IMG/VR virus record: IMGVR_UViG_3300021255_001258
Coordinates: 63,449 to 127,448 of that record
DNA from: a virus
Taxonomy: Duplodnaviria; Caudoviricetes
Direction: 5' to 3' (one strand)
Length of the DNA stretch: 64,000 nucleotides
Shown one piece after another: positions 1 through 64,000 of the stretch; the stretch's first letter is position 1; each line of letters opens with the position of its first letter. The notes beneath the pieces are model-generated. The model ran no database searches and had not been told where the DNA came from. It saw only the letters and a list, made by a program, of their open reading frames with translations. The position numbers and the translations under genes are program-made.

Positions 1-3000
1 CCTTGAGTTTGACTTGCGGTCTATTTTTCTAATTCCGCCTGTTGTTCTTTTGCTTTGCCAAGCGCTTGCGACAGATTCATTGCCTCTGTACTTGCATTTG
101 CTAATCCTTGCACATATTGTTGAGCAGAAGAGGAGAGACCTTTAAAATCGCTCGACTATATAAATGTATCAAGATCTACAGAACTTCCGCCAGCTTGTTT
201 AAATGCTTTTTCTAATTCTGGTATAAGATTCTGCTGTACGCCTGTGCCGATGCTCTTTGATGCGGATTGACCGAATTTCTGGAATATATTGGAGAATTTT
301 CCTGATTTTCTGTCGAAGCCTAAAAATCCTATATCTTTGAAATTTGACAATACTCCAAATACTGTTCCGACTATCATATTCAACCCACCAAAAGCGTCGG
401 CGAGTGATGTGATTACTTCAATAGCTTTTGTACCAAAATCGATAATACCCTTAATCCAAGAAGAATCAATTGTAGTACTTATAAGTTCCTGGAGTCTGTT
501 TTGGAATTGAGCCACTCGGCCCTCAATAGAATCGAGGTATTTATTTAGCTCCTCGTCGGCTGAACCGAGATAGTTATTCGCTGATGCTTCGCGTACTTGT
601 TCCAATATGTCGCCATTCTAGAGAATACTGGCGACGATGTTAGATCTGTTTTTCCCAGCAAGCTATTCAACAAGAGCCTATGCTCTATTCGTTCCGCGCT
701 ATTTATCTTCAGCCTAAATCTCACTATAAATCTTTGAAATGTCTAACAAAATATCATAAGTGTCCCGCAAATTCCCGTTTGGGTCAAGAACACTAACACC
801 TTTATACATATTGCTTGCAACTGCTGTATAATCACGAATGATTTGATCAGTTTTGGATCTGGTACGTACAACGAAATCGTCAACATCTTCACCCATATCA
901 GCAATTTCGTTCTTGGCCTCTTCAGTGCCTGAAATACGAAGAGCAATTGTACGGATACCAGCAGACGCTTTGCTCATATCTTGTCCAATAAGATTACCAG
1001 CTGTCAGAAGAGCAAGAGTCTGATCTAAATCATTTCCCTAAGTTTTTAATACAGCTCCTGCATTTTGTAATCCTTGTGCCAGTTCATCTGTGGATACGGC
1101 AAAATTATTGCCAATAAGATTTAACTTATCAACAATGTCTGAAGCAGTAACATCGGTGTAGGCCTAAGTAGCAGATACTAATGCATCTGTAGCATCTTTT
1201 ATGTCAGTAAATTCTGAAACATTCAAAAGTTTTGTTGATATTTCGGCCATATTCGCAGCTTCTGGTAAGTTCTTGCCAAGTCTTAACCAATCCGCCGTAG
1301 AACTCTGAATTTGAGAAGCAGTAGTACCAACACGGTCAGCAATATCAAATGATTCAAGCTGATATTGTTGTAATGTCTATAAGCTCTCATTTGATACTTT
1401 TCGCATTTCGGTAAGCTGAGTATCAAGTTCAGTTACAACAGATATTGCTTCACGGCCATAACGTATAAAGTCCTGGAAACTCAGATAATACGTTGCAAGA
1501 CTCGTCATTGTGTTCTTGAACTGGTCTTTGAAACGATCACCGAGAGATTTACCAAGTAAATTCTTGGAAGCCGCATCAGATTGAATTCCACTAAATATAT
1601 TTTCAAGTCTAGAGGCTTCAGCCTCATTGTCAACTGCTGCGATTTGTCCTTTTAACGTTTCTAATTGTTCGCCGAATTCTTTTGCGGCGATTTTATTCTG
1701 ATTTGCCCATGTTTCAATTTTAGCAGTAAATGAGGATTGCCACGTTTCTCGGATCGGTAAGAAATCTTCACTCTTCATTGTAGCCTTCATTCTGCCAATA
1801 AGAGCATCGAAAGCCTTTTGGTTTTCTTTATAATCCCGTGTCCCGATATTTTCTTTAAAAACAGTTGCTTCTTGTCTAAGTTCATCAATGATATCTTTCC
1901 AATTACCTTTTCGCCAAGAAGACTATTTTTCCATGGTTTCCAGTTGGTTATTTAAACCCTTTGTCCATTTATCAGAAAATTCTTGCGACACATCTGCTTG
2001 GAGTTGAGCAACTGTCTTTAAACCACCCGTCATCTTTTCAATAAATTCCGCACCTTGAGCAATCTTTGCATTCCATTCTGTTTGTTGATCGGTCATATAA
2101 CGAGCTAAATCAGCCATTCTTGCTTCATCTTGTGTACTGATTCCGCCACTGTTTTGCATACGATATAGCTTTTTATATTCTTCGCTTTCTTTTCTGTATA
2201 TTTCAATTTGTGTTTGTGTATCAGATTTTAATGTCCTTAATGTCGCATTCTTCTAAGCAGTAGCTAGAGCATCTATACTTTCAGCCGTACCTTTTGATGA
2301 AACAGCAAGTTTATCTATGGCGTCCACATATTGTTCAACACTGATTGCTCCCTGTTTATACATATCATTTATTTTAATGATTGCATCATTTGCAGCTTTG
2401 GCAGCACTTGCAGATTTTACAGAAGCTTCTGCCAACTATGTGTCAACGGTCTTTCCGTTTACTTGTTTCGTTTCAATTTTATTTAACTCTGTTTTGGCTT
2501 TAGTTGCCGCTTCAATTGTTGCTAAAAGTTCTTTATATTCAGCAGTAGCATCCTTTGTCGGATTTGCGGTTGTTTTGCCAGTTGTTCCGGATCCAGCTGC
2601 TTTTCCGGCGGTTGCGATCTTCTTCTCACTGGCCTCAAGAATTTTCGCTAAAGATTTGAGTTCTTCACTTTTTTTAAGCAGTTCATTTAGAGAGTCGAAA
2701 GCAGAAGAGTTGATGCCCTCATTCGAAAGTTTCTTGAAAGATTCTCCGATTGTATCAATTGCCCAACTTGCGTCTGTGAGATTTTGTACAGTATCTTTAT
2801 TGACCTTGACATTATTGATAGACTCAAAGAGATCTTTCAGACCACTAAGAACATTGGTGTCATCGCCACCCTTGAAAAGGTTCTATAAAACTTTTGCGAG
2901 TTCTTCAACTTTACCGATTTCAAGATCAATAAGATCGCTTACCTCAGCTTGTTCTCCACGAAATGCCTGAGTTTTTACATCTACGGCTTCTGGGATTTCA

Positions 3001-6000
3001 CCAACGAGTTTTGCTCTTAATTCGTCAAGCGCATCCTGTTCAGCCGACATTGCTTCGCCAACTGCTTTGGACTCTTGTTGAAACGAATCACTGATAGCAG
3101 TAGAAGAGGGACTTTCTCCGGTAGCTTCCTTTTTTGCGTCGGCAAGTTTTTCTGCATTCTTTGCGGCGTCAGCGTATGCTTCACTTTGTTTTTCTATTTC
3201 GGTAAAATCGCTTAATGCAGACTTGCCTTGTAATGACGCGTCTTCAATATTAATTTTTACAGTTCTTTCTTTAGTTAAATCTTCAAGCTAGTCTTCTGCT
3301 TTTGATGTATCAATTTTAACTTCAATTGGTTTCTCTAGTTGTTGTGGGTAAATAGAAGATAGCCATTCGTCTTGATCCATTACTTTAAATATTTCTGACG
3401 GATCTAGGCCATAAGACTTAATAGCATTTTTTAAAGCAGACTGTTTTACTTGCATGTTTTCATTTTCCGTCAAAGATTTAAAACGCTTAAATTCCTTGCC
3501 AATTAAATCATCAACGTCATATAATACATCATCACCAATTTTTTCTGCATCTAATGAAGATACATTTAAACCCTTAATTCGTTTCTGGATTAATTGTTTA
3601 ACCGCATCATCTAATTCCTCTGTTACAACTTCTCCTCCATATGTCTCATTTGAAGATATCCTTTTTTGGATATTCGAAGTTATAGTATTCATTATGTCTT
3701 TTAATAAATCCTAAGAAAGACTATTATCCACTATTGACCCAGAAAATGAATTGGTTATTGTTTCCTATATTTTTCCCCGAATAATATCTGCATAATTCTA
3801 TGGTAATAAATCCTATAATTTTACATTTTGCGCTTTCTATTGTAACTTTTCTGTAGATTCTTTATTCCAATTTTGCGAAAATTTTTCTTGCAAATCACTT
3901 GCTTTTACACCGGACGAAACAAGTTTTTCTATATCCAACATTGCAATTTCTCTGCCAGCTTTTACAAACTATTTTGTGATACCTTTTTTGTATTCCGTTT
4001 CAAGCATATTCTTAAATTCGTCACCAGAAAATGCTGCATAATTTACATTGGGATGCGTATGAAGAACGCTATTAGCTTTACCACCAAGATAATCAACTAA
4101 TTTTCCAGTATGAACACCTCGGCCCAATTCTTGATTAACATAAGATGCAATCCCCGTTATATCATTAAAAGCAATGCCTTCTTCTGATTCTTGTTTTCCA
4201 TATAAAGAATCAATTTCCTTCATTCCTTTTAACAGATCCAATGATTTCGCAACGGGACCATTCACTGAAATATTTATCTCTTTTGAATCTGGAAGTTCTT
4301 TAAGGGCATCATTAATCTTATTAATGGCCTCTAATGCCTAATTTGGGTCAATATCTATAGTTGGAGAACTAACAGTTTCACCGCTTACTCCATTAGTCTA
4401 GCTAGAAGATTGAAGTTTCGACAATTCTTGTTTCAATTTATCTATTTTCTAAATTTGCGCATCGATCATATCATCAGATATTAAATTATCCAATGCAGCG
4501 TTAGCGTTTGGCAGATAGTCTGCCTAAGCAGTTTCAATCTATTTCAATGCCTTTACTAATTCATCACTATTTATCGGGGAACCTGCAAAATGTTTTTTAT
4601 AAGTCGCATATAAATCCATAATCCTTTTTTGCTTTTTATCAATTTCTTCTGGATCAGATAATTTTCCAAGTTGTTCGATTTCGTACTTCAAATAATCTTT
4701 TCTAAACGTCGGAGCATTAATAGTAGAAGTGCGTTCACCTTTTTTACTGTTTAATCTATCTAATTCTTCTTCGGCTTCTCGGATTTCTCCTTTTAATTTT
4801 TCTATTGCTTCTGTAGCATTTCCAACTCCGTTAGCAACGCTTTGACCAGAAGATTGTCCGGCTTCTCCCATTTCTTCTAATGATTCGGCAGCATCTCTTG
4901 CATCTGACCCAGTTTGTACAATAGAATTATTTTTACGACGAGACGGTATTTTCTCATTGTCTTCTTCAGCTCGCTTTTGCGTGTTTTCGACATCTCTTTC
5001 AACTTTTTTTTGTTGTTTTCCAGCCGTTTTTGACAACCATTCATTAAGTTCTCTTTTTGCAGCATCAACATTCTGCTTTTGTTTTTTCGTCGCTCTTTCG
5101 GCATATGCTATCTAAGCTTGGTTTAAATCAGAAACTATTTCATTCCGATCATAATTACTTAACAACAACCCCTGAGTGTCTTTGGCAATCTTGAACTGTT
5201 TTATCATCTAATCTTGTAATGAAGATAAACGAGTAAATACATCGAATATTTGTTTCGATTGTTGCAAGAACCCTTCGGGATTAGTTTCTGAAAATTCTTT
5301 CTTTTTGGCAATCAATTCATCTAATAAAGCAGCCGTTCTTGAATAATCGTGAATTAGTAATTCTCCATTATCTGATTTTGTTGTATTTAATCCTTTAGTA
5401 ATTCCTAATTGTTTAGCTAGTTCCAATCCTTTGCCTTTTGTGAACTCTCCACGACTATTCTTTTTTTGAATCTCTTCATTGATCTTATCTCGGCTAAGAT
5501 AAAACTTATCTTGATGTTTTTTAGCTTCGTCAACTGCTTTTGCATAATCTTGTTGTAATGACACTTGTTCTCTCAATTTCTTTATCACATCATCTATTTG
5601 CTTATCAGTCATATATTGGAGAGAAGTCCTATTAGTTAATGAAGCTAATAATTCTATCTCATCTTTGGTGTGAGAGATAATGTCATATAAATCCTAAGCA
5701 CTTTTCGTCGAATCTAAAAAACCATCTGTAATTCTACTAAAAAATGGAGTAAGATTTACATTCTACAAAGTTTTCGATGCAATTTTCTTAATCCCATCAA
5801 ATGCGCTTTTTAACCCTAACTAATCATCGTCTAATTTTAAATTTTTCTTTATATCTCCCTATAGCCCACTTAATAATTGTTGAAAACTTTTCTAGTCCCC
5901 TTCAAATCTAATAGTTGCACTTGGGTCGGCATTTTGAATCTTTTTTAATACATCTTGCAGTGATTTCTAATCACCTGTGAATTTAATTAATAATTCATTA

Positions 6001-6098
6001 TCAGCCATCATTGACTAAACATTTGCCATTTCTTTTGTGACTTCTTTTGCAATCGCAGAAGCATCCGCCCCCACGGTAAATATATAATCATAAGCCAT
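1..6098 (-). CDS. Tape measure protein, >2030 aa, runs off the window; many in-frame TAG read as Gln
   Basis: Nine ORF-track fragments end at 156, 714, 1377, 1923, 2253, 3288, 3969, 4539 and 5208; all end in TAG and share one frame. The first 162 codons from ATG 6098 contain 7 TAG and no TAA/TGA. TMP-like motifs ELDTQLTEMRKVS, GIRTIALRISG, LAGKNRSN. Not every intervening codon was checked. Confidence 0.9.
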
Positions 6099-6112
6099 TT
6101 ACTCACCACCTT

Positions 6113-6538
6113 TCATATACTCAAACTTCCAATATGACGTTTTACAATTTCTGGCAATATATTTGCCGTAAATAATTTTTGCCATTTAACCATGGTTCTA
6201 TTCCCAGGTTTACCTCTATAAATCTAAGAAGTACCATGAATTCCAAGGCCAAACCCGCCATTGAATACGTATTCTCCAGGGTCATGAGTAGTAACCACCC
6301 CAGACGCGTCTGTCGTAATTCCCGCTTCAAATCCATCGTCAAGCTATACATAATGGTCGTGAACAGTATTATAAAAACTATAACTTCTCGCATAATAATT
6401 AGGATCGTAATCATCATAAAAAATATCTATTACACGATTATATGTCTCATTTGTACGATCAATAATTTCATGAGCAGCACCGACTAAACGATCTCTAATC
6501 TTGTCCTCAACGATTTTCTATAATTCTTCCCCAGTCAT
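6113..6538 (-). CDS. Tail-region protein upstream of TMP (3 in-frame TAG)
   Basis: Open from ATG 6538 to TGA 6113 when TAG is read through; AGGAGGTG upstream. Confidence 0.75.
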
Positions 6539-6584
6539 AGCCCATACACCTCCTTCCGGCGTATGAACTACGCCAGTATCAATA

Positions 6585-7133
6585 TTATTTTACTTGTTCA
6601 ATTAATTCTTTTACTTTATCTAAATCTAATTCCTCCAAAATAGGCGAGAGAGCAGTACTAATCAATGTCCCAAATCTTTCTACCTGCGCCCGGATGAACG
6701 CATGATTCTCATATTCGTTTGTCATCAAATCATCGCAGGTCATCTGCAATACCATATTAAACTCTTTCAATTCTCGATCGTCAATATTCTGGATAATCAG
6801 ATCTAAAACTCCAGAACCATTAAGAGTATTAAATTCTTCTAACGATTTGCCCTCATTCTTGGACCGCTCAATATCAGTATATAAATCTATCATGCTCAAA
6901 CAGGTGAGCATATATTTGGCCACACTATCAATATGGAATTCCTCACGCTCGATTTCGCCGCGATTTTTCGTCCGCTGATAATAGCTCGCTTTTACAATCG
7001 CTTTCGCAACATCTGCTTTTTTCTCATATGGAACATAATCATTTTTAACGTGTTCCTTTATAAATTCCGCCTGTTTTTCAGGTGTTTTCTTTGTTTTATA
7101 CATAGTCATAAATGGTGTAAGTTTCATAGTCAT
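6585..7133 (-). CDS. Hypothetical protein, possible tail assembly chaperone
   Basis: 182-aa ORF with AGGAG RBS; position just upstream of TMP. Confidence 0.65.
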   Translation of the reverse strand: MTMKLTPFMTMYKTKKTPEKQAEFIKEHVKNDYVPYEKKADVAKAIVKASYYQRTKNRGEIEREEFHIDSVAKYMLTCLSMIDLYTDIERSKNEGKSLEEFNTLNGSGVLDLIIQNIDDRELKEFNMVLQMTCDDLMTNEYENHAFIRAQVERFGTLISTALSPILEELDLDKVKELIEQVK

Positions 7134-7321
7134 TTCTCCTTTTCTAATTCCTTATTATGTGTTCAAATCCTTTTCAATACTTTCTATATCTTTTCAAAAT
7201 CATTGAAAAGAATTCGAAGTATAAAAAATTTGGGATGGAGGGTTATCTCCATCCCCATAATATAAAAATATGTTAAGATAAAGCCTTATAAAAATGTTAC
7301 AAACTATAAATTAACTAAATA

Positions 7322-7744
7322 TTATTTATTCTACATTTGATCAACCAAACGTTTAATTGATTCACGATCCTCATTGTTCTGAGCCTCATTCATCAATCTT
7401 GTCAGTTCGTCAACCATATACTGTTTGCTATCAGTACGGCTGTATCCACCTCTACGGGGATAATTAGATCTGCCAGAACGATAACTATTACCATTGCCCA
7501 TATTATCATAACTATTACCAGGATACCATCTCTGAGAATATCCACCATTACGGTTATATCCATTGGAGTATTCCTCTTCACCATAACCAACGCCCTCTTC
7601 GAACATTTCAACGCTTCCAATGTCCTTAAGAATGTCTACAAGTTCTCCGAGGACTTTTACTGTATTCATATCAAGTTTTCCAATATGAGAAATTTCATCG
7701 ATCTCGCAATATACTAAATCTTTTACTGTGTCAAATTCTTTCAT
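7322..7744 (-). CDS. Cassette gene 6: helical protein with Y/R/G/S-rich low-complexity middle
   Basis: ORF 7331-7744 ends at TAG; read-through adds QIK then TAA at 7322. Confidence 0.75.
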
Positions 7745-7761
7745 AATAATCCTCCTTCCTT

Positions 7762-8232
7762 TTATCGTGAAACCATAAGGTCAGGACGGGATAAAATAAT
7801 ATTCGCGTTCTGGACCAAAATTGGTTGTGTAGATGTATTTCTGACAGCGATTGTCTCACAACATCCTCTCCAGATCTGAGCATTTATAGCCCGAGAAACG
7901 TTGAAATATTGCTCAACCGCGGCAGGTGTCACAATCATAGTGGAAGAGGGAATAGTAGAACCATCAATGGTGATGGCGACAGAAATCGGCTCAACGGTAC
8001 CTCCTGTCGGAATGGCTATATTCGCTCCAAAATCAATGAGATACTATGCCGAGTTGTCACGGCAACAACGACATCTACATCCGTTATTTGGAACATATCC
8101 GGCCAACAGGAAATTTCCTGTGTCATCGCGATGTCTTACAAGACCACGATTGCACGGTACGGGTGCCTCGGTAAATATAATTGTTTCACCTGGATTTACT
8201 GTCTGAACGGCATTTGCACTATATTCAGCCAT
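7762..8232 (-). CDS. Cassette gene 5: Cys-rich beta-strand protein, BclA-CTD/C1q-like (1 TAG)
   Basis: Read-through at 8044 gives 156 aa: ...DNSA-Q-YLIDFGANIAIPTGG...GCCETIAVRNTS...NANIIL. The fold call is a resemblance only. Confidence 0.65.
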
Positions 8233-8248
8233 TTACATCCACCTCCAA

Positions 8249-8968
8249 TCACGCATTAATTCCACAGCATCCATAACCATAATTCTGGTTACAGCAGTAA
8301 GGAGAAGGAACGGTATATGCGGGAATTGGGGTGGGATTGAGGTACTGCTCAAGAGCCATCGTCTGAGCGGCATTATCCGCCAGAATCTTAGCGGTCTGGG
8401 CATTCTGAGAGGCTGCAAGATTTGCCATTGTGAGCTGATTCTGAAGGTTAGCAATCTGTTCATTTTTAGCATCTATTTTATCCTGACACATCTGGTCAAG
8501 AATGCGCTGCGTACTTGCATTATTTGCGGTAATGAGATCTCTTAATGCGCTGTCTACGCTAGCACGGTCAGCGCAAGCTTCTGTAGCAACCTAGAACTGT
8601 ACATCCTTGATTGCCGCTCTATTTTCGCAACAGCAATTCTGCTGTGCCATAGCGATGGTATTCATCTGATTGGTCAGATTGGCAAGTGTATTTGCTCTGG
8701 AGATTTCAGCATTAGCAAAACCATTAGCAACAGTATTGTTAATACCAGTAAGGCCAGACATGATCGCAGCCTGGTCGAATCCATTCTGAACATCACACTA
8801 TGTTGCAAAACTGCCACCATTGCCGCCGAAACCATTTCCCCATCCATTATTTGCAAAAAGAAGAAGAATAAGAAGCCACCAGGCTCCATTGTTTCCGCCA
8901 AATCCATCGTTATTGTTTCCCATTACAGCTGCAAGATCAGCAGCGCTCATTCCATCCGTTAATGCCAT
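8249..8968 (-). CDS. Cassette gene 4: Gly-rich N-terminus, hydrophobic helix, CC-containing coiled coil (2 TAG)
   Basis: 239 aa under TAG=Gln: MALTDGMSAADLAAV...WWLLILLLF...AT-Q-CDVQNGFDQ...QQNCCENR...PIPAY. Confidence 0.8.
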
Positions 8969-9014
8969 AATATTATCCTCCTTTATAACAGAAGGCCTTA
9001 TCTTAACATTATTT

Positions 9015-9287
9015 TTATCGATTTGAATATAATTGATTTGCCAAATTTTCCGCAGTATTTATCTAATTTGCATTACCGTTCATGCTCAGATAATTTACAA
9101 TTGCTTGCGGATTATTTCTGTACGGTTGCAAATCATTGTACTGCTACATATTAATTTTTCCATTCTAAAATAAAAGATCCAGGATTTTGCCCGGATCTCG
9201 TTTTAATTGCATATATTGATTCATAATATTGCCGACAGGAGAATTGTTTATTCGTCCGCCTAGCATATTAAACAATGGATTTGCCAT
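9015..9287 (-). CDS. Cassette gene 3: small Asn/Gln-rich protein (3 TAG)
   Basis: 90 aa (MANPLFNML...) open only under TAG read-through; start overlaps the upstream stop. Confidence 0.7.
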
Positions 9288-9781
9288 TACTTCTGCACAT
9301 CCTTTCTATTCTGATTACGAGGTTTTAACTCATTAATCCGTTTGTTAATAGCGGCGATTTGCGCATTTATAGCATCCAATTGCTCCTTGGTTGCATACTC
9401 AACAGTTGGTAAAGCTTCTGCTTTTTCCTCTGTCTTGTTATCCAATACATCACGATTTTTATAATCCAAAATGGTCATTGAAGGCTTACCAGCCATATCA
9501 ACAGACTTTATATAAATTGTCTGATTTTCACTATCCCAGAGTGCAATATTGCATCCGTTCGGGACCATATATGACTTCGCCGCTGATTCACCTTGAACCC
9601 AAATTAGATTTGTATTATTTTGCTGCATTGAATTGTAAGATGGGAGAGCAGTACTCTATTGCGGTTGGTACTGCTGATTCCACAATCTAGGAGTATACAT
9701 TTGTTGGTTTACTTGTGGCATCCCCTGGTATCCTTGCTGTGGATACTATTGTTGAGGAAATGCGCCCTGAAATGTATTCAT
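9287..9781 (-). CDS. Cassette gene 2: Gln/Pro/Tyr-rich N-terminus plus globular domain (2 TAG)
   Basis: 164 aa; TAGs sit in Gln-rich tracts (PQQ*YPQQ, QPQ*ST), followed by WVQGE..AKSY...IYIKS. Confidence 0.8.
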
Positions 9782-9782
9782 A

Positions 9783-10184
9783 TCACTCATTTGTCTCTTC
9801 CTCCTTGGTTATTTTCTCAAAATAATATGTGGGATTCATATCTCCGCTATCGAATGAATCATAGTAATATCCATTTATTATGCATACGGCATGGCTGTCT
9901 GTGCCCAGCACGAATGTGCCAACCGGATGGTCATTGCAAAAATCTATCACATTATAACAAGAGATACATTTGCGTAATAATGAATGCTCATTAAAACCTT
10001 TCTGAATTAGATAATTACCCCAGACCTGATTCGATGATGGGAGATCAGACATCATAAAACCCTATAGACATAATTCCGTATATGTTTTTTCCCACGTTTG
10101 ACCTGTTGCTTTTGAAATTGCTCGTATGACACAATCACCCACATGTTTTTTTAAAGGATTTGGATTGTAAAATACAAAGCCCAC
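9783..10184 (-). CDS. Cassette gene 1: putative Cys-His-Asp (papain-like fold) enzyme (1 TAG)
   Basis: GTG start; YNPNP..VGDCVIRA, SHAVC and YYDSFDS motifs. Confidence 0.65.
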
Positions 10185-10256
10185 ATCATCACCTCTTATG
10201 TTAATAAATAATTAAAATTATTCTTCCGGTGTCAGTTATTCTGTATCTTCCAGATA

Positions 10257-10688
10257 TTATATTTCTTTAATAATTATTTCCGTCCTCGGATTATCTTTGT
10301 CATAATCTGTTTTAAGCGTAAGAGAGAGAAGATGATCTCCACTGTCATCTGCAATAAATCCAGCCTCCGTGAATGAATCAAGAATAAATTTTGGCACGTA
10401 ATTATCAGGATCAGCTCTACGCTTAGTTGGCATAAAAGTAGTGAATATCATTTCAAATTTTTCTAAATGCAGGTTATTAAGATTTTCTCTATTCATCCAC
10501 CAAACGCCAAAATCTTTCCAACGCTATTTTAAATCGTTCATCTGTGGTCTTTGCATAATAAACCATTTATTAATAGATTCATGGCGAGGAGCCTATATTG
10601 GTTTCTTTCTGGCCCGTGGATGTTCTTTAAAATAAAAATCAGCATACTCATCAATGAGCTGCTGATCTAAAATTAATTTATATTCCAT
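10257..10688 (-). CDS. rusA: RusA-like Holliday junction resolvase (2 TAG)
   Basis: RRADPDNY..K..LD...GFIADD...PRTEI motif; 143 aa with read-through. Confidence 0.75.
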
Positions 10689-10689
10689 A

Positions 10690-10717
10690 TTGACTTTTCC
10701 TTATATTCATGTATAAT
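10690..10717 (+). promoter_or_regulatory. Sigma-A-like promoter facing against the late operon
   Basis: TTGACT-16 nt-TATAAT. Confidence 0.55.
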
Positions 10718-10722
10718 AAATT

Positions 10723-10786
10723 TCGGTAAATGATTTGTGTGATTCATTCACCTCAAGAGCGGGAGAGTAGTTGTCCTGCTCTTTTA
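10723..10786 (+). ncRNA. Candidate ~65-nt small RNA (hairpin plus intrinsic terminator)
   Basis: Follows the promoter; imperfect hairpin GGTAAATGA/TCATTCACC, then AAGAGCGGGA/TCCTGCTCTT ending in a T run. Confidence 0.4.
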
Positions 10787-10788
10787 CA

Positions 10789-11814
10789 TTAAATAAACGC
10801 CTCGTCCGATTCATCGTCTTCCGAATTGGTGATAATATAATGACCCTCTGTAGTTTCAACACTTTCATGACCCAGTAATTTCTGTGCTACCTTCGAAGAC
10901 TTGTGATCATATAACACAAGGTTTGTTGCAATTGATTCCCTGAACAAATGAGGATGAACACGTCTTCCTACCAGTTTCGTAAGTAAACCAGAACACCAAT
11001 CATTAAATGTACCATCTGATACCTGACGAACAGTTCCGTCCTTTTCTTTTATTACAAACACATATGGACAGTCGTCTTCGCCGCGAACCTCCAGCCACTT
11101 CTTTATTGCTTTCATAACGTCTTCGCTGAACTTTAATTTCCGTGGTTTCCCAAGAACACTTGGACCTTTACAGCGAATAGTATGAGTTAAATAATATCTA
11201 GATATAACATTTTGTTCTTGTCCATCTTCGTCGATTATTTTCATTTCTTTCTCGATTACAGGATAATCAACTACTTCTTTAAGTAATTGCCGACTCTCTG
11301 CCCTACGACATCCCGTTCTATAACTAAACATAACCCAACAAAGTTTTTGCCATTCTCCGAGTTCCTTTAAATCATTACAAAGCTTCTCGTATTCTTCTGG
11401 AGTCAACGGCTGTTTTTCGTGGACATAACCAGTTTTAACAACTTTCATACTGGATGTTACAAAACTTCTAAAGGTAGGATATTCGTCCTCGTAATATTCA
11501 ACAATGAAATTACAAAATGAACTAATCACAGACTTTTTTATTTTAATCGCAGAATCAGATAAACCGCGATTTGTAAGCCAGTTAAGATAACGAACAAATT
11601 CTTTTTTCTTGATTTCAACACAATCTTTATCATTTAAATTTTCATATACCCACCAGAAGAAAATACGTAAACTGCTTCTATATTGTATCTTCGATTGCTC
11701 ACTTAATTCAATTTTATAATCAAGAAATTCCTATACCATATCCCGATTAAACTTATTGACTTTCTCCCACATCTCGTCAGTTATATCATCAGATCTTTTA
11801 GCTATTTGTCCCAA
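10789..11814 (-). CDS. Tyrosine recombinase (XerC/D-like, SPbeta YomM position; 1 TAG near N-terminus)
   Basis: TGCRRAE, HPHLFR and LLGH..VETT..HY catalytic motifs; extends to TTG 11814 through one TAG. Confidence 0.9.
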
Positions 11815-12070
11815 TTTTATCACCTTCTTTCTGCTGTCCGCGCCTTGTCCAAAAATCATATGCTTCGTATGTCTCATCTCGTTTAAACACGAACAATACT
11901 ACTTTTTTACCAGGATTTTTGCGATCATCCGAAATAACAACATCAACTGGAACAATACCAAATTCATTTATATAGCAATCTACTTGCTGCAGGTTAAGTA
12001 TTCGTACATAATCTTTGCTGAAATAATCATATTTTTTGCCAGAAATTCCGCGTTTAATATATTCTTCCAT
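11798..12070 (-). CDS. Hypothetical phage protein
   Basis: 90-aa ORF in the operon; VFVFKRDETYEAYDFW motif. Confidence 0.6.
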   Translation of the reverse strand: MEEYIKRGISGKKYDYFSKDYVRILNLQQVDCYINEFGIVPVDVVISDDRKNPGKKVVLFVFKRDETYEAYDFWTRRGQQKEGDKIGTNS

Positions 12071-12079
12071 AGCATCACC

Positions 12080-12472
12080 TCAGTCAAACCAACAAAACAT
12101 TGTGTGATAATCAAATGTATCAGAAAATCTGAACACGTTCATATAATCCTGGAATTCATCAATGGATTCATGTGGTTCGCCCTTCTCAACGCCTTCAATC
12201 GAAATCCGGTAATCCTCACGTTTATCACTAACCGCATATCCGTGTGCCTTATATTTCGGATATCTCTGCATAAACTCATAAATCTCCTATATGCTCGGAG
12301 CAAGATTCTATCTTTCTTCTGGATTTACAAAATTCATTTCCAAAAGCTTGCCAAGAGTTTCGACGTCGAGATTATCGAATTTTCGGGTTCCACCAAACTT
12401 GTATGTATTCGGACGATATTTGCCAAATAAAATTTTATCGCGCATTACAATGTCTTTGTTTAGTTCTTTCAT
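12080..12472 (-). CDS. Hypothetical protein (2 TAG; joins ORFs 12308-12517 and 12080-12271)
   Basis: Both fragments are in one frame, separated only by TAGs: PEER-Q-NLAPSI-Q-EIYEFMQRYP. Confidence 0.75.
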
Positions 12473-12837
12473 AGTTATTCTCCTTTTTATCACAAACCGT
12501 AAAAAATGGGGAAACACAACCTATTGCGTGAATAAGCCATGCTTCCCCTATATAGTCCAGTAATCTTGGATTACTGCTTCTTTTAATCAAATTCACAATT
12601 TTTGCCGTCTTGGCTGTATTTTTATAAAACCACTTGGCGTGGTATTGTTTTCGTTTCTTAATTCATATATAGTATATTTATTAAAAATCCATCTTCCGAA
12701 TAGATATATTGCTTTATATATTTCCATATAAAAATCTAGTTCATTCATCATATATTGTTTCTCCAAAAATAAGGGCGAGATAAATAACCCGCCCTTATCA
12801 AATAGGGCTACTGGCTATGACCCAAATAACCCCTAAA

Positions 12838-13230
12838 TTATTTCTTATAATTTTTATAATTGTTTTTAAAAGACTGTTTTGCGGCTGTAGAAACCTTCTC
12901 TTCAGTCTTCGCCTCTTGTTTTTCTTCAACAGGAATTTCTTCCTTTTCCGGTTCCTCTTCAGGAATGTCGAAAATTGCACGAATTTCTTTGGCAGCAAGA
13001 GATGTATATTTGAAAATCTTTTCAAGACTTTCAGGATATTTATTCATCTGTGCCTTCGCCTCGTCCTTAGTAATTTCTCCACCTCTATAGGCGTACCAGA
13101 CTTTGCTAATTGCTAAACAATTTTCATCATGGAATAAAATTCTCCATGTTTCGTCCGAATTAAAACCAGGGCATGTTGGGCAGTACTCTTTTTGAGTTCC
13201 ACACAACATACAAGTTCTCAGTTTTGCCAT
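12838..13230 (-). CDS. Hypothetical protein with Cys motifs (CxxC..CxxC), downstream of the tail tube gene
   Basis: 130-aa ORF with AGGAGG RBS. Confidence 0.7.
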   Translation of the reverse strand: MAKLRTCMLCGTQKEYCPTCPGFNSDETWRILFHDENCLAISKVWYAYRGGEITKDEAKAQMNKYPESLEKIFKYTSLAAKEIRAIFDIPEEEPEKEEIPVEEKQEAKTEEKVSTAAKQSFKNNYKNYKK

Positions 13231-13250
13231 GATTAGTCCTCCTTTTTATC

Positions 13251-13280
13251 AAATAAGGGTTGCCATTACAGCAACCCTTT
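13251..13280 (-). terminator. Hairpin downstream of the tail tube gene
   Basis: AAGGGTTGC/GCAACCCTT 9-bp stem; weak U tract. Confidence 0.45.
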
Positions 13281-13301
13281 CAATACTACGCTTTAGATTA
13301 A

Positions 13302-14452
13302 TCAAGCGGCAACGCCGGAGACAACGAGGTCCTCTTCTGGATAATAGATGTAATAAAGTGCCTGCGCACCAGAACAATAATCAACGTTCAGGTTTCCAGA
13401 AAAGTCTACTTCCTGCGTCTCTGCATCGAGAGAGATTGTCATGGAAGGATCGGCTGCAAATCTCGGAATTACTACATAGCAAGGTCTCAGAGCATCCTGG
13501 CAAGGATCGCCCATAGCGCAGAACAGTGTAAGTTTCACCTGAGTAGGCAGATCTTTCGTATTGTTCTGCAACATTGCACCAGCGGTAACACTTCTTTCAA
13601 ATTTTACAAGATACTGAATCGGACCATTTTCAGTCCTAGCCGGAAGAGTAATCTTGGTAGCAGCACCAGTACCAGAAATCAGAGCAGCGGCAGCTTCGGG
13701 AGTCATCGGAGTGTCATTAGCACCATTGCCATACAGACCGATTACACGCAGAGAAGCAGCGGTATACTCGCCGATTGTGATTTCAGCACCAGGCTCGTTA
13801 ACAATAATCTTCGGCATTACAATTGCATTCTGAGCAGAAGCATAAGTAATATCACTACCAGAAGATGCATTCAGGGCAGCCGGATGCAGAAGAGCATTGG
13901 TTGCTGTAAAAGTCTTTTATACCCTCGCTTTCGCGATATTTCATAAGGGAATAGATCATATCATTATCCTTTTAGGATAGGTGGCACTTCGATTTAAGGG
14001 GTTTTCACCCACTAAGAATTTCACTTAGCCCTACTTCTAATGAGGAATTTCACCTCCAATGGAATGATCGTTTAACCTTTCTTTTTGCAAGACTTGGCAC
14101 AGGATTGCCATATCACCAACCATAATGACTTAGGTTTCCCCTGTTAGCCGATTCATTAATTATCATTTCCTATAATTACTAAACGTTGAATCGACACCCT
14201 AGATGTCTAGGTTCACCACCTTATTCGAAAAGCATTACTACTTTAAGCGGCGAGAACAAAATGTTCACCGGTTTTAGTTCTGTATGTAGTTCTTATTACA
14301 TTACCTTTCTTATCAGTAATATCAGTGGAATCAGCACTGATTTCGATGGAAGCGGAAGACAGCTGATCAAGAGCGTAAATGATATTGCCGTCTTTTTCAC
14401 CAACTCCATACAGGATTTCGTCAATATAATGATTTCCTAACGTGAAGGCCAT
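13302..14452 (-). CDS. Major tail tube protein, split by a group I intron (exons 14452-14267 and 13913-13302; 265 aa)
   Basis: Splicing joins ...RTKTG|TFTATNALL... in frame; the position after the connector genes fits a tail tube. Confidence 0.8.
13914..14266 (-). ncRNA. Group I self-splicing intron, 353 nt, no ORF
   Basis: Exon ends in U and intron ends in G; P1 CGGU/GCCG has U.G at the splice site; P7 GAUCA/UGAUC in AACGAUCA...GAUAUGAUCUA; removal restores the frame. Confidence 0.88.
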
Positions 14453-14485
14453 AATATATATCCCCTTTCTTAATATTTGTGTATT

Positions 14486-14508
14486 AAAAAAGGACGCCGA
14501 AGCGCCCT
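14486..14508 (-). terminator. Intrinsic terminator with cUUCGg loop
   Basis: AGGGCGC-TTCG-GCGTCCT followed by a T run. Confidence 0.7.
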
Positions 14509-14570
14509 TAGTTACAACGAATAATTATTATCCGTCAGCGACTATAACAAATCTATAGCCGGAATAATCT

Positions 14571-15380
14571 TTATATATCTCTCATAAAATTATACTCTTC
14601 GGGTTTTATTTTCGACCCGTCAACAAAACCAGAGAACATTCCCTTCATAAGAGCAGTACTCTGTTCATATATTTGGAGCCTCTTTACGGAATCATAAAAT
14701 TCCGCAACTCCGACTTCTTTCAGTTCTCGCAGTTTATACTTAAACCCGGGGTGATTAACAAGAGCGGAGATGACTGGCTATAATCCAGACTGCGGTTTCT
14801 CACTTTTCTTTTTTTTCGCCGCATTCTCCAAAGCACGCTTATCTTTAGTGATATACCACTGCTTCAAAATCGGATCATGCGTGATTTTTTCGTCTGGAAA
14901 AATGTTAAACATTGTCCGCAGATACTAAGCAAAGTGATTATATACATTTGCATTAATCTCTATCTAATCCTCATCATCCCAGAGAATGAGTTCCTGCGTT
15001 TCCACAGAATCTTCAATCTCAGGATCCGCCGGAATAGTTTTCACCATCGGCTAAAATTTCTTAAAGTCCAAATCGCCAAACAGCAACTTTGAAACTTCGG
15101 GATCAATCTGCGAAGATAGCATAACAAACAGCTAAAAGTCCGGCATTTCTGTCCAGTCTAATCGAGGCTTCATTTCCCACAGCACCAACCTGTACTATGT
15201 CGTGTTGCAGATAAAAATATTCAAGGTCTGATAAAATCTTTCCTCTCCAAGCGCAACTATATCTCCAATAGTAGGAGACAACACCGTCACGGTTCCAACT
15301 GCATCTTCAACATCGATTACATACGGCTCTCCAAAATACATCTGGAGTCTGTCGAATTTAACCACAGGATTACGTGGCAT
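14571..15380 (-). CDS. Conserved virion-morphogenesis protein (several TAG)
   Basis: 269 aa to TAA 14571 under read-through; only 61 aa in the standard code. Confidence 0.75.
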
Positions 15381-15942
15381 TTATTTCCCTCGGGAATATT
15401 CGCGCAGAACCATTACGGGTCTTGGCAAGATTATTATCAGTCAGCTGTTCAAAGATAATTGTTCTTGTTGCATAATCATTATCTGTAACACTCGGCAAAT
15501 CCGAAACGCAATGAATCTAATCTCCGAAGAGATTGCTCCAGTTGAAAATGTCCATGATTACCGCGCCAATCAAATCATGACGAGCAATTCCGGTACGTTT
15601 TTCAATATTATTTTTCTCTTCGCAGAGAATATAGAACGTAATCTGGAGCAACTTCATTTTAGAATTATAACGTTCCAATTCTCTAAAGCCGATTTCATAG
15701 CATATATAATTCTGCACATTGTGCTGTGTGGGATGGATGAGATACATCGGCAGAATATTAACTCCAAGATAATCACTTGGATCTGCTTCTGAATCCTCTA
15801 GTTCTTTATTGTTGAGCAAGTATATAATGAGATCATTATCAATGAGAGATTTCTTTATTATTTCCTTGTATTTAATGTCGTCGGAATCGACATTTTTCTT
15901 CAAGTCAAGGAGTTTTTGGAGCTGGTCTTGCGTTAATTCCAT
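15370..15942 (-). CDS. Putative tail terminator/completion protein (1 TAG)
   Basis: Read-through at 15517 extends to TAA 15370, overlapping the next start. Confidence 0.7.
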
Positions 15943-15957
15943 ACTTCATTCCTCCTA

Positions 15958-17410
15958 TTACAATGCAGATATTTCTACCTCTAACGAGGCTTCAGAATCT
16001 GCGGCAATATTTTTAACCAATAGTATTTTGCCTATGTATGAATCGTCACCGAGAAATTTAAAGCGCAACTTTGAATGATCCTCAAGATCGTAATATGTAA
16101 CAATAGCATTTGATACCAATTTCCCGTCTATGCGGATTTCCCAAAGTCCAGGCTCGTGGTTTAGTAACTCCGTACCTTCCTCATCATAATAAGTGACAGT
16201 AAATGTTTTGGCCGAGCCACCAATTTTAATAACAGGTTTGCCGGAACAGGTAATAACAGATTTTACAGAATCAGGAGTGGAGGTGTCATCAGAAATAGCA
16301 GAAGATGGAGCAATTTCATTATCATTCCAATCTGCCCACCATGCAGTAACATTTCCGTCCTCGTCATAATCTGCCTTGAGCGTATGTTGATTTGCAAGTT
16401 CTTGAGTACACGTAAAAACAGCAATGCCTTTAGAGTTTGACCGATTTATTTTACTAATCTGCCAAACCCTCGGTTCCGTTTTTACTGCTGCATCAATAAC
16501 AAGGTATGTATTATAATATAAGTGTTCAGTGTCCCGATTCAATGGGAGCGCAAATTTGGTCTAATCTTCTGGCTGCTAGAAGCGGAAATCGACCCAGAGT
16601 CCGCTCAATTTGTTATCATAAGGTTTTTTATCCTTATTTCTTACTGTCACCAGTAAGTTCAGCATATGTCTTCTTCATATCTTTACTGACTTAGAAGTCG
16701 GACACTCGTGGAAGTATTATATTTATTCAACCTCTATGCGTTACAATACTTTATAGCCTTTCGCAATCTATAAAGTTATCTCGGCGTTGTCTACTTGAGA
16801 GTTTCACCGATTTTGCCCGATTTTCACTTATAAGTTTCCCTATAAGGCAACAATTTTTATTGTACGAATTCTGGCTTCTGCTAACTCCAGGAAATTCATA
16901 ATACTTCCCGTTCTTAATCCATCTGAATACCTCGTCACACCGAAGTACCTCATAAGTAGGGAACTGATTTTCATCCCTGTCGGCAGTAGCAACCACTAAC
17001 CATCTGCGATATATTCCATCTTCTCCTTGAATCCAGACATAAAGTCCGACCGGATATCTTGCATTATACCGCTTCTTAAACACTTCATTATAATAATCAA
17101 CAGCACACTCATGACCTGGACGAAATTGAATATGCATAGTGACTTCGTCCTTTTCATAGGTCTTCTTTGTGTGTGCAATAAACTTAATATCAATTGGAAC
17201 TGGATTTGGATCTAATTCTGGATCAAATCCCTCTAGACTCAATCGATTTTCCGGCGTAGTATGATAGTAATCAAAGAAGTAACCGACCTGATACTAAATA
17301 TCCTGCGTAAAGGTCGCATCCATAATCATATCACTCTACATTTTTCGCGCCCGCCCAGGAATGCTAGTCCCATTATGCATAGCCTAAAAATCATTGAAAG
17401 TAATTGCCAT
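15958..17410 (-). CDS. Putative head closure/head-tail connector with Ig-like C-terminus; split by a group I intron; 5 TAG
   Basis: Exons 17410-16859 and 16605-15958 join as ...RSQNSYN|SGLWVDFRF-Q-QPED-Q-TKF in frame. Confidence 0.75.
16606..16858 (-). ncRNA. Group I self-splicing intron, 253 nt, no ORF
   Basis: Exon ends in U, terminal G; P1 CAAU|AA/UUGUUG has U.G; P7 GCAUA/UAUGC; removal restores the frame. Confidence 0.88.
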
Positions 17411-17411
17411 A

Positions 17412-17744
17412 TCAATCACCTTCCTTCAGCCGCATTATCTCGGATCCTGCGTCAAGGATAAGTTTGCGATATTTTTGCCATTCAAAACATTCACTTTCAT
17501 ACTCTTTGAGCGCCGCTTCGAGCAGACTCATTGTCTATACGACCTCCGGCGCTTCAAGCAAAATACTGTTTAGTCCATCGAGTTTATATTGCAGACTGCG
17601 AAATGCATCTCCAACGTTAATATCAGGATATGAATCCCTCGTCATTGGATCAACATATAGCAGCAGAAAAAAGATAGATTTGCGGATAGAAAGTTTAGTA
17701 GAATGGATTTGAGTAGAAGAGTAGGAGCCATACTTCGTGGTCAT
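17412..17744 (-). CDS. Head-tail region protein (1 TAG)
   Basis: 110 aa with read-through at 17535; TGA lies 2 nt before the next ATG. Confidence 0.7.
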
Positions 17745-18199
17745 GACTCACTCAAATATTGATTATTAATATATCCTCGGTCTCTGATAAGTTTGCGTAG
17801 GTCATTTTCGGCGCGGTGATACATGTCCTTTAATTCAGTCATGTGATTGGCCTAGCTGTAAAATTTTTGCTCCGAGTTTGAAAAGAACTGCGATGTCAAC
17901 AGCGTTGAATTGTATTTGGGCCTAAGCCATTCAACCGTCATTCCGGTCGCAATAAGTTCTTCCACAAAATCCTAGTCCTCCTCATCAGAAACGGGAAATT
18001 TAAGTTCATATTCAATCTACTCTACGTCTTCATCATTATCCAGCGTCGCAAATAATCGCCGCACATACGGTTTTGACAACACCGATTTCATCCATCCATT
18101 CATCATATTTTCTACTAGTTTCTTTTCTAATCCTACAATATTATAATCTTCTACTCGCAGATAAAACCGCGAGTAGATATCTTCATATTCAGAGGTCAT
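17741..18199 (-). CDS. Putative head-tail adaptor (3 TAG)
   Basis: 152 aa with read-through, including FYS-Q-ANH; ATGA overlap with the next gene. Confidence 0.75.
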
Positions 18200-18219
18200 A
18201 GGATATCACCTCCGGCGTG

Positions 18220-18801
18220 TTAATTTTTGAATTCAGCCAAAAGACTTAAATTTGTGCCAAAGAAGTCATCAAGGGCTTTAATCTTTGCAACGCTGTCCAG
18301 AGTGCCATCGCTGATAGCAGAAGCAGACATAACCTTGAGAGATTCTGCCGCTGTTTTCGGGAGCGCTCTTACTTCATCCATCATGCGGTCTGTCGGATAA
18401 GAGAGAATTGTTTCAAGATCAGAGAGAGTATAGTTCTCAGTGTAAAATTTCTTTAACTGAGGAAACTCTTCAATAAAATCCTCATCATCAATCATAAACC
18501 ATGGACCAAATACATATGTAGACTTAACCCTTACAAGTGCAGCCAGATCAGAATATTCTACTTCTGTAATGTCGCCGTACTGTACCCACTCATAATGCAT
18601 ATGAGTTTTCGGGCCTTCCATAAAAAGTCCGCCCTGAGTCACAGAACGACAGACGATGCCATCATCGGCATTAAATACTTTCTTTGGATTGGTTTTTGGA
18701 ACAACTTCCTTTACAGGCTTCGCTGTTTCGGCTTTAGCAGCTTCTACTTTCGGAGCGCCCGCTTTAGGAGCCGTTGTCCTCTTTCTTGTTGTTGTAGCCA
18801 T
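18220..18801 (-). CDS. Conserved protein downstream of the capsid gene
   Basis: 193-aa ORF with RBS. Confidence 0.75.
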   Translation of the reverse strand: MATTTRKRTTAPKAGAPKVEAAKAETAKPVKEVVPKTNPKKVFNADDGIVCRSVTQGGLFMEGPKTHMHYEWVQYGDITEVEYSDLAALVRVKSTYVFGPWFMIDDEDFIEEFPQLKKFYTENYTLSDLETILSYPTDRMMDEVRALPKTAAESLKVMSASAISDGTLDSVAKIKALDDFFGTNLSLLAEFKN

Positions 18802-18835
18802 AATATATCTCCTTTTATTCCTTAATTATCAGAAA

Positions 18836-20228
18836 TCAAGCGGGCAATGTCCACTGACCAAAGTAACGGCCAAGCATGGTTGCAATACCATAAGAACGCT
18901 GTACTTCATACTTCATGATATCGTCCCATCTACCATGCTCTTCACCCTTCTCTGTAATTTCGTCAATCTCCGTCTCGCCCACATCAATCATCTTAATAAA
19001 TTTATCAGTCTGGCTAGCCGGAAGAATCCAAAGTTTTGTATTATCTACAAGTGGCGTCAGATTTGTCTTGCTTGTAAATCTCTGCGGAAGCTCCATAAGA
19101 ACTGTCCCCTCATAATCGCCCATACGGCCACTATGAGAAACATCTTCTTTCAGAGACTGCGCTCTCCAGTTGACATCAGAAAGAGCATTCAGTTTCTTCA
19201 GAGCAGTCTTAGTACCAAGAATTACAACAGAAGATTCGTTTGCTGTTTCAACATTAGCAATAATAGCGTCGAAGTTGTCCTTGGTTGTAGAACTAAGAGC
19301 ACCAGAACCAACAAATCCAGCGCTAATAGCAGCCGGGATTGCAGTCGCAGCAGACAGGAGCTGTGCGTAAATTTCCTGCTGAATCTGAACAGTAAACGCT
19401 TTTGCAATTGCATTACAAAGAGTGGACCAGTCCTCTCTTCCGATCATATAGAGATTAATGTCTGCACCAACAGCAGCCCCATATCTCTGATAAGGAATGG
19501 TGATTGCCTGTCCCTTACCCAATCTCTGAAGCAGCCGATCATGATGTGAAACGCCAACTTTAGAAATAGAAAGGATTACATCGTCTTCGCTATAAAACTC
19601 ATAAGCATCGCCAAGGGCAATATTTCTATAATCCACGAAATTGTTGAAAAATTCGTTATCTTTAAAGCCATTAGAAATAACAACATCTCATGTAATCTAT
19701 GTTTTCACATAGCACTGACTATATCTTAACGGATTGTTTATCCGCAAAACCCATTTCAAACTGCGTATCAATAGCAGTCTTACTCCTCCGATACGAGGAT
19801 AGTCGATACAGGTTATAACCACACTTGGGTTATCTTCCCACGGGATTACCATGTCATAAATGATTTAGGCTTCCCCGTTAGCATATGTGCTATTTTTTCT
19901 ATGTACACATACCCCGTTGATGAAACGGTAAAGGTTTAACAGGCAGATATTAAACTACCACTTCTTCTATGATATCAAAGAATTCGCGTCCATGTTCTCT
20001 ATATGCTCTCTTCAGTTCACGATTTGAAGAATTCTCATTTACTCCAAAAATCTTCTAACAAATTGTACGAAGTTTTGTCTCAGCTTCTGCTCTAGCAACT
20101 ACACGTTCTCCATCAAAAATCTCATTACCCATAGCAAGATCAAACATAAGATTCTTTACTTCGTCATAATTTGTGTCCATTTCAGAAAAAACATTCATAA
20201 CATTAGCTGAAAAATTATATTTTCTCAT
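18836..20228 (-). CDS. Major capsid protein, split by a group I intron (exons 20228-19957 and 19688-18836; 374 aa; 1 TAG)
   Basis: Splice gives FFDIIEEVV|DVVISNGFKDNEFF in frame; follows protease/scaffold and decoration genes; size fits an HK97-fold capsid. Confidence 0.85.
19689..19956 (-). ncRNA. Group I self-splicing intron, 268 nt, no ORF
   Basis: Canonical R/S elements UCGACUA and AAGAUAUAGUC; P1 GGU|AG/CUGCC has U.G; P10 AUCU/AGAU; terminal G. Confidence 0.92.
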
Positions 20229-20254
20229 CTTTTATTCCCTCCTTTCTTCTAAAA

Positions 20255-20743
20255 TTAGTTACCAACTACAAGTTTCTTACTTGCAACAGTGAGAGCTTTA
20301 CCAACAGCTGGAGTTCCAGTAAACGCTTCATCGGAAACTTCAAAAACGTCTCCAACTGTCAGAGTATAAGCCTTTACTACCTCATTGGCGGCGTTCCAGA
20401 AATTAGATTCATCTGCAAGCTCTCTCGGAGATTCGTAAGGAATAATCGGAGAGTTATAAACCAACAGAGCTTCACTATCGGTCGGTACAGTCATAACTTC
20501 GACATACCAATATCCTCTTGCGGATTTGCCAACAATCTTTGCAGTAAACCCATTCGGACATGCTGCTTCTGTGTAATTATCAAAACCAGGAGTCCAAGCC
20601 CCTTTGGTTCTAGAAATAATGTTGCCATTATCAGCGGCAGTAGTAAGTTTCACATCGAAAATGTGTGCGCCCATATTCCCGGCCAAAACTTTGGACGGAA
20701 AGCAGATGGCGTGTTTTGTCATATTGGGAGTTCCATATGCCAT
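20255..20743 (-). CDS. Putative head decoration/cement protein
   Basis: 162 aa between the scaffold and capsid genes. Confidence 0.65.
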   Translation of the reverse strand: MAYGTPNMTKHAICFPSKVLAGNMGAHIFDVKLTTAADNGNIISRTKGAWTPGFDNYTEAACPNGFTAKIVGKSARGYWYVEVMTVPTDSEALLVYNSPIIPYESPRELADESNFWNAANEVVKAYTLTVGDVFEVSDEAFTGTPAVGKALTVASKKLVVGN

Positions 20744-20858
20744 AATTTCATATCTCCTTTCTACAATTTAAGTTTATTGCTAACTAACTTTTTTAAATAA
20801 TCCTCACAATAAATACTTGTGGATTTCCATCCTTATCAAAACCAGCTTTCTCCAAAAT

Positions 20859-20882
20859 AAAAAAGAGCCGCCGAAGCGACTC
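20859..20882 (-). terminator. Intrinsic terminator with cUUCGg loop
   Basis: GAGTCGC-TTCG-GCGGCTC followed by a T run. Confidence 0.65.
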
Positions 20883-20960
20883 AAAACTGGATAGCAGGAC
20901 TGGGGGAACTTCCCCATAATGTCCTTTATCAATCCACAGATTGACCACAATATTAAGTTA

Positions 20961-22646
20961 TTATTTCTTGAACAGATTCCCGTATCTGCCAGGTTTCTTA
21001 TTGAGATTCTGACCAAACTGTTTCATACCAACGGTCTTTTTCTTCTCATTCTTCTCGGCAAACTCAATTTTATTTCCCTTAGCATACGCAAGCAGGAGTT
21101 CGTCTGCCTTTGCACGAACATCCTCAACAGCCATGTCGAAGTGGTTCTCTTCCTTCTTCAGTTCTACAAACTCAGCCGTCTCGGCAATATTTGCATAATC
21201 ATCCGAATTAAGAATCTCCATCTTATCCGGCTCGGACTCATATTTAGCGAGCTTTTCAACAGTAGAAGAGTAGTTGGCTCTCATATCATCAAGTTTCTTG
21301 ATCTCATCCTCTGTCAGATATTGTGCGAACACCGCAACGCGATCACCAACAAGTGAGTAGACATCTTTCTTGACCTTATAAGACTGCTTAAATGCTTTAT
21401 CATTCCACCAGTCTTTCATAACAACATACTTATCATCATCATAAACGGTTACATCATACCAGGCATTATCTGTCTCAGAATATGTATCATTTACGAGAGT
21501 GGAAAGCGCATAAATCTTATCTTGCAGACTGACGGAAAATTCTTTGGTTACTTCGCCGTAGGTAACAGAATGAGTAACTTTTCTCGGAAGTGTATCATCA
21601 TCAATAACAACTTCTTCCTCTTCAGGCTCTTCTGGATCGGTTTCTTCAGGATTGGTTTCCTCTGGATCGTCATCCGCAAAATTCTCATCCTGCGGCTCCT
21701 CTTCCGGCTTTACTTCATCTTCAGAGGTAGAAGGATCTTCCTCTTCGAATGCTTTTGCAAAAGCCTCCTCAAGTTCTTCATCTGTCAAGCCTTCATACTC
21801 GAAATCAATATCCTCTACGGTTTTACCGTACTTTTCCAGTAATTCGTTAAACTTCACTTGATCTTTTCCTCCTTCCTCTAAATTTTGCGCGGAGTTATCC
21901 GCTTTATTACTAATGCGTTTTACAATAGCATCGGCAATCGAATCAATAATTTGAGCGTTAAATGTGAGAGAGTTATTGGCAATGCTGAAATCTTCAATCT
22001 GGACATGGGCATTTTCCATGCCCTCCTATACATCTTGCCCGGTCTCGGGATCCTTGCCGAGCAAAGTTAGACCCATAACATCAACATCCTCAAGCATGAG
22101 GACTTTATCTTTTGCCGAATATGAAAGTTCGTTAACTCCCAATTCAACCGAACATTTTGTTCCATTTTTCCGCTCAATAATCTCAGCGGCATCCGTATAT
22201 TCACGCGGAATTGCCACCTTCGCAAATATATTCATACGATCTTCGTGGTCTGGGTCTTGCTCCATATATGCCTTATCCGCAGTGAAACATCCGACCTGTT
22301 TCTCGTAATAAACATATTCGCCATTTTCGTCTATGTCAAAATCGTGACTCGTAAAATCCCTTACTCCATCAATTTCGCAAAAATTCGCAAGGACTGGTTT
22401 ATATGCGAGATTCTTGATTGCCTTCTTGGCAGCATCCTCTGTCAAAGAGCTTTTGTTTCTGTTGACTCCCGTATGCATAACCAAAACGTTCCCAAAGAAT
22501 AGATTATTATCTATTTCTTCATCAATGCTGAATCTTACCGGAATCTGTACACAAATCTGATATCCAGAATCCTTTGCACTAAACTTTGCAAAATTATTTT
22601 GTTCACAGAATTTTACGAGGTCATCCAATGTCAATAGTTTGTGCAT
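20961..22646 (-). CDS. Prohead protease-scaffold fusion (561 aa; 1 TAG at 22026)
   Basis: GQDV-Q-EGMENA joins two ORFs in frame; HTGVNRN, FTSH and CSVEL protease-like motifs; acidic scaffold-like C-terminus. Confidence 0.8.
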
Positions 22647-22694
22647 TGGACTATTCCTCCTTCCTTCAGAAATCTCGCCCGAAGTGGGAGAGTA

Positions 22695-22871
22695 TTAAAA
22701 ATGAAGGATATTCGTTGTCTGAACATCCTTCATTTCATCACTTGAAAAAGTTATTTTATTGTCATTGATAAACATCCAACGAGTTCCTTGCTTTGGCAAT
22801 TCTTGAAAACCAAGTTTTCTTAATTCTTCTGCGGTTGCCTCGTCGGTTGTTGCTATAAAATTTTTATCCAT
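22695..22871 (-). CDS. Small hypothetical protein (58 aa)
   Basis: MDKNFIATTDEATAEELRKLGF...; AGGTG RBS; fills the portal-protease gap. Confidence 0.6.
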   Translation of the reverse strand: MDKNFIATTDEATAEELRKLGFQELPKQGTRWMFINDNKITFSSDEMKDVQTTNILHF

Positions 22872-22883
22872 TTATATCACCTT

Positions 22884-24425
22884 TTATTGATTCCTGGATC
22901 TTTCACCAGAATCCGAAATTGGCTCAGTATCATCCAAACTGGGTCTTCCAACGTCATTCGAATCTCCACTAGAAGTAAATGAAGATGAAAGTGGGAAAAC
23001 CATTTTATCCTGCAATTTTAATACATCTGTTTCAAACCATAGATTCGCTAGAGATTCTTTTTCACTCACTCCAAGAAGTGTATTATATGCAATTCTATTG
23101 GCAAATGAATACTGACAACTCTCAAGCATCGATTTTCTAAATTCTTCTTTTGTGTAGATACTTATCTCAAAATGATCCACTTTACAAGGATTAGACAGTT
23201 CATAGCTCAACATACGATTAACCCATCCGTTAATCTATGGCATAAGAGTAGAAATGGCAAATTCTGTCTCTTCTTTTAGCCAAGCATTTAAAGCTGCAGT
23301 GGAATCAATTTGCGAAGAATTAAGAATGGCACCACCACCACCAGTAGACAAAATTTGATTGGAAGCCTTTTCAACTCTATTAACATCATTATCTACAGAA
23401 CTAGAAAAATCTATAACCTTTAATTCATCCCCAGGGATAACAGCTCCGGCAACATATGGTGGCAATCCGGTTTCTAATAATCGGTTAAAATAATCCAGAG
23501 TTATATCAGGAGTTACCTCAAAGTCATCGGCTTCATCGGTTCCAGACAAGACCTTCATTGGTAAATAAACTAGCTTATATATGCTGAGTTCGTCGGCAAC
23601 AGCCTGTTGGTCTTTGTTGTCTTCAAGAGCCGTAAGCTGCAAGAATAAACTTGAAAACGGTGGAACAACCGTATCCCATAAATCAGATCTGAATTTTAGA
23701 ACAACTGCATATTCATCTGGACAATGTACATATTTAACTCCAGTTCGTTCATATTCTGCATACATTTCTTTAAGCGGAGAGCCAAGAAACTCTATAATGG
23801 CCTGTCTTTGCGCATTTCTCCACTTTGACATATCTATAGCCATCGAAAAATCTTTTGTCATATAACGTCCATCAATAATACAATCGTCAGGATCTAGCCG
23901 GAATAAAAACATACCAGTATCATCCATAAATTTAAGCCCATAATAAACATCTTCAACGTATGTATTGATTAATGCTTCAGTAAAAGCGTCATGAATACCC
24001 ATGCGTTCAAGGACTTCAATTGTATCATTCATAGACTTTAATGCTTTTGTCGCATCTCCACCTTTTACTAAATCGTATGTCGGTGTCACTTTACGACATC
24101 GCAAATCCCACATATTTGCATAAAAATTAACAATCCGAAAATATATATTAGACCTATAATATAAATATCTGGAAACTGCCCTGAAATTACTTTCATTAGC
24201 TGCAATATTAGCATAATATGTAGATAACGTTTCTTTGTTAATTGTTGTTATTGTCCTTGCTGTCTAAGACCTAGATGTATCGCGCAATTGTCGCAACGCA
24301 TCTTTCGCATTGGCATACCGCTCAATATTATTTTTATTTTTAGAATACCATTCACGAATCTCTTCGATAGAAGGGTTATCCTTTTCAGATAGTGTCACTG
24401 TTGACACCTGTTTTTTAGTCGCCAA
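22884..24425 (-). CDS. Portal protein (513 aa; 2 TAG)
   Basis: TTG start after AGGAGGTG; read-through LMP-Q-INGWVNR joins the ORFs; lies between terminase and protease. Confidence 0.8.
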
Positions 24426-24439
24426 CTGGCAACACCTCC

Positions 24440-26359
24440 TTATAGTGAACTAAACCGCCTACCAGGTCTAATGGTGAGGCGATTAATAAAATCTTTATTA
24501 TCTGGTTTTTTGCGCTGACGAATCTAATCTTCTTGCCTCATTATTGCAAGACAATGAGCAAGCAAACACAATGTATAAGATCTATCATCGCCAATTAAAT
24601 TCTAAAAACCCGGAGCTAAATCATAGCGAATATTATTATTGGAAGACTTGTATCTATACATATGAGTGACTTCTTCTTTCATAGCATCAATCTGTTTTAA
24701 TGCCTGCTCTTCATCAGCAGTTAATTTATATATTTCTTCATTTTCCTCATCTCCGTCTTGCACAAGAAATGAGAGATTCCCATGATAATCATAATCGGCA
24801 GTAAATGATATTAAATCCTGTTCAATTAACTCAATTAATTCTGTATACATCTACACTTTATATTTAGAAGGTTCAATCATTCGCACTACATCTATATTGT
24901 CTGGATATCTTTTAATATAAGGTTGACAAAAATCATAAGTCTTATCCATCAGACCTCTATGTTTATAATCAGGATCATTTTTATGATGTTTCTCATACCA
25001 CTCATCAAATAAATATCCCAATACTTGGGTTGCACCACCGCCGCTTCCTGCATCCATCATAAGGTATTTAATATTCTTGTAATCAGGAACGCCTATACCA
25101 TTATAATTGATCAATTCTTCACGAACTCTATCAACTTGCTATGGTGTTGTCAACGGTTTTCGCGTTTCTTTATCAATTAAATTAATGCAATTAACAATCT
25201 CCATATGCCAACCACGCTTATCATTATGCAATAGTTTCCCAACACTCAAGATGCTATTATCCTTTTTCGCTGCCAAGTCCCATGCAAGAACATACAAACT
25301 CTTATTGTCTGCATTTACAAGTTCCGGCGGACGAACAACACTATTCCTAAGAATTTGAGACTTCTTAACAATTATTTGGTCTCCGCCATCAATATCAAAT
25401 TTATTTCTATATTCTCGATTCGCCTTTATAGGATTGATCTTCATTTCAGAATCTATTTTTTCCTATGTTAAAAGCGGAACGGGATAAACTTTGCCATTAT
25501 AGGTCGCATTCATTACCAGGTCACAATCTATATCAAAACAAGCATATCTTTTATCTCCGGCCATACTGTGTAGAGCATACTCTTTATACATCCTATAAAA
25601 ATAATCATCCACAGATCCGGCAGAAGATGCAAATATAACTTGATTGGGAAAATTCGGCGGCAATAATGAAACGTCAATATTACCACCAAGAGCAAAGTCA
25701 GAGTTCTGACTAACGAACGGAAGAGTAGCAGTATACATATCTTCCAGAACATATGACGCTTCGTCATAGAAATTCAAACGAGAACGCTTACCACGCGACG
25801 CATCAAAATTACTGTTTACTGTAGCAATCGTAGAACCAGAATACAATTTATAACTCCACGAGTTTGGGTTGTGAGAAAACCCATTCGAATTTGCCTGACT
25901 TTTGACAAGTTCGTTCATGAATACGTCTGTAAGACCAGTAAAACTCGCAATTTCTTTCTTGGTGATAGCCTCAATCTTTTTCATCATGCCAATACTTTGT
26001 GCTCCAGTACCAGACAGGATATATCCCTCGAAATACGGAAGAAGAAGAGTTTTTGCCATTAAAAATGGACTACCTAATGTAGTTTTGCCACTGTTTCGGC
26101 TCATGCACCAAACCACATATGGAGTAATCCAACTTTCCATAAATACATATTTCTAATAATCCAAAAACTCTATCCCCATAAAACGTTCGCAAAATTTAAC
26201 CGGATTTCTACGTCCCCACTAAATTATTTCTGCGGTTTTCTTTAAACCTTCAAGCCGAAGATTAGACATATCATAGTAAGTAGGTTTTACAAAATATGTA
26301 TAATTCTTCGGATTAAATTCCTCAATTTCTTTACCAAGTAAAGTAATATTTTCACTCAT
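24440..26359 (-). CDS. terL: Terminase large subunit (639 aa; 7 TAG)
   Basis: Walker A (SRNSGKTT), Walker B (FYDEA), ASSA coupling motif, nuclease motifs LAWDLA, MDAGSGGG and DDRSY; all fragments in one frame, separated only by TAG. Confidence 0.92.
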
Positions 26360-27548
26360 CTATAACATTTAATGCTTCGTCGATAATATTTCTCTCTATA
26401 AGAAAATCTTTTAAATCTTTGTTTTCTTTACGGAGTAACCTACAATATTCAACAGCATTATCCCTTTCTTTTTGCAATGTATGAAGAAGCTGTGCCTGAT
26501 GTTGAACCTCTCGTTCCCAGTCATTTTCATCAGGATTAAGCTGCTTCATCTGATTCTGAAAATTAGCCTCCATTATATTGGAAATGGCAGCATTAGTCTC
26601 GTAGTCAAACGTATTTATCTCAATGTCATCTAAATTCATTTCTGACATTTCCTTAATGATACCACTAAGAGTTCCAGCTCCTTTACTTTTACTATTGTTA
26701 TGGTTAACGGATATACCGTTATCTTTCGCAAGAGCAAGAGCAGAATTTATCATCTTTTGCTTTGTGTCAGCTAATGACTTTATTGTAGAGATTACAGCCG
26801 GATTTTCGCCAAGCTGTTTTTTATATTTAGAAATTGCGTCATTGATTGTTTTAATGTCCTTAAAACTTTGCACAATCTCAATTACTGCTTCTAACTTTAA
26901 TCCATCGTCTCGTACAGAATCATCAAAATAACTAACAAGTTTTGCATAAAGAATCGGCTGTTCTTCAATCGGCTCATTCTCAAACGGGTCATAACCAAGG
27001 AAGCGGAGAGTAGTCTTCTTATTTATTTCATAAGTACTTCTCACATCTTCCGCCAAATCATCGGCAGTCTTTGGCTCTTTAATAATATACTGACCACCAC
27101 CCGCCACATTCTTCTTAAACATATCTGAATCAAAAAAGTCCATTCCGACCCAGTTGACCATTTGTATATTTTTTATGTAGGCGGCCCATGGATTATGTTT
27201 GACTTTCCCAGCTACAAGATTATCTGATTCTTGCACACTTGCATCCCAAACAGTATTAATAAACGGTTTATTCAGTAGCTTAAGAGCTTCAATACAAGAC
27301 TCTTTTGTTACTTCATGTTCAATACCGTCCTCATCAACTTGAAGCGCAATTTTTCGCGCACATTCTTTACACACACAACCAACCTCACATTTACAATGTG
27401 GATCAGTATTGACATAGAATTTGCTTTTATCTTTAAGGACACCGCAAACAATACAGCGCACCCCATTTTCAAGCAACTTCTTCATTTTTTCGTTTTCTTC
27501 CCGTACCTGTGCTATGGGGATTTTCTTCTCTTGTTTTACCACAGCCAT
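26352..27548 (-). CDS. Zn-finger-containing protein upstream of TerL (possible small terminase)
   Basis: CxxC...CKEC N-terminus; overlaps the TerL start. Confidence 0.6.
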   Translation of the reverse strand: MAVVKQEKKIPIAQVREENEKMKKLLENGVRCIVCGVLKDKSKFYVNTDPHCKCEVGCVCKECARKIALQVDEDGIEHEVTKESCIEALKLLNKPFINTVWDASVQESDNLVAGKVKHNPWAAYIKNIQMVNWVGMDFFDSDMFKKNVAGGGQYIIKEPKTADDLAEDVRSTYEINKKTTLRFLGYDPFENEPIEEQPILYAKLVSYFDDSVRDDGLKLEAVIEIVQSFKDIKTINDAISKYKKQLGENPAVISTIKSLADTKQKMINSALALAKDNGISVNHNNSKSKGAGTLSGIIKEMSEMNLDDIEINTFDYETNAAISNIMEANFQNQMKQLNPDENDWEREVQHQAQLLHTLQKERDNAVEYCRLLRKENKDLKDFLIERNIIDEALNVIDE

Positions 27549-27579
27549 CCGCCGTAGCACCTCCTTTTATTCATTTTAA

Positions 27580-27653
27580 CGGGGATAGATGGACTCGAAC
27601 CACCGGCCTAGTGATTAACAGTCACTCGCTGCCACCAACTGAGCTATATCCCC
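27580..27653 (-). tRNA. tRNA-Asn (GTT)
   Basis: Cloverleaf with acceptor GGGGATA/TATCCCC, anticodon loop CT-GTT-AA, T-loop GTTCGAGTC. Confidence 0.9.
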
Positions 27654-27664
27654 GTAACCAAAAA

Positions 27665-27736
27665 TTGGAGCGACAAGAGTCGAACTTGCCTGATCTAGTT
27701 CCCAAAACTAGCGCCTCGCCGATAGGCTACGCCCCA
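27665..27736 (-). tRNA. tRNA-Pro (TGG), atypical U1-A72
   Basis: Stem CTAGT/ACTAG with loop TT-TGG-GA; T-arm GCAAG-TTCGACT-CTTGT. Confidence 0.8.
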
Positions 27737-28306
27737 ACAAAAAATAAAAAACCAATGCAGGCATCGGCTCCTCTAAAAACCTCAACGGTTTTTGTTCCGA
27801 ATTCTACCAACGGGAATCGAACCCGAAGCAGAAGAGCAGATACTCCTCTGCGCACCAACATAGACATTATTTAATAGCAATTACAATCCAAAGCATTAAA
27901 GACATAATGGCGGTACTTCCAAGAATCGCCACAACCTCCTATAATACTTCTACGGCGGTCTTTTTAATTTGATTCACATCCATCACCTCCAATATATATA
28001 AACAGCGTATAACCATAAACTTAGCTGTGCCGCGCTCTAGAAACGCAAGTTTTCATGGGTAACATAAATTTATCTACAAACATCATTAATGATGTCTGCT
28101 ATTTTACAAAGTTCTTCCCGGTCACGAGAATCATATCCGGTATCTTTAATTAAAGCATGAGCAAGATGAATGCAAAAATTTTGAAGAAATTCATCCTACT
28201 CATTTGTTGTCTCATCTGGAGACTTGCAAATTGTGTCATATACTTGATTATACTTATCAAGACATTCCCGTGTGTATTTGTATAAATCTTTCATAGTATA
28301 CTCCTT

Positions 28307-29167
28307 TTAATCCAGTATTAAATCATCTAATTCTAAATTGTCAGAATCTAGATCATTCATATAATCATAGACATCAAAATATTTATTTATACCAAGCTCT
28401 TGTCTTTTCCTGTTTACATACTCTTCAAGCTGTTCTGGCGTATTATCATACACTCCATATTCATAATGAAATGATCCGGGAATTGCCAAATTATGATGGT
28501 CTCTACATAAACAGATACCATTATAAATAGAGAATCTAGATTCTGGATGAGAAGAAAATGGGTAAATATGATGATATTCACTATTCTATGTAGAACCACA
28601 AACCACACACTCGCCGCCTGTTTTCTTGAGAACTTCTTTTTTCCAATCCCGGTATAAGCCAGTTTTGCGAAGTTCTCTAATGGCAGATCGATCACCATCT
28701 TCTGATGTACTTGTCTCCGTGGCATGTCTATTTTTCCCATAACAAGATGCTCTTAGGCCACTTTTAAGTTTTCCTGCTAAAACAGAAACTTCTCTACCAC
28801 ATGTACATTTACACATCCAATAAGTAATTTTCTTTTCTCTCGTTTTTTCTTCGTCAAAATATAAAGCAGTCAAATTCCCGAATTGTTGCCCAGTTAAATC
28901 TTCTCTCGTTTGGCCACCATGTCCTCCTGTACACTGCAAACATTGAAAAACGCGATCCGGTTTTTCAGTAAAACCCAAAAGTCTTCTACTTTCGCTTTCA
29001 TGGATACCATTTGGACATTTGAAATAATATTTAGTTTTGGTTCTAGCTGGCACTTCCGACGGCAGTTTATCATTCCTCTCATAGTCCCAAAGATCCAACA
29101 AATCCTGACGATTATTTTCAATACACCATTCTTCGAACGTCTATTTACATGTATACCTGTTACCCAT
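28307..29167 (-). CDS. Zn-ribbon plus HNH endonuclease (286 aa; 2 TAG)
   Basis: LWDY..N, YYFKCP and WMCKCTCG segments; HNH CVVCGST-Q-NSEYHH...NGICLCRDHH assembled across the TAG at 28586. Confidence 0.82.
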
Positions 29168-29202
29168 ATTTTTTACCTCCTATAGTAAATTCCTAGTTAT
29201 TA

Positions 29203-29269
29203 AATGCGAGAAGAGAAGTCTAGGAGCACTTCTCTCATGAGGTTAATTACTCCTCATGTTTCTCGCATT
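29203..29269 (-). promoter_or_regulatory. Three-way-junction RNA leader of the HNH gene with an anti-SD loop
   Basis: Stems AATGCGAGAA/TTCTCGCATT, CATGAGG/CCTCATG and GAGAAGT/ACTTCTC; loop GCTCCTAG is complementary to the TAGGAG RBS. Confidence 0.6.
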
Positions 29270-29272
29270 AAA

Positions 29273-29360
29273 CAAGCCCGGAGGGACTCGAACCCTCATT
29301 CGCGGCATCAGACGCTCTTACAGATTTAGAGTCTGCTGTTTTGCATTAAACTACGGGCCT
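29273..29360 (-). tRNA. Amber suppressor tRNA, anticodon CTA, long variable region
   Basis: Acceptor AGGCCCG/CGGGCTT plus G73; D stem GTTT/AAAC; anticodon arm GCAGA-CT-CTA-AA-TCTGT (anticodon 29327-29329); T arm GAGGG-TTCGAGT-CCCTC. Confidence 0.88.
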
Positions 29361-29390
29361 TTATAGCGCAGCTTCCACTACGCCAAAACA

Positions 29391-29870
29391 TTATTCCTTC
29401 TTATCAGTTGAGAAAATTACACCCTCGTCCTCACCAATAATCTCTTTAGCGATATCTGCCATCAGAGTAGAGGTAATGCCATGAGGATCCCCCATATTGT
29501 CGTTCCAGAACTGGATAACCTCCGGTTTAAACACAACATAACTAATCGGATTCGACATAATTCCTTCAATAGTCGTTGCATAAGAAAATGCCGGATTGCC
29601 CTCAAACGCTCTCTTAATATAATCAATTCTCTTCGGTTCATCATTCGCCGGAATTACTTCGATAAACACGGATACATTTCCAAAATCTTTCTGTACTGGC
29701 AGAAGCTCATCAAGAGCAGTAGCTTTTTCATGACTTTCAACATACAGCTTGATATGCATCTCGTCCTCATCAAACTCAACTTTAATATCAGGATCTGGAC
29801 TAAACATAGCTTCAAGTTTTCTATAGTACTCCACCCAAGGCGGAGACAGTTTTGTCTTTTTATCTTCCAT
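29391..29870 (-). CDS. Conserved phage hypothetical protein
   Basis: MEDKKTKLSPPW..., GAGG RBS. Confidence 0.7.
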   Translation of the reverse strand: MEDKKTKLSPPWVEYYRKLEAMFSPDPDIKVEFDEDEMHIKLYVESHEKATALDELLPVQKDFGNVSVFIEVIPANDEPKRIDYIKRAFEGNPAFSYATTIEGIMSNPISYVVFKPEVIQFWNDNMGDPHGITSTLMADIAKEIIGEDEGVIFSTDKKE

Positions 29871-29964
29871 AATATCTTCCCTCATATAAAATAGGAGAGG
29901 AGTGAATCGTAGCCACTCCTCCCCACTAAGCAATATGTACCGAGACGGTACTACGCTGGATACC

Positions 29965-30531
29965 TTAATTCATCCTATATTTAATGATTGCCTGTGCAGC
30001 TTCATCAGTAAGATGCGAAGATCCACGGTATGCAAATTGGCGCTTCGTGTCGCCAAGACATTCGCAGTAAAAGAATCCCCTATGATCAGGGTCCCACTCA
30101 AAGCAAGTCTGCGGATCCTCATCCATTCCGGGATCATCCTCCTCGATTTCTTCGTAATCAAATGTAAACAGACGGAATTCAGCCTCTACAAGATCGTGAT
30201 TTTTAACATCCACAATAAACTTCGAATTCACCGTATCCTGCACAAAAATTACTCCGTCAACGCCAATATAACATCCATGATTCTCGTTAAATGCCTTTTC
30301 AATATAAAGAGCTTTATCATCACTATCAATTGTAAGGATATATTCACGGTTATAAGTCATAGCATCAATATCTGCAAAAGCAATATCAAATTCCTCGACA
30401 TTCATAAAATACATGACGAGATCCTTAATAGTTTTATTGTCGCCAATAACAACTACCTAATCATTTTTATCTAGTACATCATATAGCTCGTCGAGCATCC
30501 CCAACGGCTCCTCATAAAATTCCATTTTCAT
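29965..30531 (-). CDS. Hypothetical acidic protein (1 TAG)
   Basis: Extends to ATG 30531 through one TAG; the most upstream clearly recoded gene seen on the minus arm. Confidence 0.65.
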
Positions 30532-30549
30532 GTTTATCCCTTTTCTTCC

Positions 30550-31755
30550 TTAAAATTTAATATCATATATACAATCAAGCCCTTCATTCTCAGAAATAAC
30601 GCACAACGCCTGTTCGGGTCTATTTTTAAGCCGTTTGTCAACACAATACTGATCACTGCCGCTAAGACATCCAGACTGCACAACTTTTGTGTCGTAATCT
30701 GTCATCAAAGCATTTGTATGCCTATGTCCAGTTAATATAATATTCGGCTTAATCCCAAACATTCTACGCATATTGTCTGCGGCCACACTAAAAGAATCTT
30801 TGTCACCATGGATAGCAAAAACATTCATGTTTCTAACAGGAAATATTGCAACACTCTGTTCTATATCATTTTTATGACAAATCACATTCTTATAGTTTTG
30901 TAATTTAGCCTGTAAAAAAGGAATTAAAAGATTATCCATATTTTCGTGAGCCAAACTCTCATCTTTCTTTGGAGTTATCCGGCTATGATTTCCTGGAGCG
31001 ACATATACATTCACACATTCAAAATACTGTGAAAGTACAGCCAAGAACTCGCATACGTAATCAGTTACCGTCAAAAACTGGTCAATTAAATCTTGATTAT
31101 TCTCTATACGTAATATTGGATGTATTAATCCAGACAATAATTCCGAACAAACAACATAAGCATCTCTTGCACCATGTCTTTTCGCAATTTCAATAACCCT
31201 GTCTAAATAATGATTCAATCGTTTGTTTAATATATCAGTATTATATTCGTTCCAAAAATTTTTAACTTCAATTCCACTATGTAAATCATAAAGCGGAATT
31301 AACAAATCACAATTACAATTATCTGTAAAAAAATCAGATTTTCCAGAATATTCTAAGGCCATTTTTGCTCCAGCCTCGACAATTGCATTTGTGAACTGTT
31401 CTATATATGATTCTTTACGAGCTTCTTCACGTAGAAGCCTCCGATATTCATTGCGCTCATCACGAACTTTTACCTTTTCTTTCTCAAGTTCACGACGTAG
31501 CTCAATTAATTCCTCCGCAGAAGCATCAACAGTATCATCAGAAAACTCCTCACGAGTCTGCTTCATAAGCGCAAATTTTTTCCTGTATGCGCTCTCGCTA
31601 TAATATTCTGACGGATCATCACGCAGCTCTTTATTAAATATATCTGCAAGTTCCGTCCATGTCAGATCTAATAAACCATCATTTTTGGCTTGACCCAACC
31701 TATAAATATAACGCATTTCACTTTCGCCCGGAAGTCGGGCAGTAGAAGAGGACAT
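30550..31755 (-). CDS. Calcineurin-like metallophosphoesterase with N-terminal HTH/coiled coil
   Basis: DLH, GNH, HGD and GHRH motifs. Confidence 0.8.
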   Translation of the reverse strand: MSSSTARLPGESEMRYIYRLGQAKNDGLLDLTWTELADIFNKELRDDPSEYYSESAYRKKFALMKQTREEFSDDTVDASAEELIELRRELEKEKVKVRDERNEYRRLLREEARKESYIEQFTNAIVEAGAKMALEYSGKSDFFTDNCNCDLLIPLYDLHSGIEVKNFWNEYNTDILNKRLNHYLDRVIEIAKRHGARDAYVVCSELLSGLIHPILRIENNQDLIDQFLTVTDYVCEFLAVLSQYFECVNVYVAPGNHSRITPKKDESLAHENMDNLLIPFLQAKLQNYKNVICHKNDIEQSVAIFPVRNMNVFAIHGDKDSFSVAADNMRRMFGIKPNIILTGHRHTNALMTDYDTKVVQSGCLSGSDQYCVDKRLKNRPEQALCVISENEGLDCIYDIKF

Positions 31756-31758
31756 ATA

Positions 31759-31980
31759 TTAGTCCTCCTCAAAGCCTTCGCTTAAATCTTCCTCGGCTTT
31801 TGTAACAATCGAGAGTTCGACAAACATTCCCCTAAACGGGGCAAAACATTTTGCAACGTCAATGGTTGCCGCATCTCCGTCACTGTTTGTATAGTCAATC
31901 ATATCTCCATCGGGAGAAAGGGTGCCTTTAATCGCAAAACGAGTGTTAGTTTTACTGTTGTAAGTATAATTCTTTGCCAT
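31759..31980 (-). CDS. Small hypothetical protein (YonK position)
   Basis: AGGAG RBS; 73 aa. Confidence 0.55.
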   Translation of the reverse strand: MAKNYTYNSKTNTRFAIKGTLSPDGDMIDYTNSDGDAATIDVAKCFAPFRGMFVELSIVTKAEEDLSEGFEED

Positions 31981-32000
31981 AGTTTTTCTCCTTTTAATCA

Positions 32001-32615
32001 TTATAAAATTTCATCAAGATCTATGTCTTTCCCTATAACTTTATCAACAACGCCGAGTTCAACAGCCTTTGCGCATGTCATATAATATTCTTCATCATAG
32101 ATTTTGTCATAAAATTCCTCGGTCATTTTAGTCCTAGATAAAACAAAATCTTTTGTGTTAGAATCCAGCTCTTTGAAGAACCTCATTGTATCTTGGGCTT
32201 TCTTTGAAGTATTGGAAATTGCAACACTTCCATCATGCTGTAAGAATACACTGTTTTCAAATGCAATCCTTTCATGACAAGCAAGAAAAATTGTATAACA
32301 AGCACTTGCCACAAGTGAAAGACCAATCCCAATGACTGGTGTCTTACTTTGCATGATTACATCTACAACATTTCTTGATACAAACGTATCTCCGCCAACG
32401 CTACTCATATAAATCCTGATTTTCTTTCGACACTCAATAGGCAATCCAATATCTTCTTTATTCCATTTGAGAATATAGAGTACAATATCTTCAACCATAC
32501 TGTCATTTACTTCGTCATTGAACACGAGAACTCTATCCTCAAGATATTCCCTATACATTTCCTCATACGCTGATGACTGATTACCGATTCCGGTCGGAAT
32601 TACAAAACCATCCAT
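32001..32615 (-). CDS. clpP: ClpP-like protease
   Basis: IYMSSVGG, VASA (catalytic Ser), FLQHD (His) and AVELGVVD motifs. Confidence 0.85.
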   Translation of the reverse strand: MDGFVIPTGIGNQSSAYEEMYREYLEDRVLVFNDEVNDSMVEDIVLYILKWNKEDIGLPIECRKKIRIYMSSVGGDTFVSRNVVDVIMQSKTPVIGIGLSLVASACYTIFLACHERIAFENSVFLQHDGSVAISNTSKKAQDTMRFFKELDSNTKDFVLSRTKMTEEFYDKIYDEEYYMTCAKAVELGVVDKVIGKDIDLDEIL

Positions 32616-32618
32616 TCC

Positions 32619-32936
32619 TTATACCTCCGCATATTTCTCGATTTTTTTAAATCTCTCCTCAATAGCAGCATCAACTCTGCGCTGTACTTCTTTCTCAATC
32701 AGTGCATCCATGTCTGCTTTAGAAGTAGTAGCCTTTGCGACTTCATTTTCTTTCATAATGCGGTCAAGGTCTTCTTTAAACTTTTCGTCCGACAAAAATA
32801 CAAAAACTGATCTTTTGTGATCTGGATCCGTTGAATCGGCTTTAATATCAACAATTCTATTGTCACACGCCAGCAGCTGACGAGCGATTCGTGCTTTTCT
32901 AATTACCTTGCATTCCATATTCTCTGTATTCGGCAT
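32619..32936 (-). CDS. Hypothetical protein
   Basis: 105-aa ORF with RBS. Confidence 0.6.
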   Translation of the reverse strand: MPNTENMECKVIRKARIARQLLACDNRIVDIKADSTDPDHKRSVFVFLSDEKFKEDLDRIMKENEVAKATTSKADMDALIEKEVQRRVDAAIEERFKKIEKYAEV

Positions 32937-32985
32937 ATCATTTTTCTCCTTTTAATTCCTGTAAAATAAAAAAGAGCCATTCGGC

Positions 32986-33792
32986 TCATTGAAATAAATT
33001 CGCAAACAATCTAGATGTTTCACTACGAACATCTTCTTCGAGAGTAATCGCGGCAAACAGTGGATTTCCTTTAAAAGCATTACACATTTTCAACAGTGGT
33101 GAATTCGCACTACCATTTGCGGCTTGTCTATAATCGCCATCAAAAACAATCTTGCTGCCTTCACCAACACGAGTCCCGATCATGCGTATTTGCTTTTCCG
33201 ACAAATCTTCTGATTCGTCAATCACCATCCAGGTATCTTGATAAGATGTTCCTTTCATATAAGTTGGAATATTAAAATCCAAGATTCCCTGTTGTTTTAA
33301 TTGCTCAACCTCCCAATCCTTACCATCAAGCTGTTGAATTAATGGCAACGTCCAGACTTCATTCTTCTGGCTAAAACTGCCAGGAAGGTAGCCCAACTCT
33401 CTTCCCTCACCCATGGGTTCTCTGACCCCAAGGATATGAGATTGCCACCCCTTCTCTTTGACAGAAAAGAGTCCCATCTGCATCGCAAGAAAACTCTTAC
33501 CACTTCCGTATTGACCGAGTATTGCACATATTGTAATATTCGGATTATTAAGCATATCCAAAGCACATCTCTGCAATGAATTCTTTCCTTTAAGTATTTT
33601 TGATGGCGGCAATTTTAACGGGACAAATTTAGCCCCATCCCAACGCATTTCGCGTTCAGTTCCATCATCAGTATTTTTAATAATTAGATACTCATTACAA
33701 TTCCAAATAGAAGTATTAATTTCAGACATATACTCATTTATCTGATCCGTATTTCCTTCTACTAATTTGTAACCTTTGTATATTTCGTCCAT
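32986..33792 (-). CDS. phoH: PhoH-like ATPase
   Basis: GQYGSGKS, LGYLPG, IDESEDL, TRVGEGSK..GD..Q and VRS motifs. Confidence 0.85.
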   Translation of the reverse strand: MDEIYKGYKLVEGNTDQINEYMSEINTSIWNCNEYLIIKNTDDGTEREMRWDGAKFVPLKLPPSKILKGKNSLQRCALDMLNNPNITICAILGQYGSGKSFLAMQMGLFSVKEKGWQSHILGVREPMGEGRELGYLPGSFSQKNEVWTLPLIQQLDGKDWEVEQLKQQGILDFNIPTYMKGTSYQDTWMVIDESEDLSEKQIRMIGTRVGEGSKIVFDGDYRQAANGSANSPLLKMCNAFKGNPLFAAITLEEDVRSETSRLFANLFQ

Positions 33793-33798
33793 TAAGCA

Positions 33799-33996
33799 TC
33801 ACCGCCCATCATGTACTTCTATAATTTCACGCTCTTTATATTCCTTTAAAAGCTTCATGGCTCTCGGATTTGTGGAAAGCCAATATCTTTTGCCAGAAGA
33901 TTTGTGAGTTTTAGAACTCATGTGGACACAATGCCCTTGTCCGTGATCGCGGATATATTTAGCTTCATTTGCGCTAATCTTAATCAAGTATTTCAC
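33799..33996 (-). CDS. Small hypothetical protein
   Basis: 65-aa ORF, AGGAG RBS. Confidence 0.5.
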   Translation of the reverse strand: MKYLIKISANEAKYIRDHGQGHCVHMSSKTHKSSGKRYWLSTNPRAMKLLKEYKEREIIEVHDGR

Positions 33997-34070
33997 TCCT
34001 AATTAATATATTTACGCACAAAAATAGGGCAGCAATAGCCACCCTAAAAACAATGCGCATAATGTTTAAT

Positions 34071-34144
34071 TGCAGGAGCCAGATTTGAACTGACGACCTC
34101 CAGAGCATGAGTCTGGCGAGCTACCGAACTGCTCCATCCTGCTA
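34071..34144 (-). tRNA. tRNA-Met (CAT), initiator-like
   Basis: GGAGCAGTTCGGTAGCTCG D-arm, CT-CAT loop, GTTCAAATC T-loop, 1:72 mismatch. Confidence 0.8.
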
Positions 34145-34150
34145 TAAAAA

Positions 34151-34465
34151 TTGCAACCATTGCAGCCGCATACAAACCACTGAGTCAATTACACAACACT
34201 CAAAAACTTTCCTGCGGATTTTATCGAGTATTAGTCTTTATTACGTAAACTTTATGTTATAAAGAACGCTGACATTTAACCGCTAAACGCTAAATGCTAA
34301 ACATTGAGCTTTTACCCCACATTTGTATATAACGCACCAATCCTTCTAAGCGTTATATTCTCCTAATAACAGGATTCCACATCCATTATAAAGAAAATAT
34401 GTTTTGAAGCGGAGATAAGGCTCTCCGCAGGCCGTGTAAGTTCGCAGTTTTCGCAATAGTTGCAA
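34151..34465 (-). ncRNA. Candidate structured ncRNA downstream of the DIP1984-like gene
   Basis: 13-bp closing stem TTGCAACTATTGC/GCAATGGTTGCAA, internal long-range pairs and a 7-nt-period repeat. Confidence 0.65.
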
Positions 34466-34473
34466 AATGTATA

Positions 34474-35109
34474 TTATACCTCTATATATGTCACTGAGTT
34501 ACTAATGCTCAGTCTAACGTCAACATCTGCTTCGAATGCGTCAATGTCGGCATCCATAGCTTGGATTTTTGCATACAGATTTAATGGATCAACAAGTTCC
34601 CACTCATTCTTTGCCCTATAAGGTTCAGAAATCGCATTTAAATCCGCTTCAGATACCTTCTTTTCGGAATCTTTTCCCAAGAAAGTCTCAAGCATTTTGT
34701 CAACCTGAGTATCAACCCTTTTATTTTCTTTCTCAACATTATTCGTTGCTGTAGCCCACTGAGACTTCATTGTCTGAAGCAGCATCTTATCATACATAAT
34801 TGAGTTCTTGCGCTCAATGGCTTCGGCTACAGTATATTTCTTTCCGGCAATTTCAACCATTGTCGTAGCATTGCTTTGGACAATCGCCGATTTTAATTTC
34901 GCCCGATTCTCAATTAAATCAGAGACAGACTGATACGAAGCTTTAGCGTTTGCCTCGAAATTCTCCAATTTAAAATTACCAACTTTGTCCGATGACTTCT
35001 TCTTGCTATCCACAAAAGAAGCAGAAGAGAGTGCCTTATTTATTTTCTGGTCATACAATTTAAGTTCAGTCAACGCCTCTGTAATACTAATTTTTCTTGT
35101 ATCAGCCAT
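34474..35109 (-). CDS. DIP1984-like helical protein
   Basis: ITEALTELK, LKSAIVQSNATT..TVAEAI and C-terminal VD..LS..N pattern; family recognised by eye. Confidence 0.6.
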   Translation of the reverse strand: MADTRKISITEALTELKLYDQKINKALSSASFVDSKKKSSDKVGNFKLENFEANAKASYQSVSDLIENRAKLKSAIVQSNATTMVEIAGKKYTVAEAIERKNSIMYDKMLLQTMKSQWATATNNVEKENKRVDTQVDKMLETFLGKDSEKKVSEADLNAISEPYRAKNEWELVDPLNLYAKIQAMDADIDAFEADVDVRLSISNSVTYIEV

Positions 35110-35253
35110 GATAATCTCCTTTTAATCATATTTGGCGGATTTAAGGTCTCCGCCGGGACCAATATTTAACTATGGCTATTCGGCTCATTGGAACCCCAAA
35201 ATTTTCATATTTAAGACACGCCACCGCCTGTGTCACCATAGCACAAATAATCA

Positions 35254-35526
35254 TTAGTTAATTGCTTCTTTAACAGCCTTGCCGAATTTTACCTTCGGAG
35301 CATACTTTGCCGGAACTTTAACGGCTTCCCCAGTTCTCGGATTTCTAGCTGTCCGAGCCTCCTTGTAATCAGCCGTAAACTTAATGCCAGACCACGGAGT
35401 AACCCCGCCTTCATCCTTCATATGATCAACAATTACTTCCATAATAAGATCCAGAACTTCCTTTGTATCCTTCTTAGTCATTCCGGTCTTTGCAGCTGTT
35501 TCGCTAATAAATTCTGCACGATTCAT
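35254..35526 (-). CDS. hup: HU-family DNA-binding protein
   Basis: MNRAEFI...ARTARNPRTGEAVKVPAKYAPKVKFGK. Confidence 0.92.
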   Translation of the reverse strand: MNRAEFISETAAKTGMTKKDTKEVLDLIMEVIVDHMKDEGGVTPWSGIKFTADYKEARTARNPRTGEAVKVPAKYAPKVKFGKAVKEAIN

Positions 35527-35755
35527 AATTCATTTCTCCTTTTAATCCTTAATTTTATCTATAGTAAAAATCGCGATTAGTGTTTATCCTATACCACACC
35601 AAAGGTTTCGGTTAATCATGATTCCGTATTTATATTACGCCGCACTCGGCAAAAGCGGCGGAAGAGTAGTATCGCAAAAATTCCCCTTCAATAGTGGACT
35701 TTCGTGACCATTAAAAATCCCTTATTTTTATTGGGTTTTACGAATACCAAAACAA

Positions 35756-38404
35756 TTAAGTGTCCCGAAAACCATTATAAAAACATGATAAAAATAAATC
35801 TGGATTAACTTCATAAAGAACTTTCAATAACAATGACCTATTTTTATTAGTTAATCGCGCTATTGTGTTTTTGTTTCTGATAAAACCTGGATATAACATA
35901 AATGCTCGATTAATTAACCAATACACTAAACCGCGATAGCTGCTTGAAAGATTCATACCCCTAATCTTTTGAATTAATTCATCAAAATCACTACGAAGTA
36001 AAATGAAATCATTATAATCGTAGTCATCTGTTCGTTTCTGGTCTAACACATTAATTCTATAATTCAAAAGAGTATAATCTTCTATAAATTTCTCAACTTT
36101 TTTATTTATCTTTCTGCTTCCGGTATCCTTTATGGGAATTAAAAAATCCTTAAATAATAATCCATCTGCAACCCTTTTCGGATATCTAAGTTTCAAGTCT
36201 TGTAAATAATCCATCGGACATTTGAGACTCTTATTGATTTTTTCGGAATCAAAACCTCGTTTAATTGTCTTCCAAAATTTCGGATAACCGTTTATCTCAA
36301 TATCCATGTCTTGTTTTATTAGTTTGATTTCCTCTGCGATTTGGATGTTAAAGCGGCGCTTTGCGGAATCGATTGCCGCCTGAGCAAGAACACTGAGTTC
36401 TGCAACATAATCATTGTATTTTGGATCTTCAAATGAATACGAATAAGACTGGGCAATCTGAGCAATATTAGAAGACTCACCTATGTCTCGCTGAGATCCA
36501 GCAAGAAGATTATCCATAGCCGCAAAATCAGCCATTGAGCTATCATACGTATTTGTATCTTTTGGAATGTTATTCACAATTGTAGGATATTCAGCATAAC
36601 AATATCTTGCATGGTCTACAATGTTTTGTTGATTAGTAACATAAAGACTGTCGGAATCCTGGTCGCTACCATTATTCCGATCCTGAAAATCCGTACCAAT
36701 CATATTGACAGCAACAATCTGCGGAGAGAAGTTGAAATATTTTTCAATACGTTCGTCTATGATATTGTGGAGGTAGCTCATATTGAAACGACCATTAAAA
36801 GGACTTCTGAATCCGGCAAGATACTCACCGTCTGAAAATCTATATGTAAAACACTGAATTGTACCCGGCTCATACTTCAGTGTAGTATCTAAATCGCAAT
36901 CTTCCTGATTGCCAGTGGCGGCATAAATCAGCATTGCATAAGGAGAACCAACGATTGTAAGATTGTCTCCATTTTGCAAAAGTTCCCCACTTTTGATGTT
37001 AAGAAGATAATTAGAAAGTATATGCTTTTTCCGCTCCCTATAATAATCACATCTTACAAAATCTGGATTCCACTCGCATAGATCAAGCAATACCTCATAG
37101 TCATTCGCAAAATTAAGATTTTTGCGCAAGAATGTTTTAAACTCCTCGTCATCATCTTTAAGCATCTGGATATAATCTACCGTCTCCTGGCACACTTCCT
37201 TCATAGTATTAATATCAAGTGAATTAACAATCTGGTAACTCATTTTCTGATATCTGCCAAGTTTACTCGGATGTGAAAACTTTACCACACCAAACATGCA
37301 GTCGTTCTTATGAACCCATTCACACCAGTATTCATAAGAAATATCCATCTTCATCCATTTAACTGCGTTCGTAGTTGTAATGAGTTCGATGTCTTTAAGA
37401 TAATGGTCATTACCCCAACAATCCTTTACGGTTCTTGTATTGTAGTCCCATCCGTTCTTATTACACCAATCTCGGAAAAACAGCTGAATATTTGCATGAA
37501 ACGCTGCCATCTTTGTAAAGTGATGCCGGAGAAGAACATAACCATTTGCCCACACCGGGAAAATAGATGTATCAATAAGAGCTTGTCCGTCAAAAAGAGT
37601 ATTCTTTAATTCATATTCGTTAATCCATTTTGCCACACAATGTTTATCCTCATCGGTTTCTACACTCACGACATCACGAGTGAAAAATCTATCAACGTCA
37701 TCCAATATCAGGATATTTTCCGGGTGAATTTGTACTCTTCCGACAATACCGCTAGAAATCAGTGGGGCATAAGCAGAGACTTCAACAATCTTTGCGTTAT
37801 GTTCTGGCAACTTAATCCCCATATAAAGAAAATCATGAGCCGCCTCATACAATTCATCTCTGATAAAAGTACAAGTACCTTTCTTTGCTTTTCCGGTAGA
37901 ACGGTACAGCATTTTGTAATGAATTGTTTCAGTCTTTATTACTTTGCCAGATTTATTATGTGTTTCATACTTAACGTCAACACCGTTTACATAGCATATT
38001 TCTCGGACTTCTTGAGTATTGCGTTTTACATATATATTTTTATTTTTATATGCATCACGAATTAGTTCATTCGTTCTGTCTCTATTATGTGCTGCCTTCT
38101 CCATGAGATACTTATCATTGTCGGCTTTTGCTTTTTTATAGTCGGCGGAAAATTTTGTGGCATTTTTGTGGAGGTGTGCCACTTCTTCCTGATAAGATCT
38201 TGTCCCGTAGTTAAACTCAAGACAGATTACATCCCTGGTCGAGCCATCTTTCCAAACAGTCAAACCATTATCAAGCAAGAAGTCAAGAAACAGGCTGTTT
38301 ACCAACATTGCATCCTTATACTCAAAATGACTTCTGAGTCCAAGGTTGTACTCTATATTAGTGGAGGCCTCAATGTTTTTTATCTTTACTCCGTAATCGC
38401 TGAT
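35756..38404 (-). CDS. yonO: YonO-like single-subunit (double-psi barrel) RNA polymerase
   Basis: FDGQ, LLRHHFTK, FRSP and NGSDQDSD (DxDxD metal loop), IDSAK motifs; adjacent to HU. Start is either ATC 38404 or near 38308-38311. Confidence 0.82.
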   Translation of the reverse strand: MSDYGVKIKNIEASTNIEYNLGLRSHFEYKDAMLVNSLFLDFLLDNGLTVWKDGSTRDVICLEFNYGTRSYQEEVAHLHKNATKFSADYKKAKADNDKYLMEKAAHNRDRTNELIRDAYKNKNIYVKRNTQEVREICYVNGVDVKYETHNKSGKVIKTETIHYKMLYRSTGKAKKGTCTFIRDELYEAAHDFLYMGIKLPEHNAKIVEVSAYAPLISSGIVGRVQIHPENILILDDVDRFFTRDVVSVETDEDKHCVAKWINEYELKNTLFDGQALIDTSIFPVWANGYVLLRHHFTKMAAFHANIQLFFRDWCNKNGWDYNTRTVKDCWGNDHYLKDIELITTTNAVKWMKMDISYEYWCEWVHKNDCMFGVVKFSHPSKLGRYQKMSYQIVNSLDINTMKEVCQETVDYIQMLKDDDEEFKTFLRKNLNFANDYEVLLDLCEWNPDFVRCDYYRERKKHILSNYLLNIKSGELLQNGDNLTIVGSPYAMLIYAATGNQEDCDLDTTLKYEPGTIQCFTYRFSDGEYLAGFRSPFNGRFNMSYLHNIIDERIEKYFNFSPQIVAVNMIGTDFQDRNNGSDQDSDSLYVTNQQNIVDHARYCYAEYPTIVNNIPKDTNTYDSSMADFAAMDNLLAGSQRDIGESSNIAQIAQSYSYSFEDPKYNDYVAELSVLAQAAIDSAKRRFNIQIAEEIKLIKQDMDIEINGYPKFWKTIKRGFDSEKINKSLKCPMDYLQDLKLRYPKRVADGLLFKDFLIPIKDTGSRKINKKVEKFIEDYTLLNYRINVLDQKRTDDYDYNDFILLRSDFDELIQKIRGMNLSSSYRGLVYWLINRAFMLYPGFIRNKNTIARLTNKNRSLLLKVLYEVNPDLFLSCFYNGFRDT

Positions 38405-38733
38405 ATCTCATCACCATCCCCGAAAATGTATTTGTACAATTCCTCCGACGATGAAATTGTAACGCGCTGGCCATTTATGTCTGTATAAACATTATTATTC
38501 TTACCACGGCCATAGTTATTGGACAAGCAAAATTCTTCGATTGCATTGTAATAAAAATCATCCGGTAATAACAGTCTGAGTAATTTTAAAACTGCCACCT
38601 TATTGTCTGGTTCTATAAGAAATCCATCGGCATTATATTTCTTATATAATTTATTTTTGTCTTTTTGATAATCATCTATAGTTTGCATCGAATTGATTAC
38701 CTCTACAAAAGTATCTTTATCAATAACTTCCAA
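38386..38733 (-). CDS. Hypothetical protein, paralog of 40258-40596
   Basis: Shared (I/M)DK..F..I...MQ N-terminus and D..G.....SS.E.LY C-terminus. Confidence 0.65.
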   Translation of the reverse strand: MEVIDKDTFVEVINSMQTIDDYQKDKNKLYKKYNADGFLIEPDNKVAVLKLLRLLLPDDFYYNAIEEFCLSNNYGRGKNNNVYTDINGQRVTISSSEELYKYIFGDGDEISAITE

Positions 38734-38754
38734 TAAACATCACTCCTTCATAAA

Positions 38755-40032
38755 TCATGCCGTTCGGATACTCGTGACTTCAGTCATGAGAGGAGAACGG
38801 CTTCTCCTTTCGATTAATAATGTTTGTCTCGATTCTAGTTTTTGTAATTTTTTGCAAGACACAGATCCGTTGTTCACTTTATCTCCAAACAGATTTCTTA
38901 TGTCAAAATATCCGCTTTTTCTTCTCCCGAAAATATAATAAGATTTACCATTATATTTGACTTTATCAAATAATTGAAACCCATTTATATATTTTTCGGC
39001 TTGATTAAGCTTCTTTTTTCCTTCTTTTAAGATGTTTGTTTTGTGTATTTGGCGATTTGTTTTTCTAACTTGTTTATAGAAGTAATAGTAATCAAGTGGT
39101 TTAGTATCCATATTTCCCGTAATGCAGTACGCATCAATATAATGTTCTTTTGGTAAATTATTTCTAATCCTAATATTTTTCGTAATGTAGCCATAAGTCA
39201 TTCCAACACTTGGGTACCGCTCCCTCAACCTATTATAAAACGTCCACCGCATAATATTCATAAATGCTGCGTCTCTAAACGATTTTTCACGTTTAATTAT
39301 TAAATTTAGCTCTCCTCTATGGTATTTCTTGTGACATGTTTCACATAGTGTTATCAGATTACTTGGGGCGTTTCCACCTATTTTTCTAGATTCTATATGA
39401 TGCACGTTCAGAATATTATCTTTTGACTTGCCATGACAACATTGACACTCATGATTATCTCTAAAAATCACATACTCCCGAACATTCCAGAATCCTAATT
39501 GATTACCGCGTTGATACTCTTCGCCCGAAATATCAGGGTTTTTAATCTTTTGGATATCAAATGACGCGGTTTCTACAACAATTCTGCTCACTGGAAGAAT
39601 CATATAAATATTCTTGATAACTTTTAGGTGTGCCTGTATTTTATTCTCAATTGACGGTGCAAGCCATCCCTTATTTTTTGAATGCACCCGATTTAAGAAT
39701 TTCGGTTGTCGATACCTCGTTTTACGATTTCTCCTACTTCTTCTATTTTGTCTGCGTGTTGATAAATTCTCTACGATATCGTCTCGAAGTTCAACATTTG
39801 CTGCATACAATTCTTTCTTATCTGTCGTTGCGGATAATCCGATGTACTTGCTTCCAGCGTCCACGCCAAGGGTTATCGGCTGTTTATAGCCAGAAGATCC
39901 ATATAACAATTGAATTGTAAATGGTTCCGTTCTGATCACTTTTGCTTTGCCGTCTCTTAGCAAGTGTCTAGCTTTTGCTGGACTACATGGCATTAACGGC
40001 TTACCATATTTGTTTAGTACGTACACTATCAT
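38755..40032 (-). CDS. iscB: IscB RNA-guided endonuclease (OMEGA)
   Basis: PLMP N-terminus, RuvC-I GVDAG, Arg-rich bridge helix, RuvC-II VVET, HNH (HH..GGN..NLITLCETCH), RuvC-III HYIDA. Confidence 0.95.
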   Translation of the reverse strand: MIVYVLNKYGKPLMPCSPAKARHLLRDGKAKVIRTEPFTIQLLYGSSGYKQPITLGVDAGSKYIGLSATTDKKELYAANVELRDDIVENLSTRRQNRRSRRNRKTRYRQPKFLNRVHSKNKGWLAPSIENKIQAHLKVIKNIYMILPVSRIVVETASFDIQKIKNPDISGEEYQRGNQLGFWNVREYVIFRDNHECQCCHGKSKDNILNVHHIESRKIGGNAPSNLITLCETCHKKYHRGELNLIIKREKSFRDAAFMNIMRWTFYNRLRERYPSVGMTYGYITKNIRIRNNLPKEHYIDAYCITGNMDTKPLDYYYFYKQVRKTNRQIHKTNILKEGKKKLNQAEKYINGFQLFDKVKYNGKSYYIFGRRKSGYFDIRNLFGDKVNNGSVSCKKLQKLESRQTLLIERRSRSPLMTEVTSIRTA

Positions 40033-40272
40033 GTAGTGTTCCTCCTATTCCTAAGTTAGTTACCCTTCGACAATGTTATCTATACTTGTCTAATCGACCG
40101 TTCCCAGGTTGACTGTTCCTACCCATTAGAACTGTTTACAGAGCCTGCACAGAGCCGTAGGTTAGGGTGTACGCCTACGGGTGTGATAATATAGATAACG
40201 TAGATCTCGAAGATCTTAATCTAGTCAACAACGGACTTTTCAAGCCCGTGACTTTAGTCATGGGTTATTGAC
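38759..40272 (-). mobile_element. IS200/IS605-family IscB element (non-autonomous, no tnpA in window)
   Basis: Left end GTCAATAACCCATGACTAAAGTCACGGGCTT; right end CTCATGACTGAAGTCACGAG followed by ATGA. Confidence 0.85.
40045..40272 (-). ncRNA. omegaRNA (HEARO-type) scaffold
   Basis: Non-coding structured region directly upstream of iscB with GTTGACTAG, CTACGTT and ACATTGTCGAAG segments typical of these scaffolds. Confidence 0.8.
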
Positions 40273-40596
40273 CTCTTTAACCAGTAAATCATAAAGCTTC
40301 TCCGGCGAACTTAAATCTATATCAACTACATTGCCATCTTCATCAGTTTCGGTGATGCACCCCGGCTTCCATGTTTTGCCAAAGTCCAGCCCGAACACGA
40401 AATACTCGATGGTGTCAACATCATCAAATATAAATGCTAATGCCTCAATCAACTCACTCATTAACTCTGAGGAATTACTTTCACCAAATTCAATATTTCG
40501 CTTCCGCAGCATCCTGTTTATTTCAAGATCAGCCTCCCAACAAGTCTGCATTCTGTGCATGATTTTGAGGAACTGTTCTTTGTCCATTATCTTCAT
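40258..40596 (-). CDS. Hypothetical protein whose 3' end is supplied by the IscB element
   Basis: The last codons (VNNP-stop) lie within the element's left end. Confidence 0.7.
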   Translation of the reverse strand: MKIMDKEQFLKIMHRMQTCWEADLEINRMLRKRNIEFGESNSSELMSELIEALAFIFDDVDTIEYFVFGLDFGKTWKPGCITETDEDGNVVDIDLSSPEKLYDLLVKEVNNP

Positions 40597-41348
40597 GACA
40601 CGCCAGCCTTTGCCAATGTTCCACGCACCATGGAGCGTACCATATACTTCATCAATTCTCCGCTAGGATTATTGTATATAGCCTTCGAACACATATCTGT
40701 AACATGTTCTGCCAACTCTTCGTCCGTCATGTTGCCCTTCATTTTATTGCAGCCCTCATGAACCGCACGAAGATTTTTGATGCTATTTGTACCGCCGCGA
40801 CTCAATGGAACAATATGATCTAGCGTATAATTTGCTTTATATAATGGTTTTCCGCAGAGTTCACAAACTCCGTCCGATTTTTCAAAAACTGCCACACGAA
40901 CTTCTTCTGGAAAAACAATACGCTTTGTAGAATCAGCAAGAGCAGTATTTAATACCTCAAACTTTTCAACGTCCTTTACCGGAACAGGTTCGCTCGAACG
41001 ATTCTGCCGCACAAATTTTTCGGTAATAACAAACTTGATATCTGCATCCAGCCTGTCTCGGTATGTATCAAAATATTCGAATGCAGCATCCGCAGAACTA
41101 AAACTCCGCGCTTTCTTTATTTCAGTTACGACATTGCCGTCATTCCCAACAAATTTCATGGGAGTGGAAATAACATAGTCATTGCCTTTAGAAGAATTAC
41201 GTTCTTTATAAACGCTATATTGCGGACGTTCTGTGATAAATGCGGTGGCTCGGCTCATCTTCATGTGTTTAGCGGCAGCTGGACAAGTTGCACCTTCTGC
41301 CATTCCAGTCAAAAAACGAATATCATTAGACAGATAATATTTACTCAT
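40593..41348 (-). CDS. HNH endonuclease domain protein
   Basis: CELCG...TLDHIVPLSRGGTN...NL....CNKMKG. Confidence 0.85.
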   Translation of the reverse strand: MSKYYLSNDIRFLTGMAEGATCPAAAKHMKMSRATAFITERPQYSVYKERNSSKGNDYVISTPMKFVGNDGNVVTEIKKARSFSSADAAFEYFDTYRDRLDADIKFVITEKFVRQNRSSEPVPVKDVEKFEVLNTALADSTKRIVFPEEVRVAVFEKSDGVCELCGKPLYKANYTLDHIVPLSRGGTNSIKNLRAVHEGCNKMKGNMTDEELAEHVTDMCSKAIYNNPSGELMKYMVRSMVRGTLAKAGVS

Positions 41349-41658
41349 TTTCCAGATCCTTTCTTCTTGGCGTTCTTAAGACGCTCACCAATTGCCCGAC
41401 GTTCTTCTTCTGTATATTCGCGTTCTCTGGTCATGGTTTTACTGCGGAATGAAATAAGCCTCTTTGGACATTCATATGTCTTGCCTACAATATCTCCGCC
41501 ATGGCGGCTGATACCCACCAACCGCCATCCATCTGGATTGCCCTCAACATGTTTGTCCAATTTGGTCATATAAGTATAGTCACTCGTATAAACCGTGGCC
41601 ACATCAGAATTTCTGTCCATCTGAATGGTTGTCTCTTGTTCTTCAATCGGTGTTCTCA
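41345..41658 (-). CDS. Hypothetical phage protein
   Basis: EQETTI..D...ATVYTSD pattern; start approximate. Confidence 0.6.
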
Positions 41659-41840
41659 TCTTTAGCCTCCTCGGAAATTTCCTCATTATTCAATAGCTTC
41701 TGCATCAGCGCCAACATTGCCTTCTGACGCTTGACTTTGAACGGTTTACATGGAGTAGAGCAGTACCGGTATCTCCGGCACTGTACACAATCTCCATCAG
41801 TTTTCCACTGTTCATTCCATTTTGGCTCTCTATTCATCAT
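41643..41840 (-). CDS. Small Cys-rich protein
   Basis: EQWKTDGDCVQCRR..YC..PC. Confidence 0.6.
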   Translation of the reverse strand: MMNREPKWNEQWKTDGDCVQCRRYRYCSTPCKPFKVKRQKAMLALMQKLLNNEEISEEAKDENTD

Positions 41841-42862
41841 GCTTCCTCCTGCTCATTAACGTATTTGTCAACGGCTGCCCGGAATTTTGCCATTAATACA
41901 GGATTTGTTGAAATTGCATATCCAATTGAGCATTTTTTAAATCCGGTCTTTTCGCAAACGGCCTTAACGCAAGCATCAATTTCCGCACGATCCAATAGGG
42001 AATACGCCTTGGTATATGTATTGCTGCTGATTCGACCCGTCTTACTGACACGAGAAACAATATCTCTCACATTTTGTGGACAAATATTGATGTAATATGA
42101 TTTTATAGAGTAAAGATCTGCCGGAAATTCGGGCTTTGTGGCGGCACTCTGAAAATCATCCTTTTGTACCTTATTTTCCGGTGCCTTGAAATTACCCTTA
42201 TTGATAACCACGTAACTATTAATGACCTTCTCAAAGAGGAAACGGAGAGTATCAGATGCTGCAATCATAGAGAGTCCATCTTTTACATTATGTGTCTTCT
42301 TGTAATCCTCCATCAGCGTGGTAATGTTATAGTTATGTTCTTTCATTTTCTCGTATGCATAACTATAGACATTTTCTTTATCCCAGGAATTCTTCAGGCA
42401 GATAGAAGCGATTTTTCCGCGAGCCTCCTCGACCCAAAGATCCTGCTGATTCTGATTCAGCGTAGAAGAGAAGAGAGAGATAGAATCTCCGGTAGCCCGA
42501 CTTCCTTTAATTGTATCTGCAAGACCAATCAGATAATCACGAAGTTGATTCATCATTGCATCCGTAACGGCACTTGCAATATACTTTGGTAATTTTGCAA
42601 TAATTGCCTCTGTCATCTGGATAAGATTTTCATTCATGCGTTTCTCGGCAGCAAGCAATGCTTTTCCAACAAATTCAATGTTGTCTGCCAAATTCGTAAG
42701 ATTTTTATTGTATTCTGCCGTAACCGTGCCAATAGCAGATGTAAATATTGCCTGTAGAGCCTCAATCTTTTTATCTGTTTCTGTGGAAAGATGAGTTGTA
42801 TACAGAGCGAGTTCTTCATTTGTGAGCGGGGTTTCAGTAATATTCTGCATTTTCTGTGGCAT
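41837..42862 (-). CDS. Hypothetical coiled-coil protein
   Basis: 341-aa ORF, AGGAGG RBS. Confidence 0.65.
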   Translation of the reverse strand: MPQKMQNITETPLTNEELALYTTHLSTETDKKIEALQAIFTSAIGTVTAEYNKNLTNLADNIEFVGKALLAAEKRMNENLIQMTEAIIAKLPKYIASAVTDAMMNQLRDYLIGLADTIKGSRATGDSISLFSSTLNQNQQDLWVEEARGKIASICLKNSWDKENVYSYAYEKMKEHNYNITTLMEDYKKTHNVKDGLSMIAASDTLRFLFEKVINSYVVINKGNFKAPENKVQKDDFQSAATKPEFPADLYSIKSYYINICPQNVRDIVSRVSKTGRISSNTYTKAYSLLDRAEIDACVKAVCEKTGFKKCSIGYAISTNPVLMAKFRAAVDKYVNEQEEA

Positions 42863-42893
42863 CTTTTGTCCTCCTTGATAATATACGTTTAAT

Positions 42894-44066
42894 TTATTCG
42901 TTAATTGCTACGTCAATATAAGACTCATTATCCGTTGGATTTTGACTTTCTATATCCACTATTTTTTCATGCTTGTTAAATACCGATAACATGTCCCGGT
43001 ATGCCTCATAATACAAATCCATTACCTGGGCAAAATTTGCATTTACAGTTTCATTGCGCAATATAGAAGCCATTACTTTATTGTGCGAGATTTGTACAAG
43101 GCGGTCTCGGAAATTTTCGATGTCCGAGTAAAGACTATTGAGATATTTATTTGCCTCGAGATCTGGGCGCGGACTTCCGGCAGGATCATTAAAAGAGAAG
43201 TCTCCACGGGCGAATTTTTCGTTTTCATCCAGACGCTGATTCGCCTTCTCGTTTTTGAAACGCAGAAAATCCACTTCGTTCTGTAATTCTATTACCCGAT
43301 CCTCGGCTTTGTCGGCGCGGGATTTTTGCGCAAAATAATCAGGATTTTCCGCAGCCAGCGCAGCCTGTAAATCAGCAATGATGGATTGTTGTGTTTCAAT
43401 GGTGACTCGCAAAGCCTGCAGTTCATCATTGTTGTCAGCAGAAGCGGAATTCTTTTTTGCCGGAAGTTTTGGCTCCAGTTCCTTCTTTATTAAACCGTAT
43501 GCCTTATTCGTTGAAATAGCCCCCGTGTTCCAGTCGGCATATTCACCTTCGGAAAGATCGGCAGAATGTTCGACAATGAATTTCATGCGCTCATATTGCT
43601 TGCCGGAAATACCGAGACGACGAGCCACAATATCACGAGTTTTGCCAACCTCCTGATGTGGAAAATTTTCCACCTCTGCTTTTACCGATTTTGCGGCGTT
43701 ATTATTCTGAGTTGAAATCCTGCGCTCTTCTGCCTTTATACTTTCTATGCGCTCTAACCGAATCCCAGTATCTACGATCTCTTCCCTATTAAAATCCTTC
43801 CTATATCTATTCTCCGCAAATTCAACGGCGAGTTCGCGCTCTGCATCTGCGGTGTCCATGATTATTGCTGGAATGTCTGTCCAGCCGAGTTCGCGGCAAG
43901 CAGTAAGACGCCGTTCCCCGGCCAACAGTTGATATTGCTTGTTGACAAGGACAGGAGAGAGAAGACCGAGTTCGCTGATATTGGCGGCAAGTGCGGATAT
44001 GTCGCCAAGATCTTTGCGGATTCGATTGGTAATGGTGATTGAGTTAATGGGAATTGATTGAAGCAT
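42894..44066 (-). CDS. ParB/Srx N-terminal domain protein with HTH and coiled coil
   Basis: GLLSPVLV...LLAGERRL.A...LG, EN..RKDF motifs. Confidence 0.85.
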   Translation of the reverse strand: MLQSIPINSITITNRIRKDLGDISALAANISELGLLSPVLVNKQYQLLAGERRLTACRELGWTDIPAIIMDTADAERELAVEFAENRYRKDFNREEIVDTGIRLERIESIKAEERRISTQNNNAAKSVKAEVENFPHQEVGKTRDIVARRLGISGKQYERMKFIVEHSADLSEGEYADWNTGAISTNKAYGLIKKELEPKLPAKKNSASADNNDELQALRVTIETQQSIIADLQAALAAENPDYFAQKSRADKAEDRVIELQNEVDFLRFKNEKANQRLDENEKFARGDFSFNDPAGSPRPDLEANKYLNSLYSDIENFRDRLVQISHNKVMASILRNETVNANFAQVMDLYYEAYRDMLSVFNKHEKIVDIESQNPTDNESYIDVAINE

Positions 44067-44108
44067 AGTGGGCCTCCTTGAGCGTGAAGATTGTTTAATA
44101 TATTATTT

Positions 44109-44137
44109 ACAATAGCACATTATTTTTGGTTTGTCAA
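44109..44137 (-). promoter_or_regulatory. Sigma-A promoter of the ParB-like operon
   Basis: TTGACA-17-TATTGT with extended TG. Confidence 0.7.
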
Positions 44138-44142
44138 CATAT

Positions 44143-44964
44143 TTAATTTATTATTTCTGGATTGCTACCGGAAATTTCCTGCATCCAATTCTGTAGTAAT
44201 TCGCGCATCCTCCGGCTTGGAATATAAACCCAGATTTCTTTGCCGTCCCGGATCGCCGACCGCCAGATCCACTGAAGTATCTCGGAGAGGGCATATTGGT
44301 TGGTGTTGATCTCAACATTATGATAATGAAAGAAATCCTCAAAATATTCATTCCAGAGTAATTTCTTCTCTTTGTAGGTGATGCATTTCTTATGTTGCGA
44401 TTTACATTCAATATGAATAAGTTGCGGATTCACAGGAAGATCGATTGAATTATGGTTTATATCATAAGCATCCAGTATTCTACATAATAGATAATTATTG
44501 ATTACAGTAACAGATTTAAATCTCTTAAAATTCATCGGAGAGTAAATTCTATATTGAGTTTCTTCCTTATAATATAAACCTCCGTATAATGCACAAGATT
44601 TTTCATCGGAAAATACACCGTAGTAATCCTGGCGCTCTTTTCTCCAAATCAGCTGATGAGTTGCCTGATTATAATCACAATAATATTCGATAAGAGTTTC
44701 AAAATCTTGAACATTTAATTTTTGCGTACTAAATAATTTTACTTGTCCATCTATAATCAAATCATAGTCTTTATGATAAGGCCAAAATTCATGATGGCGG
44801 CAAAGTGTCCTGAATTGAAGCGGAGCAACAATTAAATCTATACCTTTATCTAATAGCTTAACCGTTTCAAAAATATCATCCGCTCTGGATAATACTTTTG
44901 CGCCTCTATAATACTTCTTAATTCTTTTCGCTTCTGTCGGTGATTCTGTCAATATAATCTTCAT
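44143..44964 (-). CDS. Degenerate helicase-like phage protein
   Basis: C-terminal YALSEILQWIWRSAIRDGKEIWVYIPSRRMR motif; no intact Walker A/B seen. Confidence 0.55.
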   Translation of the reverse strand: MKIILTESPTEAKRIKKYYRGAKVLSRADDIFETVKLLDKGIDLIVAPLQFRTLCRHHEFWPYHKDYDLIIDGQVKLFSTQKLNVQDFETLIEYYCDYNQATHQLIWRKERQDYYGVFSDEKSCALYGGLYYKEETQYRIYSPMNFKRFKSVTVINNYLLCRILDAYDINHNSIDLPVNPQLIHIECKSQHKKCITYKEKKLLWNEYFEDFFHYHNVEINTNQYALSEILQWIWRSAIRDGKEIWVYIPSRRMRELLQNWMQEISGSNPEIIN

Positions 44965-45042
44965 TGCATATTCTCCTATAATACGTTTCGGCAGTAACTG
45001 TCCCCAAGGGGACAAAAAGTGCACCTCATTCGAAAAGGGTCA

Positions 45043-45089
45043 GGGGGTCTGTGAGTCCCTTTTTTCGGCAAAAAAGGGGTCTGTGAGTC
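45043..45089. repeat. Direct repeat GGGGTCTGTGAGTC x2
   Basis: Two copies about 32 nt apart, next to the Rep-like gene. Confidence 0.6.
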
Positions 45090-45243
45090 ACTTCAGTACG
45101 CTAAAGTTTTGCGTCTAAAACCCAATGATTATAAAGCTTTTTTTAATTGTGGTGCGATTTCAAACCCTCTCCTTCTAATCAGCTCATGTTGAGTAAATTT
45201 TTTATCTGTTCTACCTGTCTCTTTGCCTTTAATTTATTATCAC

Positions 45244-45789
45244 CTAATTTCTTGCCAATAATTCTCTCCAACCACTATTCTCATAAAATGAATATGTCGG
45301 CTTATTCAAATCTGCACCACGAAAATATATGTATGGATTTACTGTATATACTGTTCTGCATTGTCCCGTATAATCTTGAAGAATGCTTCCGGTTTCATGT
45401 TTTCCGATTACTCCCTTCTTTTTTAACGAAAGCATAAGTTTTTTTAAGTAGTCATATCTGTATTCGTGAATTTCTGCCAAATCCTTCATATTAAGTATTG
45501 AGCTATTCCTATTATTGGTTCTGCGAATAATACAATCTTCATAGGATACATGTGGGGATAGAGAGATTGCAAGACGGAATTCCGCAGGAGTTAAATATTT
45601 TTCCAGTAATGGTACTATATCATCATAGATTTTAACAAATGATTTATCTTTATTAAAATTCACTATATGAGTATGTACATATTCCTCTTGAGAATAACGG
45701 CGAATAGAAAGTTTATCTCCGTCGTATACTTCTCCCGTTATTTCTCCAGTTTCTGGATCCACTATATAATTGGTAATGTTCTGTTCCAT
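45244..45789 (-). CDS. RepL-like winged-HTH replication protein
   Basis: VDPETGEI, SFVKIY, HTH segment and YTVNPYIYFRG; ends in TAG. Confidence 0.6.
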   Translation of the reverse strand: MEQNITNYIVDPETGEITGEVYDGDKLSIRRYSQEEYVHTHIVNFNKDKSFVKIYDDIVPLLEKYLTPAEFRLAISLSPHVSYEDCIIRRTNNRNSSILNMKDLAEIHEYRYDYLKKLMLSLKKKGVIGKHETGSILQDYTGQCRTVYTVNPYIYFRGADLNKPTYSFYENSGWRELLARN

Positions 45790-45834
45790 TGTATTGTCTC
45801 CTATATAGATATGCACGTTTAATTTATGAGATTG

Positions 45835-45863
45835 ATTATACTACACTGTTTAATTTATGTCAA
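45835..45863 (-). promoter_or_regulatory. Consensus sigma-A promoter
   Basis: TTGACA-17-TATAAT. Confidence 0.8.
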
Positions 45864-46678
45864 GAGGAATACTGGGGAATTTGCTACGTTCTCGGTAGCT
45901 ACAAGTTTCGCCATTTTTAGTCCAGTAGATACAACTCTCGGGTGGATGGCGATCAATGCTTCACTGCGTTTGCATTGAATATGAATCTTGTTATACAGAG
46001 CTATATATTAGATGGGGGAATTAGAGTTCCATACATTGACGGTAAATTTTCCAGCTACTACATTCCATAGCTATATTTCTATGGTTGCAGTAGGAATTAT
46101 GTGGAAGTACAGATATAGATGATTTTGTTATACAGGCGGGATTGAAATATTTTTCTATAGCGCAGAATCCGGAAAACGGCAAATTTTCCGAATAAGGTGT
46201 TCGTATGTGTGTTGTTCGCACAAAGTTTGTTAATGCGGCACAGGGAAGATTATTCACGCAATGAGATTTTACGTGTGCCTATGGTGCGGAGATTATTCGT
46301 ATAGTTGTCCACATAGGCGGAGATAGTGAATATCATTATGTTTATTGGAGATTTTGATGGCAGTAATATTGATATGTGGATAAGTTTGAATGTGATATCA
46401 TTTTGATATCATAGGTGTTTTATGGAGTGGAACGATGATTGCTTCGATGTTGGAAATTTTATGGGAAAGTGGGGATTGTGGAGAATATATTGGAGAAAAT
46501 TGGAGTCAGTGTGGAGATTGAGCAGCGTGCTGTTTCCTGGAAGTTAGACGTCGTTAATTCGCTGAAATACGCCCCTCCCACATCTAAAATATATTATTAA
46601 AATTACTATTTTAAAAACCTCGGAAGCCTTGATTTTACTGGAAAGTATCCAATTTGTTCTGTATAAAAAATTAAAAAT

Positions 46679-46706
46679 TTGACAGGAGGTTCTATCGTGC
46701 TATGTT
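46679..46706 (+). promoter_or_regulatory. Sigma-A-like early promoter for the plus-strand arm
   Basis: A-tract UP element, TTGACA-16-TATGTT with TG. Confidence 0.6.
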
Positions 46707-46711
46707 CAATT

Positions 46712-47262
46712 TGTCGACAGGAACGACGTTAAAAAATCCTAAAGGGCTTCAATTCTTAAGGGAATAAAGTCCAAAAAGTCCTCACGGGGACTCTGTAACC
46801 ATTAACCGTGTTTCATGCCCTATGAAAGGTATGGGCAAAAAGACAATGGGCGTCGGTCTATAACTACGCCTAACGGGGATAGAATCCCACATAAAGCCGG
46901 ATACAAAAGCGCGGTCTGTGTGCGTATCATGTGGAAACACGACGGTAGAACGTGTGGGCGTCGGTGGAGTGCGTCCGTATCCCCTAACTCCGGACGCAAG
47001 AATACGGGTGACCGTATGACCATAATGATTGTAAGCTATACAAGGCGAGAAGTAGGACGCGGCTGGTGACCACGTAACCGCCTGTCAGCAATGCACTATA
47101 AATTCTGACAGTATCCGCCTTGAAATACAGGGTGCAAGTGTCCCCTAGGAATCGTAGCAAGTCCGCCCCTTTGGGGCTGGATAGAGTCCAGAAAAATTCT
47201 GGGCTGTGTCGAGTCTCAAAGGCTCATATCAACAAGATTGCGCCCACGGCGAACAGTGGGAG
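46712..47262 (+). ncRNA. Candidate large structured RNA/leader
   Basis: No convincing ORF with RBS; many GC-rich hairpins. Confidence 0.45.
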
Positions 47263-47278
47263 AAAGAAGAGGTATATC

Positions 47279-47914
47279 ATGAAGAGATTAGATTGGTTTG
47301 TGGCAGATCGTAACCTGAGCGAAGAGGTAGCTGAGTTCATGCGGTGCTATGTGTGGCGGGCAGAGCTGAAGCTCCGCTATGGCAAAAAAATCAACGACTG
47401 CAAAGATGCAGTAGAAAAGCTTGAGGTACTCCGTGGGAGTATCCACGAAGATCAGATTCCGGTTCAGCGTGAGCAGTACATGGCACGTATAGCTGAACTG
47501 GAGCAGGAACTGGAGCAGGAGCTTGAAAAACAGGCAAAGTTTGAGGTATCTGATGCCGGCAAGGAGCTTCGCAAGGCTCTGAAGAAGAATCCGGCAAGTG
47601 CGGATCTCGCAATCTACGCCTTCTTCAAGACGTATCACTTGAATATCCTTGACACTGGACTCATCGACGAAATCCTGAACGCAGCCGGGGAAAAGATTGA
47701 CAACAAGACCCTTGTCAACAGCAAGGGCACAGTTGTAACGGCTTTCGACTCCACCAGATGCTTCAAGATGGTGTATGCGAAAGCGTACGAACATATGGTT
47801 CTGGCTGGCACCATCAAAGCGGTGCAGATCCCCGAGATGATGATGGACAAGTATGACACAATACGGGTGAAGGCTCGCAAGGACGCAAAGAAGGCGGCAA
47901 AAAAGGGGGCATAA
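47279..47914 (+). CDS. First early-arm protein, hypothetical (211 aa)
   Basis: GAGGT RBS before ATG 47279; coiled coil. Confidence 0.75.
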   Translation: MKRLDWFVADRNLSEEVAEFMRCYVWRAELKLRYGKKINDCKDAVEKLEVLRGSIHEDQIPVQREQYMARIAELEQELEQELEKQAKFEVSDAGKELRKALKKNPASADLAIYAFFKTYHLNILDTGLIDEILNAAGEKIDNKTLVNSKGTVVTAFDSTRCFKMVYAKAYEHMVLAGTIKAVQIPEMMMDKYDTIRVKARKDAKKAAKKGA

Positions 47915-48300
47915 TTGCCCTCTAAGCTACCCAAAACAGGAACGTCCACGCCGTGGGTAGCGGGCAACGGGAATAGTCCCGGCTAATACCTGTAATGGAG
48001 GAACAAATGGCAAATAGGAGCATGGCCGCAAAAATTATTAAGGCGAAAAAAGAAGCAGTAAAGGATATGACTGAGTCGGCTAATAACTTTAGCTGCACTC
48101 GGGCATTCCGAGACACTAGACAGTCAAAATATGACTGGTTTGGTACAAAACCATATAGTACGGCTAAATAGTCCATAGCTACGCATAGATTCTCTGATGT
48201 GGACGAGGGTTTGTGTGGATAGGACATTTAGCCCAGATTCTGCCCGTAAGTACATTGCGGGTGGAGATGTAGGCTAAAATCTGGCACTCATGCCATAAAT
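47915..48300 (+). ncRNA. Second candidate structured non-coding region
   Basis: Multiple hairpins, no credible ORF. Confidence 0.35.
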
Positions 48301-48318
48301 GGGAGAAAGAGGGGTAAT

Positions 48319-51300
48319 ATGAAGAGATACTATGGTTACGATATTGACGGCGGTTTCACGCTCATTGTAGGTAATGACCGACAAATCCGCTCTCTTTACA
48401 GAGCGTTGGAGAAGCACGGCTATATGCCGACGTTCTCTGGTGCGCCTAGATTCCGCTATGGCGGGATGTATGGGCTGATTCTGAAAGCGGACGGATGGTA
48501 CCACGTTATAAGCGCGGATACCACGCTTGCACTTCTGGCTGACAATCTTCTGACTGACAATATTGCAGCCTAAGTTTTTGAATGTTATACTCACACTAGG
48601 AGGTGAATACTATGTGGGTATGGCAAGAAGATCCCAAACCCTTTAGAGGTCTGATAAAGTTGATGCAAGGGGATGACGGTGACCTAGACTATCTATTCCC
48701 AAGCATCATTCCGACAAATCCGCTTGCTTGCGACGTATATGTCGCGAACAGGTTGGACAGGTTCCGGGCAGAGGATGATATACAGTGTTTCCGCCTGTAT
48801 ATAGACCATCCAAATGCCCCATATGTCTGCAATGCGGTATCCAGTGTTATAACATACTGTTACGGCTACCAAATACCGCTCACCATCTGTACGCTTATGT
48901 CGGATGGTGAGTATGTAGAAAAAATCATAATTCCAAAATGACCACGGCTCCGACCGTGGTTTTTATATTGAAAAAATTAGGAGAAAGTATGCTTAAAAAA
49001 TTGGTGTTAATTCTGTATTTAATTCTCACGTTCCTTGTCTGCGCACATCTTGACGCAGAAGTTACTTTTAGTGTGCCGCATGAGCACACTGAAGTAATAT
49101 ATTAGATTCGCGCTTAGACTTTGCCTATGACTCATTCATGGGCAAAGATGTGAGCACGACTCACAAATCCTGGTCTGCAATGACCGGAGAGAGGAGCAAC
49201 ACGACCATGCTTGAACTTGTACAGCTTACCGATGGCTGTTACAAAGTAACCATCGACTACTCACGCGACGGCTTTGCCATGCACCGTGAGTATACCTTCA
49301 GGGTAGCAACGTCAAACGCTGAACCGTGCGACAACGGCGAAGTGATACGTCTGCGCTTTGAAGGCGAGGAAACTGAGTAACGCCACGGCTTCCGGCGGGT
49401 GAAATGCCCGTCGGGGCTGTACAGGATGAAAAGATTAAAGGAGGAACTTTTATGTGGAAGATTGCACTTGGCGCATTACTTGCGCTATTCAATGGAAACC
49501 CATCGATCAATATCTACGCAACAACCTTTGTTGTTACAGAAACAAGGCAAACGGATGATCTGGTCATCCTGACGGATCTCACCTCCGGTCACCAGTATTC
49601 CTTCAAAGGAATCGAAGACTGGGATCGTGGCGATGTTGCCGCTTGTGTTATGAGCGACAACGGAACGGAAACCTATATTTATGACGACCAGATCCTGACC
49701 GTCAAGTATGACGGTTGGATCAATCTTGGAGAGGAGCTGGCATCAGAATAATAAATTAAAAGCAAACGCCGCAAGGCAAACGGGACGCCAAATAGACGGC
49801 GCTTTTTAACACTAGCTGCGCGGTGCAAATATATCAAAACTTAATATGTGATTCTGCCGAGAAGCGAAACTTGTCGGCGGAAATGACACATTAAGTTGGT
49901 ATCAAAGAAAGGAGTAACACATGAGATCAACAACAACTATTCATATTTCTTGGTGGGAAAAGGGGACCATGGTAACTAAGGTTGTTTCCGTGTACAATAA
50001 CGGAAATAAAATTGGGACTTTTGAGTTTCAAATCTATAACCCGTTTCCGTGTTATTCAATGCATAGCACGTATGGGGTAGTTTCCAGATGGTTGAAGGCA
50101 AACGGCTGGACTCGCCGGGAAGTGACTATTGACAAATATATCACGGATGAAATATCCGACGAAACTGGCGAGATCATCAACCATTGGGAAGTTGTAAAAG
50201 AATACGTCGACGGAAGGAAAGTCCGTCCGGTGAGGTAAAAATTATGTGGAAACGGAGATCCAAAGACAAATTCGGTCGTCTTACAAAGGAGACGGCTGAA
50301 AACTCATTTACACGTAGAACTGTATATGACAATCTTGCGCCAAACGCAAATTGTTGTAACACGGCAGAATTAACTGCTGAATACACCGTTGAATATGTCT
50401 CAAGGGAAAACTTTGAGGCATATGAAAACGCAAGTTCCGTAGATTATCCATGTGAACCATGGGAATTGCGGGACGAATATTTAACTGACTCTCTTGGCCT
50501 TGCAATAAGGGAGACAGTTATCAGAATGTTCGACAGCAATTCTGAAGAACCGCTCTTGTATATGTATTTGAAAGATAAGAACGGAAAAGAAGCGGAAATT
50601 TGCGCTGATATTCCATCAGATACAAAGGCAACTATTGAGAGACTTGTCAATGAAACAATGAAAAAGAAACTTGATTCTTTACATGATCAAGTGTCCATGC
50701 TCACTAGGGAAATCAATATGTATAAGGATTTCCTCGGCGAACATAACGCAGATAAACTGTATAAAGAATGGAGGGAAAGAAATGCTGAATATTGAAGCCC
50801 GTGAACTATACTGTTTTGTTACTGGAACTCAGCCATTTGCCGGAGCAATCCGCAACGCAAAGGGATTAAAACAGATCAAGAATGTAGTCGTAGATGCAGC
50901 TGGAACGTATCAGGAATGGTACGGCAGTAAGGGAACGCAGATCTTCACCACGGAGAACATTGATGATGTAACCGTGGAAATCTATCAGGAGGGAAAACAG
51001 TAATGGCATACAAACGTAAGACTAAAGATGTCTGGCACATCCAGACAAACTGTGGCTACGGTTGGGAAAGCGAAAGCGAATATGATACCTATGCAGAAGC
51101 AAAGGCAGATTTGAATGAATACAGGATTTATATCAATCATTACAATGGTGTTGCCCGGATTGTGAAAAGAAGGGAGAAGATCGCATGATTACACCTTTTG
51201 CGAATTGCAGACCAATCCCGAAATATCCGGTTGATCGCTATAGCGGTGAAGGTGATCGCTGTCTCCGCGACAGAGAAAAAAGGATCTGTGCCTGGGCTGT

Positions 51301-54300
51301 CGGTTATTCCGACGAAGACTGGAACGATCTAAAAGCGAAACATCCAGACTGGCATGAGTCGATCGGATATTATGATGAAAAGGAGTGCATTGTAAGATGA
51401 AGAAGGGAGACACCTATACGACTTTCGGATGTACCTGGCTCGTTGATCGAGTCTATAAGGTAGACCCGGAAATCATGGAAAAATATGAGCTTGTATATCC
51501 GGTCAGATATTCAGCACATGTAATCGCTGCTCCTGCCGGATATGATGGAGTAAGAGAAATCGATGCGGCTTTAAGAGAGGAGGCATAACATGGCAGCTAA
51601 ATTGTATACCTATTGTCTGAGCAAGCCATACGCTTGGGCAAAGGGAACAACAGCAGACATCAGGGTTGCCGTAAAAAAGGTAGCCCTGGAATTTGCACTT
51701 GAAACTGGTGAAGACATTACAGAGGCAATTACCGCGGTTGATGCGGTAACGCAAATGATCGGAGGTAGATAATATGTTAGGGAAACCTGTTCGCCGAGGT
51801 CAAACACCGGACGGAATGGATCTTGTCCTTTGGAATCATGACAATGATGACGGATATACTCTTATGTGTTATCCGGTAGCCAAAGGCAGTTCTGAATCTC
51901 CATTTGGCCCACAGAAAGGTAAGGTATTCTGTTGCCCATTGATCGCCGGGGTAAAGGAATTTCTCCGTCTGGAAAAGGGAGAGACAGATCTTTATAGGCT
52001 GAAAGATATGTTCTATGTTCCGGATTATTATAACTATATATAAATAATATATTAAACATACCATGAAAGGCAGGTGGATGATGTTATCTGACTCGTGACC
52101 AGACTATACTCGTAAGGCAAATCTTGCGGGTATAGATGTAGTCATGAACTACAAGAAAGAGAGGTATATACATGAAACGAAAAGAAAGAATCATCTTTGA
52201 CAACCTTGAAACAGATATTGACCGTGAAGACGCAATAGAAAATCTTCTTGCCAACGGAATAGAAGATCCGTCAGAAGATGAGATCTGGGACGAAATTAAG
52301 TTCCTGGAAGAAGATAATTGGAATTTAGAAAAAGATAGGATGGAAGAAATCTTCAATAACGGAGATTTCTTAGCCATTGGCACATGTGGCAGATGGAACG
52401 GGAATTTTCCAGGCGGTTTCATCTTTTCAAATTTCAATGAACTGATGCAGCGTTTCACAGATTGCGATTACTTCAAAATCTGGGACGAAAACGGTCATTT
52501 TTATGTGACCGCCGCTCATCATGACGGACGGCATTCTCTTGAAATTAAGCAATTAACGGAAAGAGGAAAAGCAAGATATGACCGCTGGGATCTTGAATGG
52601 GGCAAGGAAACCGAAAGAGAGATCCACGAGAAACTGTGGCGTGATAGCCACTATACAAAGCTGATCAACTTTGCGCATCGGTTTTATGGATGCCCAAAGA
52701 GAGAAACGGAGAGATGATTATGATACCGCGAAAGAGATATGATACCAATGCCGAAGCACTTAAATTCTGCGCTTACAGAAAAGCGTGGGATTTACTGCTT
52801 TTCGGCTACGGAAGAGAAACCTTTAAACCCGCCGGACTTACTGCGGCAGAAGCGGATGAAGTTTGGAATCAAGCAAAGAAAGATATTAGATGATTAAGGA
52901 GGAAAAATATGAGAACACAAGTGAAATGCAAAGAAAAGAGATGCTTCGCCCATAGAAACGGTTACTGCACTTTGTTGGATACGCCGTTTCCAGAAGGTAG
53001 AAACTGCACATTTAATAAGCCCGTAAGGGAAGTAACAAATGGTAAATATTATCCTTATGATCCTAACTATCAGGATACATTTTCCGGCTGGAGGAATGCA
53101 ATATGAAATTAGAATTTCAACGCAAGATCTATGACAGCTATAAAGCAAATCATGAAAACACAGTTCAGCATGGCAAGTATGAATACAGTATTGCATATAA
53201 TGCAACCTGCAGTATTCATACATGGATAATCCGGCGCAAGCGAACTGCAAAAGGCTGCAGCTGGCATTGGCTGCAGCCACTGAACATGGAGGTAAAGGAA
53301 TCATGAAGAAATATTGGGACGTAGATCATGAAAAACTCTGGACGGAGGATGAACTTCGCAAAGAGTATGATAACCTCAAAGCGAACGGTGAGCTTGAGGA
53401 TTATTATGAAACTTTCGAGTATTACCTTAATGCATGTTTAGATAAGAACGGAAGCCTGGTGCTTGTAGCACCGGATTCAGAAATTGAAAAGCTCCGTAAA
53501 AATACAGCGATGGAAATTGCTGCTCAAAGCGACATGAAGTATGAAGACATCCTGAATGTGCTTCAGAAGTACAACGTTCATGGCACCTGGACAATGTGGG
53601 AAATTAACCATCGTCCAAGGGACATTGACGAATTGCAGGAGATGGTAGAACAGGAGCTTGGATGGAGGTAAATCATGTATAAAGATTTAAAGACAATCTA
53701 CGACCGCAACAGACTTGATTTCTTTGTAATGGCAGTAAGTCATTTATTAGATATTGGCTTTAATAACGCAAAAGACATTACAGATGATCAGATTGCAACC
53801 ATCAAGGATCAGGAATGGGCGACAGCCGGATTCCTTCAGGAACTTGTGACAACTTCAAGAGAGATCGCAAATGCTTGCAATTCTCCGGTAGAACTCATTC
53901 AGTTCTGTATGGCTGAAGAAGTATTTGATGTGGAGTTTTATGCTCCAAAGAAACGCAAAATCACTGATATCCGCATGAGGGAAATCGCAGAACGAGCCGT
54001 TATGTGCTTATGCAATGAAGAAACGGTTGAAGATTTAGTAAATGAAGTTGATCTCACGCCGGAAGAAATAGATTACTTCGGGATTGATTATGAGGAGGAA
54101 GACTATGAATAAGATGCAGAAATTCTTTTTTACCTTTGGTACCGATCCACTCTATCCGTTCTGCAATGGATATATTATCATCTATGCACCAAACGGACAT
54201 GCCGCAAGAGAGATCTTCAAGGCATACTTTCCTAACCGTCCTGGTTCTTCTGCCATTAACTGTGCGTTTGTTTACACAGAAGAGGAATTCACAAAAGATT

Positions 54301-54950
54301 GGGGCTGGTGTTGGAGCAAAAGCAAATGCCACGGGACAATTAGATTTGAGGAGGGATAACATGAGCAATAATCGCTGTTTCAACTGTGGTTACTATTGGT
54401 ACGATGAGGATCTTGGTTACGAAACCTGCCACTATCCTGAGAACGAACCACACGAGTGGAGTCCTTGTGAAGCTGCCGACGAAGCAGACAGGATCGAGAT
54501 GGAAAGACGGGAATATGAGGATTTCAAAAGGCAGATCGAGGAGGAATACAGAGATGAAGATTAACGCAAAAATCAGCTACAAAGTGAAACCGACTCACCC
54601 GGATCTTGGCGACATGCCGGAACATCTATGGAAAAACAAAGTATTCACTTATGATGATAAATACACATTTGACGATGACTGGGACGAGGAAGACGCAAAG
54701 GCATATATTCGCCGTGACCTCGCTTTGGTTGCCGGAGGAGGATACAACGCAAAGCACATCTATGATGTGGAATATGAAATGGAGGTGGTCTGATGTACTG
54801 GATTGTGGTTCTTGACTATGGAAGCCGAAGAGAACTGTATCCGGTTCATTCTTCCGAATTCGCCGCCAACCTGATTGCAAACAACTGGAAGGCAATCGCA
54901 AAGGCAAGAGGCGATAGCGTAGTAGTAACGGTAACTACAAGTCATAAATT
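48319..54950 (+). other. Run of ~25 small co-oriented hypothetical early genes (e.g. 48319-48573, 48603-48941, 49921-50238, 52172-52717, 53675-54112)
   Basis: Tight packing, GGAGG-type RBSs, ATGA overlaps; no recognisable domains. Confidence 0.7.
48941..48964 (+). terminator. Intrinsic terminator
   Basis: ACCACGG/CCGTGGT stem followed by a T run. Confidence 0.7.
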
Positions 54951-54971
54951 AAAGGCAGGAGGTAGATAACA

Positions 54972-55769
54972 TTGAAATTTATTCAAGGTGTAACCAACTA
55001 CGACGAGTGGCGGGATCATGCAAAAGATAACGAAAAATATAAGGAGCGGATGGCACTTATAAGCGAACTGCTTCCGAAAAAGAATGACTTGAATGTAATT
55101 GACCAGTACCGTCTGGCAAATGCACTGGTGATTTCATCACTCACAGGGAAACTTGAAGGCTTCTGGGCAATCAGTACTTCGGTTCTGATGAATCAGATTT
55201 GTCAAGCGAGAGCAAGACTTGAGGGCTGTATCTGCGCAGGATGTTATGCAGCGGCAAATTGTGCGAGATATACAAACCTCACACAGAGTTTGGAAACGAA
55301 CTTCCTGATCCTTAATAACTTCCTTCTGGATGAAGACGTTCTTGCAACAATTCCGTTCCCGTCTACGAATGGATGTGGCAGAATTGAAAGTCACGGCGAT
55401 GCGGCTACGGAAATCTGTACAATAAATTATGTACGGTTTATCCGTAGTCATAAGTATCTTGTCTTTGCTGTCTGGACAAAGAACCTCAATCTTTACCGGA
55501 ATGTTCTTGAAGCAGAAGGCAAGCCGGATAACATGATTATCATTGCAAGTTCTCCGATGGAGAATGTGGTGATGGAACTGCCGGAATGGGCAAAGAAGTA
55601 TGTAGATCACATCTTTACCGTATATACTCCTGAGTATGCAAAGGAACATAACATTGCAATTAACTGCGGCACATGGGAAGGACATGATCTGGATCATCGT
55701 TGCAAAAAGTGCATGAGATGCTACACGAAGGGCAACGCTGATTATTATATCAGCGAACTCAAAAAGTAA
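54972..55769 (+). CDS. Gp88-like Cys-rich (radical-SAM-related) phage protein
   Basis: C...CxxCYA, RIESHGD, VWTKN and C-terminal CxxCxxC. Confidence 0.6.
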   Translation: MKFIQGVTNYDEWRDHAKDNEKYKERMALISELLPKKNDLNVIDQYRLANALVISSLTGKLEGFWAISTSVLMNQICQARARLEGCICAGCYAAANCARYTNLTQSLETNFLILNNFLLDEDVLATIPFPSTNGCGRIESHGDAATEICTINYVRFIRSHKYLVFAVWTKNLNLYRNVLEAEGKPDNMIIIASSPMENVVMELPEWAKKYVDHIFTVYTPEYAKEHNIAINCGTWEGHDLDHRCKKCMRCYTKGNADYYISELKK

Positions 55770-55799
55770 TATATTAAATATGGACAAAGGAGACCGCAT

Positions 55800-56171
55800 A
55801 TGATAGTATGGAAGAAGGTAAGGATCCTGAAGGACGGAAATGTATATCCGCTGTTCATTGACAAACGCAAACCGTTCGTCTTCGGCGAGTGGATGAAAGC
55901 GGAGTTTCACCCGACTAAAGGCTTTGCTCCGAGATCTCTTGGAAAGGATGCCGATGGAAACGAGATCGGCGGCTGGCACTGCTGTTACAAACCGGAAGCT
56001 CCGCATATTGCGGATAAGCTTGCAAGCGGTGAAGTTCGCGTTTGGATGAAATGCGAAGCCAAAGGAAAGATGCAGAAGTATGATCGACCGGAAAGCCAGG
56101 GCGGTGCATGGCTACTCGTTGAGTGGCTGAAACCTATTGAAATTATTAAAGAAATGGAGGAGGTAGCATGA
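55800..56171 (+). CDS. Hypothetical phage protein
   Basis: YPLFI, GFAPR..GWH, SQGGAW motifs. Confidence 0.65.
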   Translation: MIVWKKVRILKDGNVYPLFIDKRKPFVFGEWMKAEFHPTKGFAPRSLGKDADGNEIGGWHCCYKPEAPHIADKLASGEVRVWMKCEAKGKMQKYDRPESQGGAWLLVEWLKPIEIIKEMEEVA

Positions 56172-56470
56172 AAGAATACAAGTATGGAATGCGGTTACGT
56201 GGATTTTCACCGGGATGTCAGCCAAAGGAAGGATTCCTGCGGCGAGAAGATGATAACATGGGCGATTACTATGACATCATTGTATATGATCGACCACTTG
56301 CAGAAGATGAACTTAGAGATTACGAACTGGATGCTCTTAATACTGAGTATGAAGTCGTATATGAAATCCGATTAAAGATTTCTGCCGTCAACGCAGAGGA
56401 AGCGGTCAATATTGCGGACGAAATGATTGCAAACGGAGATTTCTCTGAAGAGTTGAAGGGGGTGTTCTGA
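56168..56470 (+). CDS. DarA C-terminal-like (anti-restriction associated) small protein
   Basis: YGMRLRGFSPGCQPK...YDRPL...ELRDYEL pattern. Confidence 0.55.
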   Translation: MKEYKYGMRLRGFSPGCQPKEGFLRREDDNMGDYYDIIVYDRPLAEDELRDYELDALNTEYEVVYEIRLKISAVNAEEAVNIADEMIANGDFSEELKGVF

Positions 56471-56907
56471 ATATGAGTCTTGCAGAACGACTTGATAAAT
56501 TCTACCACGACTTCGATCCGTATGAATATGCAGATACAGAAGGGAGTGTGGAAAATGCAGAAGAAATTCTGCGGAAATCGCCAGAAACAGTAATTAGTAA
56601 TTTATTAGATATACTGGAGGAGGAGTTAGATATATGAGATTTGCAGAGACAACAGGAGAACTCAGAGAAAATCTCCTGATGGAAACGGCAATGAGAATAC
56701 AGGAGGTTTTCGATGATATGTGGTTCGCACATCATCTTAATCCAGACAAGTTAGATATGACTGGGAGTATTGAAAGGCTTCAGATTTTCCGCGATTGGGC
56801 AAGAGAATTTGAAAATACATATTTCGACACACCTGAATATGATGATGACTTCATTGGTTTGTCTGATGAGTTCGCTCAGAAAAAAATCAAAGAGGAGTGG
56901 GGATAAA

Positions 56908-57903
56908 ATGAGGGTATTAAGTCTATTTGATGGAATTGCTTGCGGATACGAGGCGTTGCTTCGTGCCGGAATTGTTCCAGAAACATATGTTGCATACGAA
57001 ATCGACAAGAACGCGATTGCAATCGCAAAGAAAAACCATCCTGATATTGAAGAGATGGGAAGTGTGGTTGATGCCGATTTTACTCAGTATAAGGGATTTG
57101 ACCTTGTGATTGGCGGTAGTCCCTGTCAGGGATTCAGCATTGCAGGAAAACAGCTGAATTTCGATGATCCAAGAAGCAAACTATACTTCGAATTTGAGAG
57201 AGCGGTAAGGGAGGTCAATCCGAAGTATTTCTTCCTTGAGAATGTGGCAATGCGCAAAGACTTTGAGGCAATCATTACTGAACGCCTTGGAGTAGAACCG
57301 ATTATGATCAATAGTAATCTGGTTTCTGCCCAGAACAGAAAGCGTCTTTATTGGACAAATATTGAAAATATTAAACAGCCGGAAAACAAAGGGATTTTGC
57401 TTGCCGATATTGTGCATGAAAATGAACCTGGATTTTCCGGTGATCTTGAACCATACAAGGTGCCGTTTGATAAGACCTTGCAGATTCTCGACAAGGAAAT
57501 ACAGAAAGGCAAAATTGGTTATTTCCGCAAGGATAGTCAGGCGAACCGTGTATATAGCATTCATGGCAAGGCGGTTACGCTTTGTGGTGAAGCTGGTGGT
57601 GGAGCAGCAAAGATGGGACAGTACTTGTTTGGATGCATCACTCCAGACAGAGTTAATAAAAGGCAAAACGGACAGCGTTTCAACGATGGAGAAAAGTTTT
57701 ATACGCTGACCGCACAGGATAAACATGGAGTGTTAATTGATGGATACATCAGAAAGCTTACTCCGGTTGAGTGCGAAAGACTTCAGACTCTGCCGGATAA
57801 TTACACTCTTTGTGATGGCGTAAGCGAAAATGCCAGGTATAAAGCACTTGGCAACTGTTGGACAGTAGACGTTGTTTCTCACTGCTTCAAAGCAATATAT
57901 TAA
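56908..57903 (+). CDS. dcm: DNA (cytosine-5) methyltransferase
   Basis: LSLFDG, GGSPCQGFS, LENV, AQNRKRLY, ERLQ and ALGNCW motifs. Confidence 0.92.
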   Translation: MRVLSLFDGIACGYEALLRAGIVPETYVAYEIDKNAIAIAKKNHPDIEEMGSVVDADFTQYKGFDLVIGGSPCQGFSIAGKQLNFDDPRSKLYFEFERAVREVNPKYFFLENVAMRKDFEAIITERLGVEPIMINSNLVSAQNRKRLYWTNIENIKQPENKGILLADIVHENEPGFSGDLEPYKVPFDKTLQILDKEIQKGKIGYFRKDSQANRVYSIHGKAVTLCGEAGGGAAKMGQYLFGCITPDRVNKRQNGQRFNDGEKFYTLTAQDKHGVLIDGYIRKLTPVECERLQTLPDNYTLCDGVSENARYKALGNCWTVDVVSHCFKAIY

Positions 57904-57919
57904 ATTCGGGGGTATGTAA

Positions 57920-58561
57920 ATGAAAGTATTGGAACTGTTTTCTGGAACTGAATGTTTATCAAACGCATTTCGTGAGAAAGGTCACGAATGCTTCACTGTT
58001 GACTGGGACGAGAAATTCCCTAGCAGTCTTCACTGTGACATCGGCAGTTTAACAGCCGAAGAGATACTGGATAAGTTTGGTCGCCCGGATGTCATCTGGG
58101 TTGGAACTGATTGTACAACTTTCAGTGTTGCAGCAATCAGTAAACATCGCAAGAAAAACAAGGAAACCGGAAATCTTGATCCGATTAGCGACTACGCAAA
58201 GAAATGCGATGAAACAAATAAACACGTATGGGAGTTGATTGATGCACTCCAGCCGCAGATTTACATCTGGGAAAATCCGCGAGGCGGTTTGCGTTCGATG
58301 ACTTATATGCAGAGAGCCAAAAGGCAGACTACTACGTACTGTCAGTATGGTTTTCCTTATATGAAACCAACCGATTTCTTTTCGAATGTAGAGTTGAATT
58401 TAAAACCGCCGTGTAAAAACGGAGATCCTTGTCACGAAAGAGCACCGAGAGGAAGCAGACATGGATTACAGGGTGTCAAGGGAGCTGACAATCGGGCAAT
58501 TTATCCGAAAGAACTTTGTGACAGCATCGTTACGAGATGCGAAGAAATATTGAATAAGTGA
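57920..58561 (+). CDS. Short C5-cytosine MTase-like protein
   Basis: LELFSG, GTDCTTFS, WENP, YCQYG and KPTD motifs. Confidence 0.75.
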   Translation: MKVLELFSGTECLSNAFREKGHECFTVDWDEKFPSSLHCDIGSLTAEEILDKFGRPDVIWVGTDCTTFSVAAISKHRKKNKETGNLDPISDYAKKCDETNKHVWELIDALQPQIYIWENPRGGLRSMTYMQRAKRQTTTYCQYGFPYMKPTDFFSNVELNLKPPCKNGDPCHERAPRGSRHGLQGVKGADNRAIYPKELCDSIVTRCEEILNK

Positions 58562-58570
58562 GGGTATTAT

Positions 58571-59251
58571 ATGAATATATTAGTTGCTTGTGAAGAAAGC
58601 CAGAGGGTGGCAAGCGAATTCCGAAGTCTTGGTCACGAAGCTTATAGCTGTGACATTATTGATTGTTCGGGCGGACATCCTGAATGGCACATTAAAGAAG
58701 ATGTCCTGCCGTTACTTGGCGGAGATTGTTCTTTTACAACATGTGATGGCGCGGTTCATGAAATTAAAGGCAAATGGGATATGATTATCGCATTTCCGCC
58801 TTGTACATATTTGACCGTATCCGCAAACAAGTATTATGAAACATCCTTGTATGGAGATAAAGCAAGAGAGAGGCAGAAAGAAAGATATAAAGCTATTGTG
58901 TTCTTTATGCATTTTGCTTTAGCAAATTGTGACAGAATCGCAATTGAAAATCCGATTGGTGTGATGAACAGTTCGTTCAGAAAGCCGGATCAGATTATTC
59001 AGCCGTATGAATATGGTGAACATGCAAGAAAGGCAACTTGTTTATGGTTGAAAGGACTACCGAAATTGCAGCCGACAAACATTGTTGATTCTGGAGAGTT
59101 TTCCAAGTCAGGAAGTTCTGCTGGCGCTCATGCAGATGGAAGCGATGAAAACGGTAAATGGTTACGATTTACTGATCCTGAGTTAAAGAAACTCAGAAGC
59201 AAAACGTTTCTTGGTGTAGCAAAGGCAATGGCGGAACAGTGGGGAAAGTGA
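58571..59251 (+). CDS. Short C5-cytosine MTase-like protein
   Basis: ILVACEES, AFPPCTYL, IENP, KATCLWL and RSKTF.GVA.AMAEQW motifs. Confidence 0.75.
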   Translation: MNILVACEESQRVASEFRSLGHEAYSCDIIDCSGGHPEWHIKEDVLPLLGGDCSFTTCDGAVHEIKGKWDMIIAFPPCTYLTVSANKYYETSLYGDKARERQKERYKAIVFFMHFALANCDRIAIENPIGVMNSSFRKPDQIIQPYEYGEHARKATCLWLKGLPKLQPTNIVDSGEFSKSGSSAGAHADGSDENGKWLRFTDPELKKLRSKTFLGVAKAMAEQWGK

Positions 59252-59258
59252 GGCGAAC

Positions 59259-62200
59259 ATGATGAAAAAGAAACTTATTAAATATGCAATTGATCTTGCT
59301 TGTAGCGTAGACCTTGAGCATAGCGGATTCGCCGGAATATTTCAGTATGCTGATCATGGTCGTTTCTTTGTTACTGATGGTTACAGGATTCTGGAAACAG
59401 AAACACTGATTGATGGCCTGTCTCTGAATGGCGAAAGCAGAATGACGGCAAATATGATCAAACATATGGACGCTGTCAACGAACCGGAACTTGATTATCA
59501 TCTGTATGACCTTCCTACAGTTAAAGAAATTAAAGAAGGTATCCGCGGAGTTTGCGGTAGGAAGTTAGACAGGGTTGTCTGGTCGGACGGCACAATCACA
59601 ATCAACGCCAGATGGCTGTATAAAGCAATGGAAGCTTTAAATGCAAAAACGGCATATGTGAGTAACACAAGACCGAAAAATATGCCGATTTTTCTCTGCG
59701 AAAATGATGATCCGCAGAGCATCAATAGGATGCTGATTATGCCGATGTATAACAGAGACAAAGTTGGATATTGGTTAGCAGTATAAAGGAGATAGAGATC
59801 ATGATTCCAAACTGTGTACCGGAATATTACAGAAGTCTCCAGGATGATTATAATCATGAATGTGAAATGGAGATGAACCGTCAGGAGTGGTACAGAAAGA
59901 ACAAAGAGTACCGCGAACAGAAATACATTGACGGATGCAACGAACTTCGGTTCTACCCTGATAAATGTTGCAAATGCCAGTATGGTGAGGAAGCAATGCC
60001 GGATAGTGAAATGGACGATATGCCGACAATGATATGCAGCAACTGGAAAAATTGTCTGGTATATAGGAAAGACAGCGAAGAGGCTTTCCCGAATGTGCCA
60101 TGGGAAGAATACTGTAGCTGGCGCGAGGAATATGTACAGAAACTGTTAAAGGAAAGGAGTGAAAGCAATGGAAGCAATGATTGACGCACTGTTGACAGAG
60201 AAACTTGACGAAATTTTCCTTGAAATGCAGGAAAGATTTGGTATCAAGAGTGGAGATGTGGAGCCGCTTGATGACATTGAGTTAGCGGAAAAGCAGATGG
60301 ATTTGACAATGACAATCGGTCGGATCCTGAGAAAACAGAAAGGAGAGAGGTGATTAAATGACAATAACAATAGCCACTGAAAAAAACGAAGCAACAGAAG
60401 CAACACTTGAATGGGAAAAGCCAGGTGTTCTTTATGCAAGGGTTTATGAGAATTGGGGCGGAGAATGGCATCAGACACATCAGTCAAGACCATATCCGGT
60501 AAGTGCAGAGGATAACGCAAGGGCAGCATATCGTAGATTTGCAAAGAGATACGTTAAATAAAACAACGATTTCATAAAAGGAGGTGATAACATGGATTTC
60601 ACAAACATATCAAATGACAAATTGGCTACCATGCTTAATGATATTCATAGAGAAATCAAATGGGCTAAGAATTATGGTAAGCCAATCAAAGAATTAACAC
60701 AAAAAGCTGAAGCTATTAAAACAGAAATACTTAAAAGGATGAGGTGATAATATGACGGATCAGCAGATTAAGGTAATGTTTTCCAAAGAAATCTTGAGAT
60801 CGTTAAGATTTGGTGGTGCATCAGCAGAAATGTGCGTGAGAAGAATTTTGTTTTCAGAGGGAAATGCTATTGATTGGCAGAGAGCATATGAAGTTGCTCT
60901 GGAAGAAATGCCAGAGTTGAAAAATTACAAAGCAGAATAAAACGGTTATTTGAAGGAGGATTATATTATGAGAATTATGTATACCAAAAGCGAAGTTGAC
61001 GAATTTGTTTCTATTGACGCAGTACCATGTTGGGGACCAGGGAGAGACGAGGATAACCCCGACATGTATAGTGTATTGATGGGAAGGATTACACCGGATA
61101 AGATTGATTTTGATTATGTTGGTGAATATAAATTAGATGGAGAAAAGAAAACATTTGATGCTGCGGTTAAAAACTTTGAGGAGATTTGTGAACAGCTTTT
61201 AACTAAAGGCTGGGTCAGGGCAGATCAGTTTGAAAATTTTGAGTGGTATTGAGAATATAAATAAAAGAGAGGAGAACAATATGGAAAAGTTAATGGTGAT
61301 GCACGATGATTACTTTGTATGGATTGTAGATGACAAGTTTAATCGTATATCTAACTTATACGATTACGATTGTTATTCTGAGTGGAGCTACATTCAGGCA
61401 AGAGATAACGCATGGAAAGAGGTGATTAAATGAAATACGGCGAAACTTATGAAACAGCGTTTATAAACATATTTACAAAAGAACGTTTTCCATATACAGC
61501 AACGTATAAGTATACTGAATGGAATAACTATCACACAAACAATGAAGGAGATGGTCTTTGGTTTGGTGATAAACAGATACTTGGAACTTGTCAGTTTAGC
61601 GTTGGAGGATGTAAAACTGAAAAAGCTGCGAAGGCAAAAATAAGGAAATGTGCAATAAAATGGTTTGAATGAAAGGAGATCATACTATGAAATTAGAACT
61701 GAGAGCAAAAGTAGTTAGAGCAATGGATCTGATGTGCAGATGTATCAATGACGAAGAGGTTTTTATGCCGTGGCTTTCGGTTGGTGTTGCTGATGGCGAT
61801 ATCACAAGAGAAACGACAGATGAAGATCTGGAGTATTATTGTGAGGACGATAATTTTGCGGAACTGATGTATTACTTCCTTCGGCGAATGAAAGCTGCCG
61901 AGGCAGACGGGTTGTATATTGATGGCGTTGTAAGTAAAAAGCCGGAATAAATTGAATGATTATTTGGTGATTTTTAATTGAAAGGGGATAAAAATATGGA
62001 TCTAACAACTAAAATTTACAAGAACGTATTTGGCATCAATGAGAATCACAAAAACGTAAATAAATTTGTCAAAGCGGTCATTATTAACTTCGGAGATGAG
62101 CGCGGAGACATTGTTGTAGAAAATGACAACTTTGGAACCCGTCGCAAATACGCAGATTTTACAGAAGGAAAACGTAAGGCTGGGCTGCATCCAATGCAAA

Positions 62201-63808
62201 TCGTGTTTTCTGGAATTGATATTGCGCATATTTTCCATGATAAGTATGTTGGAGCAGATGGGAGAGTATATGAGTTTTAGGAAGAGGTGATAGAATGAAA
62301 AACAAGTATTATTACTGGATTGATACAGAGTTTCTTTATGGAGATTCTACTCCGAAGTTTGCCCTTTATCGCGGAGAATATGAAGACGGAAAGAAAAATA
62401 GAGAAACAGAGGAAGTGATCCTGTGGGAAGCCTATGAAGATGTAGATGGTGTTGCAGAGGCAGTTAAAGATGGAGATATAAACCTTGGCTGGGATTTAAT
62501 TGATGAATATATTAAAGACAAACTTGGATTCTTGCCGGATTATGAGATTAACTGAGAGGAGATGATTAAATGAAAAACGTAAGAGATTATCAGGAAACAA
62601 TGCAGAATTTATATGAAGCTGCTATGAAATATCCCGATGAAAAACTTGCAAAAGCGGTTGGAGAAGCAAGGGATTTGGTTGTGGAGTATAAAAATATTAT
62701 TGATAGTTATGAAACAAATAAAAAAAAACACATTTGATGAAGGGAGAATCAATTATGAAAAATGTAAAAGATCTTTGGTTGGAATTTGGTGATGTGCCTA
62801 TGAACCCCGAAACGGAATGTATTGAAACAGAATGGAACGGATTTTTGCCAGGAACTCACAGAGAAGAGATTTGGCACTGGTTTGAAGATACTTTTGACAT
62901 TAGCGTTGCGGAAGATTTGATGTGATGAAAAACAGCTTTTATGAGAGGAGAAGATATATGGAACGGACATCATATTGCGAAGAAAATAATTGCCCGTGGT
63001 TAGACAAGGAAAGGGAAGTTTGCACATCACCAAATGATATTTATGGTAACAAGTGTGATTTTGATAACGGAATTTTTCCTGGTTATGACGATGAGGGTAT
63101 CAAACTTAAAATGGTCACATGGGAAGGAGATCTTACACAGTTTCTTGTTGAAGCAGACACAAGGGACGAGGCAATCAGTAAAGCAATTACGGCAAATAAA
63201 GAATTTGATAGATTCTGCTACGGAGGTAATGGTCGTGATAATTTTGATTTAGAAGACTGTGGTATTGAAGATCGTGATTCGTATGATGTTTATGATATTG
63301 ATTTTGATATATTATGTGAGATTATTGAAAGAAATGATTGGTTTAAAGGCAAATTCGGGGAAGCAAAAGTATTTAATGACTAATAAAACTCGCCTTTGAA
63401 AGGAGATGGCATAATGAAAACATACATTATTGATTACGTTGTTGGTAACACATATAAAGTAAAGAAGATAAAAGCGGAAACGGTTGAACAGGCAATCAAG
63501 AAAGCAAGAGTTAAATCAATTGTTGATATTAATATTGAGGAATATATTGTTAAAGACAAGTATCAGCTTAGAGACTTTTAATAAAGGCACGTTTGATGAA
63601 GGGAAGTGATTGCATGACAGTAACAATAGCAGCAGAAAGAAATGCAGCTGTAGAAGTAACCTGTGAATGGGAGAGAAACTGCTACCATGCCAGAGTTTAT
63701 GAAAATTGGGGTGGTGAATGGCATCAGACACATGAAAGTAATCCTTATTCAATAAAAGAAGACGCAATGAAGTCATATAAGAGATTTGTTAAGAGGTATA
63801 TTAAATAA
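59259..63808 (+). other. Run of ~18 small hypothetical early genes, many separated by an 18-bp motif
   Basis: Co-oriented ORFs with RBS; includes paralogs 60358-60561 and 63614-63808. Confidence 0.7.
60558..63597 (+). repeat. Dispersed intergenic motif WWRAAA-N6-TTTNAW
   Basis: Copies at 60558, 60937, ~62721, 62925, 63383 and 63580, each at or next to a stop codon and just before the next RBS. Confidence 0.6.
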
Positions 63809-64000
63809 AAGACACAACGGCATTTGGTTGAAGAGAATCTGTGTCACGAAGTGACATTTAAGATTTCAAAGTAATTGCGATGGCAGAAAGGAGAAAAATG
63901 GAAAAGTTTTATATTGTTGAAACCATGAATGAATTGACAGTAACAAGAGAACATTATCATACTGAAGCATTAACCGCACAAGAAGCAGTTGATTATGTGA

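What the first reader, a model, noticed from the sequence alone, without database searches (positions are those of the whole stretch)
1..30531. TAG stop codon reassigned to Gln in the late genes
Seen: essential genes (TerL, portal, protease, capsid, connectors, TMP) are broken only by TAG and stay in frame to a TAA/TGA that abuts the next gene. Contexts favour Gln: II*WGRRNP, LDY*KY, LMP*INGW, DV*EGM, FYS*ANH, PQQ*YPQQ. Known: TAG=Gln (code 15) occurs in crAss-like, Lak and other gut phages. Inference: this SPbeta-like Bacillota phage is recoded, and standard annotation would call its structural module pseudogenised.
Basis: partly seen in the sequence, partly recalled or inferred. Interest (0 to 1): 0.85.

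Follow-up and report, generated by a model that had tools for sequence, protein, structure and literature searches.

The report
Phage late genes read TAG as glutamine
A large gut phage related to Bacillus phage SPbeta writes its particle and lysis genes with TAG meaning glutamine and carries its own TAG-reading tRNA; this is real, but it is a published kind of phage recoding found here in a lineage not yet deposited.

Summary
The window is the right half of a 127 kb IMG/VR phage contig. A block of about 64 kb on the minus strand (window 1-30531 plus 33 kb further left) holds 158 in-frame TAGs in 45 genes. All of these genes end in TAA or TGA. The flanking early genes have almost no TAG, either in frame or as a stop.

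At TAG positions, standard-code relatives carry CAA or CAG. Against the closest such relative, Gln beats the next residue by 34 log-likelihood units. Four independent assemblies of close relatives show the same recoding.

A tRNA with anticodon CUA sits at the head of the block. Its core is most like a Lachnospiraceae tRNA-Gln(CUG), and it has an unusually long variable arm.

- 10789-11967 is a recombinase, not the capsid.
- The head protease has no TAG and lies outside the block.
- Three late genes are also split by small insertions; two match the group I intron model.

The pattern matches published work (Borges et al.; Peters et al.), so this is a new member of a known kind. The one mildly new item is that three different suppressor tRNA alleles occupy the same slot in near-identical phages.

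The parts
1..30531 (-). The window's share of the recoded late block. It holds packaging, head and tail genes. The block continues to contig 30253, 33 kb left of the window.
   Evidence: 86 in-frame TAGs in 24 of 32 genes, with no in-frame TAA or TGA. Whole block: 158 TAGs in 19,191 codons.
29273..29360 (-). Suppressor tRNA with anticodon CUA. It is 88 nt long, has an A1-U72 pair, G73 and a variable region of about 20 nt, and its D-loop lacks the usual GG.
   Evidence: Found by ARAGORN. Rfam tRNA score 57.9 bits. The core is most like a Lachnospiraceae tRNA-Gln(CUG), 54 of 71 positions identical.
29203..29269 (-). Conserved three-way-junction RNA fold starting 4 nt after the tRNA. Its function is unknown.
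   Evidence: MFE -32.8 kcal/mol, z = -5.4. It is kept in relatives even where the tRNA allele differs, and 4 pairs co-vary among 4 sequences. No Rfam family matches at E up to 10.
24440..26368 (-). Large terminase, 642 aa, 8 in-frame TAGs.
   Evidence: phrog_2. Columns for TAGs 50, 72 and 302 are invariant Gln in homologs.
22884..24425 (-). Portal protein, 513 aa, 2 in-frame TAGs.
   Evidence: phrog_2739, E=2e-61. At codon 397 all eight aligned relatives have CAA or CAG.
18839..20228 (-). Major capsid gene (YonB family). It has 1 TAG in the first part and is split by a 268 nt insertion at 19688-19955.
   Evidence: Ortholog residues 1-93 and 94-375 map either side of the gap with no residue lost. 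The ortholog model has an HK97 fold, with 175 PDB matches at E<=0.001.
16640..16869 (-). Group I intron-like insertion splitting a 396 aa structural protein gene.
   Evidence: Rfam Intron_gpI 47.9 bits, E=5e-10, just under the gathering score of 50. Split ortholog alignment.
13934..14205 (-). Group I intron-like insertion splitting the tail tube (YomU family) gene.
   Evidence: Rfam Intron_gpI 30.1 bits, E=1e-4. Split ortholog alignment.
3..6098 (-). First 2,032 codons of a 5,430 aa tape measure protein. There are 35 TAGs in the window and 64 in the whole gene.
   Evidence: phrog_4211, E=6e-56. Pfam PhageMin_Tail. Whole ORF at contig 53254-69546.
10789..11967 (-). Tyrosine recombinase inside the late block, with 2 in-frame TAGs.
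   Evidence: Pfam Phage_integrase, E=1e-17. phrog_1.
28307..29167 (-). HNH endonuclease directly downstream of the suppressor tRNA, with 2 in-frame TAGs.
   Evidence: Pfam HNH_2 and phrog_374.
30550..45024 (-). TAG-free block on the same strand, upstream of the late block. It includes a YonJ-like protein, the ClpP-like head protease and IscB. It reads the same under either code.
   Evidence: 0 TAG against 130 CAA/CAG codons. Fisher p=1e-11 against the window's late genes.

Best explanation
This is an SPbeta-like siphophage, probably of a Lachnospiraceae host. TAG is a glutamine codon in its late module (packaging, head, tail, lysis) and is essentially unused in its early modules.

A phage tRNA with anticodon CUA sits 1.2 kb into the late block and reads TAG. 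It is most likely charged by the host glutaminyl-tRNA synthetase. That enzyme relies heavily on the C34-U35 anticodon bases and G73, and as a class I enzyme it should leave the variable arm facing solvent.

Early genes translate normally in a standard-code cell. Late genes give full-length products only once the suppressor has accumulated. The code therefore adds a translational lock on particle and lysis genes.

Shown here: the recoding, its restriction to late genes, the Gln meaning of the TAG sites, the tRNA, and its recurrence in independent assemblies.
Inferred: charging by GlnRS, the host family, and the timing role.
For: Recoding and its restriction to late genes:
- 158 in-frame TAGs in the late block against 3 in the left early block (Fisher p=7e-15).
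- TAG makes up 19-21% of Gln codons in late genes.
- Under code 11, early ORFs end in TAG only 1 time in 49, 1 in 17 and 4 in 31 across the three early regions.
- The endolysin (contig 50353-51999) carries 4 in-frame TAGs.

Gln meaning:
- TerL TAG columns 50, 72 and 302 are Gln in 119-120 of 120 homologs.
- The relatives whose DNA was compared translate under table 11, so their Gln codons are real.
- Against the closest standard-code relative (73% identity, 2,909 aligned positions), 13 of 19 TAG sites are CAA or CAG. The log-likelihood is -26.5 for Gln and -60.4 for the runner-up Glu.
- In recoded relatives TAG and CAA/CAG interchange. In L011, 18 of 33 TAGs sit at this phage's Gln codons and 5 are shared TAGs.
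- Portal codon 397 is TAG only in this phage and CAA/CAG in all eight aligned relatives.

Not an assembly error:
- TerL orthologs at 99, 95 and 90% identity from two ENA and two SRA assemblies translate only with TAG read through.

tRNA and charging:
- The tRNA is a good match to the tRNA model.
- Its core is closest to a Lachnospiraceae tRNA-Gln(CUG).
- GlnRS is present above its cutoff in 57 of 61 Lachnospiraceae genomes sampled.

Published precedent:
- The same pattern and model are in Borges et al., bioRxiv 10.1101/2021.08.26.457843.
- Peptide-level proof exists for crAss-like phages (PMC9523058).
Against: - No peptide or RNA data exist for this phage.
- The alignments show that TAG sites evolved as Gln codons. 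They do not show what this particular 88 nt tRNA inserts. Its long variable arm together with G73 is also the look of a tRNA-Ser.
- Two fairly conserved TerL columns (410 and 589) are Glu in homologs. With the most distant relative, Glu scores slightly above Gln.
- No release factor or synthetase gene was found, but the contig is only about 65% complete.
- The host is inferred only from relatives.
- The first TAG-containing gene (29965-30531) lies upstream of the tRNA.
- The timing role is a published hypothesis, not a demonstrated fact.
Confidence: 0.88

Rival explanations
1. TAG is read through, but this phage's own 88 nt tRNA inserts something other than Gln. Ser is the likeliest, given the long variable arm and G73. 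Tyr or Glu are also possible. On this view the Gln signal is history left over from the Gln-type suppressor alleles seen in sister phages.
For: The tRNA slot holds three different alleles in near-identical phages, so the present allele could be recent. Full-length similarity to host tRNA-Tyr and tRNA-Ser is nearly as high as to tRNA-Gln(CUG), with scores of 17.7 and 14.7 against 19.8. Glu is the runner-up residue.
Against: With the variable arm removed, tRNA-Gln(CUG) is the clear best match, at 27 against 20 for the next. TAGs specific to this phage sit at Gln codons of its nearest relatives, including an invariant portal Gln. Replacing invariant Gln residues of TerL at many sites would probably be harmful.
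Confidence: 0.07
2. The recoding is real but has no timing function. After a suppressor was acquired, CAG-to-TAG changes drifted into genes that are translated when the suppressor is plentiful.
For: TAG and CAA/CAG interchange freely between close relatives. A relative with 90% TerL identity is still standard-code. Nothing here measures expression.
Against: The boundary is sharp. There is no TAG in 130 Gln codons of the upstream block on the same strand, against 21% in late genes. The endolysin is recoded. One integrase inside the block is TAG-free. Published lineages show the same bias independently.
Confidence: 0.3
3. The TAGs are nonsense mutations in a decaying prophage, or they are assembly or sequencing errors.
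For: Under code 11 the module looks pseudogenised.
Against: Only TAG interrupts the frames; TAA and TGA never do. The sites align to Gln. Four independent assemblies share them. A matching tRNA is present.
Confidence: 0.01
4. TAG encodes pyrrolysine, as ARAGORN's label 'tRNA-Pyl' suggests.
For: Only the CUA anticodon and the D-loop lacking GG.
Against: ARAGORN gave the same label to every CUA-anticodon tRNA it detected here. This tRNA has a standard T-arm and a long variable arm, unlike tRNA-Pyl (the tRNA-Pyl features are from established knowledge). Lys-like residues score far below Gln at TAG columns.
Confidence: 0.005

Closest known systems
TAG-to-Gln (code 15) recoded gut phages, especially the Firmicutes-infecting 'Agate' clade of Borges et al. 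(bioRxiv 10.1101/2021.08.26.457843)
   Same: The genome is large and low in GC, with a predicted Firmicutes host. In-frame TAGs are concentrated in structural and lysis genes, and early genes are compatible with the standard code. A phage suppressor tRNA is present. Very close relatives use the standard code, and TAG is depleted as a stop (searches compared).
   Different: Membership of the Agate clade could not be tested, because its sequences were not to hand. No RF2 gene was seen in this partial contig. Here three suppressor alleles share one slot.
phAss-1 / proposed Phassvirus group (PMC10607447)
   Same: A roughly 136 kb gut siphophage with TAG in 41 ORFs, suppressor tRNAs, a very long tape measure protein, and a host guessed to be among the Clostridia.
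   Different: It is not the same lineage. A TerL search of 50,697 deposited phage records, limited to E<=1e-5, returned only Bacillus cereus phages at 25% identity.
Bacillus phage SPbeta
   Same: Orthologs of the late genes carry SPbeta-named families (YonG, YonD, YonB, YomW, YomU tube, YonJ) in the same order. The portal weakly matches SPbeta YonE.
   Different: As far as I know, SPbeta uses the standard code. Sequence similarity is very remote; no tblastn hit to SPbeta was found.
E. coli supE, a tRNA-Gln with CUA anticodon (established knowledge)
   Same: It is a Gln-type tRNA whose anticodon reads TAG, charged by GlnRS. The L018 allele shares its D-arm region with the host tRNA-Gln(CUG) and has the same anticodon loop apart from the third anticodon base.
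   Different: The window's allele has A1-U72 rather than U1-A72 and an added variable stem-loop of about 20 nt. Charging was not tested.
Theta (HDV-like) ribozymes abutting phage suppressor tRNAs (PMC10879173)
   Same: A conserved, strongly folded RNA starts within a few bases of the 3' end of the suppressor tRNA.
   Different: No HDV-like model matches there at E up to 10. The fold is a three-way junction. The window's one HDV-like ribozyme lies elsewhere, at 47926-47997.

Membership tests
Phage stop-codon recoding, TAG to Gln (code 15) | Conserved genes carry in-frame TAG only, and their frames close at TAA or TGA. | tested here: met
   86 TAGs and no TAA or TGA in frame in the window's late genes. 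158 TAGs in the whole block.
Phage stop-codon recoding, TAG to Gln (code 15) | TAG columns align with Gln in standard-code homologs. | tested here: met
   Gln wins by 34 log units against the closest standard-code relative.
Phage stop-codon recoding, TAG to Gln (code 15) | A phage-encoded suppressor tRNA with anticodon CUA. | tested here: met
   Window 29273-29360.
Phage stop-codon recoding, TAG to Gln (code 15) | Recoded codons are concentrated in late and lysis genes, and early genes are code-neutral. | tested here: met
Phage stop-codon recoding, TAG to Gln (code 15) | The host uses the standard code. | tested here: inconclusive
   The host is inferred only from a related prophage in a Lachnospiraceae MAG. 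The glnS genes of that family read open under the standard code.
Phage stop-codon recoding, TAG to Gln (code 15) | Gln found at TAG sites in peptides. | not testable with these tools
   No proteomic data.
SPbeta-like phages | SPbeta virion protein families in a conserved order. | tested here: met
   Precomputed Pfam hits (YonG_N, YonD_N, YonB, YomW, YomU_Tube, YonJ_N) on orthologs 57-89% identical to the window's proteins.
Agate clade (Borges et al.) | TerL falls inside the clade on a phylogeny. | not tested
Pyrrolysine decoding | tRNA-Pyl architecture, and Lys-like residues at TAG columns. | tested here: not met
   Standard T-arm and long variable arm. Lys scores far below Gln.
Theta ribozyme-tRNA unit | An HDV-like ribozyme whose cleavage site lies within 5 nt of the tRNA 3' end. 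| tested here: not met
   No HDV-family match in 29050-29450 at E up to 10.
Group I introns (the three insertions in late genes) | A match to the Rfam group I model, and exact restoration of the reading frame on removal. | tested here: inconclusive
   The scores of 47.9 and 30.1 bits are below the gathering score of 50, and the capsid insertion has no hit. Ortholog alignments span all three gaps cleanly.

The most novel reading that the evidence does not exclude
The suppressor locus may be an exchangeable cassette. Three tRNA(CUA) alleles, one unrelated to the other two, sit between near-identical flanks in phages with 95-99% identical TerL. Each is followed by the same conserved three-way-junction RNA, and each has a homing endonuclease gene beside it (HNH here, GIY-YIG in L010). 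The junction RNA could be a new 3'-end processing or regulatory element for suppressor tRNAs, playing the part that theta ribozymes play in other recoded phages. The long-armed Gln-type tRNA would then be a new suppressor design.
Probability: 0.15. Interest if true: 0.6.

Novelty: new member of a known kind. Interest (0 to 1): 0.35.

Why it matters
For annotation: under code 11 about 64 kb of this phage, including terminase, portal, capsid, tape measure and endolysin, breaks into fragments and would be called pseudogenes. The contig needs code 15.

For biology: this is a clean example of a code switch between close relatives. One relative with 90% identical TerL uses the standard code and another is recoded. 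That makes the lineage useful for studying how recoding starts. The swapped suppressor alleles also suggest the tRNA is the mobile part of the system. None of this changes the current understanding of phage recoding.

Tried and rejected
- Descent of the 88 nt suppressor from the tRNA-Tyr(GTA) that standard-code relatives carry upstream of the YonG/TerL genes: no sequence similarity.
- BLAST of the tRNA against 201 Lachnospiraceae genomes, and an exact-pattern scan of IMG/VR: nothing found.
- Release factor (PF00472) and Glu/Gln synthetase (PF00749) genes in the contig: none found, but the contig is incomplete.
- An HDV-like or other known ribozyme next to the tRNA: none.
I left it out.
- The PDB sequence search gave no useful name for the capsid protein. 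The fold search did.
Full report
**What the window is.** The window is bases 63449-127448 of a linear 127,448 bp IMG/VR virus contig that CheckV rates about 65% complete. GC content is 38.5%.

**The observation.**
- Under table 11 the minus strand of window 1-30531 is a run of short ORFs. With TAG read as sense they fuse into long genes that end in TAA or TGA and sit close together. One of them is a frame of 2,032 codons with 35 TAGs that runs off the left edge.
- On the whole contig, reading TAG as sense raises greedy coding density from 0.809 to 0.913 and lowers the gene count from 220 to 172. Reading TGA as sense gives only 0.837.
- In the window's 32 late genes there are 86 in-frame TAGs in 8,997 codons and no in-frame TAA or TGA. 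Those two codons are common in the other two frames. By chance, a 2,032-codon frame free of TAA and TGA has a probability near 1e-39.

**Extent and compartments.**
It runs from contig 30253 to 93979 on the minus strand, about 64 kb. It contains a 5,430 aa tape measure gene with 64 TAGs and an endolysin with 4 TAGs.
- In genes of 100 aa or more, the late block has 158 TAGs in 19,191 codons, which is 19% of all Gln codons. The left early block has 3 TAGs in 7,565 codons (Fisher p=7e-15).
- The 14 kb upstream of the late block on the same strand (window 30550-45024) has no TAG among 130 Gln codons.
- Early ORFs also almost never end in TAG: 1 of 49, 1 of 17 and 4 of 31 across the three early regions. 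The early genes therefore read the same under either code.

**Which amino acid.**
- TerL (8 TAGs) and the portal (2 TAGs) were identified with PHROGs.
- Among 120 TerL homologs, TAG columns 50, 72 and 302 are Gln in 119-120. Columns 410 and 589 are mostly Glu, and the other three columns are variable.
- Some database proteins had been called with TAG written as Q, so I checked DNA. Homologs P0004 (90% identical), P0044 and P0056 translate under table 11, so their Gln codons are genuine.
- I mapped every TAG onto the orthologous codon in 12 related loci. The totals over the eight loci held at that stage were CAG 24, CAA 22, GAA 17 and GAG 7, with smaller counts for other codons.
- A likelihood test used each relative's own substitution profile. 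Gln came first in 10 of the 12. Against the closest standard-code relative (73% identity) the margin was 34 log units. Only the 5 kb locus L002 (2 TAG sites) and the most distant locus L004 (43% identity) did not favour Gln.
- In recoded relatives TAG and CAA/CAG interchange. Portal codon 397 is TAG only in this phage and CAA or CAG in all eight aligned relatives.

**Not an artefact.** TerL orthologs at 99, 95 and 90% identity, from two ENA assemblies and two SRA runs, translate only with TAG read through. The read-level check could not be run.

**The tRNA.**
- A tRNA with anticodon CUA lies at 29273-29360 on the late strand, 1.2 kb into the block. It has an A1-U72 pair, G73, a standard T-arm, a D-loop without GG, and a variable region of about 20 nt that forms a short hairpin. 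ARAGORN's 'Pyl' label only reflects the anticodon.
- I collected 72 distinct tRNAs from two Lachnospiraceae genomes. With the variable arm removed, the best match is tRNA-Gln(CUG), scoring 27 against 20 for the next. In the full-length alignment, 54 of 71 positions are identical, including an unbroken run through the anticodon arm.
The host tRNA-Trp fits poorly.
- GlnRS is present above its cutoff in 57 of 61 Lachnospiraceae genomes sampled.
- From established knowledge, GlnRS depends strongly on U35 and G73 and tolerates a weak 1-72 pair. As a class I enzyme it leaves the variable arm facing solvent. Charging with Gln is therefore plausible, but it has not been tested.

**A swapped cassette.**
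- The flanks of the tRNA are nearly identical in the window, L010, L012, L018, L019 and L020, but the tRNA between them differs:
  - the window has the 88 nt allele;
  - L018 and L020 have a 73 nt allele whose D-arm region matches the host tRNA-Gln(CUG) and whose anticodon loop matches it apart from the third anticodon base;
  - L010, L012 and L019 have a 72 nt allele that aligns with the 73 nt one at 46 of 71 positions and has an odd T-loop. It falls below Rfam's threshold.
- Directly 3' of every allele is a conserved three-way-junction fold (MFE -32.8 kcal/mol, z = -5.4). Four of its pairs co-vary among four sequences. It matches no Rfam family.
- A homing endonuclease gene follows the slot: HNH here and GIY-YIG in L010.

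**Corrections to gene labels.**
- 10789-11967 is a tyrosine recombinase.
- The capsid is the YonB-family gene at 20228-18839. The model of its ortholog has an HK97 fold.
- The ClpP-like head protease at 32001-32615 has no TAG and lies outside the block.
- The capsid gene, a 396 aa protein gene and the tail tube gene are each split by a 240-320 nt insertion that the ortholog alignments span cleanly. Two of the insertions match the group I intron model below its threshold.

**Relatives and host.**
- The relatives are large gut-metagenome phages whose late proteins carry SPbeta-named families.
- One standard-code relative is a prophage in a 378 kb Lachnospiraceae MAG contig.
- No deposited phage is close.

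**Comparison with the literature.**
- Borges et al. describe TAG-to-Gln recoding in many gut phage clades, including the Firmicutes-infecting Agate phages of roughly 127-154 kb. They report standard-code relatives above 80-90% ANI, recoding biased to structural and lysis genes, prior depletion of TAG stops, TAG-free integrases, and reliance on host GlnRS.
- Peters et al. confirmed code 15 in crAss-like phages with peptides.
- Kienbeck et al. describe ribozymes next to suppressor tRNAs.
- This phage fits that picture feature by feature, so it is a new member of a known kind.

**Verdict.** The timing role is inferred. Interest is modest at 0.35. The only mildly new points are the exchangeable suppressor slot and the long-armed Gln-type tRNA.

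Noticed in passing
window 29150-29420; L010:4710-4960; L012:1170-1430; L018:450-760: Three different tRNA(CUA) alleles (88, 72 and 73 nt) occupy the same slot between near-identical flanks in phages whose TerL is 95-99% identical. This looks like cassette exchange of the suppressor.
   Followed up: partly
window 29203-29269 (-): A conserved three-way-junction RNA fold directly 3' of the suppressor tRNA (z = -5.4), with co-varying pairs. It matches no Rfam family and occurs once in the window.
   Followed up: partly
window 19688-19955, 16606-16869, 13911-14227 (-): The capsid gene, a 396 aa structural protein gene and the tail tube gene are each split by a 240-320 nt insertion. Two match the group I intron model just below its threshold. 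The capsid insertion resembles the tail tube one.
   Followed up: partly
window 38755-40272 (-): A 425 aa ORF with a HEARO RNA directly upstream of it (Rfam 127 bits). This is the known arrangement of IscB with its guide RNA, here inside the phage's TAG-free block.
   Followed up: no
window 47926-47997 (+): An HDV-like ribozyme (F. prausnitzii type, 53 bits) starts 11 nt after the stop of a 264 aa ORF. It is not next to any tRNA.
   Followed up: no
contig 53254-69546 (window 3-6098 plus 10 kb to the left): The tape measure gene is 5,430 codons long, more than twice the length I recall for SPbeta's (about 2,300 aa; not checked here). That implies an extremely long tail, or a protein with added functions.
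   Followed up: no
window 10789-11967 and contig 35163-36176: Two tyrosine recombinases lie inside the late block. One has 2 in-frame TAGs and the other has none. The TAG-free one fits the published idea that integrases stay in the standard code.
   Followed up: no
L010:5875-7868; L011:3938-4526; L008:2414-2667 and 20746-21010: The relatives differ in their cargo near the same region. L010 has a ToxN toxin gene and an ISL3 transposase, L011 has a ROOL RNA (307 bits), and L008 has two group I introns.
   Followed up: no
L003:6889-6962; L004:6909-6982: More distant standard-code relatives carry, upstream of the packaging genes, a tRNA-like gene to which ARAGORN could not assign a normal three-base anticodon.
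   Followed up: no

Follow-up and report, generated by a model that had tools for sequence, protein, structure and literature searches.

Candidate two-armed suppressor tRNAs of recoded phages: a phage amber tRNA with a putative glutamine pseudo-anticodon in its variable arm

Gut phages that read TAG as glutamine (code 15) and encode suppressor tRNAs have been described repeatedly (Borges et al., preprint 10.1101/2021.08.26.457843; Peters et al., PMC9523058; Yutin et al., PMC7886860), so that recoding of late genes to TAG=Gln with a phage suppressor tRNA is already established. The charging of these tRNAs is listed as unresolved by Borges et al. (10.1101/2021.08.26.457843). The question is raised by the locus considered here, in which a tRNA with a CUA anticodon lacks some of the bases by which glutaminyl-tRNA synthetase (GlnRS) recognizes its substrate. 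The locus lies in a 64,000-nt stretch of DNA (the window); it makes up the latter half of an IMG/VR virus record of 127,448 bp, for which the estimated completeness is 65%. An earlier note, made from the sequence of the window, had proposed that the tRNA inserts glutamine and may be charged by a synthetase encoded by the phage outside the window; the evidence for the tRNA, for the residue that it inserts, and for the means of charging is taken in turn below.

The suppressor tRNA and the code boundary

ARAGORN identifies an 88-nt tRNA with anticodon cta at 29273-29360 of the minus strand (the strand being a correction to the earlier note), and the Rfam tRNA model scores 57.9 bits (E 6.5e-10) over the same positions. 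The minimum free energy fold is a cloverleaf with a small extra hairpin, and ARAGORN, Rfam, this fold, and covariation within the family described below agree on a 7/5 cloverleaf with a fifth arm. The cloverleaf with CTA, A1-U72, and G73, the short D-loop with no GG, the 22-nt variable region, and the absence of an encoded CCA had all been noted earlier and hold when the minus strand is read; what had escaped the earlier note is that the variable arm ends in the loop of a glutamine anticodon arm. The acceptor stem is formed by AGGCCCG (29354-29360), which pairs with 29274-29280 through A1-U72, G2.U71, G3-C70, and four more pairs; its 3' strand, CGGGCUU, is followed by the discriminator G73 (29273), the two occupying 29273-29280 (sequence, Rfam), and the 3' flank is UUU. 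Relatives show compensatory changes in this stem (GGCCCG/CGGGCU versus GGGGCG/CGCCCU). U8 and A9 precede the D arm (29338-29351; sequence, relatives), which consists of G10, a 4-bp stem GUUU/AAAC, and the 6-nt loop AAUGCA, with a single G. The D-loop of the relatives L010, L012, and L015 is AAUGG(A)UUGA, with GG present, and a metagenome scan for the subgroup returned only known members, among them no second copy with the GG-less loop.

The decoding anticodon arm, GCAGA-CUCUAAA-UCUGU, occupies 29320-29336, with CUA at 29327-29329 (ARAGORN, Rfam); its helix is paired in 100% of cells family-wide. Between this arm and the T arm (GAGGG-UUCGAGU-CCCUC, 29281-29297; Rfam, alignment, covariation) lies the variable region (29298-29319), which is assigned as a pseudo-anticodon arm from pairing, alignment, and family counts. 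Its heptaloop, G-U-CUG-A-U (29307-29313, with CUG at 29309-29311), is closed by C-G and G-C, after which 10 nt lead to the T stem. In the subgroup to which this tRNA belongs, the anticodon register gives the extra stem no more than 2 bp; an equally possible alternative pairs GCG/CGC around an 8-nt loop.

The gene begins 30 nt after the last standard-code gene and so sits at a code boundary. Downstream, the late-gene block (3-29167, minus strand), which depends on the tRNA, has 80 in-frame TAG codons in 24 ORFs; it encodes an HNH endonuclease, tRNA-Pro, tRNA-Asn, TerL, portal, head, connector, and tail proteins, including a tape-measure protein of 2,032 aa, and its genes stay open only with TAG read-through. 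One late gene alone carries 35 TAG codons. Upstream, the standard-code block (29391-45024, minus strand) has no in-frame TAG in 14 ORFs. TAG thus makes up 80/368 (22%) of glutamine-type codons in the 24 late ORFs versus 0/132 in the 14 upstream ORFs; none of the genes of the two blocks terminates in TAG. The tRNA at 29273-29360 is the sole CUA tRNA of the 127-kb record. A syntenic relative, L010, has the same order (HNH, tRNA, u180, u188, exonuclease); the 180-aa ORF upstream of the tRNA is common to L010 only. At the level of sequence the tRNA and the code split are established, and the designation of the tRNA as a phage-encoded amber suppressor of unusual build is supported.

The residue inserted at TAG was approached by translating TerL with TAG as X and aligning it to 120 database homologues. 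At columns 50, 72, and 302, the conserved TAG sites, 119-120 of the 120 homologues have Q; the other five of the eight TAG columns are variable. As a control for circularity, 25 TAG-containing ORFs were compared by tblastn with a standard-code prophage in Lachnospiraceae metagenome-assembled genomes (MAGs; L001, L002). The prophage residues opposite TAG are Q in 9 cases (CAA 6, CAG 3), E in 8, N in 3, and scattered others, with no TAG, no Tyr, and no Trp among them. Within a second subgroup (L120), Q is again the commonest residue opposite TAG (7/33), which counts as weak support because the alignments are only 25-48% identical. The TerL columns and the prophage codons bear out the earlier suggestion that the protein contexts point to glutamine, and TAG=Gln is well supported as the predicted code of the late genes.

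Several other elements of the window may be recorded here. Between the tRNA and the HNH gene, the spacer sequence (29168-29272, minus strand) has as its predicted fold a three-way junction of high stability (-36.3 kcal/mol; z = -5.3; 0/200 shuffles equally stable) that stops just short of the HNH ribosome-binding site; the predicted structure may be an element of processing, termination, or translational control. In the standard-code block a HEARO RNA (Rfam RF02033, 127 bits; 40055-40272, minus strand) stands directly upstream of a 425-aa HNH-type ORF (38755-40032; PHROG 119/2214), and the two together constitute an RNA-guided nuclease element of the IscB kind. On the plus strand, 18 kb from the suppressor tRNA, there is an HDV-like ribozyme (RF02682, 53.4 bits) at 47926-47997; minimal HDV-like 'theta' ribozymes are reported to adjoin phage tRNAs and suppressor tRNAs (bioRxiv 10.1101/2023.06.13.544163). 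A tyrosine integrase (10789-11967, minus strand) has the Pfam Phage_integrase domain and an N-terminal SAM-like domain, the latter included only through read-through of 2 TAG codons; the integrases of recoded prophages were reported to avoid in-frame stops (Borges et al., 10.1101/2021.08.26.457843).

Amber and opal tRNAs with two anticodon-type arms

The glutamine-like loop recurs in related tRNAs. Two scans of viral contigs, constrained at the decoding anticodon arm or at the anticodon loop and T loop and nowhere else, gave 25 unique class II-size CUA tRNAs as a sample not selected on the variable region. The motif YUGA is present in the variable region of 23/25 of these versus 4/45 other class II tRNAs of the same loci (Fisher 2.5e-12, a P value overstated by the relatedness of the sequences), and shuffled variable regions contain it in a mean of 3.3 and a maximum of 12 of 25. 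YUGA stands 10 nt before the T stem in 19/23, with two more members at 9 nt and two, of a different type, at 7 nt; on the 5' side the distance floats between 3 and 10 nt. When the loop is set in the anticodon-loop register, N32' N33' Y34' U35' G36' A37' N38', each closing pair forms in 20/21 members, and other registers of the extra arm pair much worse.

In a MAFFT alignment of these 21 members the U-G-A of the loop is among the most conserved columns that were free of search-pattern constraint. The five-helix structure has 92.9% of cells paired and a covariation of 0.70; the value is 0.19 in shuffles and does not exceed 0.16 in slid controls. Pair 52:62 of the extra arm, for example, is CG in 9, GC in 8, UA in 2, and UG in 1. 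Position 34' is C or U only, so that no anticodons other than the two for glutamine occur. In several members the extra loop is CUCUGAA and the decoding loop CUCUAAA, the two differing only at position 36. The 1-72 pair is U-A in 7, A-U in 6, and mismatched in 8, and is never G:C.

A family-specific scan in which YUGA was forced yielded at least 66 further unique members, for a total of at least 81. Among the 81 members listed, features that were not forced are frequent (G10 in 79/81, U33' in 64/81, G73 in 62/81), each closing pair of the extra loop is formed in 79/81, the decoding arm has 29 different stems, and 1-72 is U-A in 26, A-U in 16, A.C in 15, U.U in 12, and G:C or C:G in only 5. TAG recoding nearby is clear at about half of the CUA loci, by a measure (long-ORF coverage) that is noisy and inflated by TAA read-through. 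The family pattern gave one spurious AT-rich match in 401 genomes of the host class, where the family was not found, and blastn of two family members against 50,697 deposited phage genomes gave no match.

Some contigs carry a second kind of CUA tRNA. An ordinary 73-nt class I CUA tRNA adjoins the two-armed one at L008 355-521, L018 4619-4785, and L028 192-358, and likewise in L146 and L164; these class I tRNAs have U1-A72, A73, and an identical T arm. The presence of both in one phage suggests that the two kinds of amber suppressor are not redundant; given these neighbors, the extra arm is dispensable for suppression in general. Non-coding RNAs of other kinds occur a few hundred bases from two-armed suppressor tRNAs on large phage contigs, namely a ROOL RNA (318 bits; L005 2329-2963) and a tmRNA (103 bits; L087 2404-2753).

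Opal suppressors provide an independent comparison. A first opal scan, with the variable region free, had only two tRNASec among the matches listed. An arm-agnostic scan, in which only the UCA anticodon arm and the T loop were fixed, gave a complete listing of 48 tRNA-like sequences, which divide into 26 of the tRNASec type (8-bp acceptor) and 22 of the 7/5 type with G73. The loop of the extra arm contains U-CCA in 22/22 of the 7/5 tRNAs and in 0/26 of the tRNASec, and 21/22 of the former have U72; CCA is the tryptophan anticodon, and together with G73 and A1-U72 it belongs to bacterial tryptophan identity (PMC9976931). The extra stem of the opal family has 4-7 bp and is often 5 bp with a 4-nt tail, which makes it a complete second anticodon arm. 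On the 7/5 contigs TGA read-through raises long-ORF coverage by +0.19 versus +0.04 for TAG, and these loci are TGA-recoded; on the tRNASec contigs the gains are +0.07 for TGA and +0.05 for TAG. The genuine tRNASec-type genes on viral contigs fall in 26 loci between L554 and L596 (e.g., L572, L574, L580).

The class may be defined by a stop-anticodon arm behind the D arm, a hairpin with a sense-anticodon loop, YUG with CUA or CCA with UCA, that stands 9-10 nt before the T stem, and an acceptor end to match; the tRNA of the window shows the stop-anticodon arm, the YUG loop 10 nt from the T stem, G73, G10, and A1-U72. When the two decoding arms are crossed with the two loops, CUA with YUGA is found in at least 72 real tRNAs in at least 92 new loci and UCA with CCAA in 18 real tRNAs, while CUA with CCAA is found in none of 9 stretches and UCA with YUGA gives no UCA tRNA in 41 stretches. 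Of eight representatives tested independently with Rfam, seven score as tRNA. The samples unbiased for the arm are the 25-member amber and the 48-member opal samples, since later scans forced YUGA or CCAA. Descent from tRNAGln or tRNATrp through duplication of the anticodon arm predicts the two-by-two pattern by itself, so the functional case rests on conservation; the crossed result bears on origin and conservation and does not identify what reads the arm. The pseudo-anticodon architecture with its conservation and the specificity of the arms, Gln with CUA and Trp with UCA, are well established in these alignments, and the tRNAs with tandem anticodon-type arms constitute, by their predicted structure, a widespread and so far undescribed family of candidate suppressors.

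Charging with glutamine

In a domain search of the entire 127-kb record, neither a GluRS/GlnRS catalytic domain nor a release-factor domain is found. The earlier note had seen neither a synthetase nor a release factor gene in the window, as is borne out here, and the search of the rest of the genome that it had called for adds neither within the 127-kb record. The likely host family has GlnRS: the MAG that bears the prophage carries a genuine glnS (717 bits versus a curated cut-off of 425.8), and GlnRS is above the cut-off in 39/41 sampled genomes of its family. The tRNAGln genes of the MAG have U1-A72, G2-C71, G3-C70, G73, and G10, the identity set of the E. coli type.

Glutamine identity is known to reside in G73, U1-A72, G2-C71, G3-C70, G10, and the anticodon loop bases U34/U35/G36/A37/U38, and mutation of GlnRS determinants leads to losses of activity of up to 1e5 (PMC9976931). 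The tRNA at 29273-29360 has G73 and G10. Its acceptor stem, compared with the U1-A72/G2-C71/G3-C70 set, has a weak and reversed A1-U72, G2.U71, and G3-C70. Its decoding loop, CUCUAAA, has C34, U35, and A37 and lacks the glutamine elements G36 and U38; the loop of the extra arm, GUCUGAU, has the full set C34-U35-G36-A37-U38.

It is probable that the tRNA is a functional amber suppressor for the TAG=Gln late genes and that its charging by the host GlnRS is aided by the pseudo-anticodon arm. The first arm, in the normal position after the D arm, would decode UAG on the ribosome through CUA; the second, at the position of a class II variable arm, would be a short hairpin that copies the anticodon loop of tRNAGln. 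GlnRS depends strongly on U35 and G36, and when presented with CUA, which has no G36, it would find these bases in the second arm. The remaining identity would come from the body, through G73, G10, and the weak or mismatched 1-72 pair, a weak or open pair being of the kind that GlnRS favors. Charging with glutamine would then be efficient and a phage synthetase unnecessary. For the opal tRNAs, in which UCA has no C34, the extra arm would supply the missing sense anticodon CCA.

That GlnRS reads the second arm, in whatever manner, is what we infer as most likely. Two facts argue against such reading: the anticodon-binding domain of GlnRS is single, and a variable arm normally has its tip at a long distance from the anticodon site. 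Two routes may be envisaged by which the obstacle would be met: the two arms may swap position under the D stem, or the hairpin may swing on long single-stranded tethers along the anticodon stem to the anticodon-binding domain. The decoding arm is canonically joined to the D arm and the second arm canonically joined to the T arm, so that in principle either could stack under the D stem, with the other then jutting out at the hinge. Whether phage tRNAs in general split the tasks of the anticodon in this way, with CUA or UCA for the ribosome and YUG or CCA for the host GlnRS or TrpRS as a common mechanism of hijacking, is to be regarded as an even chance on the present alignments.

Spacing, tail, and several D arms recall tRNAGln. 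The distance from A37 to the T stem is 10 nt in 8/12 phage tRNAGln genes, while class I tRNAs generally favor 11; a spacing of 10 nt corresponds to N38, five stem bases, and a 4-nt variable loop, and the last four tail bases GAAU, CAAU, and CGGU recur as the variable loops of tRNAGln. In 8/21 members the best match of the D-arm region is tRNAGln, with identity of up to 0.95. The molecule thus looks like a tRNAGln in which a new anticodon arm, one that reads amber, may have been placed ahead of the original.

The same features fit the foremost alternative, in which the extra arm is the anticodon arm of the tRNAGln ancestor, displaced when an anticodon arm was duplicated or inserted and kept only as a structural arm of class II type; charging by GlnRS would then need no more than the acceptor end, G10, C34, and U35, as with the classical suppressors supE and su+7. 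Spacing and tail accord with tRNAGln geometry, several D arms are Gln-like, and in some members G36/A36 is the sole difference between the extra loop and the real one. With no mimic, GlnRS also charges the amber form of tRNATrp and that of a tRNASer mutated in its acceptor, the latter having a class II body (PMC9976931), which counts under the main proposal as well, and class I CUA tRNAs coexist with two-armed ones on some contigs. A neutral arm should decay, yet YUGA is kept across 29 decoding-arm stems and unrelated acceptor stems, and the extra stem covaries; the conservation of CCA in the opal suppressors is an independent case. The 35 TAG codons of one gene, moreover, need very efficient suppression, while anticodon mutants of tRNAGln incur the losses of up to 1e5 mentioned above. 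A vestigial arm is for these reasons unlikely, though it is the alternative that survives best.

A conserved anticodon-like loop is evidence of selection, not of a partner, and the loop might be read by something other than GlnRS: a non-discriminating GluRS with GatCAB, a modifying enzyme, a phage protein, or an anticodon nuclease for which the arm is a decoy. The U1-A72 of many members is a mark read by the amidotransferase route too (PMC9976931). GlnRS is present in the likely host family, however, and no conserved candidate for a partner gene is known, the upstream 180-aa ORF being shared with L010 only; another reader is improbable.

Still less probable is an insertion of Trp, Ser, Tyr, or Leu by this tRNA, or a loss of its function through the GG-less D-loop, with the real glutamine suppressor in the missing third of the genome. 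Bacterial tryptophan identity comprises G73, A1-U72, A9, and CCA (PMC9976931), so that A1-U72, G73, and A9 suit a Trp acceptor end as well; G73 with a long arm recalls tRNASer; the short D-loop is unique to this copy; and the record is only 65% complete. The homologues, on the other side, have no W, no Y, and no conserved S or L opposite TAG, and the elements required are wanting: CCA for Trp, A73 and G34 for Tyr, A73 for Leu, and G1-C72/G2-C71 with a long arm stem for Ser. The tRNA is exactly at the code boundary, where the syntenic L010 keeps it.

The earlier note was right that charging calls for a special solution and wrong in the one that it proposed, a phage synthetase encoded outside the window, for which no support was found and in place of which the GlnRS of the host family and the pseudo-anticodon of the tRNA itself would suffice. 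Such an enzyme is the most doubtful of the alternatives: a TrpRS does occur in the 'code change module' of Jade phages (Borges et al., 10.1101/2021.08.26.457843) and about 35% of the genome is missing, but there is no GluRS/GlnRS-type catalytic domain in 127 kb, such enzymes are rare in the survey of Borges et al., whose own proposal is that host enzymes serve, and a pseudo-anticodon gives a self-contained solution.

Relation to known tRNAs

The code 15 phages of the gut resemble the phage considered here in having a CUA tRNA, recoded late structural genes with early genes in the standard code, no synthetase, and a host on the standard code; the papers on them give the presence and anticodon of the tRNA and do not describe a two-arm architecture. 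The classical suppressors charged by GlnRS, supE tRNAGln(CUA), su+7 tRNATrp(CUA), and mutated tRNASer(CUA), likewise have CUA, insert glutamine, and rely on a weak 1-72 pair, G73, G3-C70, G10, and U35, and the tRNASer(CUA) case is one in which GlnRS tolerates a class II body (PMC9976931). They are mutants of cellular tRNAs, however, and have no second arm that restores the anticodon determinants.

The closest analogue is engineered. In a search of the literature for natural tRNAs with a pseudo-anticodon or two anticodons, only the tRNAs of Mukai (2020) were found, in which a pseudo-anticodon V-arm raised the charging of amber suppressors (PMC7590224). In these, too, the V-arm is swapped for an anticodon-arm mimic that recruits a synthetase, and the ribosome accepts the tRNA; they differ in being artificial, built on a 9/3 allo-tRNA chassis with His identity, and charged by a HisRS with a fused extra anticodon-binding domain, with modest effects. 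Geometry was a real obstacle for them (PMC7590224). The phage family, by comparison, is natural, has a 7/5 body, and would serve Gln and Trp with presumably unmodified host enzymes. Anticodon-arm mimics are also found in mRNAs, such as the E. coli thrS operator and yeast synthetase mRNAs (PMC9976931, PMC6542539), where a synthetase recognizes a hairpin that does not decode; these regulate translation of the synthetase mRNA, whereas the phage mimic lies inside a tRNA and would serve aminoacylation.

A built-in pseudo-anticodon arm offers a concrete answer to the charging question that needs no phage enzyme, and its logic is shared independently by the Gln/amber and Trp/opal families. If the proposal holds, these tRNAs would represent a new natural architecture in which identity and decoding are physically apart. 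The amino acid inserted could then be read from the tRNA sequence, which would improve the annotation of alternatively coded phages; the arms would be evolved parts for genetic-code expansion, so far only engineered with modest success; and the mechanism would help to account for the restriction of phages of standard-code hosts to TAG=Gln and TGA=Trp.

Class II tRNAs and the tRNASec and allo-tRNAs (PMC5389517) also have a fifth arm before the T arm and a length of 85-95 nt. The amber family differs from class II tRNAs in having an extra stem of 2-4 bp, a 7-nt anticodon-like loop, and a tail of 4-6 nt, and the identity elements of Leu, Ser, and Tyr are absent from the phage suppressor. A class II tRNATyr was rejected on G73, A1-U72, and C34, as opposed to A73, G1-C72, and G34-U35, only the arm length and anticodon stem agreeing. 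A class II tRNASer was rejected on A1-U72, G2.U71, and an extra stem of 2-3 bp, as opposed to G1-C72/G2-C71 and a long helical arm. Leucine tRNA is excluded by G73 (A73 in Leu), and tRNASec and allo-tRNA by the canonical 7/5 structure with covariation, as opposed to 8/5, 8/4, or 9/3 (PMC5389517). The 'Pyl' label given by ARAGORN follows from the cta anticodon alone. The body of tRNAPyl is atypical, compact in its core and with a variable loop of very few bases; the 22-nt variable region and standard 5-bp anticodon stem stand against it.

The Tyr-like character that the earlier note gave to the anticodon arm is real in that a Lachnospiraceae tRNATyr has GCAGA-CUGUAAA-UCUGU, but it is not diagnostic because the tRNALeu(CAA) of the same genome has nearly the same arm. 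The hybrid body suggested there cannot be shown to derive from tRNATyr, A73, G1-C72, and G34 being absent. Comparison of the body with 230 host and phage tRNAs gave similarities of 0.70-0.80 for many isotypes, and no claim of derivation from tRNATyr or tRNATrp is made.

The scanned contigs and host genomes hold other tRNAs of uncommon form. The class II-size CUA tRNA of L076, in which G1-C72 and G73 go with a D arm like that of tRNASer and a YUG loop is absent, is a possible serine-inserting amber suppressor. Those of L112 and L171 have A73 and a CC-UGAC-GG arm. An odd 91-nt tRNATyr(GUA)-like gene (L065; G001:C13:136477-136566; 36 bits) lies on the standard-code Lachnospiraceae contig that bears the related prophage; its anticodon stem is the same as that of the suppressor, and its D arm is irregular.

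Follow-up and report, generated by a model that had tools for sequence, protein, structure and literature searches.

In the Bacillus subtilis systems TRAP/trp leader and HutP/hut mRNA, the subunits of an oligomeric protein read short single-stranded motifs that are set at fixed spacing in the RNA. HutP sites are triplets with 4-nt spacers, i.e., they recur with a 7-nt period, and TRAP reads 11 repeats. Repeated short single-stranded motifs are also found in sponge RNAs such as CsrB. Y RNAs (YrlA/YrlB), the RNA partners of Ro60 (Rsr), occur in phages and in bacteria. ROOL and GOLLD are large, ornate, pseudoknotted RNAs of Bacillota phages and prophages, they typically lie beside tRNA genes and their function is unknown.

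We analyzed a window of 64 kb, i.e., the whole stretch of 64,000 nucleotides under study, which forms the right half of a 127-kb phage record that is about 65% complete. The source phage is present in ruminant gut metagenomes. On the minus strand of the window, the genes for an 850-aa protein of unknown function and for HU are followed by a 211-aa protein gene, a gap of 329 nt, a tRNA-Met and a hairpin, and then by a 65-aa ORF, PhoH and a Clp-protease-like gene. We found no ORF of at least 40 aa wholly inside the gap (34145–34473) on the strand of the gene. Moreover, invariant columns every 7 nt are a poor fit to a coding frame, we hence regard the gap as non-coding. The element in this gap occurs once in the 127-kb phage record (record coordinates 97593–97921). 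An initial annotation of the window had described the protein as DIP1984-like and had proposed a structured RNA behind it; the tRNA-Met which the interval abuts (34069–34144) was not mentioned there. The features of the locus are, from 5′ to 3′ on the coding strand:

34474–35109, minus strand: gene of the 211-aa helical protein, phrog_1491, T5.085 orthologue (from the ORF list and a profile match)
34145–34473, minus strand: whole non-coding interval, 329 nt (from the fold z-score and conservation in relatives)
34152–34464, minus strand: RNA core of about 313 nt, within this interval
34452–34464, minus strand: P1, 5′ strand of the 13-bp closing stem, next to a conserved A-rich junction (34440–34451)
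34434–34439, minus strand: P2, 5′ strand UUACAC of a long-range pseudoknot
34409–34433, minus strand: 5′ H-type pseudoknot with stem S1 (GGC/GCC) and stem S2 (GCGGAGA/UCUCCGC)
34327–34394, minus strand: variable region with two hairpins in the window, of clade-dependent length (alignment A3)
34262–34310, minus strand: heptad array 1, seven 7-nt units, i.e., six of nnnUYAR and one of nnnUCUU
34250–34264, minus strand: small hairpin CUUUA/UAAAG between the two arrays
34227–34254, minus strand: heptad array 2, four UAnnnnn units (alignment A4)
34166–34227, minus strand: conserved UCGAUAAAAUCC motif and 3′ hairpin of three helices, H6, H7 and H8
34189–34194, minus strand: P2, 3′ strand GUGUAA, in the apical loop of the 3′ hairpin
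34152–34164, minus strand: P1, 3′ strand, preceded by a conserved GGC; an invariant G-U is the innermost pair
34069–34144, minus strand: tRNA-Met(CAU), beginning 7 nt past P1 (ARAGORN, Rfam)
34025–34046, minus strand: terminator-like hairpin with U-run, closing the gene-RNA-tRNA unit

The element shares with the TRAP and HutP targets an array of short RNA motifs at fixed spacing; in the element, these are 7 + 4 units at an exact 7-nt period and with conserved phase. Its period is that of HutP and its 7 + 4 units equal the 11 TRAP repeats in number, a likeness of logic only. In contrast to the TRAP and HutP targets, which are cis-regulatory leaders of about 50–80 nt that switch a terminator, the element is about 313 nt long, knotted and located after the gene, and we take it to be a free-standing RNA. 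Its core motif is UYAR rather than GAG or UAG. TRAP and HutP are β-rich or α/β ring proteins, whereas the 211-aa protein is predicted to be a helical bundle, and Pfam gave no match of this protein to either the TRAP (MtrB) or the HutP family. With the Ro60–Y RNA pair the locus has in common that the RNA is encoded beside the protein gene, that the 5′ and 3′ ends form a conserved closing stem bearing most of the conserved nucleotides, that a variable, modular interior contains a tRNA-like domain in some members, and that the RNAs are found in phages and bacteria. However, Y RNAs have neither heptad arrays nor a pseudoknotted frame. The 211-aa protein has no TROVE or vWA domain in Pfam, and Rfam gave no Y RNA or YrlA match at the element. 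RtcB is absent from this phage record, where an Rnl2-type ligase is found about 87 kb away and none is adjacent. Like ROOL and GOLLD, the element is large, ornate, pseudoknotted, borne by phages and prophages and adjacent to tRNA. Unlike these RNAs, which have no dedicated protein gene, it is smaller and always located behind one protein family, and the ROOL and GOLLD models of Rfam showed no sequence or structure match at the element.

Searches with other models gave a consistent picture. With Rfam 15, only tRNA reached the threshold between 33950 and 35300, all other matches had E-values of at least 0.67 and were far below gathering; nor did Rfam match the element in nine related loci, T5-like ones included. 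For RAGATH-27 (RF03100; gathering 76.1 bits), the best match in the phage record had 14.8 bits (E 1.7), and none was located at the element. When a phage collection was searched with the window DNA, matches were to the tRNA only. We found no published description of the RNA or the protein in the literature on T5 ncRNA, T5.085/T5.084 or DIP1984/DUF6847. The initial proposal of an RNA outside the known Rfam families is in line with these results.

We assessed the RNA fold by energy and by comparison. The 329-nt interval folds at −94.1 kcal/mol compared with −74.6 ± 4.5 kcal/mol for shuffled sequences, i.e., a z-score of −4.31. For comparison, we used a MAFFT alignment of 18 sequences that was not fitted to any structure, and counted the structure derived from the window sequence. 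In this alignment, 85.2% of cells were paired compared with 73.3% in column shuffles, and 28 pairs with 122 cells were changed on both sides, which was matched in none of 500 shuffles. Sliding the 3′ partners by 1–3 columns lowered the pairing to 34–46%. Closing stem P1 was paired in 97% of cells, with changes on both sides in 7 of 13 pairs. The long-range pseudoknot P2 reached 98%, with both sides changed in 5 of 6 pairs. In the 3′ hairpin, H6 (99% of cells; both sides changed in 4 of 5 pairs) and H8 (90%; 3 of 4 pairs) covaried, and H7 (94%) consists mostly of G-U, with none of its 5 pairs changed on both sides. The small hairpin between the arrays was paired in 73% of cells; in one relative, its loop contains a large insertion which lengthens the stem. 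The 5′ hairpin region was misaligned by MAFFT and we therefore sought the H-type pseudoknot directly. A script located it immediately after P2 in 17 of the 18 sequences, with differing stem sequences, and in the eighteenth it was recognized by eye with a longer loop 3.

Most helices of the initial annotation were recovered in this comparison. A closing stem of 13 bp is present, its coordinates had been one base off (34453–34465/34151–34163 instead of 34452–34464/34152–34164), and the spacing of 8 nt after the stop codon is correct as the distance to the first paired base. GCGGAGA/TCTCCGC is conserved as stem 2 of the H-type pseudoknot, TTACAC/GTGTAA with compensatory changes as the long-range pseudoknot, and (T)GAGT/ACTC(A) as the apical helix of the 3′ hairpin. 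The pairing of ATATAACGC with GCGTTATAT lies in the variable region and turned out to be clade-specific. A competing pairing of CCTGCGGA with TCCGCAGG is not conserved; instead, CCGCA pairs locally with TGCGG, and this local pairing covaries.

The closing stem was also analyzed at 41 loci from many clades, where we compared the first 140 nt past the protein match with the last 38 nt of the element. The best closing helix had a median length of 14 bp compared with 8.5 bp in shuffled controls. At 37 of these loci, the stem had 12–22 bp of unrelated sequence and ends of the type CG|AAAA ... GGC|UG. Here, a terminal C-G or U-G is followed by an A-rich 5′ side, and the 3′ strand begins with UG (UA in one locus) after GGC or AGC. 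G-U pairs are abundant, with about 40 cells in P1 and about 50 of 90 cells in H7. On the other strand, they would become C-A mismatches, so the fold forms only on the strand of the gene, as an RNA, which argues against a DNA element. We conclude that the element is a real, conserved and strand-specific structured RNA.

Two stretches of this RNA follow a strict 7-nt period. In array 1, six consecutive UYAR cores are spaced by exactly 7 nt (34269–34307). This run, which the initial annotation had already noted, is the sole occurrence in the 64-kb window, and none was expected from 100 shuffles. Number and phase of the array 1 units are constant within the clade (18 sequences) except for two single-base insertions, and the nnnUCUU unit is the start of the small hairpin. 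We aligned the 3′ half of the element from 21 sequences (alignment A4) and found invariant T at columns 12, 19, 26, 33, 40, 47 and 54 and invariant or nearly invariant A at columns 14, 21, 28, 35, 42 and 49. After the hairpin, the second array has invariant A at columns 66, 73, 80 and 87. The periodic repeat and the downstream structure are hence both conserved in homologs, as the proposal of a structured RNA had required. Other clades have more units (L067, L068) or a UUGAGUA-like unit (L027, L030). RNAalifold predicted no conserved pairs within the arrays; in single-sequence folding, they were not less paired than the rest (0.56 versus 0.60). The heptads are thus called single-stranded from the absence of conserved pairs, and they may be accessible. 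As to other roles of the heptads, stop codons in all three frames are a misfit to the family consensus UYAR, mostly UCAA, and the same consensus rules out anticodon-loop mimics and RNase E sites.

The 211-aa protein matches phrog_1491 over residues 4–211 of 211 (E 9.1e-67). The 'tail fiber' label of this family is doubtful because the gene lies among early and tRNA genes and is mostly called hypothetical. Pfam and NCBIfam gave no family match, PADLOC gave none, and PDB sequence and profile searches returned nothing meaningful. An AlphaFold2 model (pLDDT 88) predicts a helical bundle of long helices with small β-hairpins. With Foldseek against the PDB and a wide VIA-align search, this model matched generic helical bundles only (syntaxin-like or designed, best Z 9.0) and no known RNA-binding fold. 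The protein is acidic with a pI of about 5.2 (range 5.1–5.4), and its conserved basic loops include K37-K38, K42 and K150-K151. A homo-oligomer prediction with three copies gave a median score of 0.39 compared with a mark of 0.42, which we count neither for nor against an oligomer. We also looked for longer, fused forms of the protein and found none, which is weak evidence.

The name DIP1984 refers to the DUF6847 family (PF20935; crystal structure 3KDQ). Neither PF20935 nor NF038048 matched the window protein. PF20935 came up below threshold in 5 of 21 relatives (best E 0.0028), and it detected nothing in three genomes that encode the phrog_1491-type family. With hhalign, the probability of a match to true DUF6847 proteins was 0.8%, in an alignment of 28 columns from shallow profiles. 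In Foldseek, 3kdq_C was ranked sixteenth (E 0.86, TM 0.25–0.34), and in the nearest named ESM Atlas cluster (score 0.87) 16% of members carry PF20935. The two proteins are both small, helical and of unknown function, and both families contain the helix-start motif x-[TL]-x-x-E-A-[LI] twice. The label 'DIP1984-like' is hence not supported by formal profile tests, and what appears to be left at sequence level is a motif resemblance. Behind the true DUF6847 genes of Clostridia there is likewise a conserved RNA-like region, which spans about 190 nt and has a covarying long-range stem. This region had no Rfam match. It differs from the element in its end, GAGGGUGGGAWNGGGG, and is not matched by R1, the covariance model built from the 3′ half of the element only. 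The DUF6847 gene with its downstream region is a parallel to the window pair that is worth following.

Relatives of the 211-aa protein are widespread, with 480 protein clusters at E ≤ 0.001 among 714 candidates and 746 phage records identified by tblastn. At 53 of 56 related loci, an HMM or covariance-model match was found directly downstream of the gene; two of the three remaining loci were cut or fragmentary. In viral contigs, the nucleotide HMM matched directly downstream at 30 of 36 loci, and the covariance model added L024 as well as L030 with its duplicate L031. In bacterial genome contigs, a match was present at 18 of 20 loci, the other two being cut or fragmentary. At more than 50 loci, R1 matched with the position and strand expected, and it had no match elsewhere in the window or the phage record. 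The association was also seen when starting from the RNA. In 150 Clostridia genomes, R1 matched twice, each time directly behind the gene. When viral contigs were searched with a DNA pattern, there were 11 matches, of which six were chance matches in coding sequence and five were true elements; the gene was found at four of these and the fifth was cut by the contig end. Hence the link between protein gene and RNA proposed in the initial annotation was seen from both sides, and the gene-RNA coupling is almost obligatory.

The element follows 8–90 nt behind the gene, which always comes first, in phages of Gram-positive and Gram-negative hosts. By eye, we found a shared plan in a T5-like coliphage, a Klebsiella Vequintavirinae phage, a Vibrio Demerecviridae phage, a Pseudomonas phage, Lactococcus phage AM5 and Salmonella phage SeKF_80. 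This plan comprises a long closing stem whose ends read CG|AAA and GGC|UG, a 5′ part with pseudoknot, the run of 7-nt units, AAAUCC and the 3′ hairpin. The corresponding gap of Clostridium phage D-1873 contains a heptad run and a covariance-model match. Bacillus phage KLEB27-3 has the gene, followed by annotated ORFs and no recognizable element. The T5-like version recurs with at least 90% identity in 440 phage records. Among the 60 listed of these records, none has an RNA annotated in the gap, i.e., 55 show a featureless gap, three are unannotated and two have hypothetical CDSs only. In T5 nomenclature, the element lies between T5.085, the protein, and T5.084, with the T5.085 naming taken from the DT57C record.

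We found no convincing promoter or terminator between gene and RNA; a terminator follows the tRNA. A rumen metatranscriptome contig spans the stop codon (34400–34719), and in the same run contig depth was 16–27 on the RNA compared with 5 on the CDS. Another metatranscriptome contig runs from the RNA into the downstream region and has, in place of the tRNA, a different insert of 71 nt. Since DNA may be present in metatranscriptome libraries and contig depths are crude, these data are a weak hint of expression only. Of 45 loci, 17 have a co-directional tRNA within 150 nt downstream; with a limit of 600 nt, the number is 23. Moreover, in two clades the Rfam tRNA model matched acceptor-less tRNA-like modules within the variable region, with 50 bits in L036 (model positions 4–67) and 42.6 bits in L024 (model positions 7–64). 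In the clade of the window phage, the next genes are PhoH, PIN-PhoH or a β-CASP/RMMBL RNase. Synteny with PhoH, ClpP and HU is clade-specific, and PhoH was within the flanks of only 4 of 53 loci.

The gene and its RNA probably make up an undescribed protein-RNA particle. Our main reading, to which we assign a probability of roughly 55%, is a dedicated ribonucleoprotein in which a knotted RNA frame would display about 11 phased heptads for multiple copies of the protein encoded upstream; binding, stoichiometry and function are inferred. A stable non-coding RNA of about 313 nt would be co-transcribed with the 211-aa gene ahead of it. RNase P may release its 3′ end by cutting at the neighboring tRNA-Met, and in phages without an adjoining tRNA an intrinsic terminator would set this end. 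As apparent from comparison, the 5′ and 3′ ends pair as the long closing stem, the inner end of which has invariant C-G and G-U and the flanks AAAA and GGC. Two pseudoknots and the three-helix 3′ hairpin lock the RNA into a rigid frame. Between the parts of this frame are the two stretches without conserved pairing, which consist of 7 and then 4 exact 7-nt units, with UYAR and UA, respectively. Copies of the helical protein could dock side by side on these heptads, with the knotted frame keeping them in register. The ring oligomer with one unit bound per subunit is a hypothesis of the initial annotation; the roles as switch, sponge or anti-defence module suggested there were indicated by none of our results. 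The putative particle may form early in infection and act on RNA or tRNA metabolism or in host takeover. The tRNA clusters, the tRNA-like inserts and the nearby PhoH/PIN or β-CASP RNase genes suggest such a role.

The position of the pair in tRNA clusters, together with the acceptor-less tRNA-like modules of some members, would also suit an RNA that serves as decoy, sponge or scaffold for a host factor, e.g., an RNase, an RNA-binding protein or an enzyme that modifies or cleaves tRNA. In that case the upstream protein would be a functional partner only, e.g., a chaperone, enzyme or pathway component, and not be stably bound; that it is acidic and has no recognizable RNA-binding fold fits this, as does the presence of repeated short motifs as in CsrB. 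We nevertheless consider this unlikely, since tight directional coupling is commoner for dedicated protein-RNA partners than for host-factor sponges, and since the clade-dependent heptad core (UYAR versus UUGAGUA-like, L027/L030) is better explained by co-evolution with a phage-encoded partner. Somewhat more doubtful still is a cis-acting part of the mRNA, either a structured 3′ UTR that stabilizes or autoregulates the gene or a platform for tRNA processing, instead of a free-standing RNA. Such a 3′ UTR would likewise yield co-occurrence and co-transcription. It agrees with the constant position of the element immediately behind the stop codon and on the strand of the gene, the absence of a detected promoter of its own, the metatranscriptome contig that bridges CDS and RNA, and the tRNA or terminator that often follows. 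However, 300 nt with two pseudoknots, an invariant junction and 11 phased heptads exceed what protection of a 3′ end needs, and the higher depth on the RNA than on the CDS in one run is a weak point against it. Moreover, a downstream tRNA is present in under half of the loci and varies in identity, so tRNA processing cannot be the conserved role.

Short and inverted repeats in an AT-rich gap could also indicate an element acting at the DNA level, such as an iteron replication origin or a packaging or recombination site, and the clade of the window has the replication-related neighbors HU and PhoH. We regard this as highly improbable, because the helices need many G-U pairs that are mismatched on the other strand and because compensatory changes in a pseudoknot would be senseless in duplex DNA. 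Also, a repeat period of 7 bp does not match the turn of the DNA helix, and the orientation to one gene is fixed across unrelated genomes.

Beyond the dedicated ribonucleoprotein at this locus, a broader version of our reading can be offered only tentatively. It would see an ancient, very widespread and undescribed class of ribonucleoproteins in T5-like and many other phages, prophages and bacteria, where an oligomer of the small helical protein would read about 11 heptads in a doubly pseudoknotted frame and, during infection, target tRNA or RNA metabolism or counter host defences directed by RNA. In practical terms, the stretch from T5.085 to T5.084 deserves annotation as an ncRNA, and 'tail fiber protein' should no longer serve as the label of phrog_1491. 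Since the pair is carried by phages of E. coli, standard genetic and biochemical methods can be used to test its function. Bacteria and phages have few large conserved, knotted RNAs with a protein of their own; familiar examples are Ro/Y RNA, SRP, RNase P and tmRNA/SmpB, and each of these revealed a basic process. If the reading as a dedicated ribonucleoprotein is true, a new class of RNA and a new protein partner would be present in hundreds of sequenced phages, including the relatives of T5.

Two loci carrying relatives of the 211-aa gene harbored variant members of the heptad RNA family (L027:3118-3560 and L030:3115-3480). These variants kept the closing stem, GCGAAAAC, AAAUCC and GGCUG, while the UYAR heptads, i.e., the 7-nt units of the arrays, were replaced by UUGAGUA-like units with longer and irregular spacing. 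In two phage clades, moreover, the variable region inside the heptad RNA contained a tRNA-like module recognized by the Rfam tRNA model:

L036:948-1013, tRNA-like module, 50 bits, model positions 4-67
L024:3208-3267, tRNA-like module, 43 bits, model positions 7-64

As judged from the extent of the model match, both modules lack the acceptor-stem ends, and ARAGORN called no tRNA at either of them.

Between the heptad RNA and tRNA-Met, the two viral relatives that are closest carry an inserted small ORF (L001:3982-4173; L002:3980-4177). It encodes 63-65 aa, its tail is rich in His, Gly and Asn (GHGHGHGH...), and the window lacks it. At window 34073-34147, a related-phage contig from metatranscriptome run X18 links the heptad RNA to the downstream region, with the tRNA-Met position filled by 71 different letters. 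From this contig, the tRNA slot 3' of the heptad RNA appears to be exchangeable. Known RNA families were found downstream at two further loci. Clostridium phage D-1873 has a drum RNA (RF02958, 47.7 bits; L041:3904-4011) about 400 nt 3' of the heptad RNA within one long non-coding gap, and in the viral contig L027, RF00162 matches a SAM riboswitch aptamer at 49.5 bits (L027:3731-3815), a few hundred bases downstream of the variant heptad RNA.

The window itself encodes further RNAs:

29273-29360 (-), suppressor-type tRNA, anticodon CUA, labeled 'tRNA-Pyl' by ARAGORN
40055-40272 (-), HEARO RNA, 127 bits, far over the Rfam gathering score
47926-47997 (+), HDV-like ribozyme of the F. prausnitzii type (RF02682), 53.4 bits, over the gathering score

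The CUA anticodon of the suppressor-type tRNA suggests that TAG serves as a sense codon in some of the phage's genes. HEARO RNA is the omega RNA associated with IscB/HNH.

Each true DUF6847 (PF20935)/DIP1984-family gene in the Clostridia genomes (L080-L088) is followed 3' by a conserved non-coding region of about 190 nt. It starts near GAUGGUAGC, contains a covarying long-range stem of the GAGUAC...GUACU type and often a T-arm-like hairpin (GGUUCGAnnCC), and ends with GAGGGUGGGAWNGGGG. This region matched neither Rfam nor R1, the covariance model built on the 3' half of the heptad RNA. The DUF6847 gene and its downstream region may constitute a second protein-RNA pair, distinct from the heptad RNA pair.
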